IMG/VR virus record: IMGVR_UViG_3300045594_000145
Location: 32,001 to 96,000 of that record
DNA: 64,000 nt
Reading direction: 5' to 3' (one strand)
Source: a virus
Taxonomy: Duplodnaviria; Caudoviricetes
Part shown: piece after piece, positions 1-64,000 of the stretch
Numbering within the stretch: the first letter of the stretch is position 1
Layout: each line of letters begins with the position of its first letter
Translations under genes and position numbers: made by a program
Notes under the pieces: generated by a model
What the model was told of the DNA's origin: nothing
Database searches by the model: none
Seen by the model: the letters and a program-made list of their open reading frames with translations, nothing else

Positions 1-625
1 TCTTTTGATAAATATCTTTTGGTTGTACTTCAACCATATATTTACTATCATAAGGATGGTAAGACAGTTGACTATATTTGTTGCTTCTCCAACATCTTAC
101 AACATCTTTCCCACAATCTGCTCCCTTTAAGATGATATACTCATTATTGAGAAGATTCTGAGTGTTTACATCTGGTTGAGAAAATAAATCATTGGCTTCC
201 TCGTCCGTTAAAGTCTTTTCTGTATATCCTAGATAACTTCTTCGATCAATTACTTTTGCTCTTTCGACCTTGATAGATGTTTTATTGGCGATATTAGCTA
301 ATGATAAATCATTAGTAACTAAAGTTTCTATATCATTATCATATAGGGCGCACAATAAAATTTTGATATCATTTGTTATCTCATAATCGGCGAACTCTTG
401 AGAAAAGTATGCATCCATAATATCATTATAGTTTACTACATCATAGCTTTTAGAATTATTCCATAAGTCTCGAACCACTCTGCGCGCAGCATATTTTGTT
501 GCTTCGTCTTTATTATGACTTGTTTTAATATTCTCTAATTCACTTAAAGTGATAGAGCTAATTTTAAAATGTTCTTTTGGCAATTCATCCAAAATCAACA
601 AACTCGAAGTATCATATAGCTTAAT
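1..625 (-). CDS. PIN domain + PhoH-family ATPase (PhoH2-like), runs off window edge; probable ATT start
   Basis: Own translation: IKLYDTSSLL...ITLSELENIK...TNDIKILLCA...LVTNDLSL (PIN motifs), open to position 1; GGAGG RBS 8 nt upstream of ATT at 625; missing from ORF track. The ATPase part lies outside the window and is inferred. Confidence 0.7.
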   Translation of the reverse strand, partial: MKLYDTSSLLILDELPKEHFKISSITLSELENIKTSHNKDEATKYAARRVVRDLWNNSKSYDVVNYNDIMDAYFSQEFADYEITNDIKILLCALYDNDIETLVTNDLSLANIANKTSIKVERAKVIDRRSYLGYTEKTLTDEEANDLFSQPDVNTQNLLNNEYIILKGADCGKDVVRCWRSNKYSQLSYHPYDSKYMVEVQPKDIYQK

Positions 626-668
626 AGTAAATCCCTCCTGTTGTTTTGGTAATACGAGAACGAGATTC

Positions 669-1277
669 TTATGCAAGAATCTCGTCTACCATACCATATT
701 TTTTCATATCCTCAGCAGTAAAGTACCAGTCTTCTCTCCAGTGCTTTTCATAATCTTCTGCCGATAAACTAGAGTTATTTAAGACAAAATTCTTTGTCAT
801 TTCATCTAGTCGATCATTAAAATTTACTAAATCTCTTACTTTATCAGTATTTCCATCGACGGTCATGTTTCCAGCATGGAGCAATCCGATAGAGCGATTA
901 TAACAAACTCTCTTCACATTAGGGTTGTTTTTACCCGCAATAAATAATAAGAACCCTGCACTTAAGGCATAGCCCATATTAACTATTACCAATGGTTTCT
1001 TATAACTCTCGATAATGTTTGTAATGAAGAATGAATCAAACGCACTTCCACCATTTGAGTTAATATAAAAATATACTGGTTCATTAGAAGCGTCTTTTTC
1101 AAATTCCATAATAGGAACTACGACACTCTCAATAATTGAGCCATTAATTTCATCATTTAACAGAATTTTTCTCTGCTTTAACATTGAAATATATGCTGCT
1201 TTTTCAACGGTGTTACCTTTTAGGACATCAAGAAGTTCTTCGACATCACCTACTGCATTATCTACTTGTAAAGACAT
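669..1277 (-). CDS. clpP: ClpP-family protease
   Basis: YINSNGGSA, GYALSAG (catalytic Ser), LLHAG, EDWYFTAEDMKKYGMVDEI are ClpP motifs. Confidence 0.85.
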   Translation of the reverse strand: MSLQVDNAVGDVEELLDVLKGNTVEKAAYISMLKQRKILLNDEINGSIIESVVVPIMEFEKDASNEPVYFYINSNGGSAFDSFFITNIIESYKKPLVIVNMGYALSAGFLLFIAGKNNPNVKRVCYNRSIGLLHAGNMTVDGNTDKVRDLVNFNDRLDEMTKNFVLNNSSLSAEDYEKHWREDWYFTAEDMKKYGMVDEILA

Positions 1278-1678
1278 TAGTTACTCTCACTTTCTTCGGT
1301 TAGTTTGTTCGGGTCATTAATCACTAAATCGTGATAAAGTTCATTAGCTTTTTCAGAAATGTCATTATTTTTCTGCATTTGCTTAGCAATACCTCTCATG
1401 GCTTCTTCAAAATAACTGTGTTCTCTTGCCAATCTTGCTTCATAAATTTTTGCATTGTAACTGTAAAGTTTATCTAATGCTCTAGCATAAGCCAACTTCT
1501 TGCCGAAATTAACATCGTACTTGTCTCCGGCCTCACGATTGAGTTTAGCAACTCCAACAAACTTCTTATTGTTTGGATAAGTATAAATAATAGCCTTGGT
1601 AATTGTTGGTATCCCTACATAAATATAAGCCACATTTTTTTCTCTACAAACACTTTCATAAGCAATTTCGTTTTTCAT
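1277..1678 (-). CDS. hypothetical phage protein
   Basis: 133-aa ORF coupled to clpP; GVAKL..GDKYDVNFGKKLAYARA motif seen in phage proteins. Confidence 0.7.
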   Translation of the reverse strand: MKNEIAYESVCREKNVAYIYVGIPTITKAIIYTYPNNKKFVGVAKLNREAGDKYDVNFGKKLAYARALDKLYSYNAKIYEARLAREHSYFEEAMRGIAKQMQKNNDISEKANELYHDLVINDPNKLTEESESN

Positions 1679-1718
1679 TTTATAATATTTCCTTTCTTTA
1701 TAAATATTATATCATATT

Positions 1719-2435
1719 TTAATGTGTTTTCAAAGGAATTTTATTAAAAGTCTCAAGAATTCTTTTACATTTCACACATCCAATACAATCTTGTTCACAT
1801 TGAGATCTTAATTGATCAAATTCTTCTGGCAGCAGCCCAATTCCAACTTGATCTTTGTGCGGAACCCCGCAAATAATGTCATCTTCCTCATTGCTGGCAC
1901 ATATCCCGCTCTGATATCTTCTAATGGCATTACTAATATTATTTACATAATTTATATTCCAATTAGAAATAAGATTATCGTAAATTTTGATTCCTTCTGG
2001 TCTAATCCAGAACTGTCCATTCTTTCCATTATTTGGAGTTGAAAAGAAAATAATATCTTTGTCAATATTTTTGTTTAATAATCTCCAATTTGATAATAAT
2101 TCTTGCCCGATGGTAATGATTTTATATCCTCTATTAATGGCGTGATCAATTTGAGATTCAGAATGGCACACTTTTGGGTACATTGTATTTGGATATACAA
2201 GTTCTTCATTCTCATCATTATAAAAATATATTTTTAGTTTATCAAAAGTTTCTGCGTATTTTGCAAATTTTTTAGGTATAACTAAAACAATATCACCAAC
2301 AATGGGGTCTTTAGTATATTTAGCAATACGCTCTAAAAAGGCAGTTTCTTTTTCTTGAGGGTCTTTTGTCATAAATAACCCTATTGGTAGTACATTACTA
2401 ACTTCTTTAAAGTATTCTTCTTCAATATATAACAT
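1719..2435 (-). CDS. hypothetical protein with C-terminal Cys cluster (possibly U32-like)
   Basis: 238-aa ORF; CEQDCIGCVKC. Confidence 0.55.
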   Translation of the reverse strand: MLYIEEEYFKEVSNVLPIGLFMTKDPQEKETAFLERIAKYTKDPIVGDIVLVIPKKFAKYAETFDKLKIYFYNDENEELVYPNTMYPKVCHSESQIDHAINRGYKIITIGQELLSNWRLLNKNIDKDIIFFSTPNNGKNGQFWIRPEGIKIYDNLISNWNINYVNNISNAIRRYQSGICASNEEDDIICGVPHKDQVGIGLLPEEFDQLRSQCEQDCIGCVKCKRILETFNKIPLKTH

Positions 2436-2438
2436 ATA

Positions 2439-3113
2439 TTAACCTTGCGCCCATCGCCAACATTGACGATTAGGTTTACTCTCTAAAGTTATATTATACT
2501 TATTTTCATAATTTTGACACTCTAAAAAGATTACTGCTTCAATTCTACTATCCTCAAGTGCGGTATGATCTTCTGCATAATCTGGATTGCCTGTGAGAAA
2601 GGCATATACTGACTCCGCATTAGTTAATCTATTTCCTGCGGGACTTAATCTTCCAGTTTCTGTACAAAAGACTGAGTATGCTTCTTTATTTCTTTTTAAC
2701 ATGTCACAAGCCATTGCATAAATATCTTTAATCTCATATTTACTAAGATCTATATACATGTGCATATAATCACAAGTATCCAACAATGACTGCTGGTCAA
2801 AAGAAATATTATAAGCAAGAACGGTGTTTACATTGTATTTTTGTAATAGATTTTTTATATTTTTAATTGCATCTGAGAAGGTAACTTCTGTAATATCTTG
2901 AAATTTATCAAGACGATCCTTAAAATAAAAATTATCCATAATCTCTTCGTTTTCCCAAATTTCTCCAATAAGGTAATCGAATTCTTCAATAATTTCTTGC
3001 CGTTCTACGTCAATAATAACTCCACCGATATTCAGAATCATATTTCCGTTTATAGAAAAACAATCTGAATGGTTTATATTTGAGGTTTCTGTATCAAACA
3101 CTAATACATTCAT
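2439..3113 (-). CDS. DEDDh 3'-5' exonuclease
   Basis: VFDTETS (ExoI), AYNISFD (ExoII), HTALED (ExoIII). Confidence 0.85.
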   Translation of the reverse strand: MNVLVFDTETSNINHSDCFSINGNMILNIGGVIIDVERQEIIEEFDYLIGEIWENEEIMDNFYFKDRLDKFQDITEVTFSDAIKNIKNLLQKYNVNTVLAYNISFDQQSLLDTCDYMHMYIDLSKYEIKDIYAMACDMLKRNKEAYSVFCTETGRLSPAGNRLTNAESVYAFLTGNPDYAEDHTALEDSRIEAVIFLECQNYENKYNITLESKPNRQCWRWAQG

Positions 3114-3115
3114 TC

Positions 3116-3307
3116 TTAGTTGTCCTGGTGATATTTCTCACTAGTCCAAGTCTTTAAAAGCTCTTCTAATTCTTCATTTATTTCATATACATAACAAGTA
3201 ACTTTTGTCTTGCTATGAATGAATTTTCTAATATACTCCTGCCCATTATCTTCAAGATACTTGTGAAGTGGTCTTGAGTAACATTCATAAACTTTCTTAT
3301 CCATCAT
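3116..3307 (-). CDS. small hypothetical protein
   Basis: 63-aa ORF with RBS, downstream of a sigma-A promoter. Confidence 0.65.
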   Translation of the reverse strand: MMDKKVYECYSRPLHKYLEDNGQEYIRKFIHSKTKVTCYVYEINEELEELLKTWTSEKYHQDN

Positions 3308-3411
3308 GCGATACCTTCTTTCCTTAATAAAATTATATCATTTTTTTTCAATTTTGTCAAGAGTAAAATGACTTGATTTTATTAAAAAAATAGTGTATAA
3401 TATATATATAG

Positions 3412-3855
3412 ATGGTAGTGGAGGATTTTATGAGCAGAAAAAGATTAAATAATGGAAGACTATTACATACATATTCAGAAGTAATGGATGATTTTGGTTA
3501 CTTCTTAGATATCGGTGGCGCAATGGAAATTGGCGTAGGATGGATGAATTGCGTTTATGACTGTTGTGCTAAAATAGATGCTCTTGATCCTCAAAATTTT
3601 ACTATAACAATTATTACCGAACATGATGGCCTTCTCCATATAGGGTATAGTTATACTTACACTGGCACCGAAGAGGATATAGATTTTATCACTAAGGTTG
3701 ATAAAGCTATTAAAGAGGCAGAAGAAGAATCTTCTATAACTTGTGAATCTTGCGGGAACGCTGGTATTTTAAGAGATAAAGACTGGAAGAGAGTAACGTG
3801 TATAGATTGCGAACAATATTTATATGATATTGATGCAACTGACGATAATAAATAA
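3412..3855 (+). CDS. hypothetical protein with C-terminal Zn ribbon
   Basis: CESCG...CIDC; divergent TTGATT-17-TATAAT promoter upstream. Confidence 0.7.
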   Translation: MVVEDFMSRKRLNNGRLLHTYSEVMDDFGYFLDIGGAMEIGVGWMNCVYDCCAKIDALDPQNFTITIITEHDGLLHIGYSYTYTGTEEDIDFITKVDKAIKEAEEESSITCESCGNAGILRDKDWKRVTCIDCEQYLYDIDATDDNK

Positions 3856-3975
3856 AAAATCGCAGGAAAATGCGATTTTTTTGTGATCTTTTAAATTCCA
3901 TTTTCAGAAAAAACAGGATTCCACTTTTTGAAATCGAGCGGCTGTAAACGACTGGAGCAAATTTCACCCCAATCG

Positions 3976-5412
3976 TTAATTATAATTATCTTCTAAAATT
4001 CCAACCGCGTCTCCTTCTCGTTCTGACTCTTCTAATTCGTCATAACACTCCGGGCAAATTAAATCTCCATTTTCTCTCTCAATTAAAGAATCTCTATGAT
4101 ATCTTTCCCCACAAGAACCACATTCGTAAATATCTAAGCAAGTATCACACCAGAAGCCATTATCATCATAATATTCGTTACTATAACTAATTCGATCACC
4201 ACAGCCAAAACAGTACGCGCAATCCCTAGGGTTATATGAATAACTCTTACTATTACCCTCTTTAAAATTCTCTGTTGTTGCCATTAATTTGCATGGCCCA
4301 TCGTCATAGGCAACTCTTAAGTTGAAATAAGCTTGGATATCTTTTTTAGATACGTCTTTGCTATATTTATTATTAGTTAATTCATTTACGAATTTAACGA
4401 TTTCCTCTGAGAAAGCTAAATTTTGGATAGGATAGTTTTTATCAATAGTTATGGCACTTTCATCTGCAAATACCCATGCCCTAATTATTTTATTACTTAC
4501 AAGATTATCTTCCTTGTCTCCATCTGCGTCTATTAATCTATATGGCTTATCCGTTTTTAAATAAGCTAAAAAGACGTTGTGTGCAGTAAGCATTGATAAT
4601 GAATGAACATAATTACATCCAGTTGGCATCATAGAAAAGCAACTATTCCATCCCAAAGAGTTATCAGAACAAGTAATAAATTCAAATGGATCAATGCTTA
4701 TACATAAAGTACCCTTTAGTGTACTAGATCCTTCTAGTTGCGCTCCATACCCTCCAATTTGATCAATATATCCTCTGCATTGCTTTGCAGTCTTAGGGGT
4801 TATATAATTGATATTTTCTAATAAATCAATAATTTGATTAACTACTTTCGCGCATCGAGAATGCTTTTGAATAGTTATGCTCTTATGCTCCCCAGATTTG
4901 GAGACATAATTTATCTTTTCTGCCTTTGGTGTATTTAATAAAGATTCACCTAAATCACAAAAAGATGACTGAAGCCAGTCTTCTTTTACACACCACAAAG
5001 TTATTAAAACCATATCTAAATTATTATCTTTTACTTCTAACGCATCTTTTAAAATTTTACATATTTTTATAATATTGTCTGTATAACTCTTATATATATT
5101 AATCATTCTATCATCTTTTAATTCATAATTATATCCCATCTTTAAGATGTCTTCTTTTGTTATTTGTAAGTTTATTTCTTTTTCATAAGTGAATTTATCC
5201 TTAAAGATCTCTGGGATTAAAAAATCACTTTTTGCTTCTGCATAATCATCAAGATATTCTCTTGGAAAACCGTCTCCAGATCTTTCTAGATGGTTTTCAC
5301 TCTGAACAAATTTTAAATATCTGTTCATACGGTCATAAAACAAAGATTGAGCATCATCGGTTGAAAGATGATGCTCTTTAATTATTGGATTACAATTATT
5401 TATCTCGCTCAT
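3976..5412 (-). CDS. hypothetical phage protein with C-terminal Zn fingers
   Basis: 478 aa; ISIDPFEFITCS..GWNSC motif; four CxxC pairs at C-terminus. Confidence 0.7.
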   Translation of the reverse strand: MSEINNCNPIIKEHHLSTDDAQSLFYDRMNRYLKFVQSENHLERSGDGFPREYLDDYAEAKSDFLIPEIFKDKFTYEKEINLQITKEDILKMGYNYELKDDRMINIYKSYTDNIIKICKILKDALEVKDNNLDMVLITLWCVKEDWLQSSFCDLGESLLNTPKAEKINYVSKSGEHKSITIQKHSRCAKVVNQIIDLLENINYITPKTAKQCRGYIDQIGGYGAQLEGSSTLKGTLCISIDPFEFITCSDNSLGWNSCFSMMPTGCNYVHSLSMLTAHNVFLAYLKTDKPYRLIDADGDKEDNLVSNKIIRAWVFADESAITIDKNYPIQNLAFSEEIVKFVNELTNNKYSKDVSKKDIQAYFNLRVAYDDGPCKLMATTENFKEGNSKSYSYNPRDCAYCFGCGDRISYSNEYYDDNGFWCDTCLDIYECGSCGERYHRDSLIERENGDLICPECYDELEESEREGDAVGILEDNYN

Positions 5413-5849
5413 TATTCTCCCTCATATTCTAATTTAAAATCTTTAAGATTATATTTAGCTTCAATTTTTTGCCAAGAACCACCATAACAAGTTTTAGTGC
5501 TACCACTTAAATTTCTCTTTATCGTGGCTTTTATATTTGACTCATTTTTATCTGGATATAGTTCTTTAAGAACTTTTACTGCTTCGTCGATATCCTTTGC
5601 GGCTATCTTAGTTGTTCCCTTTTTATAGATATATCCAATTTGTACGATAATTTCAGGATTTTTTTGAATATTGCCTAAATAATCAATATGTACTCCTTTT
5701 AAACGACAAAGTTCCATACTTTTGTCAAATTTATCTGCAACTTCATTTCCAGTCATCTTGCAAATCTTTGCCATGTATCCCACGGAAGCCGCAGAGGAAA
5801 TAAGCTTTACGGTTTTGTTGTCATAGTTGATCACACCCAAAAATTTCAT
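5412..5849 (-). CDS. hypothetical protein, NUMOD1-like DNA-binding C-terminus
   Basis: IKRNLSGSTKTCYGGSW resembles homing-endonuclease DNA-binding modules. Confidence 0.5.
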   Translation of the reverse strand: MKFLGVINYDNKTVKLISSAASVGYMAKICKMTGNEVADKFDKSMELCRLKGVHIDYLGNIQKNPEIIVQIGYIYKKGTTKIAAKDIDEAVKVLKELYPDKNESNIKATIKRNLSGSTKTCYGGSWQKIEAKYNLKDFKLEYEGE

Positions 5850-6096
5850 AATATTTATTCACTATCCTTTCTAATTCCTGCTCTTTGTCCAAGATTTCTT
5901 TTTGAAAATCTGTGCCATTACTGAATACTTCTGGATTAGTTAATTCTTCTTTTAAAACCTTATATGTAAGGAGTTTCATTGCATATCGAGATAATTCTTC
6001 TATTTTCTGTTCTCCATTCTCAATAATATACATTTGATTATGAGCAATGGGGAAATTATGATTACACCAATTGTCTCTAAATTCTTTTGCGTTCAT
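5821..6096 (-). CDS. hypothetical protein
   Basis: ORF; probable start MNAKEF after AAGGAG RBS. Confidence 0.6.
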   Translation of the reverse strand: MNAKEFRDNWCNHNFPIAHNQMYIIENGEQKIEELSRYAMKLLTYKVLKEELTNPEVFSNGTDFQKEILDKEQELERIVNKYYEIFGCDQL

Positions 6097-6189
6097 ATCT
6101 ATAATCTCCTTATCTATTATTATTATATCATAGAAATTAAAAATCGTCAATAAAAAAGGGCAGTGCGGTTTCACGCTGTCCTCTTTATA

Positions 6190-6489
6190 TTATCTAAAAT
6201 GATTTGTCGTTACAATCCTACCAATATCTTTATTATAGCAACTTTCACAGAGAGTTCTTCCATCAAAATCACTATGTTTTACGTGACCAGGCTCTATTAA
6301 TCTTTTACAGTCCTTACAAGTGCATTGTGTATTTGTATCGGTCGGCGGGACATAATAATTTCCAGAACTTGGTGAAGCGGGTGAAGAGAAGTAGCTCCAC
6401 AATAAAACTACTCCAAAAAATAATAATAAAAGCCAAACAAGCGGGTTCTTAAAAATTTCTATAAGTATCATACCTAAGAACGTAACCAT
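6190..6489 (-). CDS. membrane protein with Zn finger
   Basis: N-terminal hydrophobic helix, CKDC...CESC. Confidence 0.65.
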   Translation of the reverse strand: MVTFLGMILIEIFKNPLVWLLLLFFGVVLLWSYFSSPASPSSGNYYVPPTDTNTQCTCKDCKRLIEPGHVKHSDFDGRTLCESCYNKDIGRIVTTNHFR

Positions 6490-6541
6490 ATTTAAATTCT
6501 CCTTCTTTATAATTATATTATATCACAAAAATTAAAAAATG

Positions 6542-6823
6542 TCAAAAAACATGTATCTCAAAATCTTCTAGTATATTAGTAAGTTCTATGGCTTCTTTAT
6601 TATCAGAAGTCAAGATCCTATATATGTGAGATATCGCCGTTTCATTTTCTCTTTTACTTATGATCTTCAAGATTTCTCTATATTCTTCTGGAATTTGCAC
6701 AAGAGTTATCTCTTTATTGTCAAGTTTTTCTAAATATTCTAAAATATTTATTGTTCGATCATAACTTCCATATAATTGTTTGCTCATAGCCACTGCGATT
6801 GACTCTTTATCTTCTATTTCCAT
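6542..6823 (-). CDS. hypothetical protein
   Basis: 93-aa ORF with GAGGAG RBS. Confidence 0.6.
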   Translation of the reverse strand: MEIEDKESIAVAMSKQLYGSYDRTINILEYLEKLDNKEITLVQIPEEYREILKIISKRENETAISHIYRILTSDNKEAIELTNILEDFEIHVF

Positions 6824-6842
6824 ATAATCTCCTCTCTAGGAT

Positions 6843-6878
6843 AAAAAAATAACTGCAAGACTCTATCATGCAGTTATT
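6843..6878 (-). terminator. intrinsic terminator ending the large ncRNA
   Basis: AAUAACUGCA...UGCAGUUAUU hairpin followed by U-tract on minus strand. Confidence 0.75.
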
Positions 6879-7860
6879 AATACATAGGTTATAGCCTGTA
6901 TTCAGAATTGCACTGAATGTTATCTACTAAGACAGACAGTTTAGCAGGATTATCGCACCTGCTAGGCGACTTAGGCTGAGAAAATTGACCTTCATTTACT
7001 TACATCCTTGCTCGGTTGGCCGCGCAATTTCACACAACTGTTTTACAATTGTAGTAAGTATCGACACTGGTTTTGTGAAAACCAGCAAACTCTTACTATA
7101 TCCTCAGATAACTTTCCTTTCCTAACAGCTCCCCTTGGAAGGGTTCGATAGCTCCCGCCACCTAAGTTAAATTAGTAATTGTACTTGTTTGCCCTATACC
7201 TTGCGAGCTAGTAGCATCTGTATGTTACAACAGAATAAGTCGATATGTCAGAATATAGTCGAGCACGCTTTTGCTTTTGTTAGAAAACTTTTCAATATCC
7301 AATTGATTTTTCATATTTTCATAAAAGTTTCGCGTAATAACGATTTATTAGTCGATGTGGTGCTCGTTCGGTATCCCACTCTTTTGGAGTGGATCCAACC
7401 AACACCGCCTTCCTTTCGCGTCACCTACTCAGTTTATTTGCTGTTTACAAGTGATGTTTCAATCGACTCGTTGCAAATAATGAAGCCCGCACTTAAGTTT
7501 GACGAACTTTGCACGAACAACCTCTATCCGTAATCGTATATTTCTATACTTATTTACCGGCTACGAACCGATAACTGCTCTAATAACTATAAAATCTGCA
7601 CGAAGTTATAGCTAGCACTACGCATAATATAGAGTCTTTCTGTGGAAGCATTACACTCGCAAAGCACGTTGAACTTTGCTTTGGCCCCATTACTGGGGTT
7701 ATCCTTGGCTACGGCTACGAAGACTAGCCGCTGAGAATTTAGCTTATTGACCGAAGTCATAATTTCTAGGCAATACCACGTAGAGGTATCTCAATCATTG
7801 CCCGACTGGCTTGCGCCAGCTTCTTTTGTCGTTTCTATTAATAAATTAAGTTTTCCTTAA
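6850..7860 (-). ncRNA. large structured ncRNA, ROOL/GOLLD class (ROOL favoured)
   Basis: ~1 kb with no credible ORF between a sigma-A promoter and a terminator; dense hairpins; motifs CUGAGUAGG, GGUGUUGG..CCAAAAG..CACCAC, GCAAAAGCGUGC and 3' UCUCAGCC recalled as ROOL-like; near tRNA cluster. Confidence 0.65.
7732..7803 (-). ncRNA. HDV-like (theta-type) ribozyme R7
   Basis: P1 GGGCAAU/AUUGCCU, P2 UGAGAU/AU(U)CUCA, P3 ACC/GGU, L3 UCUACGU, P1.1 CU/AG, P4 with UUCG loop, J4/2 GCUAA. Confidence 0.85.
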
Positions 7861-7871
7861 CTTATATAATA

Positions 7872-7900
7872 ATTATATCATATTTTTTAAAATGAGTCAA
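7872..7900 (-). promoter_or_regulatory. sigma-A promoter of large ncRNA
   Basis: TTGACT-17 nt-TATAAT with TG extension. Confidence 0.8.
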
Positions 7901-8526
7901 GAAATTTTTGAAAGAATTAATTCACTTTCCGGAAGTGTTTCTACCCACTCGCAAAAAATTCTCCACTCTGGTAAACGATGGTTTTTTCTTTGAGAATAAA
8001 TAGTCTTTAATTCTCTATAGTTAGTAACTATGCGCGCAGTCAAACGGAAACCCGCAGGATTAGAATATAGAATCTCTAAATATTTCTCATTTAACTCTCT
8101 TCCATAAAGTTCTTTTTGTTCTTTTGTTTCAGCTAAATCTGATTTTTGAAGAAGATCTTCATATTTAGCAATTTTGTCTCTCATAATTTCTATGATGCGC
8201 GGATCAACTTCTTTCATATAACTTGTATCAAGATCAAAAGAAGTAATTCTGTGCATTGTAGACTGAGAGGAAACAAAATTTGCAAAACGGTATCTTTCAA
8301 ATTCTACCCACGCCTTATTGGAAAAGCAAAGATCGAACATTACGGTTATTCCAGTTAAAAATTGGTCTTCACCGCATCCTTTAGGAGAATTTGCAAGAGC
8401 TTTAACCGTCTTAGTAATCTCTGGGGTTGCTTTTGAAAGGTCTGTTAAGTAAGAAAATTTAGAGCCTTGAATAGATTCTTCTAATCCGTAAACATGGACA
8501 TTTGAAATTATATCATCAATTTCCAT
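7897..8526 (-). CDS. ThyX-fold (FAD-dependent thymidylate synthase-like) phage protein
   Basis: EFERYR..VSSQSTMHR and TNYRELKTIYSQRKNHRLPEW resemble a ThyX-related phage family. Confidence 0.5.
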   Translation of the reverse strand: MEIDDIISNVHVYGLEESIQGSKFSYLTDLSKATPEITKTVKALANSPKGCGEDQFLTGITVMFDLCFSNKAWVEFERYRFANFVSSQSTMHRITSFDLDTSYMKEVDPRIIEIMRDKIAKYEDLLQKSDLAETKEQKELYGRELNEKYLEILYSNPAGFRLTARIVTNYRELKTIYSQRKNHRLPEWRIFCEWVETLPESELILSKIS

Positions 8527-8527
8527 A

Positions 8528-8968
8528 TTACTTCTTTGCCCCCCGAGACTTCAGTCCAAGGCTTCCAAGAGGATATCTACACCATGGTATAAGATTTTGA
8601 TACATTCCTTCTGTGCCATAGAAAACAGCGATTGGTCTATTGGTATCACTTTTAATTTCCAACATTTCGCCGGTCACGTTCAAATAAACTCTTTCAATGA
8701 AGGCTGGCGCAGGGGTTAAATGGTCACATTGGAACTGTAAGAAATCTTTCTCTTGCTTATTTAGTAAAGAATATTCTTCACATTCAGATTCTGCCCATCT
8801 TTTCTGAACATCCCTACAAGACTCACTTACGCCAGGTTCGGGGTAAAAAGAACAATCACTACAGTTACAAGTGTTGCAGTCAACTAGTTTTCCATCTTTT
8901 AGTGCGATTATTTTATTTTCGAGGGCAAATTGAGCTAAAGTTTCAAGATTTTTTTCTTTGTTGTTCAT
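8528..8968 (-). CDS. hypothetical protein (Cys-rich N-terminus; C-terminal domain shared with 11545 and 33688 ORFs)
   Basis: CNTCNCSDC; L..QEKDFL...YPLGSLGL. Confidence 0.65.
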   Translation of the reverse strand: MNNKEKNLETLAQFALENKIIALKDGKLVDCNTCNCSDCSFYPEPGVSESCRDVQKRWAESECEEYSLLNKQEKDFLQFQCDHLTPAPAFIERVYLNVTGEMLEIKSDTNRPIAVFYGTEGMYQNLIPWCRYPLGSLGLKSRGAKK

Positions 8969-8999
8969 AATAATAATTACCTTTCTATGGGTTAATTAG

Positions 9000-9071
9000 T
9001 GCGTCCAGAAGGGGACGATCCTTCGACTGGCCCTTATCAGGAGCCTGTTTTTACCGTTGAACTATACGAAT
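9000..9071 (-). pseudogene. degenerate tRNA-Ile(GAU)
   Basis: D, anticodon (CUGAUAA) and T arms present; acceptor stem does not pair. Confidence 0.6.
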
Positions 9072-9117
9072 ATAAGAATCTTTAATAAGAATAACATATT
9101 TTTTAAAAATTGTCAAG

Positions 9118-9190
9118 TGGACACTTTTGGAGTCGAACCAAATTCCAAGGCTCTTCAAACCTCTGCTATAACCGTATCAGCTAAGTGTCC
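9118..9190 (-). tRNA. tRNA-Phe(GAA)
   Basis: GGACACU/AGUGUCC acceptor, UUGAAGA loop, UUCGA T-loop. Confidence 0.85.
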
Positions 9191-9195
9191 ATAAA

Positions 9196-9256
9196 TTTTG
9201 GTATCATGGCTCGAACATGAGATTGCCGACCGTTTTACCTACTAAACTATACCAAA
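9196..9256 (-). ncRNA. tRNA-like RNA lacking an anticodon arm
   Basis: Acceptor UUUGGUA/UACCAAA, D-arm, T-arm UCAUG-UUCGAGC-CAUGA; only 11 nt between D and T arms. Confidence 0.75.
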
Positions 9257-9307
9257 ATATGCTATTTTTATTTTTAAATACAGAATACTGCTATTGAATG
9301 GGAAGAA

Positions 9308-9730
9308 TTAGTCTTTTTCATGCGCCTTGTTATACTCATCTTCAATCTTAACCAGAACCGCTCCAAGACATTGTGGATATAAATATACACGAATGGCAAC
9401 ATCGCAATATTCTGCCCCTTTTTTGATGAGGACACTTCCATCCATTTCAAATTCCTTCAATACATCAAATAACAAATCTAGATTATGGCATAGATATTCT
9501 TCTGCTTGATATGTGTTGAAAGTATAAGAACCAGAACTATTGCCTGTGATACTATCTTCATTTATTACTTCATCGTTTAAATATTCTTCAAGGTCATTAA
9601 AAGTATCATAATCCTCAAAATCAATATTATCTTTTACATACTCTAAGATATCATTCTTTACTGCCTGTTCATAATCATAAGTTTCTGACATAAGACTCTC
9701 CTGTCTATCATAAACCATAAACTTTGTCAA
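9308..9730 (-). CDS. acidic helical protein, Ocr-like DNA-mimic candidate (paralog family A)
   Basis: Very D/E-rich; YDYE..DSITGNSSGSYTF..AEEYL..N..LL motif shared with 20594 ORF. Confidence 0.55.
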   Translation of the reverse strand: MTKFMVYDRQESLMSETYDYEQAVKNDILEYVKDNIDFEDYDTFNDLEEYLNDEVINEDSITGNSSGSYTFNTYQAEEYLCHNLDLLFDVLKEFEMDGSVLIKKGAEYCDVAIRVYLYPQCLGAVLVKIEDEYNKAHEKD

Positions 9731-9752
9731 ACTATTTCATACGATATTTTAG

Positions 9753-9824
9753 TATCCCCACAGAGATTCGAACTCTGATTGTAGGTTTAGAAGACCTATG
9801 CACTCTCCTTTGTCCTGTGAGGAT
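9753..9824 (-). tRNA. tRNA-Arg(UCU)
   Basis: UAGGU-CUUCUAA-ACCUA; full cloverleaf. Confidence 0.85.
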
Positions 9825-9828
9825 ATAA

Positions 9829-9901
9829 GGGTGTCATTCAAGAATCGAACTTGAATAAGATGTTTCACAGACATCCACGCTACCTTTGCGCCAATGACAC
9901 C
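9829..9901 (-). tRNA. tRNA-His(GUG)
   Basis: GAUGU-CUGUGAA-ACAUC; G-1:C73 pair. Confidence 0.85.
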
Positions 9902-9904
9902 AGA

Positions 9905-9978
9905 TGGAGGACGGAGTGAGAGTCGGACTCACGATCTAGGGGTTGCGGCCCTATGCCTTACCGCTTGGCTAACCGTTC
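9905..9978 (-). tRNA. tRNA-Cys(GCA), atypical (C33, acceptor mismatches)
   Basis: UAGGG-CCGCAAC-CCCUA; encoded CCA. Confidence 0.7.
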
Positions 9979-10014
9979 TAGTTTTGAATTAACTACTTTC
10001 TTAAGAAAGTATAG

Positions 10015-10085
10015 TATACGCACTAAGAATTGAACTTGGATTTAGCGCTTATCAGGCGCTCGTTCTACCATTGAACTATGCGTAT
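10015..10085 (-). tRNA. tRNA-Ile(GAU)
   Basis: AUACGCA/UGCGUAU; AGCGC-CUGAUAA-GCGCU. Confidence 0.85.
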
Positions 10086-10091
10086 ATATAA

Positions 10092-10164
10092 TGTTCTGAT
10101 TGGGACTTGAACCCAAAATCTTATTCTTGAGAGGAATACGATTTAACCATTCGTCTACCGCAGC
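10092..10164 (-). tRNA. tRNA-Glu(CUC), weak acceptor stem (possibly pseudo)
   Basis: UAUUC-CUCUCAA-GAAUA; good T-arm; several acceptor mismatches. Confidence 0.6.
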
Positions 10165-10170
10165 AAATAG

Positions 10171-10259
10171 CGCAAACTGCTAGCTTCGATCTCGCGCTAC
10201 GAATAATCGTAGGACGGTTTAGCGAACCGTTGGTTTCAACCAGACTCACCCAAGTTTGC
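10171..10259 (-). tRNA. tRNA-Ser(GCU), C33
   Basis: ACGGU-UCGCUAA-ACCGU; long variable arm; G73. Confidence 0.75.
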
Positions 10260-10263
10260 ATAG

Positions 10264-10345
10264 TCGGTTGCGGGAGACTTGAACTCCCACGTCTTTCAAC
10301 ATTAGCTTCTAAGGCTAACGCGTCTGCCAGTTCCGCCAGCAACCG
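10264..10345 (-). tRNA. tRNA-Leu(UAG)
   Basis: UUAGC-CUUAGAA-GCUAA; Leu-type D-arm and variable arm. Confidence 0.9.
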
Positions 10346-10351
10346 ATAACT

Positions 10352-10423
10352 TGTGGAGTAATGAGATCGAACCGATATTATCTGTTTGGTAAACAGACTT
10401 ACTAGCCGTTGTAAGACCTCCAC
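10352..10423 (-). tRNA. atypical tRNA with ACC anticodon (Gly), weak T-stem
   Basis: UCUGU-UUACCAA-ACAGA; GUGGAG/CUCCAC acceptor; T-stem poorly paired. Confidence 0.55.
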
Positions 10424-10436
10424 AATTTTGAAGCAG

Positions 10437-10507
10437 TCTCCGCAGAATGAATCGAACATTCGTCTCTCGGTCCCAGGCCGAGTGGTCTACCATTAACCTA
10501 CACAGAG
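10437..10507 (-). tRNA. tRNA-Pro(UGG), C33
   Basis: CUCGG-CCUGGGA-CCGAG; C1-G72, A73. Confidence 0.8.
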
Positions 10508-10511
10508 ATAG

Positions 10512-10585
10512 TGGAAGATAAAGAGATCGAATCTTTAGTCTATCGGTTATGGGCCGAGTGCTTTATCCTATTAAGCTAATCTTCC
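10512..10585 (-). tRNA. tRNA-Met/Ile2(CAU), C33
   Basis: GGAAGAU/AUCUUCC; loop CCCAUAA. Confidence 0.8.
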
Positions 10586-10621
10586 AATAATTGCATATTT
10601 TATAGCGTTATGCTACGCTAA

Positions 10622-10694
10622 GGCCAAGTAGTGGAATTGAACCACTAACCTCCTACTTACGAAGTAGTTGCTCTACCGATTGAGCTAAATTGGC
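10622..10694 (-). tRNA. tRNA-Thr(CGU)
   Basis: loop UUCGUAA; canonical D and T arms. Confidence 0.85.
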
Positions 10695-10705
10695 AATTTG
10701 ATAAG

Positions 10706-10785
10706 TCCTTGAAGTGAGGTTCGAACTCACACGCTCTCGCAGTGGATTTTAAGTCCACTTTGTCTGCCAGTTGCAACATCCAAGG
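10706..10785 (-). tRNA. tRNA-Leu(UAA)
   Basis: GUGGA-CUUAAAA-UCCAC; variable arm present. Confidence 0.85.
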
Positions 10786-10790
10786 AGTAG

Positions 10791-10864
10791 TGCGCGACGT
10801 AGAACTCGAATCTACAATAACCTATTTTTGAGACAGGCTCCTCTGCCAGTTGGGACAGCCGCGC
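10791..10864 (-). tRNA. tRNA-Leu(CAA) with short variable loop
   Basis: CCUGU-CUCAAAA-AUAGG; variable region only UUAUU. Confidence 0.8.
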
Positions 10865-10906
10865 AAGATTTTAAATTTATTTAATTCTTTCTTTGTTTAT
10901 GTATAT

Positions 10907-10935
10907 ATTATATCATTATATTAGGAGATTGTCAA
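10907..10935 (-). promoter_or_regulatory. sigma-A promoter of tRNA block
   Basis: TTGACA-17-TATAAT. Confidence 0.8.
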
Positions 10936-11023
10936 GCTTTCTCTTTTAAAAATGAGGACAAAAGACGGAAGAATTACCTACGTCTTTCTGGTATCGTTCC
11001 TACACTTGGCAGGACAATGAAAT

Positions 11024-11079
11024 TAGAGGCAGCCAGACTCGAACTGACATATTGACTCTTACCCTTGAGCTATACCTCT
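11024..11079 (-). ncRNA. 56-nt tRNA-like RNA with no anticodon arm
   Basis: AGAGGUA/UGCCUCU acceptor, GCUC-AAGGGUAA-GAGU D-arm, 6-nt linker, GUCAG-UUCGAGU-CUGGC T-arm. Confidence 0.8.
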
Positions 11080-11186
11080 TCTGTTTGATCGTGCACAATC
11101 CTCCACAGATGGAGTGCCGCTTAGTAAATAAAAGAACAAGCAGGCTTATTCAGTCAGATGGCACTGCCATCTATTACATGCGGCAA

Positions 11187-11306
11187 TTTGTTCGGTAAGG
11201 ATTTGCACCTTACAAGCATAGTCATTGCTTTTTCAACTTTAATTAGAGTGATAGCTCTATGCGGTGCTCACTGGACACCCGTGTTTACCTATTCCGCCAC
11301 GAACAA
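11187..11306 (-). ncRNA. Leu-like tRNA scaffold with very long variable arm
   Basis: UUGUUCG/CGAACAA acceptor, GGCGGAAUAGGUAAAC D-arm, GGUGU-CCAGUGA-GCACC, ~48-nt arm closed by GCAUAG/CUAUGC, UGCAAAU T-loop. Confidence 0.7.
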
Positions 11307-11311
11307 TTTAA

Positions 11312-11530
11312 TTACTTACTCAATTTAATATCTTCAATCTGGGCACGAGTTTCAAGCACATATAAATACTGCCCCATGATTGATGCCTGCTTTCTCAATA
11401 AATCAATTGGGCATGTAGGTGTAAACTCTAACTTTCCCGCATCATATTTAACAAGCATCTTATGTAATTTCTGGTACTTATCATCTAAATCTTTATATTC
11501 CTTCACAAATCTAACTTTGTAATCTTCCAT
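11312..11530 (-). CDS. conserved small phage protein
   Basis: LL.KQ..IM.QYL.VLE.RA motif; RBS AAGGAG. Confidence 0.75.
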   Translation of the reverse strand: MEDYKVRFVKEYKDLDDKYQKLHKMLVKYDAGKLEFTPTCPIDLLRKQASIMGQYLYVLETRAQIEDIKLSK

Positions 11531-11544
11531 GTTATTCTCCTTTC

Positions 11545-11943
11545 TTATAGTCCTAATTCCTTTGGTGTATAATCACATTCTCTTTTCATGCCAATGAACT
11601 TAGTCCCTCTATCAAAAGGAAATAGAAGAATATTTTCTCCGCCTTCTGTTTCAATATCAATGTTCTCACGATTGGCGTTATATAGTTTGCAAATTGAAAT
11701 TATTTTTCTATCTGCTTGACTGATTACGGTTTTTAGATAATCATGTTCTTCCTGCGTTAAGATTGGTTCTGGCTTAATAGGCTCCCATGCATTAGGCGAT
11801 ATTTCTGTTAATTTACAGATACCATTATTTCTGCCAATCAAGCAATTATCACATCTATCTTGTTTTTCACAACAATTCCGTATTGTTTCGATAGCTTCAT
11901 TCAATTTTTTGATTTCATTTTCCATATTATTTTCCTCTTTCAA
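11545..11943 (-). CDS. hypothetical protein (Cys motif plus shared C-terminal domain)
   Basis: CCEKQDRCDNC; LTQEEHDYL...YTPKELGL. Confidence 0.7.
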   Translation of the reverse strand: MKEENNMENEIKKLNEAIETIRNCCEKQDRCDNCLIGRNNGICKLTEISPNAWEPIKPEPILTQEEHDYLKTVISQADRKIISICKLYNANRENIDIETEGGENILLFPFDRGTKFIGMKRECDYTPKELGL

Positions 11944-12097
11944 TATTATCTTATCATTTTTAAATTAATTGTCTATAATTTGTAACCATTTTCGCAGTTA
12001 GCCTAAAGCCCGTTTTGCTAGATACCGATGGCCGAAGCCATAGAGTCCTACCATCAAACGATGACCTAATATTAAGTGGAGGTGTGGGGCAATGCTC

Positions 12098-12727
12098 CTA
12101 TAAATATTCAAAATGATAACCCAAATAGCTTGTTTTGTTATTATATCCAGTAAGAGACTCACTTATCTTTTTCCCTACATTATCCACTTTTTTGGTTCTT
12201 GTATAGTTGTTATCTATCAACCACTGAGCACATTCAACTACAGAGGAAAACTCTTTTTCTAATTCTTTAACTTTAATTGGTTTTGCGTGAATTTCTGCAC
12301 TACTTTTTATCGGAATATTATTTTGAATTAATATATCATGAACGCTATCTGTAGATATTCCTAATTTCGTGGCTGTTTTTCTTATATTCTGTTCTTCTTT
12401 ATAAGTTTTAATAACAAGATCTCTATCAATATAAGGTTTTCCATCCCCGCCTTTTGTTGCGTTATACCCATTTCCATAAGAGCCGTATCGACTAATCCAA
12501 TAGATTTCTCTTTCTTCAGCTTCTGAATCTTCACATTGTTCTACCTCTTCAACTGAAAAATTTTCAACACCATATTTGTTCATGGCAGAATAAAGAGGCC
12601 GGTGTTCCATCCGACATTTCTTATAATCTTGACAATGTTCTTTAAATCTTTTTTCTATCGTGCCCAGAGTTTTTCCGATATAAATTTTGCCATTAATTGA
12701 ATTTGTTATTTTATAAATATATGCCAC
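12098..12727 (-). CDS. free-standing GIY-YIG homing endonuclease
   Basis: YIYKITNSINGKIYIGKT..RFKEH..E..W..GYN..GGDG; C-terminal HTH/NUMOD; GTG start with AAGGAG. Confidence 0.9.
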   Translation of the reverse strand: MAYIYKITNSINGKIYIGKTLGTIEKRFKEHCQDYKKCRMEHRPLYSAMNKYGVENFSVEEVEQCEDSEAEEREIYWISRYGSYGNGYNATKGGDGKPYIDRDLVIKTYKEEQNIRKTATKLGISTDSVHDILIQNNIPIKSSAEIHAKPIKVKELEKEFSSVVECAQWLIDNNYTRTKKVDNVGKKISESLTGYNNKTSYLGYHFEYL

Positions 12728-12789
12728 GATGACTAACTCCTTTTCTATAAAAACTCTATAGAAATTGGTAAAGTAATATCACAATAATT

Positions 12790-12828
12790 CTTGTAATCTT
12801 GCTCGCCTACCAATTACGACACATGCCG
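12790..12828 (-). pseudogene. 5' half of a tRNA truncated after the anticodon loop
   Basis: CGGCAUG-UG-UCGUAAUUGGUAGGCGA D-arm, then no 3' half; abuts the GIY-YIG leader. Confidence 0.5.
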
Positions 12829-12833
12829 AATAG

Positions 12834-12904
12834 TAGTGATTATAGGTAATGCTCCTATGTCTACCGCTTATCAGGCGATTGCTCTACTTTTGAGCTAAAT
12901 CACT
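12834..12904 (-). tRNA. tRNA-Ile(GAU), atypical T-loop
   Basis: AUCGC-CUGAUAA-GCGGU; T-loop AGCAUUA. Confidence 0.8.
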
Positions 12905-12908
12905 AAAG

Positions 12909-12979
12909 AGTTCTATATCGGGATTGAACCGATGCTATCTGCTTGGAGGGCAGATGTACTACCATTATACGAATAGAAC
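12909..12979 (-). tRNA. tRNA-Gly(UCC), C33
   Basis: UCUGC-CCUCCAA-GCAGA; U73. Confidence 0.85.
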
Positions 12980-12980
12980 A

Positions 12981-13054
12981 TGGCTGGCTCTAAGTGAATT
13001 GAACACTTATACTCTCCTTAACAGGGAGGAGTTCTACCATTGAACTAAGAGCCA
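12981..13054 (-). tRNA. tRNA-Asn(GUU)
   Basis: loop CUGUUAA; encoded GCCA end. Confidence 0.85.
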
Positions 13055-13175
13055 ATATTAAGCACTATCGCAGTACCCGCGTCCCTTGCTATTATTGATA
13101 GCGCCGGAGACAGCTGATTTTTTAAACGTCGCGACCGAATCATCCTAGATGTTAGACGGTCTATTCCAGACGTAG

Positions 13176-13246
13176 CACAGGAGCAAGGATTTGAACCTCG
13201 ATAAGCAGTTTTGGAGACTGCCGTCCTGCCGTTGGACGACTCCTAT
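13176..13246 (-). tRNA. tRNA-Trp(CCA)
   Basis: GCAGU-CUCCAAA-ACUGC; G73. Confidence 0.9.
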
Positions 13247-13251
13247 ATAAG

Positions 13252-13326
13252 CCTTCTCTGAGAGAGTTGAACTCTCAACCTCTTCGTTCGTAGCGAAGCC
13301 GTCTATCCAATTGACTATAAGAGAAG
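13252..13326 (-). tRNA. tRNA-Arg(ACG)
   Basis: CUUCG-CUACGAA-CGAAG. Confidence 0.8.
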
Positions 13327-13332
13327 ATAATA

Positions 13333-13403
13333 AGCCGGCTGGGAGAGTTGAACTCACATTTACAGCTTACAAGGCAGTTGGTCTACCGTTAATCTAAGCC
13401 GGC
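13333..13403 (-). tRNA. tRNA-Thr(UGU)
   Basis: GCCGGCU/AGCCGGC; loop CUUGUAA. Confidence 0.8.
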
Positions 13404-13407
13404 ATAG

Positions 13408-13480
13408 CACGCTCATAGAGATTTGAACTCTAATTATGCGCTTAGAAGGCGCATGCCCTATCCAATTAGACTATAAGCGT
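13408..13480 (-). tRNA. tRNA-Arg(UCU), second copy
   Basis: UGCGC-CUUCUAA-GCGCA. Confidence 0.9.
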
Positions 13481-13484
13481 ATAG

Positions 13485-13557
13485 TTGCGTGAGGCCGGAA
13501 TTGCACCGGCGACCTCTTGGTTATGAGCCAAGCGAGCTACTACTGCTCCACTCCGCG
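13485..13557 (-). tRNA. initiator-type tRNA-fMet(CAU)
   Basis: CGCGGAGUGGAGCAG start, C1xA72 mismatch, loop CUCAUAA. Confidence 0.85.
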
Positions 13558-13832
13558 ATAAGAGATAATATTAAAGAAGAAAACTCTTTCCTTACTATAT
13601 AATATTATCATAAATCTATGAAAGTGTCAAGAAACACTTTCTGTCATCTTTTGTTTCAATCTGAACTTCGGTTCTGCTGATGACTTACCGATACACGTAG
13701 TAAAACTACAATTTGTGAACGTCACTTCTATTCACTTGCGCCTGTCGTTTAAAGATGGCGCTGACGCCGCAAAACTCTTTTACGGAGAACTAGTGCATGG
13801 GTTTATAAGGTTTTCCTTCCTTTACTATATAT

Positions 13833-13861
13833 ATTATACTACTTTTTTAAAATTTTGTCAA
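13833..13861 (-). promoter_or_regulatory. sigma-A promoter preceding an ORF-less structured segment
   Basis: TTGACA-17-TATAAT. Confidence 0.75.
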
Positions 13862-13880
13862 GTGGTTTTCTCTAAAACTT

Positions 13881-14555
13881 TTACCAAGCCGTTGCAATAT
13901 CTAGTTGAGTTGGATTACCCTCAGCAAAACCACCCGTATCTGCTACGATTGCTTCCCCTAAAGAACATAAAACAATCGAACCGCGAGGCCGCAGATTAAG
14001 ATTAGCCGCAACCATAACATAGCTGCCAAGCATCTTCGCGCCATCCGATCTTACCCAATATGGATATTCTTCTGCTGAATAGCCCATATTTCTCATAATT
14101 CTAACAACCCCACTCATATCAAGATTATAGTAAGTTTCTTTGCCAGATGGCCCGATAATAGAACCATTAGACGGGTTAAGAACTGCGCCGCTATAATCTA
14201 TCGTATAAGTAGACTGCGTTACAGAACTTTGAGCAGCCTGTATAGCTTCTTCTGCGGCCTTCTTGGCGGCTTCATCCTCAATCTGTTGGTTTAGTGTGTC
14301 AATCTGTGTATTCAAATCATCCTGTGCGGCTATAAGAGCAACATTTTTTTCACAAAGTAGTTTATTAGTTTCATTTTTATCATTATTTTCTACGATTAAA
14401 GCAGCGTTTTGTGCTGCAATATCTTCATTTTTATTTTGTAGTGTATTATTTGCCTTGTAGGTGATTGATGTAGTAACTATTCCTATAAAGATAACTACTG
14501 CTAACAGGATAGTTAAGCATTTTTCTCGTTTTGTCATTTTCCTCCTATGCCCCAC
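13881..14555 (-). CDS. membrane-anchored coiled-coil protein with 3D/DPBB-like cell-wall domain
   Basis: N-terminal TM helix, coiled coil, ETYYN...VAAN..RPRGS..AIVADTGG..LDIAT. Confidence 0.65.
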   Translation of the reverse strand: MGHRRKMTKREKCLTILLAVVIFIGIVTTSITYKANNTLQNKNEDIAAQNAALIVENNDKNETNKLLCEKNVALIAAQDDLNTQIDTLNQQIEDEAAKKAAEEAIQAAQSSVTQSTYTIDYSGAVLNPSNGSIIGPSGKETYYNLDMSGVVRIMRNMGYSAEEYPYWVRSDGAKMLGSYVMVAANLNLRPRGSIVLCSLGEAIVADTGGFAEGNPTQLDIATAW

Positions 14556-14723
14556 GACAAAAAAGTCTGGATCACTTTAAGTCATGACGTCTTTTTAAAT
14601 ATTCTTGGTAATCTCTTTCTCTGCGCTCGTCTTCTAAAGAAGCCGCCTTTGCTAAAGCAAAAACCATTACTAATAATCCGCCAATAACAATAATAGTCAT
14701 AATAAAAGCTTGTAACTTTAACA

Positions 14724-15068
14724 TCAAACTATCTCCTTCTTGTAGACCTGAGCAACCATTAAATCTGGAGCTGTCCGCGCATACCGAACTTTATCGGCAT
14801 ATTTCTTCATGTCTGTATCGTCATCTTCATACAGAATATTTCTATACCAGTCAAGGATAGTTTGAATATTCTCATTTGAAGATTTCCCTTCAGAAGTTCC
14901 GCCCTGCATCTTTGCACAAGTTAATAGGCACTCTGCGGCTTCTTCATCAGTTTCTAACATACCTTCCATTGCAATAATTAAATCTGCTGGAAATTCAATA
15001 ATGAACTTGCTCGGCCAATCTTTGTATAAAATATTGACTGTCTCCTTCTTCTTCTGTTTTATAATCAT
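14724..15068 (-). CDS. hypothetical protein
   Basis: 114-aa ORF in operon. Confidence 0.6.
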   Translation of the reverse strand: MIIKQKKKETVNILYKDWPSKFIIEFPADLIIAMEGMLETDEEAAECLLTCAKMQGGTSEGKSSNENIQTILDWYRNILYEDDDTDMKKYADKVRYARTAPDLMVAQVYKKEIV

Positions 15069-15669
15069 ATTTCCACTCTCTAAACTTTCTAGCGGCTACA
15101 TCAAAATATTGAGGATTAACAAATACATACGTCAGCGGCCAGCGCGCAGAATATCTTGTGCAATATATTACTCCTAAATCTCTTAAAGCATCTAAATAGT
15201 AACTCACAGTAGTGTGTGAATAATTACTTAGTTTTGCTAAAGTTGAAACTTTGGGGTGAAGAGTAGATTTAACAGGATTTAATCTTGATAAGATATAAAG
15301 ATTTCTTAGTCTATAATATATCACTAGCAATGAACTTGCATTATTTTTATACTCGCCAGAGACAATTTTATTATATGCCTCATCTGGGATCGGGGTATAA
15401 TTAAATTCTCCATTGTCCGCGCAATGGCAAATAATAATTGGTTCATTTATCGTGGTATGGTCTCTCTTTATAACCCCAAGAGAAGATAATTTATCAAGTT
15501 GCCTTAATATGCTAGATTTTGATACTCCTGCTAATTCTGCTAATTCTTTGGTCTTTAATGTGCAAACTCCATTTATTTCTTTCTTGTTAAGGATAGAATA
15601 TAATAAAGTTACACTTTGATTGTGGGAAGTCATAATTGCATCCATATCAATCTGAGTCAAATTTATCAT
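14995..15669 (-). CDS. tandem winged-HTH DNA-binding protein (replication-initiator-like)
   Basis: TKELAELAGVSKSSILRQLDKL..GVI and VSTLAKLSNYSHTTVSYYLDAL..GVI. Confidence 0.65.
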   Translation of the reverse strand: MINLTQIDMDAIMTSHNQSVTLLYSILNKKEINGVCTLKTKELAELAGVSKSSILRQLDKLSSLGVIKRDHTTINEPIIICHCADNGEFNYTPIPDEAYNKIVSGEYKNNASSLLVIYYRLRNLYILSRLNPVKSTLHPKVSTLAKLSNYSHTTVSYYLDALRDLGVIYCTRYSARWPLTYVFVNPQYFDVAARKFREWKYDYKTEEEGDSQYFIQRLAEQVHY

Positions 15670-15723
15670 TTATTTTTCCTCATAATTATATATTATCATA
15701 TTTTTTAACATTTGTCAAGGAAT

Positions 15724-16008
15724 TTAATTTAAATGAGAAAAATCTTTTTTCTCATTCTCCTCTTGCGCCTTCTCAGACAGATCTTTAAGGCTGTCGTAGG
15801 TATTGTCTAAAATAGTATTTAAATCTTTAACCGATATGCTCCCTTCTTCTCCGTAGATGTGTGCGACACCATTTTTAATGGCTTTAATCTGAGATAACGA
15901 ACCCAAATATACGCCTTTTTTGTAGGCTTCTTTTATACTATCCTCAATTTCATCATAAAGCTCATAATATCTTTTTAAAGATTCTTCGTCTTTATCATTA
16001 CTTGACAT
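15724..16008 (-). CDS. hypothetical protein
   Basis: 94-aa ORF overlapping upstream gene. Confidence 0.6.
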   Translation of the reverse strand: MSSNDKDEESLKRYYELYDEIEDSIKEAYKKGVYLGSLSQIKAIKNGVAHIYGEEGSISVKDLNTILDNTYDSLKDLSEKAQEENEKKDFSHLN

Positions 16009-16357
16009 TTTTTTCGCTCGTTACTTTTAGTTGAGAGTGAAAGTCATCTACGAAGTCTGTCGGAGTTCTTGTAGTAGAAGTTGTATTATCCTTCTTAATC
16101 AAAGTTGCATCGGCGCTACTATTATTACAAGTAGATGTGAATTTAGATGGACCCCAAACAGGCACTACCTTTGGTGTCTCTAGTGGCGCAGTGGGAAAAG
16201 GGAAATTATTATATACAACTGGTGAATTTAAAATATATCCGATCGTTTCATCTATCCCATTATTAAAATCATCATGACTAATTTCTGCAAGATTATACTT
16301 GATATGATATAGGAAATCTAAACAATCTCTTTTCTTCTGTAAATCTGTTTTTTCCAT
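15998..16357 (-). CDS. hypothetical protein
   Basis: 119-aa ORF with AGGAG RBS. Confidence 0.6.
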   Translation of the reverse strand: MEKTDLQKKRDCLDFLYHIKYNLAEISHDDFNNGIDETIGYILNSPVVYNNFPFPTAPLETPKVVPVWGPSKFTSTCNNSSADATLIKKDNTTSTTRTPTDFVDDFHSQLKVTSEKNVK

Positions 16358-16591
16358 TTTATTTTTCTCCTATTTCTTTCATTATGTTTTTATATCTTTT
16401 GCGGATACAAATATAATATTATTATAATTATCTACAATCACTCTGGAATTATCTACCACAGGCCGCATTTAATGTTATTCTTCTTCTTCAATTATTCTTC
16501 ACTCTTTATCTTAATGACAGGAGGAACTACGATAATGATTGCAGCAACAACTAAAACCGCAAAGGTCTTGATGATGAAGGATGTTTTAATT

Positions 16592-16912
16592 CTACCAGTT
16601 GTTTTCATTTTTTTCTCTCCAACGTGTTACAGTTACAAGTCTTGTTTCTTCTTTTTTTACTACTTCAACCGGATTAAAAGGGAAATAGTTCTCTTGGTGT
16701 TCCGTTAAACCCTGCTCCCAAGTGAAGCGAAAATACCTGTCTTCAGCTTTTAGTATAGTAGTTACTGAACGAGTCCAACGACCAAGGTCTGAACTGAAAT
16801 TTTCATCCACAAGTTCAAGGGGTTCTTTTTTATAATGATGGCAATAAATTAGTTCTTTTAATTCATCTTTTGTAAACTCATGGTCTGAGTCATAATCTTT
16901 AAGAAATTTCAT
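16592..16912 (-). CDS. hypothetical protein (paralog of 17198..17521)
   Basis: MKFL.DYDSDH.F...RWTR.VTT...DRYFR..W.QGLTE.QEN shared. Confidence 0.8.
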   Translation of the reverse strand: MKFLKDYDSDHEFTKDELKELIYCHHYKKEPLELVDENFSSDLGRWTRSVTTILKAEDRYFRFTWEQGLTEHQENYFPFNPVEVVKKEETRLVTVTRWREKNENNW

Positions 16913-17197
16913 AATGGTTTTCTCCTTTTAGTAGATGAAATTTGATAGTTCTATTCAAAGTAAAAGAGCCTAGTCTACCATACTTACTCATGCGCGATCG
17001 CAAAGTCCATTGTTAACTGAGGGAAGTCTGAGTCACTGCGGTCTCATTTCCTACTAAGCCGGAGAAGGTATTATCCATGATGGCAATTTCATGTTCACTT
17101 AGTCTTACAACGAGGGTTCCTTCTCCATTATCCATCTCTAAAATTTGCATATTTATCTTTCCTCTTTCTATATAGGGTGGCCGCATTAGCCTTTAGT

Positions 17198-17521
17198 TTA
17201 TATCGCTTTTCTGACAACTTCCCATGTGGTTGTAGTAGTTTGTACCATTTTTGTTTCAGTGTGCGGGATAACTTCATCAATCTTGTCCCAGTAAGAGTTC
17301 TCTTGGTATTCTGTTAAGCCTTGTGCCCAGTTGACTCTAAAATATCTATCTTTGACCTTGAAGGTGGTAGTTACATTACGAGTCCAACGATCAAGCATTT
17401 CAGAATAGTCTGTATCAACAATTTCAATAGGCTCGTTGTGGTAGATTTGATCACAAACCAGTTCTTCTATTTCGTCCTCAGAGAAGCAATGATCTGAGTC
17501 GTAGTCTTCAAGAAATTTCAT
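17198..17521 (-). CDS. hypothetical protein (paralog of 16592..16912)
   Basis: same shared motifs. Confidence 0.8.
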   Translation of the reverse strand: MKFLEDYDSDHCFSEDEIEELVCDQIYHNEPIEIVDTDYSEMLDRWTRNVTTTFKVKDRYFRVNWAQGLTEYQENSYWDKIDEVIPHTETKMVQTTTTTWEVVRKAI

Positions 17522-17625
17522 ATATTTTTTCTCCTTTTAGTTAAGATATATAGTGATGCGGTCATGGTTAGAAATATTTGTAGAAGGAATGATTTCTTAA
17601 TTGTCCCGCTTGTCCTTATAATTAA

Positions 17626-18285
17626 TCACTTCTCGCAGAAGTCACAAACTTTAACCTTAGTGACAATGCGGCGCCCTCTGCGGTCACGCAATTCAAGAAT
17701 AGGCTTACAGACAAGGCCTTCCATCACTAAAGAAGGATCCTCAGCAACAAGAGAAGTAGGCTTTGTCTTGACAAAAGCAATAGCTTCAGCTAGTGTCGCA
17801 GAAGGAAGTACAACTGGGGCCGCAGATATACCAAATTTAGTGGCAACATCTTCAACATCCTGCCGAGAAAGGTATAGGTCGCCCTCAGGGAAATATACAT
17901 CAAAGAGCGCAAAGCCGCAAGAGTCGTGTAAATATCTTCCTCCACCCTTTTGAATCTTCGCCCCATAACCTTCTCCAAAGAGAATAACCTGAGTCGAGCC
18001 AAAGACTTGCTCAAAGAGTTCCTCGGTGTTAGAGTCTCCAAAAGTAGAAGTCAAGTAGAAAACTAGATTAGAAGGAAGTTGCGCCCTGTCAGTGTGTCCC
18101 GCAAAAGATACTCGATGCCCATCCCAGATAACTCTGGTATTAGTTCCGTCAATTTTTTCAGTGCAACAGAATGGCAAGTCTTTAATAAACTCAAGTTCCT
18201 CAGAACGATATGCGCCCTCTATTAACCTCTTAGTCCCATCTTCCGCTCTGCGGAATGGAGTTTCTATCTTTTGATATTCAATCAT
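17626..18285 (-). CDS. ATP-dependent RNA ligase (Rnl2-like nucleotidyltransferase)
   Basis: motif I TEKIDGTN, LFGEGYG, FALFDV, MEGLV, TKVK. Confidence 0.8.
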   Translation of the reverse strand: MIEYQKIETPFRRAEDGTKRLIEGAYRSEELEFIKDLPFCCTEKIDGTNTRVIWDGHRVSFAGHTDRAQLPSNLVFYLTSTFGDSNTEELFEQVFGSTQVILFGEGYGAKIQKGGGRYLHDSCGFALFDVYFPEGDLYLSRQDVEDVATKFGISAAPVVLPSATLAEAIAFVKTKPTSLVAEDPSLVMEGLVCKPILELRDRRGRRIVTKVKVCDFCEK

Positions 18286-18535
18286 AATCTTTCCTCCTTA
18301 TCTAAAATAATTATATCATATTTTTTAGAAATCGTCAAAAATTTGCACTGCGAAATTAGAGCATTTCGAGGGAAATTTATAGGGTTTTCCCTGAAAAAAG
18401 GCTCTTTTATTTATGCTTTAAATCAACCAAAAAGCGTTTTTAATGCAAAAACTTGACAGTATAAGTAAAGGAAATGATAACTCATTTTCCAGAAAAAATC
18501 TAACGATTTTTTCTTCCAAATTCGTTATCATTTCC

Positions 18536-18570
18536 TTAGGAGAAAAGTGCCTTCGGCACTTTTCTCCTAG
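18536..18570. repeat. long inverted repeat (cruciform/hairpin) in an ORF-poor segment
   Basis: TAGGAGAAAAGTGCC-TTC-GGCACTTTTCTCCTA. Confidence 0.8.
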
Positions 18571-19065
18571 GGCGGTTTCAAATATTCCAGAAAAACGGAT
18601 TATCTAATCCATCCAAAGGTCATGACTATCCCTTATCCTCTTAGTTCATGCAGAGGGGATAGATAAAATCCTAACATAGTGGCGCATATCTTTCTTCTTC
18701 TTCTTTTTCTTCTATGGCTCTATTGTTTCTCTTCTAGTGTCTATGAGAGGAACTAGGAGTCAGTGTAATGGTAGATATGCGGTCTTTCTTCTGTATTGCT
18801 TCTTCCTCTATTGAAAAAACTTTCGCCGTTGGCTCAGTTTTTTCCCTTAGAGCAAGATCTGCTGCGCAGATCTTCCTCTGCTAACTACTGGGTAGTTTTG
18901 ATATGCGCCTGCCGCATTTGTAAAGAGATGGCTTCGCCATCTATTTACCCTAGCTCGCTTCGCTCGCGCCAGACGTCAGCAGAGGAGGAGTGGAGGAAGG
19001 AAGATAGAAGAGAGATTGCGGCCCTTAGAAGACTGTTCCGCGTTTTATCTAAATTCGGCAATGTT

Positions 19066-19362
19066 CTATTTTGCCGAATTTTGATGAACTATAGGGAGTC
19101 TAGGGGTTCTAGGGGTTCTTGAGAATATGCGCGAACAATGAACACTTCGGAAATGCTTTTCAAACCACTCTTCCGATTTCAACTCCAAGAAATCAAAGAA
19201 ATAAGTCTTATTAGTTCTATAATCAATCATGTAAACAACGATATAGTCTTCAAAAGAACGGGCTGTAAAGTCGCAAAAGCTAGTTGTCCATTCCTTAACT
19301 AAAGGGAGATCTTCATAGGTAACTGAAGACTCGGTTGTTCCTTTTGTAAAATACATTAGCAT
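19066..19362 (-). CDS. hypothetical protein (paralog of 23019..23288)
   Basis: Y.ID.R.N.T.FFDF....SEEW.E.HFRS.HCSR.FSR shared. Confidence 0.75.
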   Translation of the reverse strand: MLMYFTKGTTESSVTYEDLPLVKEWTTSFCDFTARSFEDYIVVYMIDYRTNKTYFFDFLELKSEEWFEKHFRSVHCSRIFSRTPRTPRLPIVHQNSAK

Positions 19363-19928
19363 AGTATATTTCCTTTCAACTTTATAATATCACAGCAATA
19401 GTAAAAGGTCAAAGGAAGCGCGCGGAGCGCGATTCCTGTCGCAGAAAATTGACTCTTCCAAAAAAAGATGGTAAAATATATATAGATAGAAAAATAAATT
19501 GCGTTCGCGCAAGTGCGCGCAAGTGTTTATAGAGGTGTGTATGCTTATAAGAAAGAGTTCATTAAGAGAGGTGAGTCGAAGGGGGGTGTGGCCTCAGCGT
19601 ACGCTCCTTCCACGAGAGGTTGATGGTTTCTATATGTTGCTTTTAGATGTTGAAGATATAACGGAGCGCATATCTGGTGGAACCCTAACAAAAGCGGAAC
19701 ATCAAGAAGCGTATATATTATTGCCCTCTCTCTAAAGTTAATTCTTCTTTTACTATTTAAAGTATATCATAAAAAAAAAGAGCCTGTCAACCAGACTCTT
19801 TAGTAAACTAAAACTTTAAGTTCCAATCTGAAAAAGCATCTTTATCAATTTGCTAATGTTGATGATTTTTTAAGATCTGTTGCCATTTCTTATTTCCACA
19901 ACCATATTCTGCTTTAAATCAGATTTTT

Positions 19929-20249
19929 TCATCTTCCTTTTTCCTCTTCATTTCTTACAACATCTTCAACATTCAAAGCGAAGGAGACAACACAAAAATA
20001 AGATTCTTTAAAGAACAAATAATTATAAACTTCGTCCTTTTTCATACCAGCTTGTTCTTCTGTTATCTCACCCCAAGTTAAGCGCTGAGCTATTTCATAT
20101 TTTTCTTTTAATTCTTTATCCTCTTTGATCTTTTTGTCTCTTAACTCTTCTGCGCCGCGCTTATTATCGAAAACACCTACAATCCATTCTTCGTGATCAG
20201 AATATTCTCCGCTTTCACCATTAACTATGTATATTCTTTTGTTTTCCAT
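19929..20249 (-). CDS. hypothetical phage protein
   Basis: IYIVNGESGEYSDHEEWIVGVF; AAGGAG RBS. Confidence 0.7.
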   Translation of the reverse strand: MENKRIYIVNGESGEYSDHEEWIVGVFDNKRGAEELRDKKIKEDKELKEKYEIAQRLTWGEITEEQAGMKKDEVYNYLFFKESYFCVVSFALNVEDVVRNEEEKGR

Positions 20250-20280
20250 TGTCTTTCTCCTTTATCGCTGATACGATATC

Positions 20281-20559
20281 TCATTTATCCATAGAGTTTT
20301 CAACTTCCACTTTCGCAAGTTTGTCTCTATAAATTGCCTCCAGATTGTTCCAAAAATTTGCTGGTAGTCCAAGAACCATCTCAAGTCGATTCGCAACATC
20401 AGGTGTCAACTGGACTTCACCGTTGACTAAATGACTCACATGCTTCTCTGACATACCCATTCGAGAAGCAAATTCTTTCTGACTCATACCACGGTTCTCT
20501 AATTGTTCTTTTATAGTGGCACCGGGTGGAGTAGCTATAAAGTTCCGACTCCTCGTCAT
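20281..20559 (-). CDS. higA: HigA-family antitoxin / XRE HTH, orphan
   Basis: ATPPGATIKEQL..RGMSQKEFASRMG...LEMVLGLPANFWNNLEA.Y. Confidence 0.85.
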   Translation of the reverse strand: MTRSRNFIATPPGATIKEQLENRGMSQKEFASRMGMSEKHVSHLVNGEVQLTPDVANRLEMVLGLPANFWNNLEAIYRDKLAKVEVENSMDK

Positions 20560-20593
20560 AATGTTTTCCTCCTTTAATTACGAAGCAGGTAAC

Positions 20594-20959
20594 TCAAGAA
20601 AGATCAGCAAGAGCTAACTCAATACAAGATTTAAGCAAGTACTGACGAATGAAAGAATCATCAATCCGAACATCTTCGTCTGGAGAAATCTCTAGTGCTT
20701 CAACAGCTTCAAAAAGTAAAGGAATGTTAGAAGCAACAGCTTCTGCGGCATCCTCTTCCCTAGAGAAATAGTAAGAATAACCTCCAGTAATGTTATCGAG
20801 CGATTCTAATTCATCGTAGAGAGAGGCAATAACCTCATTGGCAGATGGATCTTTTGGAAGTTCATGTCGAGCCGCGTAATCTTCAAGAGAATCATAATTA
20901 GAGTGAAAGTATGAAACAATATTAGAAATCATGGAGCTTTCATAATCATAACAGGACAT
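20594..20959 (-). CDS. acidic protein, paralog family A (Ocr-like candidate)
   Basis: YDYE...DNITGG.SYYF..AAEAVASN..LL...D..IR.YL; start MSCYDYE after RBS. Confidence 0.6.
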   Translation of the reverse strand: MSCYDYESSMISNIVSYFHSNYDSLEDYAARHELPKDPSANEVIASLYDELESLDNITGGYSYYFSREEDAAEAVASNIPLLFEAVEALEISPDEDVRIDDSFIRQYLLKSCIELALADLS

Positions 20960-21124
20960 TTTAGTTCTCCTTTCTTTAATATATATATTATAACACAAAA
21001 GAGAAGAAAAGTCAACAGGGGCCGCAAAATGGGTTCAAAGAATGGGGAAAAGATACCCCCCTGTTCCGCTCGCCCCCCCCCTTTTTTTTCAATATCTAAG
21101 AAATCTATAAAGCAGCGGCGCCAA

Positions 21125-21415
21125 TTAGTTGTCGGCCTTCAAATTATAAATAGGATATAAGTGATCAAGAACCTCCGCAGTAGGCGCGATTAATTCTTCA
21201 ATCTCTGCGGCGTCCTTATAGGCATCTGGGGCTTCGTCTAAAGTATTGGCAGAAACAGAGGTAGTAACAATATCTTCCATCTGCTCCTTATAGGCATTGA
21301 GATCAATTGTTGCCTTAGCAACTGTTCTACTCATTGCGCGACCCGCGCCATGTGGGGCTGAGCAGTTCCATTCTTCATTCCCTAGACCCCTACAAATTAG
21401 AGTGCCGGCGCGCAT
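21125..21415 (-). pseudogene. rtcB: C-terminal fragment of RtcB RNA ligase
   Basis: GNEEWNCSAPHGAGRAMSR and TLDEAPDAYK are RtcB C-terminal motifs; N-terminal metal-binding region absent; no clear RBS. Confidence 0.8.
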
Positions 21416-21702
21416 ATCTTACAAGAACTGCATTTCGTCCCTTGATTGCCTTTTGTTTCTTGCTTAGTGGGCTCTAACACTCTTTCGTCAAAATACCAGT
21501 CCGTTACATCAAGAAAATAATCTGCATTACCATCAACGCCACCACACTTTTTAGTAACAGTGTGAACTGTATTACAGAAATCTGCCATTTGTCTACAGAA
21601 ACCTGTATTTCCTTTAAGGTTTCCACACTCGTCTACTCCAAATTCTTTTTCCATACTCTCCCAACTTCTAACTCTAACCTTGTCACCTACTTTGAATTTC
21701 AT
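21397..21702 (-). CDS. hypothetical SH3-like protein (N-terminus shared with 33688 ORF)
   Basis: MKFKVGDKV.VRSWE.M..EFG.D..G. Confidence 0.7.
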   Translation of the reverse strand: MKFKVGDKVRVRSWESMEKEFGVDECGNLKGNTGFCRQMADFCNTVHTVTKKCGGVDGNADYFLDVTDWYFDERVLEPTKQETKGNQGTKCSSCKICAPAL

Positions 21703-21780
21703 AATATTCTCCTCTTTAATTAAATCTGAAAATTCAATAATTTCAAAACCTTCCTAAAGTGAGTACACTGGCGACATCTA

Positions 21781-22239
21781 CTAATTCCGCTTTTTTTCGA
21801 AATACCAACTATTGGCTGCAAATATTTTCTGTGCGCGGACTTTTTTGATTCTATCTAAAGAGGTATTAATAATATCGTAATCAGAACTAAGACTACCATC
21901 TACTTTATCAGACGGACTCAACGTAATCATCTGACACTTATTTGGTAAGATTGATTGAATAAAATTTTCCGCATCATCAATAAAGAATAATACGTTTTCT
22001 TCCTTAAGTGCCTTATTTAAAGGTTCTTCTCCATAGAGTTGCCGCATTAAAGTTTCTGCTAATAATGGTTTATTTTGAAATGGCATAGATAACTCTCTAG
22101 CCTTGGCTTCAATCGAATTTCTATTCATTGAATTTGTACAAATTAAATAGCAATTATAACCTTCCTTTTGTTTCTGGAATATTTCGTAAATCATTTCGGT
22201 TGTTTTGCCAGTTCCTCTTGGCGCATAAATTATCTTCAT
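21781..22239 (-). CDS. small P-loop NTPase-like protein
   Basis: APRGTGKTT Walker A; FFIDD Walker B-like. Confidence 0.6.
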   Translation of the reverse strand: MKIIYAPRGTGKTTEMIYEIFQKQKEGYNCYLICTNSMNRNSIEAKARELSMPFQNKPLLAETLMRQLYGEEPLNKALKEENVLFFIDDAENFIQSILPNKCQMITLSPSDKVDGSLSSDYDIINTSLDRIKKVRAQKIFAANSWYFEKKRN

Positions 22240-22501
22240 ATTATATTACTTCCTTTTCTGATTTTTTACTAATAGACTTTAAGTAAGAAGAAATTTGTTC
22301 TTCCTCTTCTGCGGTTGGATTCTTAAATTGTACTGCTCTTTATAAAGTTCTGGAAGTGGCATCTCCTTTCAACAAAGTATGACTTTAAATAGTGCTATGA
22401 CTAAAAGTGTTATAGCAATGATAAGTAAACCTAAACTATAAGCTGCTAATGCGGTTAGACAATGCTCGATTGAGAAAATTTTCTTTAGCCTGCTGATGAA
22501 A

Positions 22502-22939
22502 TTATTCATATTTGTTCTCTTCGTTCAAATCTTCAGTAGAGTTCCAAAAAGTTCTTGCAACTCCACTATTAACTACGTCTGCAATAATTCCGTCCATAAT
22601 CCCATCATAGGCATATTGCGCAACCATCCTTGACATGTATCCTTCACCTTCGCGGATATCGCGCCAGTTGAGATCAAGGTTATAGCAAGCTTCGGCAAGA
22701 AGTTCAAAGTTCCCAAAAAGACGCGCCGCACCAGTCATGTTGTCATCTACTTCTCCGACAATGGCATCTTCCTCTTGCATATCTTCACAGACGTAATTCA
22801 CAAACTCTACAAAAGTATCAAAATAAGTAAAATCAGTTCCCTCATAAAGCCACTTATATGCGGCGGCCTTTACTTCCTTATGATAGTCAAAAACATTGTT
22901 GGTTGATAACAGAAGCGTTGAACACTTATTCTTTTTCAT
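22502..22939 (-). CDS. acidic protein, divergent member of paralog family A
   Basis: FDYHKEVK...EDAIVG...GNFELL; D/E-rich. Confidence 0.5.
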   Translation of the reverse strand: MKKNKCSTLLLSTNNVFDYHKEVKAAAYKWLYEGTDFTYFDTFVEFVNYVCEDMQEEDAIVGEVDDNMTGAARLFGNFELLAEACYNLDLNWRDIREGEGYMSRMVAQYAYDGIMDGIIADVVNSGVARTFWNSTEDLNEENKYE

Positions 22940-23018
22940 AAGATGTAATTCCTTCCTTTTATATATTAATTATAACATAAAAAGCCGCAGAGGTCAACAA
23001 AAATCTGCGGCAACCACA

Positions 23019-23288
23019 TTAGAGGGTTCTAATCGGTAACCTTGAGAAATACCTAGAGCAGTGCATCGATCTGAAGTGTAACTCTAACCATTCCTCTGAT
23101 GGCTCCTGTTGAAAATCAAAGAAGAAGGTGCGGTTATCCCTGTGGTCTATCAAATATAAGATATATGGGTAAATACCTGAAGGATATTTCCGCAAAATAA
23201 AATGACACCATTCTCCCTCGAAGTCATCTATCATAGGGAACGACTCAAAATCTTCGCCCTCTGGCTTATCAACTGTGTATACTTTCAT
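23019..23288 (-). CDS. hypothetical protein (paralog of 19066..19362)
   Basis: shared C-terminal motif. Confidence 0.75.
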   Translation of the reverse strand: MKVYTVDKPEGEDFESFPMIDDFEGEWCHFILRKYPSGIYPYILYLIDHRDNRTFFFDFQQEPSEEWLELHFRSMHCSRYFSRLPIRTL

Positions 23289-23574
23289 CTGGCAGTATCC
23301 TTCCCCAAACTACCCAGTTCCAATCTAGTCCTAAGCAGTTCGCATCAGCAGTGGTTTGAATGCGGTCATAGTCAATCAAGGCGTCCTTTTCGATGAACCC
23401 CTTGGCTTCCTCGACTCTATCAAAATAGAACATTGACCGTACATACTTCCCATTCATCAACTTGAAGCAGTAATAGCACTTCTCTGGCTCGCCACTGATG
23501 GCACAAAGGTCATAGCGATATATACCATCTTCAGAGAGCCACTGGTCTTTGCTTCGTATTTTCTTAAATCTCAT
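23269..23574 (-). CDS. hypothetical protein
   Basis: 101-aa ORF, ATGA-coupled to upstream gene. Confidence 0.6.
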   Translation of the reverse strand: MRFKKIRSKDQWLSEDGIYRYDLCAISGEPEKCYYCFKLMNGKYVRSMFYFDRVEEAKGFIEKDALIDYDRIQTTADANCLGLDWNWVVWGRILPDESIHS

Positions 23575-24011
23575 AGAGTCTCAATCTCCCAAACGTTCCT
23601 ATCCGCAGGTTTACTGATATAGATGTTCCCATTATCCTTACAGTTTTCCGCACTAAAGGTAAGCATAGTGAATTGTGAATTATGTCTTCCTTCCCTATAC
23701 CCGACAGCAAGACTCAGATCGCGGCCTTTTCTTTCTACCATAACTCTAATAGAAGTTACCAGAATGAAGTCTCCAGTGAGTAAATCGTCTGCTAACCATT
23801 GGTCACTTGTTTCAAATTCTGCCTGTTCATCTGCCGTCGAGATAGTTGCCTCAAAGAAATCTTCTGAAGACAGCTCTGCGTTCCCTAAACTTGAGAGTGT
23901 TACCGTTATGCCCTGTTGCGGCATTCCATCTTCCTGCTCAGTTTTCTGGATTTTGAGAGTGCAAAACCCATAGAAATTCTTTTCAATATTTACATCAACA
24001 CTGTTTTTCAT
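23571..24011 (-). CDS. hypothetical protein
   Basis: 146-aa ORF with RBS and promoter. Confidence 0.65.
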   Translation of the reverse strand: MKNSVDVNIEKNFYGFCTLKIQKTEQEDGMPQQGITVTLSSLGNAELSSEDFFEATISTADEQAEFETSDQWLADDLLTGDFILVTSIRVMVERKGRDLSLAVGYREGRHNSQFTMLTFSAENCKDNGNIYISKPADRNVWEIETL

Positions 24012-24139
24012 AGTTTTATCTCCTTCTATTATATTATATCATAGTGCGCGCAAAGTGTCAATAAGCACATTTTTTGACAATTTTTAAAAAATATGCTATA
24101 ATTAGTATGTAAGAGAGGAAAAGGAGCTTAAAAACTAAC

Positions 24140-24691
24140 ATGGGACTAAATTTATCGCAAACTGAACGTTTGCTTTCATATAAAGTGATACTGGGATACT
24201 TCAGACACCAAAGAGTAGCAGATTATATAGGTGTCGACAGAGGAGTCATCCACAATGTGCGGCGTCACGCAGATTTAACAGAAGAAGAATTGAAGGACTT
24301 GGAATCAACTATGTACTTCAATCTCTATCCGAATGAGGTTAATGCCCTCCTCGACCTCATGGAAATGCTCCAAGTGCATGCAGAGGAGTTAACTAATAAA
24401 GATTTAACAGATGCGGAACGTGAGGCGCATATGAAAGTCCTCATGTACTACCTAAGACCTACACTAGTTGGTCGTATGGCAGGTGTCTCCGAATCTGATA
24501 TTCACAATCGGCTTACCCTTTTTAGAAGGAAGCCTCGGATCAGCGTTTACAAACAGGTTCAAGAGATATTACTTGCTGATTTCTTCCCGCTAAAAGAGTG
24601 CCTTAAAGAAGAGAATCTTTCAGAAGAAGCTCTTGAGCAATTTAGGAAGCTTGACGGCAAGGAACGTTTCAAACAAGTAAGACTCCGCTAA
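24140..24691 (+). CDS. putative DNA-binding regulator with two HTH-like segments, divergently transcribed
   Basis: QRVADYIGVDRGVIHN and TLVGRMAGVSESDIHN; own TTGACA-17-TATAAT promoter. Confidence 0.55.
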   Translation: MGLNLSQTERLLSYKVILGYFRHQRVADYIGVDRGVIHNVRRHADLTEEELKDLESTMYFNLYPNEVNALLDLMEMLQVHAEELTNKDLTDAEREAHMKVLMYYLRPTLVGRMAGVSESDIHNRLTLFRRKPRISVYKQVQEILLADFFPLKECLKEENLSEEALEQFRKLDGKERFKQVRLR

Positions 24692-24697
24692 ATCTCC

Positions 24698-25351
24698 TTA
24701 GCAGTTTGCTTCATCTGCTTCATCACAGAGCTGCTCCTCTCCCTCAGCATTAAACAAACCTACATAGTCTTTATCAAATAGACCATCCACTCCGCCGTAA
24801 TCAATAAATACAATTCGACCGTCATAAATACCAATATTTCCGTCATGGGCATCTTTAAGTAAAAAGATATAAAGGTCCCCATTTTCAGCCCACATTTTAG
24901 ACATTCCGTCTAAAAAGTTACTCACCATAGCATTTACATCTTCAGCAGACATTCCGAGTTCAGCGGCATTGTAGAGAGAAGTTTTAACAACTTCCTTCAA
25001 TTCATATTTCCAGCCATCAGCAAAAGCATTTTCGTGAGACTCAGAGATCTGATTAGTTCTGCTCACATAGGAATTATCTTCTTCCTTGCTATTAGGATAA
25101 TATCCTTTGCAAGTTGCGCGAGCCATCTTAATGCACTCATAATCGCTATGCTGTAGGTCAATAGGACATAACACATTATACTTAGATCCGAATTCGTTGA
25201 AAATACCAAGCTCATTGAGATTGGTGTAGAGAATATCGAGGTTAGAAGATTCTCCACTTTCAACATTCTCAGTGTTGTAGTGCTTCTCAACATAGTCTGG
25301 GTAAATCTCAGTTCTTCTAAATAAACCATAACGTACATCTTCTGGAGTCAT
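24698..25351 (-). CDS. protein-kinase-like fold protein
   Basis: KDAHDGNIG (catalytic-loop D-x-H-x-x-N) and FIDYG (DFG-like); start MTPEDV after AAGGAG. Confidence 0.55.
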   Translation of the reverse strand: MTPEDVRYGLFRRTEIYPDYVEKHYNTENVESGESSNLDILYTNLNELGIFNEFGSKYNVLCPIDLQHSDYECIKMARATCKGYYPNSKEEDNSYVSRTNQISESHENAFADGWKYELKEVVKTSLYNAAELGMSAEDVNAMVSNFLDGMSKMWAENGDLYIFLLKDAHDGNIGIYDGRIVFIDYGGVDGLFDKDYVGLFNAEGEEQLCDEADEANC

Positions 25352-25664
25352 AATTGTATTCTCCTTTTCTTTATACATATAGTATACCATAAAAGGTAAA
25401 AAACGTCAACAGAGAAGTTTTAGAGATCTTGATAGTATTGTTACCAAAGCACGGAGCGCAATTTCTACTAAGATGTCAACTAAGATCCCACATGACGAGT
25501 CGATCTCCTGTTCACACACTTTTCTGTCCTTCCCCCACTTTTTATCTACTTTTCTCCCACATTTTGCAGGAAATCTTCACTTTTGGTAGCACTGTTTCTT
25601 CCGGTTTTTAGATATGATTTTAGCTTAATCGTTCATTTAGGCTCAGAAAAACGGGTAAATATCC

Positions 25665-26480
25665 GAAAAAGGGCAAAAGCTAAATTTAAAGCTGCTCAGA
25701 ATCAGCCAAAAGCTTAATTTTCATAGTAAAAAATCGGACAAAAGACTCCTCCGGAGAGAAAAAATTTGCTCTGTGTTTCGTCGGCAAGGCTCTATGCTTT
25801 TAGCTTATCTTAAAGTGCGCGCACGCCCATCATTGGGTTCAATTCTTCAGTCATTATTCCACTATTTGCGGCTAGACATTCCCTAATTTTTGTCTAAAAA
25901 GTCAGGTTTCCCCCATATTTGGTCGAGTTTCTTACATTTTCCCCACAATTTCATCGAGTTTCCTACAATTTTCTCATCCTTCCATCCTATTTCTTCTAAA
26001 AACTGCCTATCCCGCAACGTCTTTTTTCTATTACTGCCAATTATGTGATTTTTATAGCTTTTTCCCTTGTTTTTTCACATATTTATGCTAATAGAGCAAA
26101 TTAAATTTTTCCCTCTACTCTCCCAAAGGAAGGGGCAAAAAGCGCTTTCTTATTCAGCTAGAATTCAGCGAAAAGCTTGATTTTTGAGTCAAAAAATATG
26201 ACAAAACAACTTTCGGAGAGAAAATTTTGTCCTGTGTAATGTCAGAAGAACATTATGCTTTTAGCTGGTTGAAAATCCTGCGCAAAGAGTGCGGCCAGGT
26301 ATGTCAGGATGCGCCGCATTTCAATAAAAACACCTGTGATATAGCTTTAAATTTTTTTTACGGGTATTTACTCGAAAAATGGAAAAACGCTTTTTTAAAG
26401 CGCTAAATAGGAAGCAAAAAGCTTGTTTTTTGAGTCAAAAATCATGACAAAAGACTGCCCGGAGAGGAAAATTTTAGTTA
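25665..26480. repeat. three degenerate ~100-140 bp direct repeats in a 1.4-kb non-coding tract
   Basis: AAAAGCTT..TTTT..AGT.AAAAA...GACAAAA..CT..CGGAGAG.AAA.TTT at ~25708, ~26171 and ~26417. Confidence 0.8.
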
Positions 26481-26824
26481 AAAATCTGACACAGGAGTAC
26501 ACCCAATTTTTGATTTTAGAAGATATTGCGCGATGGACACTTTCTAAAATTTGTCTACCATTTGAAGTCTCACTAGTCCGCCATTTCGGGTTGGACTTTT
26601 TTGCCGTTTCAGTGGTCAAGATTTCCTTGACAAGTGGCCGACATGCGCGTAAAATTGTCGCGTTTGACGGGACACTGTATCTCTTAGTTGCGCCGCAGTT
26701 TATAATTTACTCCAAAAATTTTGTGTACCATTTTCAGAATACAGAATTTTTTTAAGCTTTTTGCACAAAAAAAAATTGTGTACTCATTTCAGAATACAGA
26801 AATTTTTCCAGCTATGGGCGCAAT

Positions 26825-26853
26825 AAAAAAGAGAAGCCGCAAGGCTTCTCTCT
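26825..26853 (-). terminator. intrinsic terminator
   Basis: GAGAAGCC-UUGC-GGCUUCUC + U6. Confidence 0.8.
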
Positions 26854-26863
26854 AGGTCAACTA

Positions 26864-27157
26864 TTAGAACCAGAATGGAAAATTGAAAATTGAATCAAAG
26901 ATATCGGTTGGCTTGTCATCAATGCGCGTCTCAACAGAGAACCAGGTGCCGTAATCCTTGATGAACTGATTCTTCAATTCATTGTAGTGATCGATTGCGT
27001 CTTCAGCAGACTTCTGCGCCTTCTCAACCTCAGCCGCACGCGCCTTCTTTTCTGCGTTCTTCTTCTTTGTGAGTTCTGCGCTCTTGGCTGCTTCTACTTC
27101 AGCCTTCTTTGCATCCTCGATGTTGTCAAATGTCTTTGTTCCTACTAAATACTTCAT
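26864..27157 (-). CDS. hypothetical coiled-coil protein
   Basis: start MKYLVG after AAGGAG; Ala/Lys-rich. Confidence 0.7.
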   Translation of the reverse strand: MKYLVGTKTFDNIEDAKKAEVEAAKSAELTKKKNAEKKARAAEVEKAQKSAEDAIDHYNELKNQFIKDYGTWFSVETRIDDKPTDIFDSIFNFPFWF

Positions 27158-27211
27158 GTGTTTTCTCCTTTGCGGCCCTTGCTGCCGTCTTACTACTGCG
27201 TCTATCACGCA

Positions 27212-27234
27212 GGAAAAACCTGCCGAAGCAGGTT
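27212..27234 (-). terminator. terminator-like hairpin closing the ribozyme array
   Basis: AACCUGC-UUCG-GCAGGUUUUU. Confidence 0.7.
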
Positions 27235-27289
27235 GTATGCGTAAATGATATATACGTAGAATTATCCCAGTGGATTATCATTTACGACT

Positions 27290-27374
27290 AGAGAATTGGT
27301 TCTTCTACTTCGGCGGCGAACCGCTTCCTTGAATTAGTAGACTGCGCCGCATAGAGGCTTCTCTTATGCAGTCC
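27290..27374 (-). ncRNA. HDV-like ribozyme R6
   Basis: P1 GGACUGC/GCAGUCU, P2 AGAGAA/UUCUCU, P3 GCC/GGC, L3 UCUAUGC, P1.1 U-A, J4/2 AACCAA. Confidence 0.8.
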
Positions 27375-27544
27375 TAATCAAATCATAATACACATACTTC
27401 TCAGGTATGCCGAGGCTTATTTGCACTGGTCATGACTCCACGCTTATTCGCCATTTCTGCCGCAACCTACTTTCATCGCGATGTCCAGTAAGTTCTTTTG
27501 GTGTAACCATCCTAACAGTAAGGACTGGTAAGATTTGATTGTGA

Positions 27545-27610
27545 TAGATTTAGTTCTCTCGCCCAAGAGCAAGTCCAGCCGCACCCCGTGGAGGTATCTA
27601 ACTTGCGGCC
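27545..27610 (-). ncRNA. HDV-like ribozyme R5
   Basis: P1 GGCCGC/GCGGCU, P2 UAGAU/AUCUA, P3 ACC/GGU, L3 UCCACGG, P1.1 CC/GG, P4 CUCUU/GAGAG, J4/2 AACUAA. Confidence 0.9.
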
Positions 27611-27860
27611 ACCCGCTTATCTTATTGAAAGCGGTAGAAAGTCAGTTTTGCTCTTTGAAAAGCTAAGTCAACCTGCCGCCGCAGGATTTAAAGCGTACGC
27701 AACTCTTCTTTTTGGTTAAGAGAGGTATTGACGAGAGAACCGCCCCACGTCTGGGGACTTAGTGGCTTAAGCTTTGACTTCGTACAGTGCTACACTAACT
27801 GAAGTCTAGGCGTTAGTATGTCATTACATTGCAGTAATGGATACTTAATCCTTGTATTTT

Positions 27861-27931
27861 GGGTACGTCTGGAATCGAACCAAAACCTTCTCCCCATACA
27901 AGAGGAGATGCACAGCCACGCACTGTATACC
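27861..27931 (-). ncRNA. degenerate tRNA-like domain inside the ribozyme array
   Basis: T-arm UUUGG-UUCGAUU-CCAGA, extended anticodon arm UCUCCUC-UUGUAU-GGGGAGA, partial acceptor GGUAU/GUACC. Confidence 0.6.
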
Positions 27932-27959
27932 GTCAGGGTCTTTCACCAAAGGATTATTT

Positions 27960-28030
27960 GTAGAACTTTGTTTAGTCTGGAGCTACCAAATTGTCCACTC
28001 TCGCCACGGGGAGGCGTCTACTATGAGAGC
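27960..28030 (-). ncRNA. HDV-like ribozyme R4 (bulged P2)
   Basis: P1 GCUCUC/GAGAGU, P3 GCC/GGC, L3 UCCCCGU, P1.1 CC/GG, P2 GUAGAC/GU(U)CUAC, J4/2 CAAA. Confidence 0.65.
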
Positions 28031-28086
28031 ATATAGATTGCGCGGTTACTTACTTGGGCGCGCCAATGAACCGTCTGCCGCAATCT

Positions 28087-28140
28087 TGATGTATTAGTTG
28101 GATATCCAGACACGCCACGAGGAGGCTACATCATGTGTCC
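28087..28140 (-). ncRNA. minimal theta-type ribozyme R3
   Basis: GGACAC-A-UGAUGUA-GCC-UCCUCGU-GGC-GUGUCU-GGAUAUCC-AACUAA-UACAUCA; all HDV elements present. Confidence 0.92.
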
Positions 28141-28608
28141 ATCCCCTTGCCTAGGAGCTACCTAGACAGGAGTTATATGCTTTCCCTAAGCAGGGGCCGA
28201 AGCCCAAGGGGTTAGTTCGCGTGGGAAACTACCAAGGTGCTAAATCCGATCGGTTGCGCGCAATTTTCCTGACACTCTTTAGACTCGCGAGGAAAATTTC
28301 TAATTCTACGAGCAAGCTTTTCTCTTCTTTATACTTGGTGAGCGTTCATCCAAGCGGCGTTTACTTCTTTATCCTCGCATAAACACCAAAACGCGAGTCG
28401 GCCGCAGGCCGTTTATCCTTTAATTTTACCACTAGAGAAGTAGGAATATGGGTATGTTCACTCGCGGAACATACAAGTAGCGCTTTGCTCTAATCACGGG
28501 ATAGAGGTACGAGATCGGCAGTTCCTGTTTACCGCAAAGGTGGAGGTTTAGGGGTGCGTGAACCTGTTTCTTTCAATTATAACGCCCGAAGTTCTAAGAG
28601 GCAGCTTA

Positions 28609-28938
28609 TTACTTATTAGCTTTATAATTCTTCCAGAAATCGGAGTTGACTATAAAGTTATTCATATGGAGATAGAAGTTATCACTATAACCGGTTGCCG
28701 CATTAGTCATGTGATACTGATCAAACCATGCTTCTTCACTGTAACCATTTGCTCTATCGTGGAAAGTAACACGATACACTGAATTGACGCCACTGTGGTC
28801 TTCATACCTATTATCGTATCTTTCATGGATAACCGCGTAGAAGCGACCTTTGTAAACGTCCTTTTCTATTTGTTTATTCATGTGACGAACAGCAGTTCTA
28901 GCGCGTCTTTTATTCGCTCTTACTTTTTTGTCTATCAT
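28609..28938 (-). CDS. hypothetical basic protein embedded in the ribozyme tract
   Basis: start MIDKKV after GAGGGAG RBS and promoter. Confidence 0.7.
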   Translation of the reverse strand: MIDKKVRANKRRARTAVRHMNKQIEKDVYKGRFYAVIHERYDNRYEDHSGVNSVYRVTFHDRANGYSEEAWFDQYHMTNAATGYSDNFYLHMNNFIVNSDFWKNYKANK

Positions 28939-28963
28939 GTTAACTCCCTCACTTTCTATATAT

Positions 28964-28992
28964 ATTATATCATAGATTTTGAAGATTGTCAA
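28964..28992 (-). promoter_or_regulatory. sigma-A promoter driving ORF 28609 and ribozymes R3-R6
   Basis: TTGACA-17-TATAAT with TG extension. Confidence 0.85.
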
Positions 28993-29001
28993 GCAGATGT
29001 T

Positions 29002-29057
29002 TGATGATTCTCAGTAGAAGAGCAGTTGCGCCGCGAGCAGGCGATCATCATGCAACC
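29002..29057 (-). ncRNA. HDV-like ribozyme R2
   Basis: P1 GGUUGC/GCAACU, P2 UGAUGAUC/GA(A)UCAUCA, P3 GCC/GGC, L3 UGCUCGC with compensatory P1.1 GC/GC, J4/2 CUGA. Confidence 0.75.
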
Positions 29058-29109
29058 ATATGGGGAGCCGTCTGGCAAACGACTCCCAGCAAAAGAGAGA
29101 GTATACAAA

Positions 29110-29171
29110 CGAACTTTTAGAACCCGAAGGGGTAGCCGCATTGCCACGTCAAGGCAAGTTCGATAATGCGG
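29110..29171 (-). ncRNA. HDV-like ribozyme R1 (non-canonical C at +1)
   Basis: P1 CCGCAUU/AAUGCGG, P2 CGAACUU/AAGUUCG, P3 GCC/GGC, L3 UUGACGU, P1.1 G-C, P4 ACCC/GGGU, J4/2 UCUAA. Confidence 0.75.
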
Positions 29172-29203
29172 GAGTCAATGCCCCGAAGGGCATCGACCGA
29201 TAA

Positions 29204-29572
29204 TTACTTAGCGAGACTGTAAACCTTAGTCTTCTTCTCGCCGTCTGCTGAAACAGCCTTACCAGCCTTAACAAGAGCTGTTAATGCGCCGATAGCCTGA
29301 GCAGTTGTGATGTTAGCCTTAGCTGCGATATCCTTAGAACCTGCTGGTTCATCAGTCAGAACCGCAAGGACTGCGGCCCTACGAGCTTCAACTTCAGGAT
29401 CAGCCTTACGGACTACTGGGTGAGCCTTACGATACTCCTTAACATGAGCATCCTGTTCGATCTTTGCATCAACCCAAGCTGCCAGTTCAGCATCTGTATT
29501 TCCATTAGCGGTGAGGAAGTCCTTAATCATCTGTAAACCCTTAGTGTTAGTGATTTTTTCTGTCTTTTCCAT
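29204..29572 (-). CDS. small basic protein with C-terminal winged-HTH (paralog of 29798)
   Basis: PEVEARRAAVLAVLT...SKDIA..A.GALTALVKAG; biased codon usage. Confidence 0.8.
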   Translation of the reverse strand: MEKTEKITNTKGLQMIKDFLTANGNTDAELAAWVDAKIEQDAHVKEYRKAHPVVRKADPEVEARRAAVLAVLTDEPAGSKDIAAKANITTAQAIGALTALVKAGKAVSADGEKKTKVYSLAK

Positions 29573-29797
29573 GATTTTCTTTTCGAGATTTTATAATCTC
29601 TTTCCCTTTCTTATAAGTACATTATACCATATAATTTTGAAATCGTCAATAATTTTTTTGTAAGATTTTTTCTTTGGGAATTTTCCCTTTCCTTACCTTA
29701 CATAATAATTATAACATATTTTTTTGAGTCTGTCAACAACAATTTATTTAAGCGATGAGAGGAAGTGCGCGCTGGGCGCACTTCCGATCAGTGAAGG

Positions 29798-30160
29798 TTA
29801 GGCATTAACCTTGTAAGTATTCGGCTTTTTGCCATTGTCGACCTTAGTGATAGAACCTGCCTTAGCAAGAGCAACCAGAGCCGCAGATGCCTGACCAGCA
29901 GTTAAGCCAGTCTTTTCAGCAACTTCCTTAGAGGTCATCTCATCAGCAGTTAGAACTGCAAGCACAGTAGCCTTTCTTGCTTCGACTTCTGGATTAGCCT
30001 TTTTAACAGCTGGGCGCGCGGCGCGTCTAGCCTTTACCTTTTCCTCAGCTTCGATTCTAGAGTCGATGAAATCAAGTAACTCCTTCTGATTCTCAACGTT
30101 TGACGCCTCAACCAAAGCCTTTACCTCTGCAAATCTCTGTTCATTAGTAACCTTTTTCAT
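29798..30160 (-). CDS. small basic protein with C-terminal winged-HTH (paralog of 29204)
   Basis: PEVEARKATVLAVLT...SKEVA..ASAALVALAKAG. Confidence 0.8.
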   Translation of the reverse strand: MKKVTNEQRFAEVKALVEASNVENQKELLDFIDSRIEAEEKVKARRAARPAVKKANPEVEARKATVLAVLTADEMTSKEVAEKTGLTAGQASAALVALAKAGSITKVDNGKKPNTYKVNA

Positions 30161-30336
30161 GATGTTATTCTCCTTATTTTTTACATTTATATTATAACAT
30201 AGAATTTTTAGTTTGTCTACAATGACTTTTGGGGAATTTTCATTGTTGAGTGTAATTCATAAGGTTTTTATTACCCTTCCCCTACCTTATATAAATATTA
30301 TACCATAGAATGTGAAGATTGTCAACAACAACTTAA

Positions 30337-30996
30337 TCAATCCTTGTGGTGAGTCATCTTCACAGATCCGAATGGGTACTTCCCATTTACCATTGCGTAG
30401 CCGCACTGAGAACCAGCAACAGAGAGCGCAACGAATAACTCAGGATTTTCTCTCAGTACATTCTCAAGTGCCATGCATCTGAGTTCAACATCGGTAGGTG
30501 AAGTAGGAACTGGCTTGCCCTCTGCATCTTTAGCAAGTCCGCGTCTCTTAATTTCCTTGGTAACCACCTTCGGAGTCTTATGCTTTGCTAACTTAATGGT
30601 CAGCTGCTTGCCATCTGGCAAGTTGTACTCAAGAGTTGATTCATCTTCTGCAACAAGCTCGCCGAATAAGAACTTGTATTCAGCTTCAATACGTTCCGCA
30701 ATGAACTTAGTGCGGGACGCTTGATCTGCCTTAGTCTTTGCGGTTACTTCCTTAGACACCTTGGTTGGCATTGCTAAACCAAGCAGACGAGTTGACTTAT
30801 AGAATAATTCATCAACCTTCTCCTTCTTCATGCCGCAGTGGTCGATGAGGTAAGCTTTGGTGTCTTCATCCTTGTCGCAATACTTAGTATCAAAGACATA
30901 TAACTCCTGCGCCTCATCATCAGTGCATCTATAAGCCTTCTTGTAGCGCGTAATCATCTTTTCTTTCTCACTCTGGACAGTAGTGTTCTTTAACAT
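30337..30996 (-). CDS. hypothetical early protein
   Basis: 219-aa ORF with promoter and RBS. Confidence 0.75.
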   Translation of the reverse strand: MLKNTTVQSEKEKMITRYKKAYRCTDDEAQELYVFDTKYCDKDEDTKAYLIDHCGMKKEKVDELFYKSTRLLGLAMPTKVSKEVTAKTKADQASRTKFIAERIEAEYKFLFGELVAEDESTLEYNLPDGKQLTIKLAKHKTPKVVTKEIKRRGLAKDAEGKPVPTSPTDVELRCMALENVLRENPELFVALSVAGSQCGYAMVNGKYPFGSVKMTHHKD

Positions 30997-31061
30997 AACT
31001 TACCCCTTTCTTATCTTACACATATATTATACCACGGAACCCTGAAGATGTCAACAATGAC

Positions 31062-31259
31062 TTACTCAGAAATTCTCTTCCAAGAGACAATCTCGCAACC
31101 GTGGAACCCATCAGTGGAGTATGAACTTGAACCCCAGATCTTAAAGCATTCTCCTTCGACCTCTGTCATGGAATTGACTTTTACAGTCACAATTTCTGCA
31201 GCATTGCGGTTCACGTAAGGAGTGTGCCGAACTGTTACTTCGTATTTTTTATTTTCCAT
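31062..31259 (-). CDS. hypothetical protein
   Basis: 65-aa ORF downstream of promoter. Confidence 0.6.
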   Translation of the reverse strand: MENKKYEVTVRHTPYVNRNAAEIVTVKVNSMTEVEGECFKIWGSSSYSTDGFHGCEIVSWKRISE

Positions 31260-31630
31260 TTTTACATCTCTCTTTCTTTATATATATATTATATCATATT
31301 CTGGGGTAAAGTTCAATAGACAATTGTGAGGGAGTGTATAGTGGGATCCTGAAAGTGAAAATTTTGACTTGTCAATAGACAGATATAGTAAAGTGTCTAT
31401 TGACAGTTTACGGGATCCGTGCTTTGGGGAAATGTTGATATACAAATTGTGTAAAATGCCTATTGACAACTCGCGAAAAGTGCCGCCGGCTAGCGGTGGC
31501 TGATTGAAAAGTCAAATAGAAAATTTTTTACATTATTTTATTTTTGTTTCTGAAAATTTTTCATTCGCCGCAACTTTCTTTACATTTCTTTCTGAAACAA
31601 TTTTCATGAAAATGTAAATAAAAAGAAAGC

Positions 31631-31840
31631 TTACGCTTTCTTTTCATATCTTTCAACGCCACGCTTCGGAGCAATTGGTTTTAACTGTACATCAAACTTT
31701 TCAAGATGAATTACCATGGTGCCTTCAGTAAAACCGTATTCCATGCCATCATCAAATTTAATGCCATTTGCTTCCAACATCTTTGAAACCATTGCCATAA
31801 CTTCATTTTTTGCTACAACCTTTTCATCAACCTTTTTCAT
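31631..31840 (-). CDS. hypothetical protein (paralog of 36252)
   Basis: DG.EYG.T.GT..I...Q.K.I.PKRGV..Y shared. Confidence 0.75.
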   Translation of the reverse strand: MKKVDEKVVAKNEVMAMVSKMLEANGIKFDDGMEYGFTEGTMVIHLEKFDVQLKPIAPKRGVERYEKKA

Positions 31841-31900
31841 ATTCTCTCTTATCTCTCTTTCTACATATAGTATATATCAGATTGGGCGGAATGTCAAGAC

Positions 31901-32275
31901 TTATTTTTGAAATTCTTTATAAATCTTTTCAGTGCTGTTGTAAATCTGGTCGAGTGCATTTTCCATAAATTCGCAAATCTGTTCATCAATCACTTCAGCT
32001 TCTCTTACACAATAGTTGTAAGTAAAGAGTGCCGCATGGGTTAATTCATGCGTAATAGTCCTACGGAGTAACTGTGGTGAAAGTCCTCTTGCAATGTAAA
32101 TCTCACTTGTTTCAAAATATGTAATGCCATAAGCCCCATCATCAACAGTTGTTTCATCTGTTACCTCAGCCCTCCCAAACATGTGAGGATTTTCACGAGC
32201 CACCAATCTTACATTCCAAACAATATTACCAATAGTTACAGTGGTGGTGTCATAAATTTCATCGTTCGTTCTCAT
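31901..32275 (-). CDS. HExxH zinc metallopeptidase (ImmA/IrrE-like)
   Basis: YGITY...IYI...TITHELTHA...EQICE. Confidence 0.7.
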   Translation of the reverse strand: MRTNDEIYDTTTVTIGNIVWNVRLVARENPHMFGRAEVTDETTVDDGAYGITYFETSEIYIARGLSPQLLRRTITHELTHAALFTYNYCVREAEVIDEQICEFMENALDQIYNSTEKIYKEFQK

Positions 32276-32624
32276 TACCTTTTCCTCACTTTCTATAATA
32301 ATTATAGCACTGAATTACAGGATTGTCAAGCACAATTTCTTTGAAACTTTGTTTCATTCACGTCATTCCCTTCCCTCACTTTCTATAATTATTATACAGC
32401 TGAAACCTGTTACAGTCAAGTTGAAAGTTATGAAAAATTTTTTCTGAAAGACCGCCGAGAAGTTTGCAACAAGTTCCAAACCGATATGTAAATGTTACAA
32501 ACATAATGTAAGATCTTACATTAGTTTTGGGAGTTTTTCATTTCACAATGTAAAAACTTTCATTTGTGAATGTAAGCGATTTTCTCACAAGCAAAAATGC
32601 CGGTCGCCATCGGCCGGGCAATTT

Positions 32625-32873
32625 TTACCCAACCGACTGGCTATCTTTTTCGATATATAATTTTGAATCCTTATTGCACAGTGTTTGCAGATGTTCATTG
32701 ATAACGAAGATACTGTTTACATCTAATGTGATCCCAGTATTTTCTTCAAACACGTCGGACTTATTCTCTGCCATTATCTGACAAAGGCGAGCTAAGGAAG
32801 CCGCAGCCTTGCTGACAGCTTCCTTTTCTTCTTCCGTAAATCTATAAACTTCCTTCATATTATACCCTCTCAA
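32625..32873 (-). CDS. hypothetical protein
   Basis: ORF coupled to the methyltransferase gene. Confidence 0.55.
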   Translation of the reverse strand: MRGYNMKEVYRFTEEEKEAVSKAAASLARLCQIMAENKSDVFEENTGITLDVNSIFVINEHLQTLCNKDSKLYIEKDSQSVG

Positions 32874-33618
32874 GAATCATTTCTCTATGCGTCTGTAAGT
32901 AATAATAGTCATCCTCAGTGATATTGAAATCTCTTTTCAGAGTTCTCTCAATATACTCATTGAAGTATGAGTGGTTATAAGTGATTTGGAATTCTTCATC
33001 CTCTTCAATTTCTTTCCAAGGAACGCTCGCATAATCTTCGAGGTTTTCTAATGCCCAATTTTCAGTATATCTGTACTTCATCAGGAACTGAAGAAGATAT
33101 GCACTATTAACTTCTCCGGGGTTGGTTTCAATGTAATCTCTAAACTCATAACCATATGGGCTAGTCTGGATTGCATTGACAATTCTGAAGAAGGCTTTTG
33201 GCTTGAAGTCGTTAAAGAGAAACATATCTCTAATGATGACTGCATCGGCATTTCGGGAGACCCAACTCCAAACTGGATAGAAGCTCAAGCTAAGTTCATG
33301 AAGGACAGAGGAGAAGATAATTGCAATCTTTCCTCTGTCAAAGAATGGGTCATCATTTACAGCTTCAACTGATGTATAGAACTCAACATTTGGGCAATTA
33401 GTTTTAAATCTCCTTGCCATTTCGGGAGAGTTGTCAATTCCTACTAACTTTTTAGAATTAATACCAACTGCAATCAGATGTTTAATTAATGTACCATCTG
33501 CACACCCAAAGTCAATGATTGTATCATATTTGGATAAGTCAATCTTGTCCAAGAAGAATAACTTCTCAGCCATGGCCGCATCCATGCGGTTTAAGTATAC
33601 TTCATAATCTCTTTTCAT
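32860..33618 (-). CDS. class I SAM-dependent methyltransferase
   Basis: IIDFGCADG, VGIDNSPEM, FSSVLHE. Confidence 0.8.
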   Translation of the reverse strand: MKRDYEVYLNRMDAAMAEKLFFLDKIDLSKYDTIIDFGCADGTLIKHLIAVGINSKKLVGIDNSPEMARRFKTNCPNVEFYTSVEAVNDDPFFDRGKIAIIFSSVLHELSLSFYPVWSWVSRNADAVIIRDMFLFNDFKPKAFFRIVNAIQTSPYGYEFRDYIETNPGEVNSAYLLQFLMKYRYTENWALENLEDYASVPWKEIEEDEEFQITYNHSYFNEYIERTLKRDFNITEDDYYYLQTHREMILERV

Positions 33619-33687
33619 ATTAGTTATCCTCTTTCTTTTTGGAAGTTCTTCAAGGGAGTTGAGACTCCCTTGAGAGTTCTTTTATTC

Positions 33688-34200
33688 CTAATTTCTTTTA
33701 ATTCCGAGTTGCCTTAAGGTATATGGTATACCCTCTTTCATTCCTTTGTACACCTGGGATGTCCTAGGGAACCGCGGGAACTCCATGTATTCCTCTTGAT
33801 TTTTGAATAAGATGTAGATATAACACTGGTCCTTATAGATATTATGTCTGTCTTTTACGACACAATCTACCTCATTATAGATTGATTTTGGGCCAACTAT
33901 ATTTGACAGATAAGCCCGTTCGACTTCATCAAGGACAAAGTTCTTTTTCTTTGGACTTTTTTTGATGACTGGCTCGAACATTTCCTCAGTAAAGTGCCAC
34001 CCGTTGTCATTTTTAAAAAAATAACTTTTATCCTGAACTGCTGAAATAATTTGGGTAGTACCACAAAAATCTAACATCTTTTTTAGGAAATAGACTTTTT
34101 CTTCTTTAATTATAATATCTCCATCATCATCTGTCCCAAATTCATCTCTCATATCTTCCCAACTTCTTACCTTAACTTTATCTCCAACTTTAAATTTCAT
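33688..34200 (-). CDS. two-domain hypothetical protein (N-term like 21397 ORF; C-term like 11545/8528 ORFs)
   Basis: MKFKVGDKV.. plus LDEVERAYL...YKGMK..YTLRQLGI. Confidence 0.75.
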   Translation of the reverse strand: MKFKVGDKVKVRSWEDMRDEFGTDDDGDIIIKEEKVYFLKKMLDFCGTTQIISAVQDKSYFFKNDNGWHFTEEMFEPVIKKSPKKKNFVLDEVERAYLSNIVGPKSIYNEVDCVVKDRHNIYKDQCYIYILFKNQEEYMEFPRFPRTSQVYKGMKEGIPYTLRQLGIKRN

Positions 34201-34267
34201 ATTTTTCTTCTTTCTAATATGATTATATCATATTTTTTAAGATTTGCCAAATGACAATCTTAGAAGG

Positions 34268-34723
34268 TTACGCTTTTGCCAAACCTTTAAGGACTTCTAA
34301 CATCCCGCTCGATGAATTGATTGCCTTACCAATCTGCCATTCTTGTAAATTCTTTTCTTCGTCATCAAACAGGATAGCGCCCGCTTGATTGTCTTTGAAA
34401 AATGAATTCTTTGCCGTTCCGTAAGGGACAATGTGAACTTCATCATATGGGAAATGATGCTTCTTTAACCAATTTAACTTTACCTTTGTGACTTTGCGGT
34501 CATACTCTGGGGTACTTGTTTTCGATAACCAACTAACAATTACAATCTTGTACCCTTGCGCTTTGAGTGTACGCACTGCCTTATTGAGGCGGCGCATATC
34601 ATACTTTGGCTTTGCCTGCGTATATGGGTTAGTCTTTCCAGCTTTCAAAGATGAAAGCCAGCCTTCGACATGGTAGAACTCATTCAGAGTCCCATCCATG
34701 TCGAACACCAGTGTCTTATTCAT
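34268..34723 (-). CDS. HAD-superfamily phosphatase (5'-nucleotidase-like)
   Basis: VFDMDGT motif I; ILFDD motif IV. Confidence 0.8.
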   Translation of the reverse strand: MNKTLVFDMDGTLNEFYHVEGWLSSLKAGKTNPYTQAKPKYDMRRLNKAVRTLKAQGYKIVIVSWLSKTSTPEYDRKVTKVKLNWLKKHHFPYDEVHIVPYGTAKNSFFKDNQAGAILFDDEEKNLQEWQIGKAINSSSGMLEVLKGLAKA

Positions 34724-35285
34724 AGTCTTTAGTTCCTCTCTTAATTACCCCATAGATTTTGCGATTGAATTTGACATTATCTGTGCGATATATCAACATG
34801 TATTCGTCTGTATCTCTTCTGGTTACGTACTTTTTTAGTACGCTCATTTTGTGCGTCTGCGCATCGACTGAAGTAAGACGATTGTTTCTTAATTCAAGAT
34901 TGAAGACATGCGCGCCACCTTCATCCCAAGCAATATGAATGATATAGCGACCGCATCCATTATTGCTATGCCGCCTTGTCCATTCTGAGATTTCTCTCAT
35001 ATTCACAACAGGGCATCTTTCAACCTTGCCAAAGGTATTTGACCAGAGGTACAGATATTTATCCCTATCGCCTTTATATGTTTTGGCTTGAACATTGTAA
35101 CCCCGTCTTAACAATTCATAGGCAAGGACGCAACGCTGACAGTTCATAGAGTAACTGTCTGAAGAAGGCGAATAGTTGGGGTTCGCCTTTTTGATTGCCA
35201 GCTTGATTGGATAGGGTTTATGCTTTTCGCCGATTGCCTTTAAGGTAGTTTCGGGAAGTCTTGTGAAATCTTTCATAGATATCAT
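34716..35285 (-). CDS. papain-fold toxin glutamine-deamidase domain protein
   Basis: NCQRCVLAYELLRRGYNVQA, GAHVFN, VDAQT (C-H-D triad pattern). Confidence 0.7.
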   Translation of the reverse strand: MISMKDFTRLPETTLKAIGEKHKPYPIKLAIKKANPNYSPSSDSYSMNCQRCVLAYELLRRGYNVQAKTYKGDRDKYLYLWSNTFGKVERCPVVNMREISEWTRRHSNNGCGRYIIHIAWDEGGAHVFNLELRNNRLTSVDAQTHKMSVLKKYVTRRDTDEYMLIYRTDNVKFNRKIYGVIKRGTKDYE

Positions 35286-35947
35286 TCCTTTACTTTTCTA
35301 TCCTTTGGGATATAGTATTGCGCGACACCCCTGTAGTGCTTTAAGATGTAGTTGAGAATATATGCTTCGATTCTGCAATCTGCTAAGGCAGTATGCGCTT
35401 CATGGAAATTGCCATCGCCAACTAAGTAGCGGTATACATGCTCGGCATTCGTCTTCATGTTACCGATGGCAGTATAACCATCGTCACAGGAGTCGATATA
35501 CTGAGCATATCCAGCTTCCTTGCATACAGTATCTTTTGCTAATTTCCAGATATCCAACATATTCTTTGCAAGAATATACTTTACATCCCTATCGTTCTCT
35601 AGCCCAAAGAACTTTGCCGTTGCTTTAATAGCACGATAATCAAATGCCAAGTTATAAGCCGCCATTGTTTTAATCTTATTAGCCCGCTCGTCTTCGGCTA
35701 ACTGGTGAACTACATTCTTGAAACGTCTACAGGCGGTATCTTGTGAGATTCTGTGCGCGACATAGAAGTCGCTTGCTTCCAATAATTCTGGGTGCTGATA
35801 ATGGAACTCTGAGACTCTAAAGTCTCTTTCGCAGGTGGTATCACCACTCTTGTCGACCATGTGCCAGCCAGCATTATGAACTAATGGAGAAGTCATAACC
35901 CCGATAGTTTCGGTGTCTAAGACTACAATATTACTTTTTACTCTCAT
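35282..35947 (-). CDS. DEDDh 3'-5' exonuclease (paralog of 2439..3113)
   Basis: LDTET, AYNLAFD, TNAEHVY, HTALAD; likely start MRVKSN. Confidence 0.85.
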   Translation of the reverse strand: MRVKSNIVVLDTETIGVMTSPLVHNAGWHMVDKSGDTTCERDFRVSEFHYQHPELLEASDFYVAHRISQDTACRRFKNVVHQLAEDERANKIKTMAAYNLAFDYRAIKATAKFFGLENDRDVKYILAKNMLDIWKLAKDTVCKEAGYAQYIDSCDDGYTAIGNMKTNAEHVYRYLVGDGNFHEAHTALADCRIEAYILNYILKHYRGVAQYYIPKDRKVKE

Positions 35948-36185
35948 TTTCTTCTTCCTCTTCATCCTCTGGGAAAAGTAAATAGGCTTCATTATAATCA
36001 AGATAGCTCATCCCAAAAGGAACCTCAAAATACTTAAGCGGTGGTTCACCGGAAGCCCTAAATAATGCTTCTGATGGTCTAAAATCTTCTCTAGCTTCTT
36101 CAACGGTTTTATAAATACCCTCAACCATGGTATCATTTCCGAAACCATCAACCCAGTTAAGAACAACAATAACACTATCATCCAT
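35931..36185 (-). CDS. acidic hypothetical protein
   Basis: 84 aa with poly-E tail. Confidence 0.65.
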   Translation of the reverse strand: MDDSVIVVLNWVDGFGNDTMVEGIYKTVEEAREDFRPSEALFRASGEPPLKYFEVPFGMSYLDYNEAYLLFPEDEEEEENESKK

Positions 36186-36251
36186 TTTCGTTTTCCTCTT
36201 CTACTTCATTACTTTCTTTTTTCTCTACTCGCCGAGGCGAGAGGAAGAAGC

Positions 36252-36479
36252 TTATTCAGCTTCTTCCTTAGAGTATTCATCTACTCCACGCTTAGGCGTG
36301 ATAAGCTTCACCTGCATATCGCATGGTAAGTCTCCGCCCTTCTTGATGATGAGCGTACCAGCAGTCTTGCCGTACTCTTCCCCATCTTCAACCTTTAAAC
36401 CCCTTGACTCGAAGAACTCCGCAAGAACCTTGCTCATGTTCTCTTTTGCCACTGCCTTAACATCAATCTTCTTTGCCAT
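36252..36479 (-). CDS. hypothetical protein (paralog of 31631), first early gene
   Basis: start MAKKID; shared motifs with 31631 ORF. Confidence 0.75.
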   Translation of the reverse strand: MAKKIDVKAVAKENMSKVLAEFFESRGLKVEDGEEYGKTAGTLIIKKGGDLPCDMQVKLITPKRGVDEYSKEEAE

Positions 36480-36747
36480 ATTACTTGTATCTCTCTTTCT
36501 AGCGTTTTGCGCTTTTATTGGCGCCCTCTTGGGCATATGGAAGTGGCTACTTGCATAGCCACTTGTTTTCTTTACTCTTCGATAGATTGTTGCTCTTTAA
36601 CGTTAGGGACTATCACCGCTAGTTCGATACTTTGATACCAATAGCTATTGCTTTCGCTTTGGGTTGGAAGGGAGAAAAATTCCTTCTTCACTGTACGGTA
36701 TATCGACTTAAATGCTTGTGTTTTATAGCACCTACAATCTCGCATTC

Positions 36748-36766
36748 TATCTAATTTTCAAAGGTC
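36748..36766 (-). promoter_or_regulatory. rrn-type boxA antitermination-like element
   Basis: GACCUUUGAAAAUUAGAUA resembles the Bacillota rRNA-leader boxA (..CUUUGAAAACU..). Confidence 0.55.
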
Positions 36767-36932
36767 GCATGTCCTGCCGTTCGGTGTCAATGATGGGAAC
36801 ATCCCCAGCGCATTGATATTACTCCGCCACCCAGAGTTAGATATATTTTAAATATATCATCATGTCGTTTTATAATGCCGTAGTCACGTTCTACTCGTTT
36901 TGACTGACAAGGTATTGCTACCTTGTACTTAT

Positions 36933-37154
36933 ATATTAGCATAGCGTTTTCGCTATGTCAATACCTTTTTGAAGAAACTTTTTTCAAGGTTTCAAGCGTT
37001 GCCGCTTGTTACTTTGTACCCTTATTTTAATTCATTGCGTTTCCTTTGTCAAGGGGTTTTTGAAACTTTTTTTACAAAGTTTTGAGGGCTTGCGTTTCCG
37101 GTTGCCCTTGTTACTTTGTACCCTCATTCTATCCCCGCCCGCCTACAATGTCAA
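36933..37154 (-). promoter_or_regulatory. three tandem sigma-A promoters heading the early region
   Basis: TTGACA-17-TAATAT (36933-36961), TTGACA-17-TAAAAT (37024-37052), TTGACA-17-TAGAAT (37126-37154); repeated GGGTACAAAGTAACAAG start. Confidence 0.8.
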
Positions 37155-37277
37155 GGGGTTTTGTGAATGTAAATTTTTTCATTTCGGGATGAAAAAATTT
37201 TCAGGGGTACCATTTTTTTGGCTGGCCAACAAAGTACGCAACCCCACTTTTAATTTTACGAAACGATAAAAAATCCC

Positions 37278-37306
37278 TTGACAAATTTTAAAAAATAATC
37301 TATAAT
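37278..37306 (+). promoter_or_regulatory. sigma-A promoter of packaging operon
   Basis: TTGACA-17-TATAAT. Confidence 0.8.
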
Positions 37307-37333
37307 GTATTTAGGAGGAATTAAAATATCTTT

Positions 37334-38716
37334 ATGCCAAATAATTATCCAACTAAAAACAACGCCCGTGTCCAATGTGTCAAGTGCGGTAAAACTAAGA
37401 GTTTAAATTATTTTTATGCCTCAGCCGCTCCTACTGAGAAAGCGCCTGCAGGGGTTGTTCCTATTTGTAAGGAGTGCGTCCTTCAGACTTATAATCCAGA
37501 TGATCCTAACACTTTTATCCCTCTGTTGAGGGAAGCTGATATCGCTTGGGTTCCAGGTATCTATCGTGATTGTTACCAGAAGGTAATTGATGCTAAGAAG
37601 TCACCAATTGGTATTCTTGGCCGCTATATGTCTAGGATGAAGCTCGGTCAATATTCTAACTTCCGCTATTCTCAATCAGTGGAGGCGCAGGTCTATTACT
37701 TCTCCGAGGAAACCCCAGATGATCCTACCCACTATGGCGCCGCTAATCTCCCTCTTGGGGAGTCTTACTTAGGCGCTGTTGAGAATGTGGCCGCGCGCCT
37801 TAGATTCCCTACTGGTTTCTCTGAGGGGGCTAGTGGTGGATTTGTCCCATCCTCTGTTGCAACCGCGGCGCCCGCTGGGCTTCAAGTATCTCCCGCAAAT
37901 GGAGATTTTGAACATGCGGCCGGCGGGGCAGATGATTCTTCTGCCGTTGTGCAATTGACGCAGGAGGAAGACCAGTATTTGCAACTTAAATGGGGTACTT
38001 TGTACAATAGGTCTCAACTTCTTCGTTTGGAGAAGGAGTACCTTCAGATGCTTCAGGACTATGATATTCACACTACTAACCAGAAGGACTACTTACGCAA
38101 AATTTGTATTGCTTCCCTTCGTTATGATGAGGCTCTTGCTACCAATGCTTCTGATGAAGCTAAGCGTTGGGGAGGTCTTTATTCTTCTTTGACTAAGGAA
38201 AGTGGATTACAGCCGGCGCAGGGGAATGAGACTCAGGCAGACTACATGGACTCTGTTGGTGTCCTTGTTAAGATGGCTGAGAATAATGATGACTTTATTC
38301 CACGTTGGGATACTACTGAGAGTCGTGATAAGCTTGATATGATTCTTAATGATTATAAGCTATTTGTTAAGCGTCTTGTGTCTCAGAATGATGACATTGC
38401 AGATCGTATTAATATTGCTACTCAAGACCTGAAGGCGCAGGATGAAGTAATTAAGAACAAAGAAGTCGATTCAGAGACAACCCCTAATTTAGAAGCAGAT
38501 GATTCTAACACTTCCCGCACGGTGCCTGCGGCACCGGAAGAGGTTGATCCTACTGCTGATATATTTGGTGCTTATGCTGGACTAGATGGGAATGATGATT
38601 GTGATTTAACATCCGTAGATCCCGAGGATGATGATTTCCCAGAGAAAAAGGAGAGTGAATTAAATGCAACAGAACGAATGCATGCAATCCTTAAGGGAAA
38701 AATTAAATCTAACTGA
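37334..38716 (+). CDS. putative terminase small subunit (N-terminal Zn finger)
   Basis: CVKC...FY...CKEC; directly upstream of large terminase. Confidence 0.55.
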   Translation: MPNNYPTKNNARVQCVKCGKTKSLNYFYASAAPTEKAPAGVVPICKECVLQTYNPDDPNTFIPLLREADIAWVPGIYRDCYQKVIDAKKSPIGILGRYMSRMKLGQYSNFRYSQSVEAQVYYFSEETPDDPTHYGAANLPLGESYLGAVENVAARLRFPTGFSEGASGGFVPSSVATAAPAGLQVSPANGDFEHAAGGADDSSAVVQLTQEEDQYLQLKWGTLYNRSQLLRLEKEYLQMLQDYDIHTTNQKDYLRKICIASLRYDEALATNASDEAKRWGGLYSSLTKESGLQPAQGNETQADYMDSVGVLVKMAENNDDFIPRWDTTESRDKLDMILNDYKLFVKRLVSQNDDIADRINIATQDLKAQDEVIKNKEVDSETTPNLEADDSNTSRTVPAAPEEVDPTADIFGAYAGLDGNDDCDLTSVDPEDDDFPEKKESELNATERMHAILKGKIKSN

Positions 38717-40592
38717 TCACAAAGACTATAGCCCAAACGCGGCGCTACTTGAAACTCCCGTTTCTTTAATTCAGAAATTGCTTGGAGACGAAGTAGTTCA
38801 AGATACTAAGAAAATTGGTATGTCAAAAGAAAGAATCACAGCAGCTCTGCCGAACTTAAGAACTTTATTTTCTTTCTATAGGGCATATCCAGATTTACTA
38901 CTTGATATAATGCGCGACCCAGAGTCTAACTTTGAACTTAGACCTTATCAGCGTATCTTCTTACGTGTGATACTGCGGCACCGATATGTATATGGAACTT
39001 TCCCTCGTGGATATTCTAAATCTTTTATTGCTATTCTTGCCAACTATTTGAAATGCATTTTGTATCCAAATAGTAAGGTGTTCTTAGTATCACCTGGCAA
39101 ACAGCAATCTATGTCTATTATTCAAGAAAAGGTAAAAGAAATCTGGGACATATGGCCTGGACTTCGTAATGAGATAATTGAGGGTAGAGATGCTGGCGCA
39201 TCCAAGATGCAAGCTAACATGTTTTCCTTACAGTTTAAGAACGGTTCATTCTTCGATGTTATTGCTTGTTCTGAAAGATCAAGAGGTCTCCGTAGAACTT
39301 CTGGTATTATTGAAGAAAGCGCTAAGGTCGATGGAACTATTCTTTCTAGTGTTATTATTCCTACCATGAACATTTCAAGACGCTCTGCCAATGGTAGAGA
39401 AGACCCTAATGATATGATGAATAAATCACAATGCTATATTACTTCTGCGGGCGAAACTCAAACCTTTGCATATGAGAAGTTAGCTAATATTTTAATCTGG
39501 TCAGTGTTGCGCCCAGATGAAAGTTTCTGTTTTGGTGGCACTTGGAGACCTCCAGTTGTATTTGGTCTGTTAAATAAGAATTTCGTCTCAGACTTGCGAG
39601 ACGATGGAACATACTCTGAGGCTACATTTGCCCGTGAATATGAATCTCAGTGGACTGGTAGTTCTACAGAGTCTTTCTTCAGTGAAGAAGAATTTGATAG
39701 GTGTCGCACGGTTCAACAGTCAATGACAGAAGCTCCTGAAAAGATGCCAAAGGGTGCGCGCATTATCCTTGGATACGACGTTGGTAGAAATAATGACTTA
39801 AGCACCTGCATAGTTATCTACATGGAATCTCAGGCTAATGGAACTTATATTAAGAAAGTAGTCAATATTTACGCTTGGGAAGGTTTACATTTTGCAGACC
39901 AGGCTTCAATTATTAAAAAACTTGTTATGAGATATAATGCCTACAAGTTAGTAATTGATGCTAACGGCCCAGGTTTAGGACTAGTAGATTTCTTAACTAT
40001 TAAAACAAAGGATCTAAAGACCGGCGTTGAATTACCTGCGCTTGGTATTGATAGAGAATCTGATACAACTGATATGTATAGGAATTTCTATAGAGTAGAA
40101 GAACATCTATATGATGAAAAAATTTGGCTGATTAGAGCTTCTGATAAATTAAATAGCCAGATGCACAATCTTGTCAGTACACAAATTGCTAGTGGCAAAG
40201 TTCGTTTCTTAATTGATGATACTACTGCAAGAGAAGCTATGTCAAGAACTCGCGCGTGGGCCACATACACAGAAGAACAAAAGGTTGCGGTTATGCAGCC
40301 ATTCGTCATGACCAGAATCCTAAGAGAAGAAATGATGAATTTACGCCGCAAGACTGAAGATACAACAAACATCACACTGAAGAAAATTTCTAGTTCAATT
40401 AAAAAGGATAAATTTTCTGCTTTTGAATATGCGCTTTGGTATTGCAGAAAGTTAGAAACTGAACGCCATAAGAGAATAAATGCTGAAGATCTTGATTTAA
40501 TTTCTACTGGCTCAAGACCTGGCGCGACTAGAAGAGATTTCAGTGGTGAAAGAAAGAGTTTTACTAGAACACACTCTTTTGGAAGGAGATAA
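38664..40592 (+). CDS. terL: terminase large subunit
   Basis: FPRGYSKSF Walker A, RGLRR..IIEES, FAREYESQW, LGYDVGR nuclease motif, KKDKFSA. Confidence 0.9.
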   Translation: MQQNECMQSLREKLNLTDHKDYSPNAALLETPVSLIQKLLGDEVVQDTKKIGMSKERITAALPNLRTLFSFYRAYPDLLLDIMRDPESNFELRPYQRIFLRVILRHRYVYGTFPRGYSKSFIAILANYLKCILYPNSKVFLVSPGKQQSMSIIQEKVKEIWDIWPGLRNEIIEGRDAGASKMQANMFSLQFKNGSFFDVIACSERSRGLRRTSGIIEESAKVDGTILSSVIIPTMNISRRSANGREDPNDMMNKSQCYITSAGETQTFAYEKLANILIWSVLRPDESFCFGGTWRPPVVFGLLNKNFVSDLRDDGTYSEATFAREYESQWTGSSTESFFSEEEFDRCRTVQQSMTEAPEKMPKGARIILGYDVGRNNDLSTCIVIYMESQANGTYIKKVVNIYAWEGLHFADQASIIKKLVMRYNAYKLVIDANGPGLGLVDFLTIKTKDLKTGVELPALGIDRESDTTDMYRNFYRVEEHLYDEKIWLIRASDKLNSQMHNLVSTQIASGKVRFLIDDTTAREAMSRTRAWATYTEEQKVAVMQPFVMTRILREEMMNLRRKTEDTTNITLKKISSSIKKDKFSAFEYALWYCRKLETERHKRINAEDLDLISTGSRPGATRRDFSGERKSFTRTHSFGRR

Positions 40593-40952
40593 ATGTCAGG
40601 GTCATCCGGAGAATTAAAAATTGAATCTATATTAACTGCGGCCAATCTTCCTTTTGAAAGGGAATACGAGTTCCCAGATTTAGTTGCAAGTAGCGGTCGC
40701 CCACTCCGCATGGACTTTGTTGTCTTTGAGGATGATGGTACGATTGCTTTTGCAATTGAATATGATGGAGAGCAGCATTACAATGCGGTAAAGCATTTTG
40801 GTGGTCAACGTGGTTTAAACCATCAACACTATAATGATTTAAAAAAGAATCAATATTGCCTGGACCATAGTATTCCATTGGTAAGAATACCCTATTGGGA
40901 TTATGATAAAATTAACCTAGAGTATATCTTAAATCGAGCAAATTTTTTCTAA
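40593..40952 (+). CDS. Vsr/DUF559-like endonuclease
   Basis: LRMDF..AIEYDGEQH..DLKKNQYC..IPLVRIPYW. Confidence 0.75.
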   Translation: MSGSSGELKIESILTAANLPFEREYEFPDLVASSGRPLRMDFVVFEDDGTIAFAIEYDGEQHYNAVKHFGGQRGLNHQHYNDLKKNQYCLDHSIPLVRIPYWDYDKINLEYILNRANFF

Positions 40953-41012
40953 TAATTTTTAGAAAATCTCTTGACTTTTGGAAAAAAATAGGATATAATT
41001 TATATGTAAGAG

Positions 41013-42557
41013 ATGGAGGACTTAAAACGCATGCTAAAAAATTATAGCAGCTCTGGTTTCCAATCATCTAACTTAAGTCTTACCTACTCTTCCGGTAAAA
41101 AAGTTAGAGAATTAGTTAAAGATTACAATACTTCAAATTCTTCCTATCGGAAGAAATATGAAAGAGAAGAAATACTAAGAGCTTTTAATGGAGTAAAAAG
41201 TTCTCAAATAATTGAGACGTCAAAATATTACTATAAGACAAGCCCTTTATATACACAATATATTAATTACTATAGTACAATTTATCCATATCGTTGGGCA
41301 GTTTTCCCACGTTTAGAATCACCAAAGATAAAGAAAAGTTCTTATAGTAGATGGTATGATACTCTCCGCTATGTGGAGATGATTAATCCAGAATTATTGT
41401 TTATAGAAATTGCGCGCAAGACTCTAATTGAAGGATCTTGCTATATCGCAGTTAAGGATGATAGTTCTTCTTTCGGAATACAGTTCTTACCACTGAGCTA
41501 CTGCCGTTCTAATAAAACATATAAAGGACGTCCAGTTGTAGATTTTAACGTGACGTATTTTAACTCATTAAAACCTACTGATAAAATAGAAGCATTAAAA
41601 ACATTTCCAGCTACTGTAGTTTCTGCCTATAAAGATTGGCAGAAGATAAAAGATAAAACTTCTGAAGACGAATGGCAGTCTTTGGATGTTGATTATAGTT
41701 ATAAATTTACTCTCCGCCCAGATGATTTACCACTTATCTATGGCGTGGTGCTAGATTTATTAGATGTACAAGATGCAAAAGATATTACAATGTTCAAGAT
41801 TGAGCAAGAAGTATCTAAAATCTTAGTACAGAAATTTGGAGTTGATAATCAAGGTCAGCCAGTTATTGCCTTGCCAGAATTAAAACAATTCCAAAGAGAT
41901 ACAAGTACCGCATTAGCTTCAATTCCTGGACTTGACGTTATGACTACTTATGCTGACGTCAGTGTTGAGAATTTACAGAAAGCTACTTCGTCTTCATCTA
42001 CAGAAACTCCAATTTCTCAAATTGGTCAAGATGCATATGAGGCCGCAGGCGTATCCTCGAAGTTAATTAACTCAGATAATGCGGGTACATTAGGAAAATC
42101 TATTCAATTGAATGAAGCAACAATGACTTATTTATTGCTCCAGTTCAGACAGTTCTTACAAGTCAGAATAGATGTTCATACAGCTAATAATAAAGAATCA
42201 TATATTCTTGAAATGCCTGAAGTTTCACGCTTCAACTGGAAAGAAAGATATGATTCTTATATAAAGGATAACTTACTTAATTCTAAAATGCTTGCCCAAG
42301 TTATATCAGGTCGCAGACAATCTGACATAATGGCAGCATATTTCTTTGAAGAGGCTTGCTTTGGTGGAAGTGAGGAAGATGGACAATCTTCTGCTTCCAG
42401 TTCGAGTTCTTCCGACAGCTCTTCTGATGGTAGTAACGATAACTCCGGTTCAGATACTTCTGCAACGAGTGGAAGTGACACTGGAGAAGTCGGCCGGCCA
42501 GAATTGCCAGATGATCAGAAATCGGAAAAAACTCTTCAAAATAGAGAAAGTTTGTAG
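41013..42557 (+). CDS. portal protein
   Basis: 514 aa following terL; C-terminal GRPELPDDQKSEKT motif; synteny. Confidence 0.75.
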   Translation: MEDLKRMLKNYSSSGFQSSNLSLTYSSGKKVRELVKDYNTSNSSYRKKYEREEILRAFNGVKSSQIIETSKYYYKTSPLYTQYINYYSTIYPYRWAVFPRLESPKIKKSSYSRWYDTLRYVEMINPELLFIEIARKTLIEGSCYIAVKDDSSSFGIQFLPLSYCRSNKTYKGRPVVDFNVTYFNSLKPTDKIEALKTFPATVVSAYKDWQKIKDKTSEDEWQSLDVDYSYKFTLRPDDLPLIYGVVLDLLDVQDAKDITMFKIEQEVSKILVQKFGVDNQGQPVIALPELKQFQRDTSTALASIPGLDVMTTYADVSVENLQKATSSSSTETPISQIGQDAYEAAGVSSKLINSDNAGTLGKSIQLNEATMTYLLLQFRQFLQVRIDVHTANNKESYILEMPEVSRFNWKERYDSYIKDNLLNSKMLAQVISGRRQSDIMAAYFFEEACFGGSEEDGQSSASSSSSSDSSSDGSNDNSGSDTSATSGSDTGEVGRPELPDDQKSEKTLQNRESL

Positions 42558-42568
42558 GAGGAAGATGG

Positions 42569-44023
42569 ATGGATAAAAAAATACCTTCCCATGTCTTCTC
42601 AATAGCTAAATTCTCGAATGGAGAAAAAATTTCTGATATCATCACAAAGTATAAGGTGAGAATCTTATATCTTGGTGGAAATCGAAACGGAAGTTACTTC
42701 AAGAAAGATACTGTTGATCAGATGTGCGAAAAGATGGGCGGCGTTCCGATCATTGGATATTACTCCAAAGATCATGGAGATTTTACGTCTCACTTTGGAG
42801 AGTATATTCAGAAAGTCATCAATCCGGAGACCGGCGCAACCTGTGAAGATTATCTCGACACAGTTCCGTACGGTTTTATTCCTACTGATCCAGAAGTTGG
42901 TTGGGAAAAAGTTACAGATGATGATGGAGTTGAAAGAGAATATCTAACAACTACAGTTTATCTCTGGGACGGCCGTTATCCAGAACTTAATGTTCTGCAT
43001 GAGGGTAGACCAAACAACCTATCAATGGAACTCGATCCAGAGACCGTTGAGGGTGATTGGATTTCAGTTATGAATGAAGGCATTGAATCTGAGTATTTCT
43101 GTTTCTCACACGCAGATTTCTTGGGTTTATGCATTCTAGGAAAGGATGTCGAGCCATGCTTTGAAGGCGCAGACTTTGAGCCACTCTTTGCATTAGAGCA
43201 AGGGAACAAGTTAAAGGATGTGTTAAAAAACATGAGTGTTGAACTGAAAAATGCTCTTTCTTATTCTGCAACTGAAAATGACGAACATGAAGAAAATGAA
43301 CCTGCGACCGCAGTAGAAGATACTGCTGAGCAGGAAGTTGAACCAGTGGTTAACAATGAATTGGGCGATGATGCCGAAGATTCAAACGTTGCGGCTGATG
43401 CAACTTACATTGAATTCACTCCTGAGGATGTGTCTGAATCTAAAGAAGCGTTTGTCTTTGCACAAGAAGCAGATGAAGAAGAAAAAGAACCAACAGATGA
43501 AGAGTTGAGAGCAATTGAAAATTCTGAGTCTGAGGGGAATCTAGATGAAAATCTCGATGACCTAGACAAATTTGAGGAACCTGAAGCTGAGCATATCTCT
43601 ATTGATGATTTACTCGCTGAAAATCAGAACTTAAAGAGTTCTTTACAGGATCTTCAAGATAAATTCAATTTAATGAAGGAAGATTTTGATAAAGCTAATA
43701 GTGAATTAACATTAATTCATGCTCGCCCAGATAAATATTCTTATCTTGATGGTGAAAAGAATAATATTGATTCAGCATCTTATGAAAAATTCTACAATGA
43801 TGTAGATAAATATTCATTAGATAGTCTAAAAACCGCAGTTAAACTTTGCGGTTATGAATACTTAAAGACTTTGGTAAATCGTAATTTTAGTTTGTTAGAG
43901 CAAGAACCTAAAAAGGAAGACAGCTCTAAGGCTATAATTCACAATTTTGATACTCATGAAGATGCAGTAGATTCTGCGCCAGAATGGGTAAAAGAAGTCA
44001 TAAAAGCCCAAAACAAAAACTAA
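42569..44023 (+). CDS. prohead protease / scaffold
   Basis: NRNGSY, LW..RY, LSME, LCILG..VEPCFEGA protease-like domain plus acidic coiled-coil C-terminus. Confidence 0.75.
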   Translation: MDKKIPSHVFSIAKFSNGEKISDIITKYKVRILYLGGNRNGSYFKKDTVDQMCEKMGGVPIIGYYSKDHGDFTSHFGEYIQKVINPETGATCEDYLDTVPYGFIPTDPEVGWEKVTDDDGVEREYLTTTVYLWDGRYPELNVLHEGRPNNLSMELDPETVEGDWISVMNEGIESEYFCFSHADFLGLCILGKDVEPCFEGADFEPLFALEQGNKLKDVLKNMSVELKNALSYSATENDEHEENEPATAVEDTAEQEVEPVVNNELGDDAEDSNVAADATYIEFTPEDVSESKEAFVFAQEADEEEKEPTDEELRAIENSESEGNLDENLDDLDKFEEPEAEHISIDDLLAENQNLKSSLQDLQDKFNLMKEDFDKANSELTLIHARPDKYSYLDGEKNNIDSASYEKFYNDVDKYSLDSLKTAVKLCGYEYLKTLVNRNFSLLEQEPKKEDSSKAIIHNFDTHEDAVDSAPEWVKEVIKAQNKN

Positions 44024-44036
44024 GGAGGTTTAGTAA

Positions 44037-44585
44037 ATGGCTAATACAGCATTAACAAAAGTTGGCTATGCTCAGGTTGAACCGAACAGATTAACTGCTC
44101 AGAAGACTAGAGAAGTATATGCCCAACTTCCAGCAGACTCTGCAATCACTAAGATTGAGAACGGTATGTTCTTAGTCTATGATCAGGCAGCTGGAAAAGT
44201 TACACTTCCTGCAAAGGAAGGTGCTCGTGCTCAGCTCGTTATGAACGAAATCATCTTAACTGATGAACGTTACCAGGCTGACAGCGATTATGTTATGACT
44301 GCACATCCAGCTACTGATTATCAGGCAGCTATGGATGCTTATCCACGTGTATATGCTATGCATGTTGGTGATTCTTTCACAACAAATGCAGTAAATTTAG
44401 CAGTTAAGGATACTCTGCCAATCGCTGGCGATAAGTTTATCGTTGGTCTGGATGGATATCTTGAACCAATTGCAGCCGTCGCAGACGCTGAAATGATTTT
44501 CGAGGTTGCAGCAGCAGTTAATGGAAAGACAAATATTCTTCCAGACGGTCAGACCGCAGTGAAGTTTGTTTGCATTAAGGCATAA
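44037..44585 (+). CDS. head decoration / minor capsid protein
   Basis: Located between scaffold and MCP; IENGM, GDSFTTN. Confidence 0.6.
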   Translation: MANTALTKVGYAQVEPNRLTAQKTREVYAQLPADSAITKIENGMFLVYDQAAGKVTLPAKEGARAQLVMNEIILTDERYQADSDYVMTAHPATDYQAAMDAYPRVYAMHVGDSFTTNAVNLAVKDTLPIAGDKFIVGLDGYLEPIAAVADAEMIFEVAAAVNGKTNILPDGQTAVKFVCIKA

Positions 44586-44602
44586 GGGGAGGATAGATAG
44601 AT

Positions 44603-45637
44603 ATGGAAATGAATGAAATTAAGAATATCGTTAAAGCTCTCTCTGAGTGCAAAAAGAACGGTAAAACTTCTTATACCTTTGCTCTCGCAGAGGATAAAAC
44701 AGAAGAATTGTCAGTTGGCGCAATGAACGAAACACTCCGTAAGGAATTATTCGAACTTTGCGGAACAAGAACAGGCTATGAACGTCATAAGCTTGACCTC
44801 TTTGATTTAATTCAGGAAAGCATTGATGCTAAGGTTCCAGCAGAATTAGCTCATTTCTTCGATGGATTTACAACTGTCCAACAGTTCGGTCCGAAGGATG
44901 AACCAGAGTTTACACTCCGTAAGGATAAGAAGAACTTACGCGCAAGAAAGTTTGCAGTATTAGGTGCTTCTGCTGGTTCTTATGAAGTTTTCAGACTTGC
45001 TAAGGAAAACAAGATCAGAATCAACGTTACAGCTGTCACCGATGCTTGCCAGATCTCTTTTGAAGATTTCTTAAGTGGTCGTGTTGATTGGAATGAAATG
45101 CTTGATGCTATCCAGATGGGTATGGAAGACAGAGTCTATGATGAAGTCTTAAAGTGCTTAGCTGTAGTTGAAGCAAAACTTCCACAGGCAAACAAAGCTA
45201 GTTCTACTGACTTTGATCCAGTTGCTCTTGAGAAGGTAATGGGAACAATCGCTGTTTACGGCGCACCTACAATCTTCTGCACAGAGACATTCGCTCGTCA
45301 GATTACTGAAGGTTATTCTTGGGCCTCTGATGCTGAGAAGCTTGCTCGTAGAAATGTCGGTTATTTAGCTAACTACAAGGGAGCTAAAATCGTTATTCTC
45401 CCACAGAGCTTCACAGATGAAACAAATACAACAAAGGTTACTGATGACTCTAAGGCTTATGTGATGCCAGCAGGCGTAGGATCAATTTTCTACATTGCTC
45501 TGCAGGGTGACACACAGGTTCGTGATATTGACAGTAACGAAGACTGGAGTATTGAACTTCAGACTTATAAGAGATTCGGTGTTGCCGCACTGGTTTACAA
45601 CGATCTTGGTACTGTTGAAATTACTTCTTTAAAATAA
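44603..45637 (+). CDS. major capsid protein
   Basis: 344 aa, synteny, strong codon bias, followed by hairpin. Confidence 0.75.
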   Translation: MEMNEIKNIVKALSECKKNGKTSYTFALAEDKTEELSVGAMNETLRKELFELCGTRTGYERHKLDLFDLIQESIDAKVPAELAHFFDGFTTVQQFGPKDEPEFTLRKDKKNLRARKFAVLGASAGSYEVFRLAKENKIRINVTAVTDACQISFEDFLSGRVDWNEMLDAIQMGMEDRVYDEVLKCLAVVEAKLPQANKASSTDFDPVALEKVMGTIAVYGAPTIFCTETFARQITEGYSWASDAEKLARRNVGYLANYKGAKIVILPQSFTDETNTTKVTDDSKAYVMPAGVGSIFYIALQGDTQVRDIDSNEDWSIELQTYKRFGVAALVYNDLGTVEITSLK

Positions 45638-45705
45638 TCTAATAAAAGATAGCGCGAGGGGAGATATCCTCTCCCCTCAACTATTTATATCTTGAAAGGA
45701 AAAAT

Positions 45706-46260
45706 ATGGAAAACAAGAAATACAATGTAACAAGTAAATTTAATGGTTATGTTTCCGTTTCCTTACTTAACTCTGGCATTAAGTATGTTTGGAATAACAT
45801 TAACAGTTCCCTTGATTTGACAAAGGAAGAAATTAAACAGATTCTTAACACTCCTGGTGGAAGAGACATTCTTGAGAATAAGGTTATTATTAGTGATGCC
45901 GATATTCTTAAGGAATTAAATTTAAATGTAGAACCTGAATATTTTTATACAGAAAAAGATATTGAGGATTTATTAAAAAATGGTTCAATTGATCAACTAC
46001 AAGATGCTCTGGATTTTGCGCCAGAAGGAACGGTAGATTTGATTGTTGAAACAGCAACTAAAATGAAACTTGAGGATAGAAATAAACTCAAAATAATTAA
46101 AGAATCAACTGGATTTGATGTCGAATCAATGATCGACACGTCAGCTGATAACCAAAATGAGCAAGAGACCACTGAGCGTACCCGTAGAGCAGCTCCTTAT
46201 AAACCAGAAGTTACCCCTACGTCAGATACGATTTCAGTTAAAAAATACAAACGAATTTAA
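45706..46260 (+). CDS. hypothetical head-region protein
   Basis: synteny; ALDFAPEG motif. Confidence 0.65.
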   Translation: MENKKYNVTSKFNGYVSVSLLNSGIKYVWNNINSSLDLTKEEIKQILNTPGGRDILENKVIISDADILKELNLNVEPEYFYTEKDIEDLLKNGSIDQLQDALDFAPEGTVDLIVETATKMKLEDRNKLKIIKESTGFDVESMIDTSADNQNEQETTERTRRAAPYKPEVTPTSDTISVKKYKRI

Positions 46261-46280
46261 TAGAGAACGGAGGGTAAACT

Positions 46281-46814
46281 ATGGCAAATGAAACGTCATA
46301 TAAAGATATTTATGATAACTTTCTATCATTGGTCACAGATGACCTCTATTCGACCGGTGAAGATGATTCCGCTTGGACTCAAGAGGCTACATATGCAGAC
46401 CTTGAGATTTTACTTGAAAATGCTAAGGTAAAATTCTTTTTGCCAAAAGAAGATATATTATCTTATACTACTGTGGGCAATGATAAGTATTTCACAAGTA
46501 CCCTTTCAGTAGGTACAATTAATATTTTGACTCTTTTAATGATAAGAGAATGGCTTGCCCGCCAAATGAACACTGTCCGCATTACTGAGACTCAGTATAC
46601 TGGATCAGATGCTAAGGCTATTAATACTAAGGCACAAGCAGAAGCAATTAAAGTTGCTCAAGATGCAAATCAATTGGAACTTAAGTCTGCTTATCATCAG
46701 TATCAGTATCAATCAATAAATCAAGATACTAAAATAGCTGAGGTTAGTGAACTAAATTTAACTTCTGGAACCAAATATGCTGCGAGTACCAGAGGTAAAT
46801 ATCGTGGCTATTGA
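46281..46814 (+). CDS. putative head-tail adaptor
   Basis: synteny; TSYKDIYDNFLSLVTD. Confidence 0.55.
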   Translation: MANETSYKDIYDNFLSLVTDDLYSTGEDDSAWTQEATYADLEILLENAKVKFFLPKEDILSYTTVGNDKYFTSTLSVGTINILTLLMIREWLARQMNTVRITETQYTGSDAKAINTKAQAEAIKVAQDANQLELKSAYHQYQYQSINQDTKIAEVSELNLTSGTKYAASTRGKYRGY

Positions 46815-47997
46815 TAAATTTACACTTTCCATGCTGCGGGCAAAGCACAACTCTGTATCTAATTTAAAAGATAGAAACTTCAATGCTAGATTGCAGAATG
46901 ATTACAATACTGAACTTCTAGCTAAGTACAACAATGTCACAAATACTTTTAAAGCAATTGTGCAAATGTCTACCTATAATTATAGCATTGAATCTCGTAT
47001 CCTTGATTATCAAAAAGTGAGCGTTCCATATTCAGCAGAGGTGCAGATTGGCGATGTGCTATACTGGCCTCGCATGAAGAAGAATTACTTAATTTTTGCA
47101 GACAGAGACACAGAAAAAAATTATTTTCTCTGTTATATGTCTCCGGCTGATTATGAAATTACTTGGTATGATCAGTTCGGTAATAAACAAAAGCAAGTTG
47201 CTAGTTTTATTCAAACCGCAAAGGAAACAATTAAAACTAGCGGAAACTTATACGATTATCTTGATGCAGGCATGCAACTATTATTAAAGGCAAATGCGGC
47301 AACCGATGCTTTATCTTACTATAATAGAATTTATATTAACGATAAAAACTGGGAAGTTATTGGTAAAAGCACAAACACATTCCCCGGAATGATTGCTTTA
47401 TATTTAAGAGAAGTACCTTTTAATAAGTGGAAAGACGTTAAAGATGGCTTGCCATCTGGTTCTCAGGTTATTACTACTTCTGTAATTACCTCTTATGACG
47501 ATGTTTCAGAATTGACTATTGGTTCTACTGGAACATTAACTTTAGGAACTGTAATCAATGGCAACCCTATCTCAGACAGTTATGAAGTTACTACGACTAA
47601 TTGTACCTTTGATAAATCTACTTATACATTAATGTTTTCTACTTTAGGAACTTCCACTATTACGATAACAAGTAAGAGAAGTTCATTGTCTAAAGTATTA
47701 ACAATTAATATAGTGGAAACCGCAGAAAAAACAATCTCTTATTCTATTGAGGGCAATGAGAAAGTTAGTGAGTTCTTAAATTATACCTATTCTGCCTATA
47801 AGATAATTAATGGAGTCAAAAATAAATTTAATGTAACTTGGTCTGTTGGTAATTCTAAGTTAGTTAACATTACCGCTACAACTGATAATAGTTGTTCTAT
47901 TCACATGGGAAATGACACTGGAGTATTTACTTTAAATGCTATTTCAGATGGGAATGTTATCGCTTCTAAAGAAATAACAATAGAAAGTGCATATTAA
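46804..47997 (+). CDS. putative head-closure protein with C-terminal Ig-like domains
   Basis: GTG start after AGAGGT; beta-rich Thr/Ser C-terminus. Confidence 0.55.
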   Translation: MAIDKFTLSMLRAKHNSVSNLKDRNFNARLQNDYNTELLAKYNNVTNTFKAIVQMSTYNYSIESRILDYQKVSVPYSAEVQIGDVLYWPRMKKNYLIFADRDTEKNYFLCYMSPADYEITWYDQFGNKQKQVASFIQTAKETIKTSGNLYDYLDAGMQLLLKANAATDALSYYNRIYINDKNWEVIGKSTNTFPGMIALYLREVPFNKWKDVKDGLPSGSQVITTSVITSYDDVSELTIGSTGTLTLGTVINGNPISDSYEVTTTNCTFDKSTYTLMFSTLGTSTITITSKRSSLSKVLTINIVETAEKTISYSIEGNEKVSEFLNYTYSAYKIINGVKNKFNVTWSVGNSKLVNITATTDNSCSIHMGNDTGVFTLNAISDGNVIASKEITIESAY

Positions 47998-48014
47998 GGA
48001 AGGGGATGTAGATT

Positions 48015-48563
48015 ATGTATGATGATTCAAAAATAACTGATTTTCAAGTCCCCGCAGCAGATCTTCAGATAATTTCAGAAAAACTACTAAATAACAATGA
48101 CTTGTGTAAATTATTATATTTTGCTAATGATACACCTTTCCAAATGACTCTTACGGATGAGCAAAAAGCAGAAATATTTAAGGATGAATATATTCAGATT
48201 GTTCCGAAAATTTATGCGGCAACCTTTGAAAAAAGCAACATTATTATTACTTTTGATAACTTTGTCGCAGGGTTTGACAATCCTTTATATATGAGTTCTA
48301 ATATCATATTTGATATAATTGTTCCTCTTTCTGCTTGGAAAATAAAAGATAAACAAAATAGATTTACCACTTTAAGACCATATGAAATTGCGCACTTAGT
48401 TCAGAAAGGAATGAACGGGACTAAATTAACTGGAATCGGCAGATGTAATTTTTTGGGAGCAGGTCAGATTTTACTTCCTGCGAACGAAGAAGTCGCTGGT
48501 TTAACTGTAAGATATTCAGTCGAAAATTCAGATAATGATGGATACAAACTTACAAATAGATGA
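48015..48563 (+). CDS. putative tail terminator
   Basis: synteny; LCKLLY, LRPY.I, LTGIG. Confidence 0.5.
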   Translation: MYDDSKITDFQVPAADLQIISEKLLNNNDLCKLLYFANDTPFQMTLTDEQKAEIFKDEYIQIVPKIYAATFEKSNIIITFDNFVAGFDNPLYMSSNIIFDIIVPLSAWKIKDKQNRFTTLRPYEIAHLVQKGMNGTKLTGIGRCNFLGAGQILLPANEEVAGLTVRYSVENSDNDGYKLTNR

Positions 48564-49305
48564 CTTTAGTCTGTTGGCGGGGGTAGATATTTATAGCAAG
48601 GAATTAAATTTATCTTTCCATCAGCCAAAACTTTACGATATCGCAGCTTTCGGGCTAAGTAAGTGGCAAGCAGTAATCAATTTACTACTCTGGGATAAAG
48701 AAAACTTAAAAGAGGAAAATAAAAAAAATTTAGAACAACTTTCTAATTTTGATTGTATTTATCTTTTGCTACAAAATAGAGATCAAAATACTGGAGTTTG
48801 CCGGTATGAAACTAATTTCTTAAATTTTTGTACCTTAGTGTTCCCCGAGTTTACAGTTTTAATTCATCAAAAACAAAAATTTCAACTTGTCTTTCAGAAT
48901 AAAGCGACAGAAGAAATAATTATTATAAATAAAGATAATTATGATATTTTCTTATTTTACATTGAAACATTGTTTTTAAAATTTGACTGTCAGTCTAAAG
49001 ATCAATACAATATTGATAAAAATGACCAACTCGCAAAGAGAATAAAAGAAAAGTTAGACAGAAGACATAAAATTTTAGCAAAGAATGATTCAACAAAGGG
49101 TAAACATTCAATATTATACAATATGGTTTCTAGTCTTGCTCTTGATTCACCGAGTGGACTAAACGAACTATATAATCTTACTTTATACCAATTTTATGAA
49201 CAAGTAGGCCGCTATCATAAGAAAGTTGCCTATAATGCAGGTTTATCTGCGATGCTGGCCGGCGCGCAAGATATTGAACTTGAAGATTGGTATGGAGATA
49301 TATAA
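48535..49305 (+). CDS. hypothetical tail-region protein
   Basis: LTLYQF..Q..R...MLAGA...W motif. Confidence 0.6.
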   Translation: MMDTNLQIDDFSLLAGVDIYSKELNLSFHQPKLYDIAAFGLSKWQAVINLLLWDKENLKEENKKNLEQLSNFDCIYLLLQNRDQNTGVCRYETNFLNFCTLVFPEFTVLIHQKQKFQLVFQNKATEEIIIINKDNYDIFLFYIETLFLKFDCQSKDQYNIDKNDQLAKRIKEKLDRRHKILAKNDSTKGKHSILYNMVSSLALDSPSGLNELYNLTLYQFYEQVGRYHKKVAYNAGLSAMLAGAQDIELEDWYGDI

Positions 49306-49328
49306 AATACTAAGGAGGTATTTACTTA

Positions 49329-50165
49329 ATGGCGAAGTATGGTATTCGTGAAGTAACCGACATGGTCTTTAAAGCCAAGAGTGCTATGAGTATTGGTGCT
49401 AAGACTTTTGCAACTGGTCAGCCGGTTCTTGTCATTGATAGTGCTAAATCTTCTACTCTTGAAGGTGCTTCAACTACAGTTTATGCTCAGGGTGGTAGAG
49501 GTAACCCAAGACGAATTGCTTGGGATGGTGAAAAAACACTGACCTTCAAATTCCAGGATGCATTAATTAGTCCTATTACAGCTTCTATTCTGATGGGCGC
49601 AGGCTTATCTGAAGATACTCCATATGCTCAGCATGTCTTCGGATATGTTACATGCACAACTGCGGGCACATTGGATTGCACAGGATTAGTTGAAGATTCT
49701 CTGTTCCTTGGCGCAGGAGATACAGCTCCAACTGCATTTACTGCTCCAGTTTGGGCAACTAAAGTTACTGATGGAGAAATGGTTGGTACAGCTGAAAAGG
49801 TAGCAGACGTCACAAAAATCAATGCTATTGCAGTAGCAGCAGCGGTGCAGGGTGATCAGTATATGATCGATGGTTATGTTACAACAACTAAGGGAACAAG
49901 TTTGAAGATTACTCCAGACAAGTTTGCTGGTAGTTTTGAGATTGTTGCATCTACATTATGGAGACGTGAATCTGATGGCGTTGATGTTCCTGCTCAGATT
50001 ACAATTCCTAATGGAAAGGTAAAGACAGCATTTACATTAACGCAGTCACCTACTGGTGATCCAAGTACTTTCGACTTTGAAGTCGATGCATTAGCAGACT
50101 ATATGTCTAATGATACATCAGCAGTTAAGAAGAAGGTTCTCTGCCAGATTGATGTTCTGGGTTAA
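49329..50165 (+). CDS. major tail tube protein
   Basis: GGRGNPRRIAW, GDPSTFDFEVD; biased codons; terminator follows. Confidence 0.7.
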   Translation: MAKYGIREVTDMVFKAKSAMSIGAKTFATGQPVLVIDSAKSSTLEGASTTVYAQGGRGNPRRIAWDGEKTLTFKFQDALISPITASILMGAGLSEDTPYAQHVFGYVTCTTAGTLDCTGLVEDSLFLGAGDTAPTAFTAPVWATKVTDGEMVGTAEKVADVTKINAIAVAAAVQGDQYMIDGYVTTTKGTSLKITPDKFAGSFEIVASTLWRRESDGVDVPAQITIPNGKVKTAFTLTQSPTGDPSTFDFEVDALADYMSNDTSAVKKKVLCQIDVLG

Positions 50166-50175
50166 GCAATAATTG

Positions 50176-50203
50176 AAAGGCTCTTCGCAGAGCCTTTCTT
50201 TTT
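50176..50203 (+). terminator. intrinsic terminator
   Basis: GAAAGGCTCT-TCGC-AGAGCCTTTC-TTTTT. Confidence 0.85.
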
Positions 50204-50275
50204 CTAATAAGAATTCCTTGACAAAATTAGAAAAAGAGTGTATAATTAAAATGTAAATGTATAAGGAGAAGACCG

Positions 50276-50764
50276 ATGGGAAAAATAAATGACTTTATTA
50301 AAAATCATTTAATAGATAAAGGGCAAAAACCTTTATCTTTCTGTCCTATAGCTAAAGATCTTCCTTTTGCGGTTTATCATTTATTGAATGAAATATCGGG
50401 GGAACATTTCTTCACATCAAATCGAACCGAAGGAAATTATTTTTGTGCGTTAGGATGGAAATATTTGGGCATTGCTTTCTATCATTTAAATGATGCAGGT
50501 ACACCCGTATATAGATTATACAACAAGAGACTAGATAATTATCTTTATACTGTAGAGGTATCAGAAGTGCAGGATTTGTCCCAAAATGGTTGGGTTTATG
50601 AGGGAGTATGCTTTACCGCAGCTTCCTATGGTTTACCAATTTATCGAGTTCAAAATAAACTTAATAATAAATTTATTTTTACTCCAAGTTTATATGAAAG
50701 AGACAAACTTATCTTAAAAGATTGGTTAAATGAAGGCGTTGGCTTTTATGAAGGGATAAATTGA
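50276..50764 (+). CDS. DUF5648-like repeat protein
   Basis: three VYRLYN..H.YT..E..L..GW.YEG..F repeats. Confidence 0.7.
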   Translation: MGKINDFIKNHLIDKGQKPLSFCPIAKDLPFAVYHLLNEISGEHFFTSNRTEGNYFCALGWKYLGIAFYHLNDAGTPVYRLYNKRLDNYLYTVEVSEVQDLSQNGWVYEGVCFTAASYGLPIYRVQNKLNNKFIFTPSLYERDKLILKDWLNEGVGFYEGIN

Positions 50765-50765
50765 T

Positions 50766-51143
50766 ATGGACTCACAAGTAGTTATTGCAATTATTGCTGG
50801 ACTTATGGGTTCTGGTGTTACTGGACTGATTCAATTTTTAGTTGCTCGGCACGATCGAAAAGAATTAGCAAAAGAAAACGCAGAATCCGCGCAAGCCTTA
50901 ATGTTACTTGGCTTAGGGCATGATAAACTTTTATCATTAACCGACAGATTCGTCAATCGAGGCGGAATTACCCTTAAAGAGAAAAGAAATCTTGATTATC
51001 TATATAAACCTTACGTTCGTATGGGTGGTAATGGCGACTGTAAGATTGGCTATGACGCTTGCCAAGAGCTAGAAGTAATTTCAGAAGACCGAGCAAAAGA
51101 ATTAGACACGCAAATCAAAAGGAAATTTTGTGGATTTGAATAA
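50766..51143 (+). CDS. lysis-module membrane protein
   Basis: N-terminal TM; LY.PY..MGGNG motif. Confidence 0.65.
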   Translation: MDSQVVIAIIAGLMGSGVTGLIQFLVARHDRKELAKENAESAQALMLLGLGHDKLLSLTDRFVNRGGITLKEKRNLDYLYKPYVRMGGNGDCKIGYDACQELEVISEDRAKELDTQIKRKFCGFE

Positions 51144-51181
51144 TCTTTCTAAGGAAAGAAGATAAAAGAAAGGAGATAAGT

Positions 51182-51475
51182 ATGGATATAACGCAGTATT
51201 TAAATTTAGTTGCATTTTTAGGAACATTTTTAATTCTTTATATTGTTAAGCCATTGTTACCAGAGAAGGCGGTTAAATTTATTCCAGTTATGGCTGCAAT
51301 TTGCGGTGTAATCTTCGTATCATTAATTAAAGGAAACTTTGATGTAATGATTTTTATTGAAGGTTTAATTTCTGGTTTAGCAGCAACTGGATTGAAGGAA
51401 ATTATCAAAGGTATCAAAGAAGTCCTTTCTACTACAGATACCACTGATACAACAACTCCAACAAAGACAGCTTAA
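51182..51475 (+). CDS. holin
   Basis: three hydrophobic segments; KFIP..GLISGLAATGL. Confidence 0.75.
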   Translation: MDITQYLNLVAFLGTFLILYIVKPLLPEKAVKFIPVMAAICGVIFVSLIKGNFDVMIFIEGLISGLAATGLKEIIKGIKEVLSTTDTTDTTTPTKTA

Positions 51476-51596
51476 AGAAAACGCTTGAGAAATCAAGCGT
51501 TTTATTTTATTTAAAATATTACTTGACAAATGTTAAAAAATATGATAAAATAAATATGTAAAGGGGAACTAAATTACAGAAAGGGAGGCCCCAGCT

Positions 51597-52148
51597 ATGG
51601 AATTGGAAATTAAAATAGAAACAAAAGAAGTCGAAATCAACGGCGAGAGTATTACTGTTAAAAGTCGTATTTCAACTAGGGAAAAAGAAACAATCATTGG
51701 CATTTGCCTTAAGAACGCTTCGCTCGGTGGAACATATAATAAATTACGCTATGAAACAACCATCTACGCAATGCTAGTTTTATATTATTCTAATATTGCA
51801 GAAAAGATTGATAATTTCAAAGAAGAAAGCAATGCTGATTTAACATCTTTATATGATAAATTTGATTCTAATGGAATTACTGATACTATTATTAATGAGA
51901 TTGAATCTATGAATAAAGGTGAAACAATTCTCTTCTTAAATTATGCAACCGAAATGTATAATGAAGCAAAGGAGTCCGCAGACAGTGTTGGCTATGCATT
52001 ATCAAATTTAACAACTACCTTCAGTACAACTATTGATAATATTACAACCTCTCTTGGGGAGTATATAAATGATCCAGATTTTAAAGAAAAGTTATTAGAA
52101 GAAGCAACAAAAGCTCTTTCTAATTCTTCTACTAAGCCGATAGCTTAA
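51597..52148 (+). CDS. putative tail assembly chaperone
   Basis: acidic, upstream of tape measure. Confidence 0.45.
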   Translation: MELEIKIETKEVEINGESITVKSRISTREKETIIGICLKNASLGGTYNKLRYETTIYAMLVLYYSNIAEKIDNFKEESNADLTSLYDKFDSNGITDTIINEIESMNKGETILFLNYATEMYNEAKESADSVGYALSNLTTTFSTTIDNITTSLGEYINDPDFKEKLLEEATKALSNSSTKPIA

Positions 52149-52164
52149 TAAAAGGAGTTAATAA

Positions 52165-53922
52165 ATGGTAGCTAAATATTTGCATGCCGCTGCGGTAGTG
52201 CCACTAAATAAATTTAGAATAGGCAGTTATATTTATTTTAATTACTACAACTGGCAAGCAGCTACCGCGGTTCAGACATTTGATGATAATTTGAATATTG
52301 GCAATATCAAATCTTATTGCGAACAGATAATTCTCGAAGAAACCGCTAGATTCAAAGCGGTAACTGGTATAGATTATAAAGATTTTATATCTGGCTTAAA
52401 GGAAAATGCTGAGCTAATAAATAATTTTAATATTTTATTTACTGGCGGAGTTGTTTCAAAAGAAGATGTCGGGGAAAACCCTTCTGGTAATTACGATAAA
52501 ATTAGAAGGGCTTCTGCTGACATTGCGAATCTTTTACATAATGGCCAAGCGCTTTCTCCGGAAGAATTACAATTAATTGAAGCCTTCCTTGAAAATATGG
52601 GAGAGGTTAGTGCGAACCAGTATTTTTTAATTCAGCAAATGAAAAGTCCTAAGAGTGTTAAAGCATTAAATAATCTTTCTAATGGTTCTTATCAAATAAA
52701 AATTAATTCTGATGAATATTTCATTCAGATGGCTTTATCTGAATTATATAAACAATTAAATTCTCCTACGAGTTTTGCTCAAATGGGCGGAGAAAAATTT
52801 GATAATATCGCAATAGACAAAATAATTAAGCAAACTAATTTTATTGCGACGAAAAAAATGCAGGACAACATCCAGAAGAATGTTGATAGTTTAGGAATTG
52901 TTTTGCAGAAAATAAAAAATCACGAGAAAATTTCTCCGGCTGAGATTTCTAAGCCACTTTCTGAGTTACAGTTAGCTTATGGCGCTCAAACTGAATTGGT
53001 TGGCGCCTTAGAGCAAAAAATAGTTGAGAAAATCGGAGAAAAAACTTCTAATTTCGCTGGTGCAACGATTTCAAGAGAAAGTCTTGATACCATTTTTTTA
53101 AAAATTAAAAACACTGGGACAAAAAGTATTCGTCTTACCGAGGCTTATGACCCGAAAACAGGCTCAATTAATAAAGCAAAACTCTCCGATCTTGCCGTTA
53201 ATAAAACTGCTGATATTACGGTTACAATGCGGGAAGGACAAAAAATTTCTGTTTCTCAGAAAAGATATAATCCTATGTCTTCTTATGGTTTACATATTAC
53301 TTCAAGAACTCTTTCTAATCTCTTAGGTTATGCGTCTTCAGTTGACCCAAGCTTAATTAACCAATTAAATAATCCCATGTTATTAAATGCTCTATATTTT
53401 GCTTATGGCAAAAAATCTTATGACTATTCAAGAAATTCAGACGGTAAATTAATTTTCCCTTTAAAAATTGTTAGTACGAATCCAGGCGGTCTCGGCAGGC
53501 CAAGAATAGATAAAGATAATAATTTAATCTTATCCAAATTTGCTCTTCGCTTATTAACAGGTTCTCTTTCATCAATAAATGCGGCCTTAATAGAGGTGAA
53601 TGGAGAATTAATTCCTACACCTGCTTATATGGAGTTAGTTTTAAAAAATGTTCAAAAAACCTTTGGCGCCGGTGATGATTCTACAATATTTAAGGATGTT
53701 CAATTTAATGTTAATAATTTCACAACTGAATTGAGTCCAGTTATAAAAAATGCTAAGAAAAAGCCAGATAAAAATGAACCTTTCTCCGAAAGCAATAAGC
53801 GGTATGCTATTGAACGTAATACCGCGGCAAAAGAAATAATTGGCGACCACAGAGTCACAATTCAAACACCTTTTGTTACAATGGAACAATATAAAAGTTT
53901 ATTAACGAGTGGTCACTTTTAA
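52165..53922 (+). CDS. hypothetical protein
   Basis: 585-aa ORF directly before tape measure. Confidence 0.7.
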   Translation: MVAKYLHAAAVVPLNKFRIGSYIYFNYYNWQAATAVQTFDDNLNIGNIKSYCEQIILEETARFKAVTGIDYKDFISGLKENAELINNFNILFTGGVVSKEDVGENPSGNYDKIRRASADIANLLHNGQALSPEELQLIEAFLENMGEVSANQYFLIQQMKSPKSVKALNNLSNGSYQIKINSDEYFIQMALSELYKQLNSPTSFAQMGGEKFDNIAIDKIIKQTNFIATKKMQDNIQKNVDSLGIVLQKIKNHEKISPAEISKPLSELQLAYGAQTELVGALEQKIVEKIGEKTSNFAGATISRESLDTIFLKIKNTGTKSIRLTEAYDPKTGSINKAKLSDLAVNKTADITVTMREGQKISVSQKRYNPMSSYGLHITSRTLSNLLGYASSVDPSLINQLNNPMLLNALYFAYGKKSYDYSRNSDGKLIFPLKIVSTNPGGLGRPRIDKDNNLILSKFALRLLTGSLSSINAALIEVNGELIPTPAYMELVLKNVQKTFGAGDDSTIFKDVQFNVNNFTTELSPVIKNAKKKPDKNEPFSESNKRYAIERNTAAKEIIGDHRVTIQTPFVTMEQYKSLLTSGHF

Positions 53923-53940
53923 GCACTACGGGAGGTATAC

Positions 53941-56900
53941 ATGGCAGTAACTTATGAGAATAAAATTAAGAATACTATTGAGACAGTCGAAACAGGTGGC
54001 GCAAAAGCTTCGCAGACTTATCAGAATGTTGCAGACTCTTTACAACAGATATCTAACAAGGCAAAGCCAGCGCAGACTTGGTTAGACAATCTTGGAAATA
54101 CTGTTCTTAATACTTTTAGATACCAAGTTGTTAATAAATTTACAGACGCTCTTTTAAGTGGCGGGGAAGAAATTGTTAGCTACTTAAAAGATGTAGATAA
54201 AGAATTAAATAATATTAGAATAGTGTCTGGACAAACTCAAGCGCAAGTTGAGAGTTTTTTAAGTACCGCTCAGACTGGCGCAACCCTTTTGGGCAAGACA
54301 ACTGCCGACTATCTTGAAGCCGCTCAGCAATATTATCAGCAAGGTCTTTCTACTAATGAAGTTATTGCGCGCACAGATGCAACTTTAAAAGCTGCGAATA
54401 TTTCTGGACAAAGTGTTTCTGATACCGTCCAGCAGACAACCGCTGTTTTAAATGGGTTTAATGTATCTTCTAAAGATATTAATAAAACTTTAAGTGTCAT
54501 GGCATCTTTGGGTGCGGCAACTGCCTCAGACTTTGAAGAATTATCAACTGCTTCACAGAAAGTTGCATCTGCTGCTAGTACCGCAGGTATTCCATTAAAT
54601 AATACAATGGCAATGATTACCACTATTGCTTCTGTAACTCGTGAGTCAGCAGAATCAGTGGGTACTTCATTAAATGCAATGATTGGCAGATTCAACAAAT
54701 TGACAGTTGATGAGCATCAAAAAGTTTTTTCTACTATTGAGACGACTCTTAGAAATACAAACAGTGATGTTTCTGTATTTGATAAAACAACGGGGCAAGT
54801 TAGAGATTTAAACTCAGTCTTAACAGACTTAGCCGGCGCCTGGAAAACATTAGATAAAAATAGTCAAGAAGCAATTTTAACTCAACTTGCCGGAACGAGA
54901 CAAGCAAATAGACTTGCGGCTTTAATGAACAACTGGGATGACTATCAGAAGAACTTAAAGATTGCCGCAGTTGCTGAAGGTTCTTTAGATGCACAGAATC
55001 AAGTCTACATGCAGTCCCTTGAAGCTTTAGACAACCAAATGAAGACTGCTTCAATGACAATGTGGGGCAATCTATTTAACACAGATATGCTTAAGGGTTG
55101 GGATAAAGGTTGGACTAATTTTTATACTACAACTGGGAACATAATTAAGAATATCGGTGGTTTGCCATCAATCCTTTCTCAACTTGGCATTGCCTTATTA
55201 CCAATCTTAAATAAATTAGCTACTCCAATTATAACAAATCTTGCTGTAAAGTCCATTAATACTAAAACGACTGCTGAAGGGATGCCGATTGATAAGACTC
55301 AGAAAGGTATTAATTCACTCGGTGGAATCTATTCAGATGTTAAATTATTAAACGATAATCAACTTTCTAAATTATCTGAAGGCCAAGTTACTGCATATAA
55401 TAAAGCAGTTAATGCATTAAGTGAGCAGGTTACTTTAAAAGCAAAATTACAAGAACTTGAAGAAACTCAAAAGTCCTATAATCTTAATGATATAAATGCA
55501 GCAGTAAAAAAGAATGAATTAATTGAAAAGGAACTTGAAGCTGAAAAGCAAAAAGCTGCTTTAAAGGCTCAAATCGAAAAGAGTCAAAAAAATGATATTG
55601 CTGTCGCAAAAGCGACTATTAAAGCAAATAATGATGCTTATAATGCTACGGTTAAAACCGAGGCAATTAAAAATTTCCCAGAACTTTTTAAAGGTAAAAC
55701 AAAGGCATCAAAACTTTCAAAAGAAAGTAGAGAAATTATTGATTTTGCAGATGATACCTCTTCTAAAAGAAGTATTTCCTCTTTTGTTGACCAATATGAC
55801 TTAAGCTCTAAAGAAAAAGAACAGCTCGTTAAGGAAATAAAAAATTATCGAGCAGCTTTAAAAGCCGCTGTAAAAGTACAAGAAGATGCAAATTCAAAGG
55901 TTAAAGAGACATCCGCTGAGACAGAGACACTTAAAGCAACTTTAAAAACTCTGGAAAAGAATTTTAACAATAAACAGAATGTAAATTCTAAAGATTTTAC
56001 TTCTTTATTGGCCGCAGGCGGGGACAGTAAGAATATTATTACCCAAAAATTTAATGCTTCAAATGCAGTTTCTCTTGGAACTTTGGGTGCGAATGAGACT
56101 TCTTTCTCAAGACTTGAGACAATTATAAATAAAATTGCTGACGGACGAGATTTAGCATCTGTTTTAGATGAGTTTGGTATAAAACAGAAAGATCTTAATG
56201 GTGCATACTCTGTCTTGCTGGATAAAACAAAAGAAGTAATTCTTGAAAATGGTGAGAATGTTAAGGGTGCAACAGAAGACTTTAAAGAAGGAAACCTAAA
56301 AAATCAACCTGAAGTAGAACGACTCCTTGCGATGGAGAAGGCTAAGAAAAAAACTAAGACTCTTACGGCTATTGCCGCAACAGTTGCAGGCGTTACTACT
56401 TTGACAAGTGCTTTAAGTTCAATGTCAGAAGTCGGCGCAACCGGGTCTCAAAGAGTTCAAGCTGGTATCCAGGGAATTGGTTCTTCTTTGGCCGCAGCTG
56501 CAGCCATGATCCCAGACTATGGCTTTATAATTTCTGGCGTAATTGGTTTAATTACTACTGGTTTGCAGTATTTTGCAGAAGTCTCCCAACTTGGCGCAGA
56601 CGATGCTGAAAAAATGCTCAATAGAATCACTGCGGCAAAAAAATCTATTGAAAAAATGACACAACCACTAGCCGAAGAAAGAGATGCCTTGTCTTCTGTC
56701 AGCGTTGCCGCAGATGATTTAGCAAAGAAATATAAAGCCCAGAAATTTACTTATGATCAACTTTCTGAAAGCGAAAAAACTAACTATGACCAAGTTGCAG
56801 AGTATGTTGAAAAATATGCTCCTCAATTAATTTCATATTATGATAAAGAGGGTAAGGCTGTTTTGAATTTAAACCAGCTTTACTCAAATTCAGCTAAAAC

Positions 56901-59900
56901 TAACCGTAATGCTCTTGATGAAAAATACCTGTCTGATGCTTATGATGTTTATTCTTCAAACGATATCCAAAAACAAGTCGCTGGCAATAGTGCTGCTTTA
57001 TTAGGGACTTACCAAAATGCGACTTCTGCGGTTATCAAATATAAGGAAGAAATATCTAAGGCGATTTCTCTTGGTGATACAAAGAATTTAGATACTCTTA
57101 ATGATAAATTAGCAGAGCAACAACAAATTTTAGCTACTTTAAATAGTGATTGGGATGAAATTGTTAGCAAGCCAATTACTTATGGAGATAAGTCTTTCCA
57201 GTCTTTGGATGATTCTGGCCAGACTTTGATGAAAAACTTAAGTTCTTTCAATAATTTCTCTTCTCTTGGCATTGGGCAAGACGAAGGTTCAATCAGTGCT
57301 TATACTGGAGAAATTGAAACTTTAAGTTCTAGTTTAGCAACTCTTGGAGATCAAGCCAATAATTTCCTTGGTATGGATCAACAGCTTCAAATTGACGCCG
57401 CAAATATTGGAATTAGTTATGGCTTCACAAGTGACCAACTTCAGAAATATATTAGTGGATTAACCGAAGCTTCTTTCTTACAAGGAACTTGGATAGACCA
57501 AGTTAAAGAATTTGCTGATTCAAATTATGACAAGAAAATTTCTTCTCTAAATGATCAAATCGCAGCTTTAGAAGACAAAATGGCCTCAAATTCGGAACAA
57601 CAAAAATCCGAAGAATCAATGGCTGGTTTTGTTACCACTTCTGGAGATTTTGAAAGACAGCAAGAACTTGAGAAAGAAGCCAATAATGAAACTATTCGAG
57701 AACATCAAAGGTTAACAGATGCGAAAGCTAGGGCAGTTCGAGATCAAGCTAACCTAGACAAAGAACTTTTAAGAGTTTATGAATCAGATGCTCGCCAGTA
57801 TGCAAACTCTTCCAATGAAGCGTATAATAAAGTTTTAGACGATTTCAATGAAATGCAGTCTAAAATGGCTGACAGTGACGATGATACTAAAGCTGATTTA
57901 CAGAAAAAATCTGGACGTCTCTATGCCATCTTAAAGGGTGACGATGCCGATTATTATGATCACTGGGTTTCAATTAATATGGCTGAGATTGGAGACGAAG
58001 CCGAAAAAACTGGAATTTTAGCATCAAATTATAGCACTTATAATGAATATATGAGTGCCGTTGATGCAGAATATGCTAAAGCAAAAATAATTATTGCGAA
58101 TACCACTGGAAAGGGTATCTTAGAAACAGAACAAGCGATTACTAATGAGAAATATAAAAATTTAGCTGTCCAGTTAAGAAATGAAGGCAATAACGCTTCT
58201 GCGGAAACTTTAATTGCTGGTTCCGTTTCTGATAATAAAATATTAAAAGATAATGCAGCAACTACTGCTCAATTAGAAGGTCTTAGACAGACATTGCTTG
58301 CTAGAAAAGCACACGGTGAGCGAGTTTTAATATCAACCGACGGAGTTTATGAACAATTAGGAAATTTATATAATAACTCAATGAGTGCGATTGGCGCAGA
58401 CGTAGTTGGTTTTGCCAATACGGGGACTGAACAAGTTTCCATTGATGAAGCTCTTAAAAGTATTGATAAGGCTGAAGCAGCAATTAATAAAAAAACTAAA
58501 GAGACCGAAGGCAACGGTTCTTTGACTCAAGAACAGCAAGACGAGATCAATGCTGCTATTGCCGGTTTCCAAAATTATGCTGACCTTGTGAAAGGTTCAA
58601 CTGGTACTGAGTCAGATTTTAATTATGATACTACTGATTTTGGTGCATTAGCATATAAAGATACTGGCGGAGATGTTGTCAGTAATACCACCCCAGATGA
58701 TGGAAGTGGCGATAGGGATAAAACAAAGAAGACTAAGCTTACTTCTTTAAAGGACATTAAAGAAGGTAAGGTCTACGATGAAACCATTGATAAATTAAAG
58801 AGATATGATGAAGAAATTGCTCAGGTTGAACATGATTTAGATATTCTTTCTGCAAAAAAAGACCATCTATATGGTACAGCTTATCTCGATAATCTTAAGA
58901 AAGAAATTGACCTTCAACAGAAAGATTTAGACCTTTCTAAGCAACGTTTAACTGCCGCTGAAGCTATCGGCGCGCAAGAGAAGATAGACTTAGAAACACA
59001 AGCTAAAGCGCATAATCTTGCACTTGCTTATTCTTCTACCGGTTCTATTTCTAACTATAATGATATTATTCAAGCAATGGAAGCCGCTTCAAAAGATTAT
59101 CAGACTACTATTGATGCTAAGACCGCGCAAGTAACTGCTTTAACAACTCAATATAACGCAATGAAAGCAGCATATGATGATGCCTCAGATAATGACGCTA
59201 AAAATGCTGAATTAAATGCTTCTGCTGACCAAATGAATGCGCTTGCTGACCAGATTAATGCCATTACAGAAGAAGTCAATGCTTCGGTTGCAAGTCAATC
59301 TACATACAATGATTGGACAAAGAGTTTCAAAGACTCAATGGATAATTATGAAAAGTATGCTGTTGAGGAAGTCCAAAAGACAGAAAAAGACATTCAAGAT
59401 AAAATCTCTAAAGTTCTTACAGATAAGATTGAAGCTATTGAATATCCAGTCACAATTGTAACAGATGCTTCTGAACAAAATGAAAAATACCTTGACTTAC
59501 TTGCTGATATTGCAAAGAATAAAGGCAAAGTAACTTTCTCGGTTGATGAAACAAATAATTTTGATAAGTTACAGAATACAATTAGTGAAATTAATTCACT
59601 GCTATCTCCAAGTGTTACCGGAGGTCTAAAAGATCTTCTAACTCAGAGTGACAATTTACTTGGTAAGATTCAGGACACTGATCTTGCGGCGGCACCTAAA
59701 GATTTGCTTGATGCTATTCGCAAGCAAGAAGAAACAATGATTAGTACAGCATCTAATTTACAATCAATTATTTCTTCAATGAAGGATGCCTTTCAGACTG
59801 GCGTTGACTCTGCTGTTAGTACATTAAATGATGCCCTTGATAAATTCAGTGTAACTACAACTGCTTATGATAATTTAGTTAATGCGGCTCAGAAAGCTAA

Positions 59901-61641
59901 TGCAGATACATTTGATTTCTTAACATCTGCTTCTAAGGTTTCTTTAGATATTTCTAATAAACAGATTGCTCAACTGCAAGAGCAGGCCGATGTCATAAAA
60001 GCAACTAGGGACGGTTTTGCTAAGGGGACAGATGAATATTTAAAAGCTGATCAAACTTATATTCAGCAGATGAATAAGATTGCTTCATTGCAACAGACAG
60101 CTGCTGAAAATATTAATAAAACAATTACCAATTTGATTAGGCGCAACAATAAAGACCTTGAATCTACTTTCCTCGGTGGGCAAACCGCTGCTAATATCAA
60201 ACAGACTTTGTCTGACTTAAATGAAGCTCGTAAGAAGTATCTTGCTCAAGAGAGAAGAATTTATGAGACCATTAAGTTAGAAGAAGATATTACTGCTGAT
60301 ATTGAAAAACATCAAGATAATACGGCTATTCAGAAGAGATTAAAAGATTTCCAGCAAGCTGAATTAAAATATTTAAATAGTAAGGATAAATTAACTCAAT
60401 CAGATCTTGATTTAAGTCAAAAGCAATATGAAGTATTAAAAGCTCAGATTGCTCTTGAAGAAGCACAGGAAGGTAAAGAGTACACTAGAATGTTACAACG
60501 TAATAGTTCTGGAAACTATGGTTATATTTCTGTTGCAGATACTTCAAAGATTGATGCGGCTAAAGAAGCTTACCAGAAATCTATTGATGCTTTATATCAA
60601 TATGCCTCTGGTCAGTATGATACTTACTTAAAGGATTTAAGTACAGCTGTTAGCGATTATGAAACTAAGACAAATAAGATAATTACAGAGTATCAAGCTG
60701 GCAATATTACGAAAGGAAAGGCTGAAGAGTTATATCAGCAAGCACAAGAAGCATTAAAAGCTCAGTACAAAGAAGCTCAAGATGGAATGAAGACAATGGC
60801 AACTCAGATGTCTGGGACTACTGAATTGCAGAAGCTTGCTTCTGATAAGTTAAGTACCTTGACGACTCAGGCTAGTACCCTTGATAAATTAATCCAAGGC
60901 AACGCGGAAGGGTTCGATGATTTATACAAGGAAATGACTGGAAAGAGTGTCGATGATACTATCTTCTCTGATTTGAATAATACCGCAATTGATTTGACTA
61001 AAAATTGGAAAGAATTATTCTCCGTTCTTGGCACAGATCTTAGTACGGTAGACTTCAGTAAACTTGATACAAATATCAATACTATTCTTAACTCTATTGA
61101 TGATTATAATAAGTTATTGAAAGATTGGTCTAATACTGCTGCAAATACTGTAAATAGTATTATCAGCACAGACTTAATCAATCAAATCAACACAAACGCT
61201 AGTGAAATAAATGCGGCTGCTTCTAAAGAACTTGAATCTGTTGCAAATACAACAAAAGCTTATGAAGCGCAAAGAGCGGCTATTGAAGAAAGCAATGCAT
61301 CAATAATGGACATGATAAATGCTCTTGATGCCGCAAGTGCTAAGATAGAATCAACCTTCGGAGTAACTAATGGAACGGTTGATACGTCTAACTTAACCTC
61401 TGGTATAGCAAATACAGATATTTCTTCTGCTCTCATTCCTACGACTGCTAGTGGTTCAGATTCTGCGGCATTGTTCGCAAAAGCTGCTCAGTCAGCTGGC
61501 GCAACCGTTACCACAAGTCAAGATCAGTACCACGTTGAGATGGAATTCCCAAATGTTACAGATAAGGATGAAATTATTAAAGCATTTGAAGGTATTAATA
61601 ATTATGTTGATCAATACCTTGCTAATAATAAAAATTCATAA
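53941..61641 (+). CDS. tail tape measure protein
   Basis: 2566 aa; TP901-type core (TRESAESVGTSL, LAGTRQANRLAALMNNW), TM-like segments, long coiled coil. Confidence 0.9.
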   Translation: MAVTYENKIKNTIETVETGGAKASQTYQNVADSLQQISNKAKPAQTWLDNLGNTVLNTFRYQVVNKFTDALLSGGEEIVSYLKDVDKELNNIRIVSGQTQAQVESFLSTAQTGATLLGKTTADYLEAAQQYYQQGLSTNEVIARTDATLKAANISGQSVSDTVQQTTAVLNGFNVSSKDINKTLSVMASLGAATASDFEELSTASQKVASAASTAGIPLNNTMAMITTIASVTRESAESVGTSLNAMIGRFNKLTVDEHQKVFSTIETTLRNTNSDVSVFDKTTGQVRDLNSVLTDLAGAWKTLDKNSQEAILTQLAGTRQANRLAALMNNWDDYQKNLKIAAVAEGSLDAQNQVYMQSLEALDNQMKTASMTMWGNLFNTDMLKGWDKGWTNFYTTTGNIIKNIGGLPSILSQLGIALLPILNKLATPIITNLAVKSINTKTTAEGMPIDKTQKGINSLGGIYSDVKLLNDNQLSKLSEGQVTAYNKAVNALSEQVTLKAKLQELEETQKSYNLNDINAAVKKNELIEKELEAEKQKAALKAQIEKSQKNDIAVAKATIKANNDAYNATVKTEAIKNFPELFKGKTKASKLSKESREIIDFADDTSSKRSISSFVDQYDLSSKEKEQLVKEIKNYRAALKAAVKVQEDANSKVKETSAETETLKATLKTLEKNFNNKQNVNSKDFTSLLAAGGDSKNIITQKFNASNAVSLGTLGANETSFSRLETIINKIADGRDLASVLDEFGIKQKDLNGAYSVLLDKTKEVILENGENVKGATEDFKEGNLKNQPEVERLLAMEKAKKKTKTLTAIAATVAGVTTLTSALSSMSEVGATGSQRVQAGIQGIGSSLAAAAAMIPDYGFIISGVIGLITTGLQYFAEVSQLGADDAEKMLNRITAAKKSIEKMTQPLAEERDALSSVSVAADDLAKKYKAQKFTYDQLSESEKTNYDQVAEYVEKYAPQLISYYDKEGKAVLNLNQLYSNSAKTNRNALDEKYLSDAYDVYSSNDIQKQVAGNSAALLGTYQNATSAVIKYKEEISKAISLGDTKNLDTLNDKLAEQQQILATLNSDWDEIVSKPITYGDKSFQSLDDSGQTLMKNLSSFNNFSSLGIGQDEGSISAYTGEIETLSSSLATLGDQANNFLGMDQQLQIDAANIGISYGFTSDQLQKYISGLTEASFLQGTWIDQVKEFADSNYDKKISSLNDQIAALEDKMASNSEQQKSEESMAGFVTTSGDFERQQELEKEANNETIREHQRLTDAKARAVRDQANLDKELLRVYESDARQYANSSNEAYNKVLDDFNEMQSKMADSDDDTKADLQKKSGRLYAILKGDDADYYDHWVSINMAEIGDEAEKTGILASNYSTYNEYMSAVDAEYAKAKIIIANTTGKGILETEQAITNEKYKNLAVQLRNEGNNASAETLIAGSVSDNKILKDNAATTAQLEGLRQTLLARKAHGERVLISTDGVYEQLGNLYNNSMSAIGADVVGFANTGTEQVSIDEALKSIDKAEAAINKKTKETEGNGSLTQEQQDEINAAIAGFQNYADLVKGSTGTESDFNYDTTDFGALAYKDTGGDVVSNTTPDDGSGDRDKTKKTKLTSLKDIKEGKVYDETIDKLKRYDEEIAQVEHDLDILSAKKDHLYGTAYLDNLKKEIDLQQKDLDLSKQRLTAAEAIGAQEKIDLETQAKAHNLALAYSSTGSISNYNDIIQAMEAASKDYQTTIDAKTAQVTALTTQYNAMKAAYDDASDNDAKNAELNASADQMNALADQINAITEEVNASVASQSTYNDWTKSFKDSMDNYEKYAVEEVQKTEKDIQDKISKVLTDKIEAIEYPVTIVTDASEQNEKYLDLLADIAKNKGKVTFSVDETNNFDKLQNTISEINSLLSPSVTGGLKDLLTQSDNLLGKIQDTDLAAAPKDLLDAIRKQEETMISTASNLQSIISSMKDAFQTGVDSAVSTLNDALDKFSVTTTAYDNLVNAAQKANADTFDFLTSASKVSLDISNKQIAQLQEQADVIKATRDGFAKGTDEYLKADQTYIQQMNKIASLQQTAAENINKTITNLIRRNNKDLESTFLGGQTAANIKQTLSDLNEARKKYLAQERRIYETIKLEEDITADIEKHQDNTAIQKRLKDFQQAELKYLNSKDKLTQSDLDLSQKQYEVLKAQIALEEAQEGKEYTRMLQRNSSGNYGYISVADTSKIDAAKEAYQKSIDALYQYASGQYDTYLKDLSTAVSDYETKTNKIITEYQAGNITKGKAEELYQQAQEALKAQYKEAQDGMKTMATQMSGTTELQKLASDKLSTLTTQASTLDKLIQGNAEGFDDLYKEMTGKSVDDTIFSDLNNTAIDLTKNWKELFSVLGTDLSTVDFSKLDTNINTILNSIDDYNKLLKDWSNTAANTVNSIISTDLINQINTNASEINAAASKELESVANTTKAYEAQRAAIEESNASIMDMINALDAASAKIESTFGVTNGTVDTSNLTSGIANTDISSALIPTTASGSDSAALFAKAAQSAGATVTTSQDQYHVEMEFPNVTDKDEIIKAFEGINNYVDQYLANNKNS

Positions 61642-61642
61642 T

Positions 61643-61676
61643 AAAAACCTCAGACCTAAAAGTCTGAGGTTTTTTA
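61643..61676. terminator. bidirectional terminator between convergent tail genes
   Basis: AAAAACCTCAGAC-CTAAAA-GTCTGAGGTTTTTT. Confidence 0.85.
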
Positions 61677-63974
61677 TTGTTCAAGTTGAGGGGCTTCTGT
61701 CAAAGATACTGTCATAATTGATGTTTCATCTATATTGTATGAAATCTTGTTGATTAAATAGAAACCTTGTATAGATGCGGGCTGATAGAATATTTTTGCT
61801 CGATTGTTTACGTCTAGCCAATAATATGGTAAGGTTGTAATTGAAACCTGTGTGTTATATCCAGTCTTATCATATAGAAGTTCTCTAACCGCAGAGAAGG
61901 CATCATTATAGATTGAGCCATAATTAGTATATTTAACTTCTTTAGTATATCCATCTATACCGTCTCCATTACTCGAACTTATATCGAAAGTGTGAGCAGC
62001 ATTAAACCAATATTTCTGGTAAGAAGTATCTTCAGTAGCATTCTTGATAGTATCTGTAACTAAGAAATAATCACTTATTGTTGTCGGCATTAAGGCTTTA
62101 ATTGATTGATCCGTTTTAGAAAAAGTTCTTCTTCCAATTGAACTGACGCTAAATTGTTTCAAAGAAGAATCTGCATCTAATATCTCAAAGTTATAGTTAA
62201 ATATCTTCTTATCTGTTATTGGATTCCAGTTAGCATCATAATATTCATTTTTCCAGAGCGTTGATAGTTCATCATAATAGTCTGGTAGTTGTTTAGAATG
62301 GACAATATCCACCTTTGTCATTGTTCCCGCATTGTAGGTGTAATATCCAGCACTTGTCCCACTAATAAACATACAGAGCGTAAAGGAGCCTTCTCCAAAA
62401 AGATTAAGATTATTTTGTATGAAAGCACTTGCCTTGGACACTTCATATGCTCTTCCGACAAATTTATATGTGCCACTATTATAGTTATGAACAATAAATT
62501 CTCGATAGTCCATTTCAGTAAAACTACCATCCTGCGCGACTACATATGCTTTTGAAGTTGGCTTAGAGTCTATTACCACATGATAGCCAATGAAAGTTCC
62601 ATTTACTGTATTTGATACAAGAATATCATTCTTAATGTTGGTGTAGTCTATGGTATTATTATAAGATATATTATTCGCGTCAGAAGAAAAATCAATGGCA
62701 ACCGCAGATTGATTATATTTTTTTAAATAGTCAGATTCTTTTAGCTCTTTAATGTCTGGTGTCCTATTGTATTTGTAATTTTTAATCTCTTCAAAGTGGA
62801 AGTAACCATTAACGTCATAATAATATTGGTAGTTTCCGCCAAGAGCAGAATTACAATTATCATAAACCTTTGAGACGGCTTCGCCAGCATTTAAGGTCAT
62901 TTTATCTGGATAGGTATATTTTATCATCTTATATCCTATTGTATCTTCTCCGAAAGTTTTAGAAGAACCGTTCATCATAGTTAAAGTTGTTCCCTTAGGG
63001 ATAAGAACTGGACATTTAATGAAATCTGGAACATCGCTAATAATAACTTTGCCCGGCGCCTCTCCTCCAAACGCGGTTGCCGCATAATATATTATATCTC
63101 TTATTTTTAATTTATTTTCATAAAGACTAGAAATAAGAGAACTTAATATAGTCCCGCAAGTTGTTTTTGCAGACTCATAGTCGGCAGAAAGAGTAGCTGT
63201 GCTTATTGTATTTAAACTTTGGAGTAAACTATATACAGCAGAATTATCTAAATTCCATATTTCAGAATAAGTGGTATTATTAAGGTATTGACTCTTAATA
63301 TTATTTACTGTTTCTACTCTGTTTAAGAAAGTCATTGAATTATATAAACTGCTAATTCCATCAATTAAATTATGAGTCGTTGAATTAAGAGAACTTGAAT
63401 CAATCATTTCTGCATCAAATCTAGTTGGTCTATCAATCATTCCACCGACTGTCCCATTATGTAAACAACCTTTATCCTGAAGGGCAATTGAAATTTGTTG
63501 AGCAGATGTTGAAAGAGTAACTGTTGGTTTTGTTATTATATATATACCAAGATTGTACCAGATAAAATCTTCATCATGCTCTCTTGACCATGAACCAGAA
63601 GATTCTTGTACAATAGGATATTCTTTCATTAAGTCTTTAACCTCAATAAAAATTTTAACTTTCTTATTAAGAGATAATTTATTTGCGGGATCTGTCAAAT
63701 GATAATTATCTTTGATAAAATTCTTTTGTAGAGAACCAGTTATCCGATTATATTTACCGACATAATTATCCTCAGTTTTAGTGATATTAATAATTAAATT
63801 TAAAGTTCTTCTAATCGCACTATTCCCATCAAGGGAGATATTGCCACTGACAACATCTCCCTCTAAGGAATCAATCTTTCTTTCTTGATTCCAATCTAAT
63901 ATATCAATCTTAACTCTAGTTTCTCTTATTTTAGACTGAAGGACTTCATTTATTTTTGCATCATAATCTGACAT
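61674..63974 (-). CDS. putative tail/baseplate hub protein on inverted strand
   Basis: GNISLDGNSAIRRTLNL, LGIYII, LQDK..L.NG.VGG, PYYWLDVN motifs typical of post-tape-measure tail proteins. Confidence 0.6.
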   Translation of the reverse strand: MSDYDAKINEVLQSKIRETRVKIDILDWNQERKIDSLEGDVVSGNISLDGNSAIRRTLNLIINITKTEDNYVGKYNRITGSLQKNFIKDNYHLTDPANKLSLNKKVKIFIEVKDLMKEYPIVQESSGSWSREHDEDFIWYNLGIYIITKPTVTLSTSAQQISIALQDKGCLHNGTVGGMIDRPTRFDAEMIDSSSLNSTTHNLIDGISSLYNSMTFLNRVETVNNIKSQYLNNTTYSEIWNLDNSAVYSLLQSLNTISTATLSADYESAKTTCGTILSSLISSLYENKLKIRDIIYYAATAFGGEAPGKVIISDVPDFIKCPVLIPKGTTLTMMNGSSKTFGEDTIGYKMIKYTYPDKMTLNAGEAVSKVYDNCNSALGGNYQYYYDVNGYFHFEEIKNYKYNRTPDIKELKESDYLKKYNQSAVAIDFSSDANNISYNNTIDYTNIKNDILVSNTVNGTFIGYHVVIDSKPTSKAYVVAQDGSFTEMDYREFIVHNYNSGTYKFVGRAYEVSKASAFIQNNLNLFGEGSFTLCMFISGTSAGYYTYNAGTMTKVDIVHSKQLPDYYDELSTLWKNEYYDANWNPITDKKIFNYNFEILDADSSLKQFSVSSIGRRTFSKTDQSIKALMPTTISDYFLVTDTIKNATEDTSYQKYWFNAAHTFDISSSNGDGIDGYTKEVKYTNYGSIYNDAFSAVRELLYDKTGYNTQVSITTLPYYWLDVNNRAKIFYQPASIQGFYLINKISYNIDETSIMTVSLTEAPQLEQ

Positions 63975-64000
63975 AAAATCCTCCCTTACATGTCTTCGTA

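Follow-up and report, generated by a model that had tools for sequence, protein, structure and literature searches.

The analysed window is a 64,000-nt stretch of viral DNA (Duplodnaviria; Caudoviricetes), positions 32,001 to 96,000 of IMG/VR record IMGVR_UViG_3300045594_000145, and all positions given here are those of the window. The source record is a 108.9-kb uncultured phage with terminal repeats, the terminase of which has its nearest relatives in phages of Bacillota hosts. The minus strand of 7900-6843 is likely to be a self-contained gene for a divergent GOLLD RNA, headed at its 5′ end by an HDV-like ribozyme whose cut would define and insulate the 5′ end of the RNA. The gene comprises the following features.

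7900-7872, minus strand: promoter, with a TTGACT −35 element (7900-7895), a 17-nt spacer and an extended −10 element, TGaTATAAT (7880-7872)
~7865-7804, minus strand: leader of ~62 nt, with hairpins at 7865-7841 and 7820-7805
7803-7731, minus strand: HDV-like ribozyme R7, located with a descriptor and a custom covariance model (CM)
7730-7411, minus strand: GOLLD 5′ domain, assigned by homology to locus L147 and by a start module common to GOLLD loci
7410-6973, minus strand: GOLLD 3′ domain, assigned by an Rfam RF02032 match
~7349-7268, minus strand: A-rich linker in the 3′ domain
6972-6894, minus strand: structured 3′ trailer with three hairpins and a 3-bp closing stem, roughly cloverleaf-shaped (z-score of −2.49)
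6878-6843, minus strand: intrinsic terminator, with a 10-bp stem, AAUAACUGCA / UGCAGUUAUU (6878-6848), and a U5 tract (6847-6843)

In a promoter scan, the promoter has 11 of 12 consensus matches in addition to the extended −10 TG, from which activity and a transcription start at approximately 7865 are predicted; it overlaps the stop codon of the ORF at 7897-8526. The leader is predicted to fold stably (MFE of −17.6 kcal/mol, z-score of −5.65, with 0 of 200 shuffles as stable), and its second hairpin (7820-7805; 6 bp with a GCAA loop) ends 1 nt ahead of the predicted cut, C7804 being the final base before it. The terminator was missed by a simple scanner because its loop is long. The trailer was not recognized as a tRNA by ARAGORN and shows no conservation in L147. 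No conserved ORF is present within 6824-7896, and a 57-aa ORF at 7587-7760, which has no counterpart in L147, was rejected as a gene; Pfam searches with the neighbouring ORFs returned nothing useful. The G+C content of the gene-free stretch is 0.38-0.41, compared with approximately 0.30 in the flanks. Approximately 1.2-6 kb upstream of the GOLLD unit is a same-strand group of about 20 tRNA genes, the closest of them ending at 9117, 1.3 kb from the cut site. An initial annotation of this DNA had proposed a large ornate phage RNA near a tRNA cluster with an HDV-like ribozyme at its 5′ end, and this description holds; the dedicated promoter, the ~60-nt leader, the HDV-like fold (then placed at 7803-7732) and the terminator are all present on the minus strand, at or within a few bases of where they had been drawn.

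The same annotation had placed the RNA in a ROOL/GOLLD class, with an assignment to ROOL, and suggested a cmsearch with the Rfam ROOL and GOLLD models. The GOLLD model (RF02032) matches 6973-7410 on the minus strand over its full length (model positions 1-416 of 416; 97.1 bits, E-value of 7e-26), with an E-value below the 1e-5 criterion of Kretsch et al. and a score below the Rfam gathering score of 150, whereas ROOL (RF03087) has no match at E ≤ 10 in 6700-8050, nor any in the whole window, and the assignment to ROOL is therefore replaced by GOLLD. Low scores are not peculiar to this RNA: viral loci elsewhere that carry the canonical GOLLD motifs also score only 70-118 bits, and a divergent GOLLD branch is formed by the present RNA together with loci L147, L043, L075, L349 and L367 (77-118 bits). 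An nhmmer profile built from 72 viral GOLLD 3′ domains detects the present RNA with an E-value of 1.7e-19. All three conserved GOLLD motifs are found, namely the linker end AAAGCAAAAG (7277-7268), the CUCGCAAGG hairpin and the terminal CUCAGCCU. A search that required the first two motifs jointly recovered 84 viral loci, hereafter the canonical GOLLD set; a scan of 20 of these with Rfam reported 17 GOLLD matches, all with E ≤ 4.5e-16. A 10-bp long-range helix, in which ACUAUAUUCU pairs with AGGAUAUAGU at 10 of 10 positions, encloses the central 3′ domain with a sequence unlike the consensus. Among 137 predicted pairs compared with the L147 homologue, 47 are changed on both sides.

The 5′ domain directly abuts the 3′ edge of the ribozyme. 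It opens with a module composed of a hairpin (7729-7712, loop GUCUUCG), AGGAUAA, a CCCC/GGGG hairpin (7698-7685) and AAAG, which is common to L147, L043, L075, L016/L085 and L112 (nhmmer E-value of 7e-6 for L043). Homology to L147 extends over the whole length of the domain and includes an exact 22-nt match, AUAAGUAUAGAAAUAUACGAUU. A strain variant with A7675>G and U7663>C is compensatory in the helix 7679-7674/7664-7659, and a single-sequence MFE structure of the domain was set aside because it conflicts with helices backed by such strain covariation. The wastewater strain X4 has no listed change across 7686-7950, compared with 10 changes across 7951-8005.

By sequence and predicted structure, the RNA is thus a divergent member of the known GOLLD family and not ROOL. 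It is extremely improbable that it represents ROOL or a novel class of large RNA instead: the score under the gathering cut-off would suit such a reading, but the full-length match with preserved motifs and long-range helix, its detection by a profile of other viral GOLLD 3′ domains, the 5′ domain start common to other GOLLD loci and the lack of a ROOL match all speak against it. ROOL is likewise a large ornate phage RNA found near tRNAs, and also forms nanocages, but the present RNA matches it in neither sequence nor structure. GOLLD RNA was reportedly described by Weinberg et al. in 2009. The present RNA shares with it a variable 5′ domain (criterion of ~300-420 nt), a conserved ~415-nt 3′ domain with an A-rich linker between, and a phage context just downstream of tRNA clusters. 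Its size of approximately 830 nt (7803-6973) compares with 833 nt for GOLLD env-38, which was resolved by cryo-EM as a 14-mer nanocage (Kretsch et al. 2025, PMC12286853). It differs from GOLLD in that it is not flanked by tRNAs, in its score of 97 bits against a cut-off of 150, and in that its first 73 nt form an HDV-like ribozyme.

The ribozyme R7 is predicted to cut between C7804 and G7803, and is modelled with the following elements.

7803-7797 with 7774-7768, minus strand: P1, with G1·U as its first pair (G7803·U7768)
Between P1 and P2, minus strand: J1/2, GA
7794-7789 with 7736-7731, minus strand: P2, plus U7788-A7738 across a bulged U7737
7787-7785 (ACC) with 7777-7775 (GGU), minus strand: P3
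7784-7778, minus strand: L3, UCUACGU
A7767-U7782 and G7766-C7783, minus strand: P1.1, 2 bp to L3
Within 7765-7743, minus strand: P4, 7 bp with one bulged A and a UUCG loop
7742-7739, minus strand: J4/2 (C7742-U-A-A7739), with C7742 as the putative catalytic base

These elements follow the nested double pseudoknot order P1-P2-P3-L3-P3′-P1′-P1.1-P4-J4/2-P2′, with the HDV hallmarks of a C that opens J4/2 and precedes N-R-A, a G1·U pair closing P1 and a P1.1 of 2 bp. Five matches to a strict descriptor of this fold occur in the window, each on the minus strand, compared with none in 60 dinucleotide shuffles of the window (approximately 7.7 Mb scanned). Descriptor controls with an altered catalytic C were discarded as not independent, because the same cores were re-found with shifted junctions. 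With the custom CM R1, for which 16 ribozymes from other phage contigs served as the training set, R7 scores 43.2 bits (E-value of approximately 1e-8), and 10 of 10 modelled nested pairs are standard. The core match is partly circular, because these ribozymes had been collected by searching with the 13-nt P3-L3 core of R7 or a closely similar sequence; independent support comes from the P1 pairing and the geometry only. The Rfam model of the Faecalibacterium prausnitzii HDV-like ribozyme (HDV-F-prausnitzii, RF02682), which represents one lineage and has no pseudoknots, gives R7 18.8 bits against a cut-off of 44. The P3-L3-P3′ of R7, aCCUCUaCGUGGu, is identical to the consensus of this model, whereas R7 departs from it in P4 and in the junctions; L112, L147 and L210, whose ribozymes are clear cases, also fall below its cut-off (32-37 bits). 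The plain MFE of R7 is no better than that of shuffles (z-score of −0.45), as expected for a pseudoknotted RNA, and is uninformative.

The core of R7 recurs, with different stems, in approximately 100 distinct ribozymes of other viral contigs. The unusual P2 of R7, with an extra pair and then a 1-nt bulge after CNRA, recurs among them, and the extra pair covaries (c-G, a-U, u-A). J1.1/4 and the base preceding the catalytic C (AAAU...AG) deviate from the commonest form, AAAC...GG. On this model, the first 73 nt are probably an HDV-type self-cutting ribozyme that trims a short leader and remains as the front end of the RNA.

The RNA is represented in RNA-seq libraries, contigs from three studies together holding 6979-7796 on the minus strand.

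7050-7796, minus strand: X15, RNA-library contigs
6979-7757, minus strand: X19, RNA-library contigs
6979-7687, minus strand: X20, RNA-library contigs

One RNA contig (7417-7796) extends from the ribozyme into the 5′ domain. R7 carries no strain variant in its covered part (X15 to 7796, X19 to 7757 and X4 for the entire ribozyme). In X19 and X20, the sequence passes directly into an Illumina adapter at 6979, a position 6 nt short of the end of the Rfam GOLLD match, and this weakly suggests that the RNA has a discrete 3′ end. The three metatranscriptome runs gave 5′ contig ends at different places (7796, 7757 and ~7707) and no contigs over the leader (7804-7865) or the flanking ORFs (6000-6978 and 7797-9300); contigs do not reveal RNA ends and missing cover is no evidence, and neither observation was counted for cleavage or for transcript limits.

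The initial annotation had also called for a check of other GOLLD loci for upstream HDV folds. None of the 84 canonical loci carries an HDV-like ribozyme at GOLLD, so GOLLD generally needs no such ribozyme; the pairing does recur in L147 and L112. The GOLLD RNA of L147, a sequence also carried by L257 and L293, is homologous to the present one (~65% identical) and is likewise preceded by a promoter, a ~55-nt leader and a ribozyme, in that order, with 386 nt from the cut site to the Rfam GOLLD start, compared with 393 nt here. The L147 promoter, TTGCAT-17-TGTATAAT, lies ahead of the leader and ribozyme, and its terminator lies 14 nt past the GOLLD 3′ end. The leaders of the two phages are similar in length and unrelated in sequence, and the genes flanking L147 are dissimilar to the present phage: when L147, L257 and L112 were compared with its whole genome by tblastx and blastn, the only matches were the GOLLD region, a tRNA and short AT-rich stretches resembling promoters. 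Relative to R7, the L147 ribozyme differs in five of seven P1 pairs, in all of P2 and in P1.1/L3 (AG/U to GG/C), all of these changes being compensatory, and its P4 is reduced to a stub, the minimal form.

This comparison bears on whether the fold is active. That R7 is dead or very slow, being retained purely for a structural role in the 5′ region of GOLLD or surviving as a decaying relic, is very unlikely, although non-consensus bases flank P4, the J4/2 region is 6 nt and the Rfam HDV score is low. R7 retains the catalytic C, the G1·U pair, P1.1 and the A-A of J4/2 intact, the P2-bulge variant is common in other phage ribozymes, and in L147 every catalytic feature is preserved by compensatory change while P4 is lost, as expected under selection for catalysis and not for shape.

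Other loci place ribozymes and tRNAs at related positions. L112 has the order tRNA-Pro, ribozyme, GOLLD (148 bits), with the cut within 5 nt of the tRNA 3′ end; the ribozyme of L210 adjoins a tmRNA; and L367 has a Pistol ribozyme 5 nt past the GOLLD 3′ end. Among the 84 canonical loci, approximately 27 have a tRNA starting right past the GOLLD 3′ domain and approximately 17 have a tRNA ending at the expected 5′ domain start. A blastn search of the stretch against 50,697 phage records gave no match. Homologues of the upstream ORF were found at three loci (L002-L004), none with GOLLD or a ribozyme, so synteny is uninformative. An 18-nt conserved motif searched in viral and metagenome contigs gave mostly chance matches, real only in L257 and L293, and 117 loci were retrieved with a 14-base motif taken from the start of the 5′ domain, only 2 of them with GOLLD. 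In the literature searched, the GOLLD papers made no mention of an HDV-like ribozyme and no description of the pairing was found; no paper contained both 'GOLLD' and 'HDV-like', in agreement with the initial annotation, which had known of no such report. As judged from these sequence comparisons, the ribozyme-GOLLD pairing is rare but conserved, and not accidental.

R7 has the same nested double pseudoknot as the theta or minimal HDV-like ribozymes of Caudoviricetes (Kienbeck et al. 2024, PMC10879173), likewise occurs in a tailed phage, and has a P3-L3 core that recurs in many viral contigs. It is not of the minimal form, because its P4 has the full 7 bp. The tRNA-associated theta subgroup cuts at most 5 nt from a tRNA 3′ end, whereas the cut of R7 is not at a tRNA 3′ end, and the beneficiary of R7 would be the GOLLD RNA downstream rather than a tRNA upstream. 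A parallel for this arrangement lies in eukaryotes. The RNAs of R2 and related non-LTR retrotransposons are said to carry HDV-like ribozymes at their 5′ ends, in work ascribed to Eickbush and Eickbush in 2010 and Ruminski et al. in 2011. There too, a ribozyme at the 5′ edge frees a downstream functional RNA from an upstream co-transcript and stays as its 5′ terminus; unlike the phage unit, these are mobile elements of eukaryotes that are transcribed together with rRNA, and the RNA downstream of their ribozyme acts as an mRNA and as a template for reverse transcription, whereas here it is a structural non-coding RNA.

In the mechanism that we propose, host RNA polymerase would start near 7865 and, after approximately 135 nt had been transcribed, the HDV-like ribozyme would fold and cut between C7804 and G7803. 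The ~62-nt leader would be released with a 2′,3′-cyclic phosphate, and the GOLLD RNA would retain a 5′-OH on G1, a base engaged in the P1 stem. Since cleavage by HDV-type ribozymes occurs at the 5′ boundary of the ribozyme itself, all 73 nt would stay on the mature RNA as its leading module, immediately ahead of the conserved hairpin that opens the 5′ domain. The most likely purpose is end definition and insulation: the RNA would acquire the same compact 5′ end whatever lies upstream, be it the leader or read-through from the tRNA and ORF operon. A uniform 5′ end would suit an RNA that assembles into a symmetric multimer, and at many other GOLLD loci flanking tRNAs may define the ends through RNase P and RNase Z.

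The ribozyme might instead serve the 3′ end of the upstream RNA, either the 62-nt hairpin leader or a read-through mRNA of the ORF at 7897-8526, in the manner of a tRNA-associated theta ribozyme, its adjacency to GOLLD being a by-product of the tRNA island. Most phage minimal HDV-like ribozymes do have their cut site at a tRNA 3′ end (PMC10879173), those of L112 and L210 abut tRNA-Pro and tmRNA, and a stable GNRA hairpin ends 1 nt short of the present cut. We regard this as unlikely: neither the present locus nor L147 has a tRNA upstream of the cut, each of the two units is provided with its own promoter, and the ribozyme-GOLLD junction and spacing are conserved between them even though their leaders are unrelated in sequence.

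HDV-type cleavage leaves a 5′-OH, and the initial annotation had taken this chemistry to be the purpose of the cut, with the 5′-OH evading 5′-monophosphate-dependent decay by RNase J/Y. A role in stability would accord with the reported abundance of GOLLD-class RNAs (PMC12286853) and with the RNA-library contigs that hold the present RNA. The precedent of the glmS ribozyme runs counter to the proposal: in Bacillus subtilis, its 5′-OH product is the substrate for degradation by RNase J1 (Collins et al. 2007, as covered in the review PMC3328962), which is relevant here because the nearest terminase relatives belong to phages of Bacillota hosts. A primary 5′-triphosphate would, moreover, protect at least equally, and evasion by the 5′-OH is accordingly quite improbable as the purpose. 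Protection from 5′ exonucleases may still be a secondary benefit of end definition and insulation; given the fate of the glmS product, it would more likely come from the burial of the paired G1 in the compact double pseudoknot than from the 5′-OH.

A broader reading can be offered tentatively, as a possibility that we hold to be less than even. GOLLD may need exact ends for its cage, and phages may obtain these from interchangeable signals, namely tRNAs, a 5′ HDV-like ribozyme (here, in L147 and in L112) or a 3′ Pistol ribozyme (L367). Promoter, leader, ribozyme, GOLLD and terminator would then form a mobile, self-sufficient cassette that moves between unrelated phages, and the retained ribozyme would cap the 5′ end of each protomer.

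GOLLD RNAs are among the largest non-coding RNAs of bacteria and phages and form a 14-mer cage, and the pairing would be the first concrete statement on their maturation, namely that a defined 5′ end matters: the 5′-end ribozyme is conserved by compensatory change between unrelated phages (that of L147 and the present one). For structural and genetic work, G7803 to ~6973 is a natural construct boundary. The Rfam GOLLD cut-off misses an entire divergent branch of the family. The pairing also points to what some 'orphan' phage HDV-like ribozymes in non-coding regions, of which there are hundreds, may do, and could explain some of the 526 non-tRNA-associated matches in such regions that the theta ribozyme study records with 'unknown biological functions' (PMC10879173).

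The source record is a 108,945-bp IMG/VR virus with direct terminal repeats, and the window (G+C content of 36%) covers its bases 32001–96000. Its host probably belongs to the Bacillota, since the large terminase is 41–43% identical to the terminases of Geobacillus, Alicyclobacillus and Enterococcus phages. The elements of the RNA gene all lie on the minus strand between two open reading frames (7897–8526 and 6542–6823), and the promoter, leader, HDV-like fold, structured RNA and terminator listed in the initial annotation were all located where it had placed them.

Elements of the RNA gene (window positions)
7900–7872, minus: predicted promoter (TTGACT, 17 nt, TGaTATAAT)
Between promoter and ribozyme fold, minus: leader, ~62 nt, containing a strong pair of hairpins (z −5.65)
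7803–7731, minus: HDV-like fold, R7
After R7, minus: GOLLD 5′ domain, ~320 nt
6973–7410, minus: GOLLD 3′ domain, 438 nt, with its 3′ end at 6973 (RF02032 match)
After the 3′ domain, minus: trailer of ~80 nt with three hairpins
U-tract at 6847–6843, minus: terminator (10-bp stem and U-tract)

The downstream reading frame, 6542–6823, has a strong ribosome-binding site directly past the terminator (6824–6842) and no promoter of its own ahead, so its expression would need read-through of the GOLLD terminator.

The structured RNA is a GOLLD rather than a ROOL, the label first favoured: at permissive thresholds the RF02032 model is matched over its full length (model positions 1–416 of 416) at 6973–7410, with 97.1 bits and an E-value of 7e-26, and the ROOL model finds no match even at E≤10. 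An Rfam scan of the window at gathering thresholds returns tRNAs only, and Rfam-based annotation would miss this GOLLD because 97.1 bits lies below the curated cut-off of 150 bits. We do not think that the low score means non-membership, in view of several sequence features. The conserved motifs AAAGCAAAAG, CUCGCAAGG and the terminal CUCAGCCU are present, and the 10-bp long-range helix of RF02032 is fully paired with a sequence unlike that of the model. A two-motif GOLLD pattern retrieved 84 viral loci, 20 of which were scanned with Rfam, giving 17 GOLLD matches (all E≤4.5e-16, 70–305 bits); several large-phage GOLLDs score 95–99 bits, comparable to that of the window. A sequence profile from 72 of these 3′ domains matches the window at E 1.7e-19. 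The 5′ region opens with a module (a hairpin with a GYCUUCG loop, AGGAUAA, a second hairpin and AAAG) that is common to other GOLLD loci at the same relative place. GOLLDs have been retrieved by cmsearch at E<1e-5 and described as having separate 5′ and 3′ domains joined by a linker that sometimes holds tRNAs (Kretsch et al., PMC12286853), a description that the window's RNA fits.

The HDV descriptor asks for a P1 of 6–7 bp, a P2 of 4 bp or more, P3 NCC/GGN, L3 U..CG, a 2-bp P1.1 and a J4/2 of C-N-R-A. Its matches in the window number exactly five, every one on the minus strand: four lie at 27.5–29.1 kb and the fifth at 7803–7731. Scanning both strands of 60 dinucleotide-preserving shuffles of the window gave no match. 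R7 comprises a G1·U wobble with a 7-bp P1, a P3–L3 core that matches the F. prausnitzii consensus exactly, a P1.1 of A-U and G-C, a 7-bp P4 with a UUCG loop, and a J4/2 of C7742-U-A-A. It departs from the usual fold only in P2, where one extra pair and then a 1-nt bulge come directly after the CNRA. Pattern scans with the R7 core and a close variant retrieved ~100 distinct ribozymes with unrelated stems from other viral contigs, and among these the extra pair, which covaries, and the bulge are common. Across many phage HDV-like ribozymes (loci L089–L251), covariation (c-G, a-U and u-A) links the base that separates P2 from P3 to the base five positions past the catalytic C, and the 1-nt bulge comes next; to our knowledge, the standard HDV scheme does not show this P2 extension.

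Built from 16 ribozymes of other contigs and limited to the first 42 positions, a covariance model gives R7 43.2 bits (E about 1e-8), its top score in the window; because those 16 sequences were fetched with R7's own core, independent support comes only from P1 and the geometry. The Rfam HDV model gives R7 only 18.8 bits; the clear ribozymes of the viral loci L112, L147 and L210 likewise fall below its cut-off. Beyond R7 and the group at 27290–29171 (minus), no HDV-like ribozyme was found in the 109-kb genome.

Other HDV-like ribozymes in the window
29057–29002, minus: found by descriptor
28140–28087, minus: found by descriptor
28030–27960, minus: found by descriptor
27610–27545, minus: found by descriptor
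27374–27333, minus: found by covariance model

A candidate at 29171–29110 is matched by neither the descriptor nor the covariance model.

Both components, the GOLLD and the HDV-like ribozyme, belong to known families. In the literature searched, 'GOLLD' and 'HDV-like' never occur in the same paper, and papers naming GOLLD together with ribozymes were unrelated to the pairing. The theta-ribozyme paper left 526 non-tRNA matches unexplained (PMC10879173). At L210 (1832–2296, minus), the 3′ end of a phage tmRNA gene coincides with the cut site of an HDV-like ribozyme (RF02682, 37 bits), an arrangement that looks like theta-type processing applied to tmRNA instead of tRNA.

The pairing is not general: in the 84 canonical GOLLD loci, neither the strict descriptor, nor a relaxed version run on the upstream side, nor the covariance model found any HDV fold. 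It does recur at two ribozyme loci, L147 and L112: the GOLLD profile, run on the ribozyme loci, showed that each of these has a GOLLD on the same strand, downstream of its ribozyme. The L147 contig is viral and 48.7 kb long (same sequence in L293 and L257), and its GOLLD (77 bits, E 7e-19) is homologous to that of the window across the whole RNA, with ~65% identity and one exact 22-mer. The order is that of the window (extended −10 promoter, ~55-nt leader, ribozyme, GOLLD, terminator), and the cut site lies 386 nt from the Rfam GOLLD start, versus 393 nt in the window. Between the two ribozymes, five of the seven P1 pairs differ, P2 differs throughout, the L3/P1.1 pair changes from U with A to C with G, and P4 is cut down to a stub in L147; despite these changes, all pairings and the catalytic C-U-A-A are retained. 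The flanking genes show no similarity to the window's phage. Because layout, spacing and pairings are conserved between such dissimilar surroundings, selection has maintained the ribozyme–GOLLD unit while the remaining genome differs. RNA aside, the L147 locus resembles the genome of the window's phage (G000) only in AT-rich, promoter-like sequence (L147:7948–8006; G000 3961–4020 and 24226–24258), on which basis the two phages may use one type of promoter and perhaps have related hosts.

In L112, a tRNA-Pro is followed by a ribozyme exactly at its 3′ end, a ~70-nt spacer, the GOLLD 5′ module and the 3′ domain (148 bits), with a tRNA within the linker at 2899–2971 (region L112:2827–3328). A second L112 ribozyme stands immediately after a tRNA-Trp (5859–5924; region L112:5785–5924).

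Many sequencing runs from wastewater, manure, sludge and rivers contain the window's RNA stretch. RNA-library contigs from three studies include 6979–7796, and one contig (7417–7796) crosses the junction of ribozyme and GOLLD 5′ domain. In two riverine RNA runs an Illumina adapter is fused at 6979, a position in the loop of the final GOLLD hairpin that lies 6 nt short of the GOLLD consensus end and well ahead of the terminator; since RNA ends cannot be read from contigs, the junction hints only weakly at a discrete RNA 3′ end, and stretches that no contig covers carry no evidential weight. The ~75 nt beyond this point (6967–6894; region 6894–6979) fold roughly as a cloverleaf with three hairpins, of which the third has 6 bp and a 7-nt UGCAAUU loop; ARAGORN calls no tRNA here, and the fold could be a processing signal in place of the tRNA found downstream of many other GOLLDs.

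Strain differences are mildly informative. In one variant, A7675>G and U7663>C together preserve a pair in helix 7679–7674/7664–7659, and the CCCC/GGGG hairpin is shorter by one C and one G; the contig-covered parts of the ribozyme show no variants. A wastewater strain (sequencing run X4) is identical over promoter, leader and ribozyme (7686–7950) and has 10 differences in 7951–8005, within the upstream reading frame, its contig ending at 8045; the upstream edge of the cassette may thus be a mosaic boundary.

What sequence analysis establishes is a predicted fold that is conserved, stands right at the head of the conserved GOLLD body and has a predicted promoter of its own. The ribozyme would cut co-transcriptionally at C7804/G7803, the leader would be discarded, and the ribozyme would stay as the 5′ module of a mature RNA of ~830 nt. 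The suggestion that the resulting 5′-OH resists RNase J/Y runs against the glmS precedent, in which RNase J1 attacks the 5′-OH cleavage product (PMC3328962); if the ribozyme stabilises the RNA, burial of G1 in P1 is the more likely means. GOLLD ends adjoin processing signals elsewhere: a tRNA starts right after the 3′ domain in ~27 of the 84 loci and ends where the 5′ domain should begin in ~17. Two sub-threshold GOLLDs with the window's 5′-domain start module (117–118 bits; regions L367:3451–3916 and L349:3926–4666) have downstream, on the same strand, a Pistol ribozyme above its Rfam cut-off, 5 nt past the GOLLD 3′ end in L367 and 280 nt past it in L349. Given these signals, and because GOLLD assembles as a D7 14-mer (PMC12286853) needing uniform protomers, we favour end definition, together with insulation, as the purpose of cleavage.

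Follow-up and report, generated by a model that had tools for sequence, protein, structure and literature searches.

Watson-Crick covariation of the P1-proximal P1.1 pair in seven HDV-like ribozymes of a 109-kb phage genome

The window analysed here is a 64,000-nucleotide stretch of a 108,945-bp (109-kb) phage genome that carries direct terminal repeats and was found in sludge, manure and wastewater. This genome is the source of seven HDV-like ribozymes, R1 to R7, all of which lie on the minus strand, which is also the gene strand, in non-coding stretches. R1 (29110..29171) sits in the 3' UTR of an ORF at 29572-29204 and possesses L3 UUGACGU, the bases CU after P1, a 7-bp P1, a 4-bp P4 and a predicted J4/2 cytosine at 29120, with a P1.1 composed of G29150-C29135 and U29151.U29134. 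R2 (29002..29057) combines L3 UGCUCGC with GC after P1 to give a GC/GC P1.1 (C29037-G29023 and G29038-C29022), and has a 6-bp P1, a short linker without a clear P4, and a 6-nucleotide J4/2 (CUGAGA, with its C at 29014). Between R2 and a 109-aa ORF is a consensus sigma-70 promoter (28964..28992, minus strand; 12/12 plus an extended −10 TG), the sequence of which is present in further copies across the genome, and R3-R6 of the array are therefore placed on the transcript of this promoter. R3 (28087..28140) is a minimal HDV-like ribozyme with L3 UCCUCGU, GG after P1, a CC/GG P1.1 (28122-28121 with 28107-28106), a linker in place of P4 and its J4/2 C at 28097. R4 (27960..28030; L3 UCCCCGU and GG after P1) also has a CC/GG P1.1 (28011-28010 with 27996-27995), together with a real P4 hairpin. 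The catalytic C of R4 is most likely C27970 (CAAA); C27975 was rejected for this role because it is replaced in relatives by a U that completes a P4 pair.

The remaining members follow the same layout. R5 (27545..27610) has P3 ACC/GGU, L3 UCCACGG, GG after P1, a third CC/GG P1.1 (27591-27590 with 27576-27575) and its J4/2 C at 27553. R6 (27290..27374), the final ribozyme ahead of the terminator of the array, has L3 UCUAUGC, AC after P1, J4/2 CCAA with its C at 27299, and a long P4 containing a GCGG-UUCG-CCGC hairpin; its P1.1 is U27353-A27338 over C27354.C27337. R7 (7731..7803) is located about 60 nucleotides past a promoter and about 320 nucleotides upstream of a GOLLD-like RNA, whose 3' conserved domain (6973..7410, minus strand) matched RF02032 at 97.1 bits (E 1.3e-24), a score below the gathering score of 150. 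It has P3 ACC/GGU, L3 UCUACGU, AG after P1, its J4/2 C at 7742 and a CU/AG P1.1 (U7782-A7767 and C7783-G7766). Both the six-ribozyme array and the ribozyme ahead of the GOLLD-like RNA depend on R1-R7 being real.

A nested double pseudoknot with the strand order P1-P2-P3-L3-P3'-P1'-P1.1-P4-J4/2-P2' fits all seven sequences. C18, C19, U20, G25, G27 and G28 are invariant, and this catalytic core, the only part that the seven share, is that of HDV: the CC/GG of P3 together with U1 and G6 of L3 (positions 20 and 25), which form the metal-site reverse wobble. A C-N-R-A J4/2 motif with the predicted catalytic C in first place precedes P2' in each of them. As the earlier note had stated, the G1.U wobble closing P1 is kept in six of the seven (R2-R7), while R1 opens with C1-G. 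The choice between a 6- and a 7-bp register of P1 was made by analogy with the family. The P1 and P2 strands all differ among R1-R7, yet they are fully paired; once two paralogues from relatives are included, P1 and P2 contain 54 and 45 standard pairs, respectively, with 2-5 pair types per position. In relatives, P1 of R5 carries two fully compensatory changes (C4-G31 to U-A and G5-C30 to A-U), its P2 is longer, and its CUAA has become CCAA, a change at the free N position that is also seen in R3 of the relative L008. Natural changes in the area of J4/2 thus hit either this N position or the non-catalytic C in P4 of R4. With only the core shared, with different strands that still pair and with the compensatory changes in R5, the proposal that the fold reflects selection rather than chance or recent duplication held up.

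The same proposal had pointed to covariation between L3 positions 2-3 and the bases right after P1, and the letters are as claimed. L3 position 3 and the first base after P1 (pair a) form a Watson-Crick pair in 7/7 ribozymes, of C-G (four), U-A (two) and G-C (one) type, with an exact permutation p of 0.0095 (n=7). L3 position 2 and the second base after P1 (pair b) are paired in 5/7 (C-G in four and G-C in one, with U.U in R1 and C.C in R6), and this pair on its own was not significant among the seven paralogues (p=0.43). Permuting the dinucleotides jointly gave p=0.0024 (n=7), and sliding the partner by 1-3 bases reduced the 12/14 pairs seen in register to at most 7/14. For the P1-proximal P1.1 pair the covariation is therefore firmly established, with R2 as the sole contributor for the second pair, and it serves as a clean internal proof of R1-R7 as HDV-type ribozymes.

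The P1.1 rule was then tried on 66 other unique phage HDV-like ribozymes from 51 viral contigs (IMG/VR) that had been collected with the post-P1 bases left unconstrained, and it was upheld. Of the 66, 65 have a Watson-Crick pair a (C-G 43, U-A 12, G-C 8 and A-U 2), compared with 44 in the best of 20,000 shuffles, although common descent within a P1.1 type may make sequence counts exceed the number of independent events. The second pair is either Watson-Crick or pyrimidine-pyrimidine in 66/66, most often U.U. In two alignments (A2 and A3), none of 500 shuffles equalled the observed number of paired cells or the covariation score, and slid controls were far lower than the in-register pairing. 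Half of these ribozymes (33/66) begin 0 or −1 nucleotides from the 3' end of a tRNA or tmRNA, and the register of the cleavage site is thereby fixed independently.

These results bear on the possibility that seven matches and their P1.1 pairing might arise by chance when 64 kb of sequence is read permissively. A loose descriptor does return about 100 matches per strand in this AT-rich window, and the P1 register was picked by family analogy. However, a strict descriptor (P3 NCC/GGN, an L3 of 7 nucleotides, minimum lengths of 6 bp for P1 and 5 bp for P2, and C-N-R-A ahead of P2') matched R1-R7 and nothing else in the entire 108,945-bp genome, while 20 Markov-shuffled genomes gave 0-1 matches apiece, with about 0.05 expected per shuffle. 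The confinement of the seven to one strand and to non-coding sequence, the conserved core, the compensatory changes in relatives, the tRNA-confirmed register of the external set and the prior publication of R3 likewise speak against chance, which we regard as practically negligible and, by the strict descriptor, the relatives, the external sample and published R3, as refuted.

R1-R7 are real, ordinary members of a known ribozyme family, and very probably represent genuine HDV-like (delta) self-cleaving ribozymes of the phage minimal or "theta" lineage (Riccitelli, Delwart and Luptak 2014; Kienbeck et al. 2024, PMC10879173), with cleavage being the inferred part. The theta ribozymes of Caudoviricetes have the same fold and a common core (RCC-U..YG.-GGY, C-N-R-A), and like R1-R7 they occur in tailed phages in sense orientation within non-coding stretches (PMC10879173). 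Unlike the tRNA-associated ones among them, R1-R7 are not placed at tRNA 3' ends: with 21 tRNAs in the window checked, 0/7 predicted cut sites fall within 5 nucleotides of a tRNA 3' end, the closest being that of R5, about 250 nucleotides from a tRNA-Thr ending at 27860. They are thus "isolated" ribozymes in the terms of PMC10879173, which reported 526 hits without tRNA association and of unknown function. The minimal theta build, with a short linker for P4, is found in R2 and R3, whereas R4-R7 have full, longer P4 hairpins; R1 departs further by its first base, C instead of G.

The suggestion that standard descriptors might miss the P1.1 variants stood in part. An Rfam 15 scan of 6500-30500 reported an HDV-family match for 0/7 ribozymes even at E<=10, and R1, R2, R6 and R7 have no match among the ribozymes listed in the accessible part of the PMC10879173 supplement. 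But in the published RNArobo motif P1.1 is coded as a helix, and its hits already included GC/GC and UC/GA besides CC/GG in the accessible part of the hit lists, among them one GC/GC ribozyme with a CUGA J4/2, and R3 is letter-for-letter isolated theta ribozyme no. 1934 (25 occurrences) in the accessible part of Supplementary Data 2 of that study. The Rfam scan also recognises an IMG/VR ribozyme, the one in L052, whose core is that of R7: it scores 77.5 bits on RF02682 (HDV-F-prausnitzii, the model of drz-Fpra-1) and shares with R7 P3 ACC/GGU, L3 UCUACGU, the CU/AG P1.1, a P4 hairpin and a CUAA-type J4/2. R7 itself, by contrast, has no RF02682 match at E<=10, its P1, P2 and P4 sequences are unrelated, and its G1.U stands against G1-C in L052. 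As an aside, the Rfam HDV models are narrow and cannot model pseudoknots. Given that R3, GC/GC, CU/AG, C1 and non-canonical second pairs all have precedents, the novelty implied for the variants was overstated; the P1.1 helix was already well known, as were its pairing requirement and the variants found in nature, and the present results contribute further members and counts, not a principle.

R1 and R6 have a single Watson-Crick P1.1 pair, and one could regard them, perhaps with R2, as decayed, inactive relics in which this pair is fortuitous, leaving R3, R4, R5 and R7 as the working copies. The C1-G and U.U of R1, the C.C of R6, the missing P4 of R2 and the lack of signal in the second pair alone would fit such decay, as would R1 of L008, in which an additional L3 base appears and the top P1 pair is lost. 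However, R1, R2 and R6 retain perfect 6-7 bp P1 and P2 helices, P3, the U1 and G6 of L3 and the J4/2 C, and R2 is unchanged in all close relatives covering it despite a divergence of about 4% in the surrounding region. The UG/CU P1.1 and L3 of R1 recur in eight unrelated IMG/VR ribozymes, seven of which have the exact combination with C1-G while the eighth (G1-C) adjoins the 3' end of a tRNA-Met. Similarly, the GC/GC type of R2 has 13 external copies, 10 of which are flush with a tRNA or tmRNA 3' end. Fast ribozymes also exist with C1 and with pyrimidine-pyrimidine second pairs: natural HDV-like ribozymes that have been crystallised (C. briggsae and an Ackermannviridae phage), with U:A + C:U or U:A + U:U P1.1, cleave at 4-9 per min, and the active C. 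briggsae ribozyme has C at position 1 and the U:A + C:U type (PMC13635239). By this analogy, what is unusual about R1, R6 and R7 appears compatible with fast cleavage, and R6, with U-A first and a pyrimidine-pyrimidine second pair, resembles the fast C. briggsae P1.1, although the exact pairs differ (G-C over U.U in R1 and U-A over C.C in R6) and no activity test of either exact combination was found in the literature searched. We therefore hold the relic reading to be improbable.

A second alternative is that differences in P1.1, rather than being neutral compensations, set cleavage rates, so that cutting of the early transcripts would follow a set sequence or stay incomplete at some sites. 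P1.1 strength does vary widely, from two G-C pairs in R2-R5 through C-G plus U-A in R7 to one pair and a mismatch in R1 and R6, and the literature associates a weak P1.1 with the slowness of CPEB3 ribozymes and with two natural ribozymes being more fragile. The placement of R1 in an mRNA 3' UTR and of R6 as the last ribozyme before a terminator would also suit sites where incomplete cutting is tolerable. By contrast, P1.1 strength does not predict rate because the natural U:A + C:U and U:A + U:U ribozymes are among the fastest known, and the same P1.1 types behave as lineage traits in unrelated phages, where half serve one job at tRNA ends. Rate-setting by P1.1 is accordingly unlikely in our view.

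In the mechanism that we favour, a self-cleaving family of HDV type, R1-R7 are carried in sense on early phage transcripts that are mostly non-coding. L3 positions 2-3 would pair with the two bases following the 3' strand of P1 to form P1.1, which would stack under P1 and tie the P1-P1.1-P4 stack to the P2-P3 stack, which would bring the J4/2 cytosine, together with the U20.G25 metal site, to the bond 5' of nucleotide 1. The P1-proximal pair is predicted to be obligately Watson-Crick and would therefore change only by double substitution (C-G, U-A and G-C here), while the second pair would be looser, allowing C-G, G-C or pyrimidine-pyrimidine. HDV genomic and antigenomic ribozymes have the same nested double pseudoknot with a two-pair P1.1 under P1, together with G1.U (6/7 here), the L3 U.G reverse wobble and a catalytic C in J4/2 (predicted here). 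They differ in that their P1.1 consists of G-C pairs only, their P4 is long, and they serve rolling-circle replication of an RNA genome rather than phage transcript processing. Disruption and rescue of P1.1 were reportedly performed on HDV in 1999-2000.

The sequence data show the fold signature, covariation, a conserved core and where R1-R7 sit on transcripts; that they self-cleave and cut the early transcripts into separate RNAs is what we infer. Cleavage would leave an upstream RNA with a 2',3'-cyclic phosphate and a downstream RNA, comprising the ribozyme, with a 5'-OH; the expected products would be an mRNA 3' end after the ORF at 29572-29204, the structured RNAs that lie from R3 to R6, and a 5' end for the GOLLD-like RNA. 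Assembled contigs of one wastewater metatranscriptome span the predicted cut sites of R2, R3, R4 and R5. These contigs may stem from RNA that had not been cleaved or from carried-over DNA. Some of the copies may also be slow or dead.

For phage ribozymes in general, the first P1.1 pair is Watson-Crick (65/66) in any of four orientations, and motifs demanding CC/GG or two standard pairs miss many of them because the second pair is often pyrimidine-pyrimidine; the missed ones would include ribozymes flush with tRNA and tmRNA ends. C1 occurs in 12/66 external ribozymes, and C1-G is found in 12/23 copies with a non-C-G first P1.1 pair and in 0/43 with C-G first. A doubtful extension is that the type of P1.1 goes together with the pair at the cleavage site and distinguishes old, separate subtypes, at least four of which would have been assembled on the early transcripts, where differing cleavage rates might give an ordered release of RNAs. 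R1 obeys the association between C1-G and a non-C-G first pair seen in the external set.

The seven HDV-like ribozymes (R1 to R7) share a layout in which P1 of 6-7 bp is followed by a short J1/2, P2 of 5-7 bp, P3 (GCC/GGC or ACC/GGU), a seven-nucleotide L3 and the P1 3' strand. Two further bases separate the P1 3' strand from a variable P4 region, and the element closes with C-N-R-A and the P2 3' strand. A strict descriptor (P3 as NCC/GGN, 7-nt L3, P1 of at least 6 bp, P2 of at least 5 bp and C-N-R-A before the P2 3' strand) retrieved these seven and nothing else genome-wide, each of them on the minus strand, and gave 0-1 matches in each of 20 Markov-shuffled genomes. A loose descriptor was worthless, with about 100 matches per strand in AT-rich DNA. 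A relaxed one (any G+C-rich P3, 7- or 8-nt L3) revealed no additional credible ribozyme genome-wide and none beside the tRNA arrays; an extra match at 57318-57261 was rejected, being antisense inside a 2566-aa ORF and having U as its first base. No HDV family was reported by Rfam for any of the seven, either at the gathering threshold or at E<=10, and a blastn comparison between the array and 50,697 phage records returned no match.

P1.1, the two-base helix between L3 positions 2-3 and the two bases after the P1 3' strand, was read from a parse of each element and from two gapless core alignments; a MAFFT full-element alignment misplaced the bases after P1 and was not used for this purpose. 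L3 and the two bases are UUGACGU and CU in R1 (29171-29110), UGCUCGC and GC in R2 (29057-29002), UCCUCGU and GG in R3 (28140-28087), UCCCCGU and GG in R4 (28030-27960), UCCACGG and GG in R5 (27610-27545), UCUAUGC and AC in R6 (27374-27290), and UCUACGU and AG in R7 (7803-7731). The pairings between L3 and the bases following P1 listed in the earlier note thus match the parsed sequences of all seven, as does its count of six G1-U wobbles, since P1 is closed by G1.U in R2-R7 and by C1-G in R1. The first P1.1 pair, proximal to P1 and formed by L3 position 3, is paired in 7/7 copies (four C-G, two U-A and one G-C; exact permutation p=0.0095). The second, formed by L3 position 2, is paired in five of the seven (four C-G and one G-C, plus one U.U and one C.C; p=0.43), and joint permutation of the dinucleotides of R1-R7 gave p=0.0024. 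With the partner slid by 1-3 bases, or with different L3 positions taken, at most 8/14 pairs remained, compared with 12/14 in register.

Invariance across R1-R7 is limited to C-C and G-G in P3 plus the L3 U and G, two bases that in HDV make up the metal-site wobble. P1 and P2 are wholly different among the copies, yet each position carries 2-5 pair types, all of them standard; this full divergence with retained pairing excludes recent duplication.

To extend the P1.1 rule beyond the window, IMG/VR was scanned with two core patterns in which P3, most of L3 and the downstream CUAA were fixed and the bases after P1 left free; these patterns require a non-C base at L3 position 3 or at position 2. 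Filtering on P1, P2 and J4/2 left 66 unique ribozymes from 51 contigs. The first P1.1 pair was Watson-Crick in 65 of the 66 (C-G 43, U-A 12, G-C 8, A-U 2), while shuffles averaged 31.5 with a best of 44 in 20,000, and no slid register exceeded 17. For the second pair, written from the L3 side, G takes C (14/14), A takes U (2/2), C takes G (6/9) and U takes U (38/41), such that all 66 are Watson-Crick or pyrimidine-pyrimidine. Paired-position counts on the two gapless core alignments including the window copies agree, with 0/500 shuffles reaching the observed values. When A, G or U replaced the catalytic C in control scans, 4, 6 and 12 matches did not overlap C matches, versus 80 C matches, and the external sample may therefore include a few false positives.

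Half of the external ribozymes (33/66) start 0 or -1 nt after the 3' end of a tRNA or tmRNA, which confirms the predicted cleavage-site register and shows that variant P1.1 types work in the known arrangement of theta ribozymes, the tRNA-associated minimal HDV-like ribozymes of tailed phages. Among P1.1 types of the window (L3 bases/bases after P1), GC/GC recurs 13 times, UG/CU eight times (seven with C1-G, as in R1) and CU/AG twice; the exact CU/AC of R6 is the sole window type absent from the 66. Combined with the divergent but paired P1 and P2 and the 0-1 strict-descriptor matches per shuffle, maintenance of the rule in this external set supports the earlier reading of the covariation as selection on the fold rather than chance or recent duplication, the P1.1 observation itself being confirmed.

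The first P1 pair is also coupled to the first P1.1 pair. In the 66 IMG/VR ribozymes, C1-G was found in 12/23 with a non-C base at L3 position 3 against 0/43 with C there (Fisher p=2.7e-7, with kinship ignored). R1 fits this coupling, and the published C. briggsae ribozyme, with C1 and U:A, shows the same coupling as R1. A 2026 structural study (PMC13635239) described P1.1 of U:A over C:U and of U:A over U:U, as well as C at position 1, among ribozymes with cleavage at 4-9 per min.

A UC/GU P1.1 (C-G over U.U) is common, occurring in 22 of the 66 ribozymes (for example in contigs L093, L213, L193, L161 and L146), 15 of them flush with a tRNA 3' end; in L093, five ribozymes immediately follow tRNAs inside a 5-kb stretch. 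Because a motif requiring two standard P1.1 pairs would miss UC/GU ribozymes, published theta ribozyme counts may be low. HDV-like ribozymes with GU/AC and GC/GC P1.1 also begin at the exact 3' end of a phage tmRNA gene, in contigs L091 (3140-3209, minus strand; tmRNA at 3209-3623, minus strand, by Rfam) and L227 (tmRNA end flush with the ribozyme start by ARAGORN).

HDV-like ribozymes of tailed phages were described by Kienbeck et al. 2024 (PMC10879173), with 526 non-tRNA-adjoining matches of unknown function. Its match lists include CC/GG, UC/GA and GC/GC P1.1, and a listed GC/GC ribozyme with a CUGA J4/2 resembles R2. R3 is identical to its isolated theta ribozyme no. 1934, and R1, R2, R6 and R7 were not found among the supplement entries covered. 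An IMG/VR ribozyme (L052) with the L3 and CU/AG pairing of R7 matches the Rfam model of the F. prausnitzii HDV ribozyme, RF02682. P1.1 covariation is what this established ribozyme family ordinarily shows, and the window adds to the family six new members besides one already published.

R1-R6 are kept in a JGI contig and in seven from Logan, relatives at roughly 96% identity. In the relatives' R5, P1 carries the C4-G31 to U-A and G5-C30 to A-U replacements and P2 is lengthened to 8 bp; in R3 and R5, CUAA becomes CCAA at a free position. In R4, the C initially assigned as catalytic is replaced by U, completing a P4 pair, so the catalytic C was reassigned to 27970. P1.1 positions show zero changes in the close relatives (L008-L016), which accordingly add no P1.1 covariation. 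The stretch at 27766-27946 (minus strand) around tRNA-Thr (27860-27932, minus strand) is a swappable cassette with its counterpart at L010:4592-5315; relatives recovered from other runs have unrelated, tRNA-less sequence in its place. This replacement holds an eighth HDV-like ribozyme (L010:4964-5034) with UC/GU P1.1, whose P1 3' strand and P2 are similar to those of the relatives' R5. Searching IMG/VR with two small array-flanking ORFs gave no relatives, and an exact 35-mer of R3 had no match there, the window's own record being possibly masked. A terminase-like ORF retrieved one near-identical fragment only. A homologue of ORF 7897-8526 (45% identity) pointed to G001, a complete phage record of 100 kb that lacks the core pattern, indicating that the array is not common to this distant relative.

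With stacking geometry borrowed from PMC13635239, P1.1 would act as the second pseudoknot, stacking under P1 and locking the two helical stacks together in such a way that the L3 metal site and J4/2 cytosine both point at the bond 5' of nucleotide 1. Transcript-processing roles are suggested by the positions of strong sigma-70-type promoters at 29649-29621, 28992-28964 and 7900-7872 (all minus strand). The mRNA of ORF 29572-29204 would end at R1 and R2, R3-R6 would divide up the transcript that carries a 109-aa ORF and its ~1.4-kb non-coding tail, and R7 would generate the 5' end of a GOLLD-like RNA (6973-7410, minus strand; Rfam RF02032, 97 bits, E 1.3e-24, below gathering score), the last because both lie in one promoter-to-terminator unit. 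The distance from R7 downstream to this RNA is about 320 nt, and the unit includes the 7900-7872 promoter. A literature search on HDV-like ribozymes in combination with GOLLD or ROOL yielded no paper on the subject, and self-cleavage is unmentioned in the GOLLD cryo-EM paper. Assembled contigs from four sequencing runs were compared with the window; those of RNA origin span the predicted cut sites of R2-R5 with no end pile-up, and as contigs they neither show nor exclude cleavage.

The source IMG/VR record is 108,945 bp long with direct terminal repeats, the window being its bases 32001-96000, and sequencing runs from wastewater, manure, pig and bioreactor sludge contain near-identical DNA. 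Small minus-strand ORFs occupy window bases 1 to ~37,000, and two clusters hold 20 tRNAs within 9117-13557. The inter-ribozyme stretches at 28141-28600 and 27375-27544 (minus strand) are non-coding, stem-rich and higher in G+C than the remaining window, and Rfam at E<=10 assigns them to no family. The promoter ahead of the 109-aa ORF (28964-28992, minus strand) matches the consensus at 12/12 positions with an extended -10. Counting it, at least seven similar minus-strand copies occur genome-wide (the others at genome positions 62278, 64284, 24219, 42896, 63268 and 20304), which looks like a set of early promoters.

What the first reader, a model, noticed from the sequence alone, without database searches (positions are those of the whole stretch)
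27212..29200. Array of six HDV-like ribozymes that would cut an early transcript into stem-closed RNA modules
Seen: six minus-strand elements (29171-29110, 29057-29002, 28140-28087, 28030-27960, 27610-27545, 27374-27290) fit the HDV nested double pseudoknot (P1, P2, 3-bp P3, 7-nt L3, P1.1, C-N-R-A J4/2) despite unrelated stem sequences. Predicted products are 114, 917, 110, 420, 236 and ~160 nt, and the tract ends in a UUCG terminator. Known: phage theta ribozymes were described mainly as single elements next to tRNAs. Here none follows a canonical tRNA, and I found none in the real tRNA cluster. Inference: a self-processing polycistronic ncRNA operon that releases several discrete structured RNAs without a protein nuclease. 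This is the best candidate for an undescribed system in the window.
Basis: partly seen in the sequence, partly recalled or inferred. Interest (0 to 1): 0.95.

Follow-up and report, generated by a model that had tools for sequence, protein, structure and literature searches.

The report
Phage array of HDV-like self-cleaving ribozymes
A 109-kb uncultured phage has six hepatitis-delta-type (theta-like) self-cutting ribozyme motifs in a 2-kb, largely non-coding stretch of its early region, plus a seventh in front of a GOLLD giant RNA, which suggests it uses ribozymes instead of nucleases to cut long transcripts into separate folded RNAs and mRNAs.

Summary
All six minus-strand elements fit the HDV nested double pseudoknot at the stated coordinates. 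My descriptor expects 0.16 such loci in shuffles of this 2-kb tract. A covariance model trained on four elements recovers the other three, with noise near 11 bits.

I found a seventh copy at 7803-7731. It lies behind its own promoter and about 320 nt upstream of a GOLLD RNA match.

A 96%-identical metagenome contig shows selection. Synonymous divergence is 9.8%, yet rz2 plus its hairpin has 0 changes in 108 nt, rz3 differs only at the free N of C-N-R-A, and one cargo hairpin carries two compensatory pair changes. rz1 is the weakest element.

The ribozymes are new members of the known theta (minimal HDV-like) class. What is new is the arrangement: a dense array with no tRNA link, which cuts two early transcripts into mRNAs and structured RNAs. 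"Single ncRNA operon" is only partly right, because the tract contains a promoter and a real 109-codon gene, and the terminal hairpin is probably leaky.

Cleavage itself is untested, and the RNA-library contigs were uninformative. Unchecked earlier notes of this scan report ribozyme-punctuated RNA modules in other phage and giant-virus genomes.

The parts
29708..29736 (-). Consensus sigma-70 promoter (TTGACA-17-TATAAT with TG) driving the wHTH gene and rz1/rz2
   Evidence: 12 of 12 matches
29204..29572 (-). wHTH-like ORF (122 aa). Its 3' UTR carries rz1 and rz2
   Evidence: weak DprA_WH hit; 5 synonymous and 3 non-synonymous differences from L134
29174..29198 (-). 10-bp UUCG hairpin ending 2 nt before the rz1 cut site
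   Evidence: z = -6.3; in the variant a G.U pair becomes A-U
29110..29171 (-). rz1, the weakest element. P1 ccgcatt/aatgcgg, P2 cgaactt/aagttcg, P3 gcc/ggc, L3 ttgacgt, P4 accc/gggt, candidate catalytic C29120
   Evidence: 19.2 bits when held out. C1 instead of G1 and one P1.1 pair. The variant has a 1-nt insertion in the core
29058..29109 (-). Module A: spacer plus an 8-11 bp hairpin ending 5 nt before the rz2 cut
   Evidence: z = -3.3; 0 differences from L134
29002..29057 (-). rz2. P1 ggttgc/gcaact (G1.U), P2 tgatgat/atcatca, L3 tgctcgc with covarying P1.1 (GC/GC), almost no P4, J4/2 ctgaga (C29014)
   Evidence: rz2 plus module A has 0 of 108 differences against 10.6 expected
28964..28992 (-). 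Consensus promoter inside the tract. A similar promoter sequence recurs elsewhere in the genome
28609..28938 (-). ORF109, a real protein-coding gene of unknown family
   Evidence: no family; 7 synonymous and 2 non-synonymous differences
28141..28608 (-). 468-nt non-coding 3' region of ORF109. It includes a near-neutral stretch M1 (28253-28494) and a fully conserved 71-nt cloverleaf-like module (28211-28141) whose 7-bp terminal stem ends 2 nt before the rz3 cut
28087..28140 (-). rz3. P1 ggacac/gtgtct (G1.U), P2 tgatgta/tacatca, core gcc-tcctcgt-ggc, P1.1 CC/GG, minimal L4, J4/2 ctaa (C28097)
   Evidence: the only variant change is the N of C-N-R-A
28031..28086 (-). Module C, a 56-nt stem-closed RNA. 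Its inner hairpin is supported by two compensatory pair changes (28065/28055 and 28064/28056)
27960..28030 (-). rz4. P1 gctctc/gagagt, core gcc-tccccgt-ggc, P1.1 CC/GG, P4 tttgg/ccaga, catalytic C probably C27970 (CAAA) and not C27975
   Evidence: 17.7 bits to RF02682; 34.8 bits when held out; C27975 is T in the variant while the core is unchanged
27860..27932 (-). Degenerate tRNA-like element. It has a canonical GGTTCGATTCC T arm, but the acceptor and D stems are imperfect
   Evidence: ARAGORN only; no Rfam tRNA hit at E up to 10; no close paralogue
27763..27845 (-). Module M2, two hairpins. It is nearly identical in relatives whose flanks differ, and 27845 is a module boundary
   Evidence: tables 5, 5c, 7, 8
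27545..27610 (-). rz5. P1 ggccgc/gcggct (G1.U), core acc-tccacgg-ggt (close to published theta-0001), P1.1 CC/GG, P4 ctctt/gagag, J4/2 ctaa (C27553)
   Evidence: Variant strains change 27605-27607; two of the three changes keep pairing as G.U, and 27552 is the N of C-N-R-A
27375..27544 (-). Module E, a 170-nt multibranch RNA closed by a 9-bp stem that ends 1 nt before the rz6 cut
   Evidence: z = -1.2
27290..27374 (-). rz6. P1 ggactgc/gcagtct (G1.U), P2 agagaa/ttctct, core gcc-tctatgc-ggc, long P4 with a UUCG hairpin, J4/2 ccaa (C27299)
   Evidence: 23.7 bits when held out; only one P1.1 pair
27214..27234 (-). UUCG hairpin with a U run (terminator-like), probably leaky
   Evidence: the downstream ORF has no promoter
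26828..27157 (-). ORF97 (27157-26864) and a strong intrinsic terminator (26853-26828), the likely true end of the transcription unit
7731..7803 (-). rz7, the seventh HDV-like ribozyme. P1 gggcaat/attgcct (G1.U), core acc-tctacgt-ggt, covarying P1.1 (CU/AG), P4 hairpin, J4/2 ctaaat (C7742). It lies about 60 nt downstream of the promoter at 7900-7872
   Evidence: (18.8 bits to RF02682)
6973..7410 (-). GOLLD RNA 3' domain, a full-length match to RF02032. From the rz7 cut to the GOLLD end is 831 nt
   Evidence: 97.1 bits, E 1e-25 to 1e-27, below the gathering score of 150

Best explanation
The six elements, and a seventh elsewhere in the window, are HDV-like self-cleaving ribozymes of the minimal theta type. 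As the host RNA polymerase transcribes from the strong early promoters at 29736 and 28992, each ribozyme should fold and cut at its own 5' edge. Each cut leaves a 2',3'-cyclic phosphate 1-5 nt after a stable closing stem. The downstream piece begins with a 5'-OH buried in the ribozyme's own P1 helix. The transcripts would then fall into these parts: the wHTH mRNA capped by a hairpin; a 114-nt RNA of rz1 plus a hairpin; the ORF109 mRNA with a long tail ending in a cloverleaf-like module; three ribozyme-headed structured RNAs of 110, 420 and 236 nt, the 420-nt one holding a tRNA-like element; and an rz6-headed RNA that ends at a leaky hairpin or continues into ORF97. The ribozymes would thus define RNA ends and insulate neighbours without any protein, fixing the termini of folded non-coding RNAs and uncoupling the fates of adjacent mRNAs. 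The stems differ between copies, so tandem ribozymes cannot mispair with each other. rz7 would do the same job for a GOLLD RNA by removing its roughly 60-nt leader. What is shown: the motif fit, the clustering, sequence conservation in a variant strain, and the transcription signals. What is inferred: catalysis, the product ends and the biological role.
For: The motif fits at all six stated sites, against 0.16 loci expected in shuffles. Domain by domain they correspond to the published theta-0001 layout, P1|J|P2|ACC|T|CC|ACGT|GGT|P1'|GG|L4|CTAA|P2'. A covariance model of the 5' core gives seven hits at 39-45 bits, and the next best hit in 64 kb scores 11.5 bits. A model trained on rz2, rz3, rz5 and rz7 recovers the held-out rz4 (E 2.6e-7), rz6 (4e-4) and rz1 (8e-3). 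P1.1 covaries between copies: CC/GG, GC/GC and CU/AG. In variant contig L134, synonymous divergence is 0.098. Against that, rz2 plus module A has 0 of 108 differences (P = 1.5e-5), the cloverleaf module 0 of 77 (P = 3.6e-4), the rz4 core 0 of 36, and rz3 differs only at the free N of C-N-R-A. Module C shows two compensatory pair changes. Perfect promoters lie upstream, and there is no SD-led ORF in 28608-27205. Every cut site lies 1-5 nt after a closing stem, the same geometry as tRNA acceptor stems before theta ribozymes. The phage also encodes an RNA ligase (PF09414, 17626-18285), a gene class reported as enriched in theta-carrying phages.
Against: There is no cleavage assay and no RNA end data. 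Rfam's HDV models do not reach their thresholds. rz1 lacks G1, has one P1.1 pair, and in the variant carries an insertion at the L3/P3' junction. rz6 has one P1.1 pair. rz2, rz4 and rz7 need a longer J4/2 than the strict theta layout allows. Contigs from RNA libraries bridge the predicted sites at 27610, 28030, 28140 and 29057 at low depth, so uncut copies exist there, either precursor RNA or contaminating DNA. The large cargo segments are not more stable than shuffles, and M1 evolves at the neutral rate. The conservation argument rests on one pairwise comparison, and phage mosaicism could mimic it. No syntenic array was found in other phages.
Confidence: 0.6

Rival explanations
1. The ribozymes mainly serve the flanking protein genes. 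As UTR insulators they set mRNA 3' ends (wHTH, ORF109) and a protected 5' end (ORF97) and so tune stability and translation. On this reading the RNA between them is mostly spacer with local hairpins and has no function of its own.
For: rz1 and rz2 lie in the wHTH 3' UTR, rz3 ends the ORF109 transcript, and rz6 precedes the promoterless ORF97. The large cargo segments have unremarkable folding z-scores, and M1 diverges at the neutral rate. A review proposes mRNA and polycistron processing for bacterial hammerhead and twister ribozymes.
Against: Three ribozymes (rz3, rz4, rz5) follow one another with no ORF between them. Module C has compensatory changes, the cloverleaf module has 0 of 77 differences, and M2 is almost identical in relatives with different flanks. 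rz7 precedes a GOLLD RNA and not a gene.
Confidence: 0.15
2. The tract is the decayed remnant of a tRNA/theta-ribozyme array. The tRNAs once trimmed by these ribozymes have eroded into tRNA-like stubs, and the ribozymes persist with no current role.
For: A degenerate tRNA-like element with an intact T arm lies at 27932-27860. A cloverleaf-like 71-nt module with a 7-bp terminal stem precedes rz3. rz1 looks degenerate. In some strains the block holding rz4 and the tRNA-like element is replaced.
Against: rz2, rz3, the rz4 core and several cargo modules are far more conserved than synonymous sites. The cargo is not recognisably tRNA: there is no Rfam tRNA hit at E up to 10, and its similarity to the phage's own tRNAs is no greater than the background among unrelated tRNAs. 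The 20 intact tRNAs of this phage have no ribozyme after them.
Confidence: 0.12
3. The motifs do not cleave. They are either chance look-alikes or structural double pseudoknots within a larger ornate RNA, GOLLD/ROOL-like, that works as one long molecule.
For: No Rfam HDV hit reaches threshold. RNA-library contigs bridge the sites. The same phage has a GOLLD RNA with such a motif in front of it.
Against: Chance is excluded by the shuffles and by the held-out covariance-model hits. The catalytic C, the R and the A of C-N-R-A are kept while the free N varies in two ribozymes. The layout matches theta ribozymes shown to cleave in vitro. No large-RNA family matches the tract at E up to 10.
Confidence: 0.08

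Closest known systems
Theta ribozymes, the minimal HDV-like ribozymes of Caudoviricetes (Kienbeck et al. 2024, PMC10879173)
   Same: The fold and domain order are the same, and the core is nearly the same (ACC/GCC-T-CC-NCGT-GGT/GGC ... GG ... CTAA). The cut site lies just after a terminal helix. They occur in a tailed phage of Bacillota type, in the sense orientation within non-coding DNA, and the genome carries an RNA ligase.
   Different: None is within 5 nt of a tRNA 3' end, and this phage's 20 tRNAs lack ribozymes. Six are packed into 2 kb, whereas the paper's main text never uses the words array, cluster or consecutive. Five of the seven keep a P4 hairpin. P1 is 6 bp in four of them. The sample comes from sludge, manure or wastewater and not from human gut. 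There is no suppressor tRNA. The sequences are not in the held parts of the paper's supplements.
Clustered self-cleaving ribozymes (hammerhead, twister and others) near phage genes in bacteria (review PMC6765202)
   Same: Several self-cleaving ribozymes lie close together in phage-related DNA. Their proposed role is processing of polycistronic transcripts into pieces with different stabilities.
   Different: The ribozyme class differs: here all are HDV-like, in tandem on one strand, and interleaved with conserved structured RNA modules.
GOLLD RNA (RF02032; Kretsch et al. 2025, PMC12286853)
   Same: It is a large phage RNA near a tRNA island with a variable 5' region that sometimes holds tRNAs. 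One copy is present in this window at 7410-6973.
   Different: The array itself matches no GOLLD or ROOL model. The papers I read do not mention an HDV-like ribozyme at the head of a GOLLD transcript.
HDV-like ribozymes at the 5' ends of R2 and L1Tc retrotransposon RNAs (review PMC6765202)
   Same: The ribozyme cuts its own 5' side, freeing a ribozyme-headed functional RNA from a longer co-transcript.
   Different: The setting here is not eukaryotic and there is no reverse transcriptase. There are several orthogonal copies in series.

Membership tests
HDV-like self-cleaving ribozymes | Nested double pseudoknot: P1 starting at the cut site, P2 pairing J1/2 with the 3' end, a 3-bp P3 closed by a roughly 7-nt L3, and P1' directly after P3' | tested here: met
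   All seven elements meet it; shuffles expect 0.16 per 2 kb
HDV-like self-cleaving ribozymes | A two-pair P1.1 between L3 and J1/4 | tested here: inconclusive
   Both pairs form in rz2, rz3, rz4, rz5 and rz7, with covariation (CC/GG, GC/GC, CU/AG). Only one pair forms in rz1 and rz6
HDV-like self-cleaving ribozymes | Catalytic cytosine at the start of J4/2 (C-N-R-A) | tested here: met
   Present in all seven. In variants only the N changes, in rz3 and rz5. In rz4 the choice between C27975 and C27970 is ambiguous, and the variant keeps C27970
HDV-like self-cleaving ribozymes | G1 forming a G.U or G-C pair at the base of P1 | tested here: inconclusive
   G1.U is present in rz2-rz7; rz1 has C1-G
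HDV-like self-cleaving ribozymes | Mg2+-dependent self-scission abolished by a C-to-U change | not testable with these tools
   This needs a bench assay; contig-level RNA data were uninformative
Rfam HDV families (RF00094, RF02682 and relatives) | Score at or above the gathering threshold | tested here: not met
   Best scores are 17.7 bits (rz4) and 18.8 bits (rz7) to RF02682, whose gathering score is 44. These models were built from P4-containing, non-phage members
Theta ribozymes (Kienbeck 2024) | Passes the published RNArobo descriptor: fixed T-CC-NCGT core, GG, short L4, CTAA-type J4/2 adjacent to P2' | tested here: inconclusive
   The descriptor is held only as an image. Compared with the delimited theta-0001 sequence, rz3 and rz5 match best. 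With C-N-R-A 0-1 nt before P2', rz1, rz3, rz5 and rz6 pass and rz2, rz4 and rz7 do not. Several have longer P4/L4 regions
tRNA-associated theta ribozymes | Cut site within 5 nt of a tRNA 3' end | tested here: not met
   No tRNA ends at any cut site. The one ARAGORN call (27932-27860) lies downstream of rz4 and 250 nt upstream of rz5
GOLLD / ROOL ornate RNAs (for the array itself) | Match to RF02032 or the ROOL model | tested here: not met
   No such hit at E up to 10 in 26800-29600. GOLLD does match at 6973-7410

The most novel reading that the evidence does not exclude
The phage may run a protein-free RNA-processing system. In it, a set of mutually orthogonal HDV-like ribozymes would release a family of discrete structured RNAs: a ribozyme-headed GOLLD RNA, tRNA-like and cloverleaf-like RNAs, and small stem-closed modules. 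All would carry 5'-OH and 2',3'-cyclic-phosphate ends. Those ends would make them dedicated substrates of RNA-repair or ligase enzymes (the phage RNA ligase, or a host RtcB), for example for circularisation or joining. This would give the hundreds of orphan theta ribozymes a general function as end-makers for phage non-coding RNAs.
Probability: 0.12. Interest if true: 0.85.

Novelty: new variant of a known kind. Interest (0 to 1): 0.6.

Why it matters
Theta and minimal HDV-like ribozymes are numerous in phages, but only the tRNA-linked ones have a proposed job. The published survey left 526 occurrences in non-coding DNA unexplained. This locus gives a concrete and testable answer. Ribozymes would define the ends of phage non-coding RNAs and mRNAs, as a series of orthogonal cutters in one transcript. 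One copy sits at the head of a GOLLD RNA, whose maturation and function are both unknown. If the cuts are real, the locus also supplies seven natural, non-cross-pairing ribozyme insulators and a set of new structured RNAs to study.

Tried and rejected
- **Relatives by flanking or embedded proteins.** ORF109, ORF97, an ORF97 alignment and the methyltransferase found no relatives in IMG/VR or JGI metagenomes.
- **Exact-word searches.** rz3, module M2 and the cloverleaf module had no match in IMG/VR. The M1 word had no match in GTDB genomes. It had one match in JGI metagenomes, L134, which I used.
- **Generic two-core patterns for arrays in IMG/VR.** The loose pattern gave 120 or more hits, and those I examined came from GC-rich genomes with none a convincing array. 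The tight pattern gave 3 hits with no ribozyme fold.
- **Phass-1,** the nearest named phage by capsid (37.7% identity), shows only background-quality descriptor hits.
- **blastn against INPHARED.** The array found nothing. The rz7/GOLLD region matched only promoter-like words in Lactococcus 949-type phages.
- **C-to-A/G/U control motif.** This control, taken from the theta paper, was confounded in my looser descriptor because the A-rich J4/2 also matches A/T-N-R-A.
- **RNA-library contigs.** Uneven cover, one 240-nt contig of depth 95 over 28253-28494 from a roughly 90%-identical relative, and parts without cover cannot show expression, RNA ends or cleavage.
- **A giant ornate RNA spanning the array.** This was rejected: no Rfam hit, and the largest segment has z = 0.2.
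- **A diversity-generating retroelement as the cause of M1 variation.** This was rejected because, by eye, the substitutions in the L134 alignment are not adenine-specific.
- **RNA-repair genes.** There is no CCA-adding enzyme, and only a 96-aa C-terminal RtcB fragment.
- **Relatives for a virus record.** The genome search does not draw relatives for a virus record.
Full report
**Setting.** The window is bases 32001-96000 of a 108,945-bp IMG/VR virus record with direct terminal repeats. Its capsid is most like those of Phass-1, the Enterococcus EF1-type phages and the Lactococcus 949-type large siphoviruses. Sequencing runs that hold this tract come from sludge, manure, pig and wastewater samples. 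The early genes lie on the minus strand behind perfect TTGACA-17-TGnTATAAT promoters. A similar promoter sequence recurs at several other places in the genome.

A covariance model of the 5' core (P1, P3, L3) scores the seven at 39-45 bits. Nothing else in the 64 kb scores above 11.5 bits. That model was trained on all seven, so I built a second from rz2, rz3, rz5 and rz7 only. It still ranks the held-out rz4 (34.8 bits), rz6 (23.7 bits) and rz1 (19.2 bits) directly above the noise. P2 and J4/2 are not in these models and so count as additional evidence.

[quoted passage not shown] Four such ribozymes were shown to self-cleave in vitro, and cleavage was lost on a C-to-U change. Rfam 15 has no theta model, and its HDV models give only sub-threshold hits to rz4 and rz7. 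I therefore class the elements as new members of the HDV-like/theta class, with some caveats. rz1 has C1, one P1.1 pair, and an insertion in the variant strain. rz6 has one P1.1 pair. rz2, rz4 and rz7 need a longer J4/2.

**Natural variation.** One JGI contig (L134, 1,536 nt) is 96% identical to 27934-29460. In the two ORFs it covers, synonymous divergence is 0.098 and non-synonymous divergence is 0.013. ORF109 is therefore a real gene (7 synonymous, 2 non-synonymous differences). Measured against that neutral rate:
- rz2 plus module A has 0 of 108 differences (P = 1.5e-5).
- The 71-nt cloverleaf-like module before rz3 lies in a 77-nt stretch with 0 differences (P = 3.6e-4).
- The rz4 core has 0 of 36.
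- rz3 has one change, at the unconstrained N of C-N-R-A.
- Module C has four changes that make two compensatory base pairs (T-A to C-G, G-C to A-T).
- rz1 (3 of 62) and M1 (20 of 242) are not distinguishable from neutral.

In rz4 the variant turns C27975 into T but keeps CAAA at 27970 next to P2', so C27970 is the more likely catalytic base.

Other strains, seen in laid contigs, change the rz5 P1 at 27605-27607. Two of the three changes keep pairing as G.U, and the partner strand could not be read. They also change the N of the rz5 C-N-R-A. In those strains a different short sequence replaces the block holding rz4 and the tRNA-like element upstream of 27845, while the 83-nt module M2 stays nearly identical. 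These data come from few strains, and phage mosaicism could also produce patches without differences.

**Anatomy of the transcripts.**
- The promoter at 29736 drives the wHTH ORF (29572-29204), then a 10-bp hairpin, rz1, a second hairpin and rz2.
- The promoter at 28992 drives ORF109, then 468 nt of non-coding RNA ending in the cloverleaf-like module, then rz3.
- Next come module C, rz4, the tRNA-like element, M2 and further hairpins.
- Then follow rz5, the 170-nt module E, rz6 and a UUCG hairpin with a U run.
- Last comes ORF97, which has a ribosome-binding site but no promoter, and then a strong terminator at 26853-26828.

There is no SD-led ORF in 28608-27205. Every cut site lies 1-5 nt after a hairpin or a module-closing stem. 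The small hairpins are very stable (z = -3.3 to -6.3). The large segments are not (z = 0.2, -2.2, -1.2). The ARAGORN "tRNA-Thr" is degenerate and gets no Rfam tRNA hit.

**Seventh copy and GOLLD.** rz7 lies about 60 nt downstream of the promoter at 7900-7872 and directly after a small hairpin. About 320 nt further on, the Rfam GOLLD model matches over its full length (97.1 bits, E 1e-25, below the curated cut-off of 150). From the rz7 cut to the GOLLD end is 831 nt, in line with the statement that many GOLLD RNAs exceed 800 nt and have a variable 5' region. This suggests that the ribozyme trims the GOLLD leader. I could not test whether this holds for other GOLLD loci.

**Mechanism and rivals.** The best reading (0.6) is co-transcriptional self-cleavage that defines RNA ends and insulates neighbouring RNAs. 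The rivals are:
- UTR insulators with spacer cargo (0.15).
- A decayed tRNA/theta array (0.12).
- Non-cleaving or chance motifs (0.08).

RNA-library contigs bridge several sites at low depth. That neither proves nor excludes cleavage, because DNA can be present in such libraries. The phage has an RNA ligase and a PNKP-phosphatase-like ORF, but no CCA-adding enzyme and only an RtcB fragment.

**Novelty.** The ribozyme class is known, and non-tRNA theta hits in non-coding DNA have been published without a function. Clustering of other self-cleaving ribozyme classes near phage genes is also known. In the papers I read I found no description of a dense tandem array of HDV-like ribozymes interleaved with conserved RNA modules, or of a ribozyme-headed GOLLD RNA. 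Unchecked notes of this scan describe ribozyme-punctuated or ribozyme-headed RNA modules in several other phage and giant-virus genomes, so this locus is probably one case of a wider pattern.

Noticed in passing
window 6973-7410 (-), with rz7 at 7803-7731 and a promoter at 7900-7872: There is a full-length match to the GOLLD RNA model (97.1 bits, E 1e-25, below the gathering score of 150). It lies about 320 nt downstream of a seventh HDV-like ribozyme and a strong promoter, so the ribozyme may form the 5' end of the GOLLD RNA.
   Followed up: partly
window 21125-21415 (-): A 96-aa ORF matches only the last 100 positions of RtcB (PF01139, 57 bits). The upstream ORFs show no RtcB similarity, so this is a stand-alone fragment or a remnant of an RNA ligase that joins 2',3'-cyclic-phosphate and 5'-OH ends.
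   Followed up: partly
window 17626-18285 (-) and 34268-34723 (-): An RNA ligase (PF09414, E 2.7e-15) and a weak PNKP-phosphatase-like ORF are present. The theta-ribozyme paper reports RNA ligase genes as enriched in phages that carry these ribozymes.
   Followed up: no
window 27846-28039: In other strains (a pig DNA run and a wastewater RNA run) this block, which holds rz4 and the tRNA-like element, is replaced by a short unrelated sequence containing TTTTTTATACCGG. The flanking 83-nt module 27763-27845 stays nearly identical, so RNA modules appear to be exchanged as cassettes.
   Followed up: partly
window 28253-28494: A wastewater RNA library holds a 240-nt contig of depth about 95, roughly 90% identical to this stretch, while neighbouring contigs have depth 3-7. 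In the JGI variant the same stretch diverges at the neutral rate. Whether it is an abundant RNA of a relative is unclear.
   Followed up: partly
window 9006-9066 (-): An extra weak tRNA-model hit (29 bits, partial model) lies beside tRNA-Phe. ARAGORN does not call it, so it is probably one of the broken tRNA genes of this cluster.
   Followed up: no
window 34716-35285 (-) and 12098-12727 (-): There is a papain-fold glutamine deamidase-like ORF (PF15644) in the early region, and a GIY-YIG homing-endonuclease-like ORF between the two tRNA blocks.
   Followed up: no
window 25390-26830: This is a further stretch of about 1.4 kb with only small ORFs, next to the array's terminator. It has no Rfam match at E up to 1 and no HDV-like motif.
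   Followed up: partly

Follow-up and report, generated by a model that had tools for sequence, protein, structure and literature searches.

The locus described here raises the question of what a self-cleaving ribozyme does for a phage when no tRNA adjoins it, and why a helix stands just ahead of its cut. Theta ribozymes associated with tRNAs cut within +/-1 nt of the tRNA 3' end in 77% of cases, and the 526 non-tRNA theta ribozymes (~42%) were left with "unknown biological functions" because no tRNA adjoins them (Kienbeck et al. 2024, PMC10879173). Upstream hairpins, tandem copies, and upstream structure are unmentioned in the same paper (Kienbeck et al. 2024, PMC10879173), and no description of a rule that places a helix before the cut was found in the literature.

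The window is a stretch of 64,000 nt (bases 32001-96000) from an IMG/VR phage record that is 108,945 bp long and has terminal repeats. It contains seven predicted ribozymes, R1 to R7, and unlike the tRNA-associated theta subgroup, none of them stands behind a tRNA.

Predicted HDV-like ribozymes of the window

The ribozymes were sought with a structural descriptor in which P1 is paired with the strand directly after a 3-bp P3 enclosing U....G. (P1/P1'). This descriptor returns seven HDV-like folds in the window, all on the minus strand, where shuffled windows give an expectation of 0.15. A looser descriptor run over the whole 109-kb genome gave no further credible site beyond the seven, and the completeness of the set is based on this loose descriptor and Rfam. 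The seven sites are predicted to be HDV-like self-cleaving ribozymes (Table 1).

In all seven, P1 consists of 6-7 bp with zero mismatches, begins at the cleavage site, and has a 3' strand that abuts P3'. The 3-bp P3 carries a 7-nt L3 of the form U-NN-NCGN in R1-R5 and R7, and in the L3 of R6 a U replaces the conserved C. P1.1, in which two L3 bases pair with two bases after P1', is CC/GG in R3-R5, GC/GC in R2, and CU/AG in R7, a covarying set; R1 (UG/CU) and R6 (CU/AC) can each form a single pair. The P2/P2' pseudoknot of 5-7 bp is present in all seven and is preceded, just before P2', by a C-containing J4/2 (CUAA(A) in R1, R3, R4, R5, and R7; CCAA in R6; CUGAGA in R2). Matches to Rfam RF02682 are weak only, at 17.7 bits for R4 and 18.8 bits for R7 against a gathering score of 44.

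This ribozyme class is already known and R3 itself is published: it is letter-for-letter the isolated theta ribozyme no. 1934 of Supplementary Data 2 in Kienbeck et al. (PMC10879173), and its variant in the related locus L128 is no. 2044. The GC/GC variant of P1.1 also occurs among published theta ribozymes (PMC10879173). R3 alone fits the minimal P4-less theta descriptor (G at +1, L4 of 5-8 nt, J4/2 of 4-5 nt), and R2 comes near it but has a J4/2 of 6 nt. R1 (C at +1, L3 UUGACGU, and a P4) and R4-R7 (P4 hairpins of 19-40 nt) lie outside this descriptor. The R1 subtype is recurrent, with ~50 unique ribozymes in IMG/VR. A MAFFT alignment of 32 ribozymes placed P1 out of register.

Table 1. Ribozymes, upstream stems, genes, and RNA modules, in coordinates of the window
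Feature	Coordinates	Strand	Details
122-aa gene	29204..29572	-	R1 hairpin and R1 in its 3' UTR; ORF list
R1 stem	29198-29188 / 29183-29173	-	11 bp, UUCG loop, 1-nt tail C
R1, HDV-like ribozyme (predicted)	29110..29171	-	C+1 / L3 UUGACGU subtype, CU after P1'; first nt after cut 29171; descriptor
R2 stem	29087-29079 / 29071-29063	-	9-11 bp, 5-nt tail CAUAU
R2, minimal HDV-like ribozyme (predicted)	29002..29057	-	GC/GC P1.1; first nt after cut 29057; descriptor
109-aa Arg-rich ORF	28609..28938	-	between R2 and R3; own strong promoter 28992-28964; ORF list
R3 closing helix CCCCUUG/CAAGGGG	28211-28205 / 28149-28143	-	7 bp around two hairpins, 2-nt tail AU
R3, theta ribozyme (predicted)	28087..28140	-	identical to published isolated theta ribozyme no. 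1934; first nt after cut 28140
R3-R4 module	28035..28086	-	52 nt, closed by 8-bp stem; 5' arm begins at base immediately after R3
R4 stem	28086-28079 / 28042-28035	-	8 bp, 4-nt tail AUAU
R4, HDV-like ribozyme with P4 (predicted)	27960..28030	-	first nt after cut 28030; descriptor; weak RF02682 match
R5 hairpin	27634-27629 / 27618-27613	-	6 bp, 2-nt tail GU
R5, HDV-like ribozyme with P4 (predicted)	27543..27610	-	first nt after cut 27610; descriptor
R5-R6 module	27376..27540	-	165 nt, closed by 9-bp stem; 5' arm begins 2 nt after R5
R6 stem AAUCAAAUC/GAUUUGAUU	27540-27532 / 27384-27376	-	9 bp, 1-nt tail A
R6, divergent HDV-like ribozyme (predicted)	27290..27374	-	L3 UCUAUGC, imperfect P1.1; first nt after cut 27374; descriptor; activity uncertain
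R7 hairpin	7820-7815 / 7810-7805	-	6 bp, GCAA loop, 1-nt tail C
R7, HDV-like ribozyme (predicted)	7731..7803	-	covarying CU/AG P1.1; first nt after cut 7803; descriptor; weak RF02682 match
Putative GOLLD RNA 3' domain	6973..7410	-	downstream of R7; RF02032

Stems directly before the cuts

An earlier note on this DNA had claimed that each cut falls 1-5 nt past a closing stem. This is confirmed: all the quoted stems are present, with tails of 1, 5, 2, 4, 2, 1, and 1 nt for R1 to R7. An alternative 7-bp P1 in R2-R5 would shorten their tails by 1 nt, to 1-4 nt. R7 lies outside the range of positions that the note gave.

Minimum free energy (MFE) folding of the sequence ahead of each cut recovers the stem there, provided that a suitable window size is used. 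The R1 hairpin (29173..29198) folds at -18.4 kcal/mol (empirical p 0.007) with no U-run after it, and the R2 hairpin (29063..29087) at -15.7 kcal/mol (p 0.025). The 3' arm before R3 is paired in all top folds, with an ambiguous partner among three C-rich candidates. The R6 stem is recovered both from the upstream 200 nt and from the isolated module, and a competing local stem exists.

The seven stems jointly exceed chance. The same flexible stem search was repeated at 3000 control positions in the genome and at 2029 positions inside the same non-coding stretches. Per-site p values range from 0.0005 to 0.23, and Fisher's combined p is 8e-6 against the genome positions and 5e-7 against the non-coding positions. 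The best closed structure with its end 0-5 nt upstream of the cut also differs in energy from that at 400 controls (Mann-Whitney p 6e-5), with R5 (p 0.25) and R7 (p 0.20) singly at chance level. For R3, R5, and R7, the per-site p varies with the test from 0.03 to 0.25.

Genes and modules of the R1-R6 array

The 122-aa gene has two strong promoters upstream (29736-29708 and 29649-29621), and its product belongs to a 64-sequence protein cluster and has a weak wHTH-like PHROG match. R1 cuts 32 nt past the stop codon of this gene, and R2 comes after R1, behind a second hairpin. The 109-aa ORF belongs to a 95-member cluster at >=87% identity and has a 468-nt structured tail with R3 at its end. A comparison of promoter-proximal with the remaining sites is without power (4 sites).

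The window contains 20 ordinary tRNA genes and one degenerate tRNA-like element in the R4-R5 module (27860-27932). No tRNA end lies near any of the seven cuts, and 250 nt separate the end of the tRNA-like element from R5. Among its genes the phage has one for an RNA ligase (PF09414); neither a CCA-adding enzyme nor a 2H phosphoesterase is encoded in the genome. Circularisation of the RNAs by RtcB was set aside because the phage has no more of RtcB than a 96-aa C-terminal fragment.

The same layout among phage ribozymes

Two pattern scans of IMG/VR gave 83 unique ribozymes, 7 of them linked to tRNAs and 76 not. Minus two likely false positives, the non-tRNA ribozymes fall into 56 independent upstream families. 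Among these families, the median energy of the closed structures that end 0-5 nt ahead of the cut is -12.0 kcal/mol, compared with -6.8 kcal/mol at control sites (p 9e-9). A stem of >=5 bp with a tail of <=5 nt precedes the cut in 44 of the 56, compared with 43% of random positions (p 7e-8) and 42% of shifted controls. Since 43% of random positions also carry such an MFE stem, the enrichment is ~1.8-fold and not absolute, and the remaining 12 families lack the layout. A helix followed closely by the cut is thus a general layout among the non-tRNA HDV-like ribozymes of phages.

The commonest tail in these families is 1 nt long, and the tails are 82% A/U compared with a background of 60%. The base at -1 is A or U in 52 of the 56 and G in none. 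Many of the hairpins fold at -15 to -27 kcal/mol. The stem of family A, which has ten members, is a weak one of 5 bp; it is paired in 50 of 50 cells, with two compensatory and two wobble-changed pairs.

Several further proposals of the earlier note can be judged from this collection. It had likened the layout to that of tRNA-linked theta ribozymes; the geometry agrees, as the cuts of the seven tRNA-linked examples fall at -1 to +4 nt relative to the 3' end called by ARAGORN. Among the seven ribozymes of the window, the theta motif itself holds only for R3. The note's view that the ends would form without transcription termination is supported, as only one of the 56 families has a terminator-like hairpin with a U-run; in the window, a terminator search called none of the seven stems on the minus strand, and none is followed by a U-run. 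The role proposed for R1 in defining the 3' end of the mRNA of gene 29204..29572 is supported by the recurrence of the gene-hairpin-ribozyme order: in 16 of the 56 families, as at R1, no more than 60 nt separate an ORF stop from the ribozyme, and in 5 others a stop is located 26-70 nt upstream.

Homologous and analogous loci

Searches for homologues of the array gave no INPHARED match and no GTDB genome match, and neither flanking protein of the array has IMG/VR relatives. When IMG/VR was scanned for a tandem-core pattern, the only matches were G+C-rich coding noise. The only true homologue from the metagenome scan is L128, which spans 1.5 kb at 97% identity. Loss of the stems in homologous arrays had been named as grounds for rejecting the note's reading; all four stems covered by L128 are kept. 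Its R1 stem has an A-U pair in place of a G.U pair, its R2 hairpin is identical, and its R3-R4 module has two compensatory changes in an inner stem. Two of its ribozymes are altered: in R4 a U replaces the predicted catalytic C, and R1 contains an additional L3 base and a P1 mismatch. Both of their stems are nonetheless intact, so that stem and cut may not be coupled in L128, a counterpoint to the 3'-end model put forward below.

The arrays of L183 and L231 contain hairpins of one shape with differing sequences. Between L137 and L213, the hairpin is conserved and the type of ribozyme behind it is swapped. L137 also has a 141-nt stem-closed module (5384-5524) between two ribozymes, followed by a GOLLD RNA. 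By blastn, the cargo RNAs of this array have no similarity to those of L137 or L213, and the latter two arrays are treated as analogous to this one, not homologous.

Proposed formation of stem-capped 3' ends

The reading favored here, with middling confidence, is that the stems are selected because cleavage leaves an exonuclease-resistant end, composed of a helix and a short tail, while transcription continues. The same layout is found in dozens of unrelated phages, and therefore the ribozymes probably make the stem-capped ends of genes and non-coding RNAs. From the arrangement of the sequence, we infer both cleavage in vivo and the protectiveness of the ends.

RNase R, RNase II, and PNPase need ~6-10 single-stranded nt for engagement. 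After self-cleavage, the upstream RNA would end in a helix, an A/U-rich tail of <=5 nt, and a 2',3'-cyclic phosphate. Its 3' end would be defined, with a tail too short for 3'-to-5' exonucleases to engage, and RNA polymerase would run on past the cut without a stop. RNase R, for its part, acts on duplexes via a 3' overhang (PMC5714204).

One early transcript could be split into several units in this manner: one mRNA that ends with the R1 hairpin, another whose long structured 3' UTR ends at R3, and stem-closed non-coding modules with ends at R2, R4, R5, and R6. Each downstream unit would receive a compact, knotted ribozyme fold as its 5' end, with a 5'-OH. R7 would be the exception, as it may mainly form the 5' end of a GOLLD RNA.

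Alternative explanations

A less probable, though still credible, explanation is that the upstream helix acts as a folding insulator, which would sequester the flank from mispairing with P1 and P2 and secure fast co-transcriptional cleavage, with fragment stability as a by-product. The stems are transcribed ahead of the ribozyme, a hairpin is found even before R7, whose upstream product is a leader, and short A/U-rich tails that never have G at -1 in the 56 families would limit pairing with the G/C-rich P1. RiboJ and other engineered insulators follow the same logic, and upstream structure reportedly influences how the genomic HDV ribozyme folds (Chadalavada and Bevilacqua); both count in favor of insulation. 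It does not explain the long-range stems that close whole modules and start 0-2 nt past the previous ribozyme, or the third or so of sites that lie directly after a stop codon, and many hairpins, at -15 to -27 kcal/mol, far exceed what insulation needs. Insulation may act alongside 3'-end formation. The two roles predict the same short tails, which is a counterpoint to the 3'-end model.

It is unlikely that the helix and tail mimic an acceptor stem in a tRNA-style maturation, in which the ribozyme would make the 3' end and a structure-specific enzyme, RNase P or another, would cut at the 5' base of the helix, detaching the ribozyme that precedes it and freeing the cargo. The geometry equals that at tRNA-linked ribozymes, in two loci (L152 and L157) the bases immediately ahead of the cut read ...GGCACCA, and tRNA-like elements occur in the R4-R5 cargo and its analogues in L137 and L213. 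A two-cut RNase P pathway would also account for closing stems that abut the ribozyme ahead of them, as the stems of the R3-R4, R5-R6, and L137 modules do (0-5 nt past it). The window has no CCA-like tail, however, the genome lacks both the CCA-adding enzyme and the 2H phosphoesterase, and R1, R2, R5, and R7 are preceded by local hairpins and not by module-closing helices. A generalised form of this idea, in which the acceptor-stem signal has non-tRNA RNAs (modules, 3' UTR structures, and possibly GOLLD-type parts) matured by two cuts and the arrays act as RNA operons from which small stem-closed RNAs are set free, is likewise improbable.

Coincidence is very unlikely. Helices are abundant in structured non-coding RNA, and a flexible eye finds a stem near any site: 6-bp matches are common when G.U pairs and loops of up to 200 nt are allowed, 43% of random positions show a short tail and a helix by MFE, and R3, R5, and R7 have the per-site p values of 0.03-0.25 given above. 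Against this, the combined p is 5e-7 relative to positions in the same non-coding regions, and the pattern is replicated in 56 independent families (p 9e-9) and accompanied by covariation. A further counterpoint to the 3'-end model is that the stems of R5 and R7 are short and, taken singly, compatible with chance. Intrinsic termination at the hairpins, with ribozymes that merely clean up read-through, is hardly credible: the L138/L156 family has a hairpin and then UUUUU just before the cut, and the R1 hairpin lies directly after a stop codon, but none of the seven stems has a U-run, only one family in 56 is terminator-like, and stems that close modules of 52-165 nt cannot terminate.

Comparison with known systems

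Theta ribozymes, which are minimal HDV-like ribozymes from gut phages, are of the same class, and here too the cut falls just past a helix, as at tRNA 3' ends. A job in forming hairpin-capped 3' ends of mRNAs and non-coding RNAs during ongoing transcription is what the helix-then-cut rule would offer to orphan theta ribozymes. In bacterial mRNAs and their intercistronic processing, 3' stem-loops with a very short tail block 3' exonucleases, and segments of one transcript can differ in lifetime. The ends proposed here differ in that they would come from self-cleavage of the RNA, bear a cyclic phosphate, and require neither termination nor a host RNase. A hairpin with a 54-nt ribozyme would accordingly be a natural and compact engineering part for splitting transcripts into stable pieces.

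The RNAs of the retrotransposons R2 (the element, not the ribozyme of Table 1) and L1Tc have HDV-like ribozymes at their 5' ends, and the product of the glmS ribozyme bears a 5'-OH. We know of no role given to an upstream helix in either system. In both, a co-transcript is processed by the ribozyme, and the ribozyme is kept as the 5' end of the downstream RNA, which fits R7 before GOLLD; unlike in these systems, most sites of the window look built around the upstream 3' end.

R7 and the putative GOLLD RNA

R7 has a promoter at 7900-7872, which leaves a leader of ~60 nt between the promoter and the cut. The RNA downstream matches the full GOLLD model (RF02032; PMC12286853), at positions 1-416 of 416 with 97.1 bits and an E value of 3.5e-24, a score short of the gathering threshold of 150. 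Ahead of the R7 cut there is just the leader, and the putative GOLLD RNA lies downstream; therefore 5'-end processing is the more natural reading, and R7 more likely sets mainly the 5' end of that RNA. The processing of GOLLD is not described in the paper on its structure (PMC12286853), and no description of a link between GOLLD and ribozymes was found in the literature. Such a link would connect self-cleaving ribozymes with large phage RNAs such as GOLLD. The same order, ribozyme and then GOLLD, is found in L137 and L213.

tRNA genes and tRNA-like elements

The window carries 20 ordinary tRNA genes in two arrays (9100-13560, minus strand), none of which (0/20) is followed by a ribozyme; the predicted ribozymes of this phage are used on non-tRNA RNAs only. 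The R4-R5 module, the RNA segment between predicted HDV-like ribozymes R4 and R5, contains a degenerate tRNA-like element, and analogous ribozyme-flanked modules at IMG/VR loci L137 (4983-5055) and L213 (4997-5069) contain 40-bit tRNA matches. The elements in the window, L137, and L213 occupy a similar position, about 250-270 nt ahead of the next cut. At two further ribozyme-bearing loci, L152 (~1445-1481) and L157 (~1565-1603), the helix preceding the cut ends in GGCACCA and no tRNA is called there. This helix end would be a tRNA-like ACCA 3′ end produced by the predicted ribozyme.

Features in the window and in L128, the sole true homologue of the ribozyme array
Feature	Position	Strand	Remarks
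Degenerate tRNA-like element	window 27860-27932	minus	ARAGORN Thr-UGU, below Rfam tRNA threshold; inside R4-R5 module
RNA ligase	window 17626-18285	minus	PF09414, E 3e-15
RtcB-matching ORF	window 21125-21415	minus	partial RtcB match
R1, C+1 HDV-like subtype	window 29110-29171	minus	subtype also in L137, L158-L236
Region compared with window R4	L128:~1430-1500
Region compared with window R1	L128:~300-330

RNA ligase and RtcB

Ribozyme-bearing phages are enriched in RNA ligases (Kienbeck et al., PMC10879173), and the window phage encodes one. It also has a 96-aa ORF whose match is limited to RtcB positions 327-425, with no further RtcB pieces elsewhere in the phage genome.

R7 and GOLLD RNA

R7 lies at the 5′ end of a ~930-nt stretch without an ORF of at least 60 aa (window 6850-7900, minus strand), the 3′ portion of which matches GOLLD (RF02032, E 3.5e-24, 97 bits, below gathering). 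The ribozyme-then-GOLLD order is common to this locus, L137, and L213, the latter two having two further predicted ribozymes ahead of the pair. None of the papers searched mentions both GOLLD and HDV.

The C+1 subtype and the L128 counterparts of R1 and R4

R1 belongs to a recurrent HDV-like subtype that has C rather than G at +1, UUGACGU in L3, and CU following P1′, and that frequently lacks P4. It is represented by ~50 unique examples, mostly from 80-190 kb gut-metagenome phages, and this predicted subtype falls outside the published theta descriptor. In L183 (6300-10900) and L231 (1100-6900), small genes stand in rows, each followed within ~50 nt by an AGC...GCU hairpin, a single A, and a C+1-type predicted ribozyme, which looks like gene-by-gene ribozyme punctuation.

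In L128, a contig with 97% identity to the window's array, the R1 counterpart differs from window R1 by one extra L3 base and one P1 mismatch, and the R4 counterpart has U in place of the predicted catalytic C and a 4-nt AACU insertion relative to window R4. These changes reflect either ribozyme decay or assembly errors.
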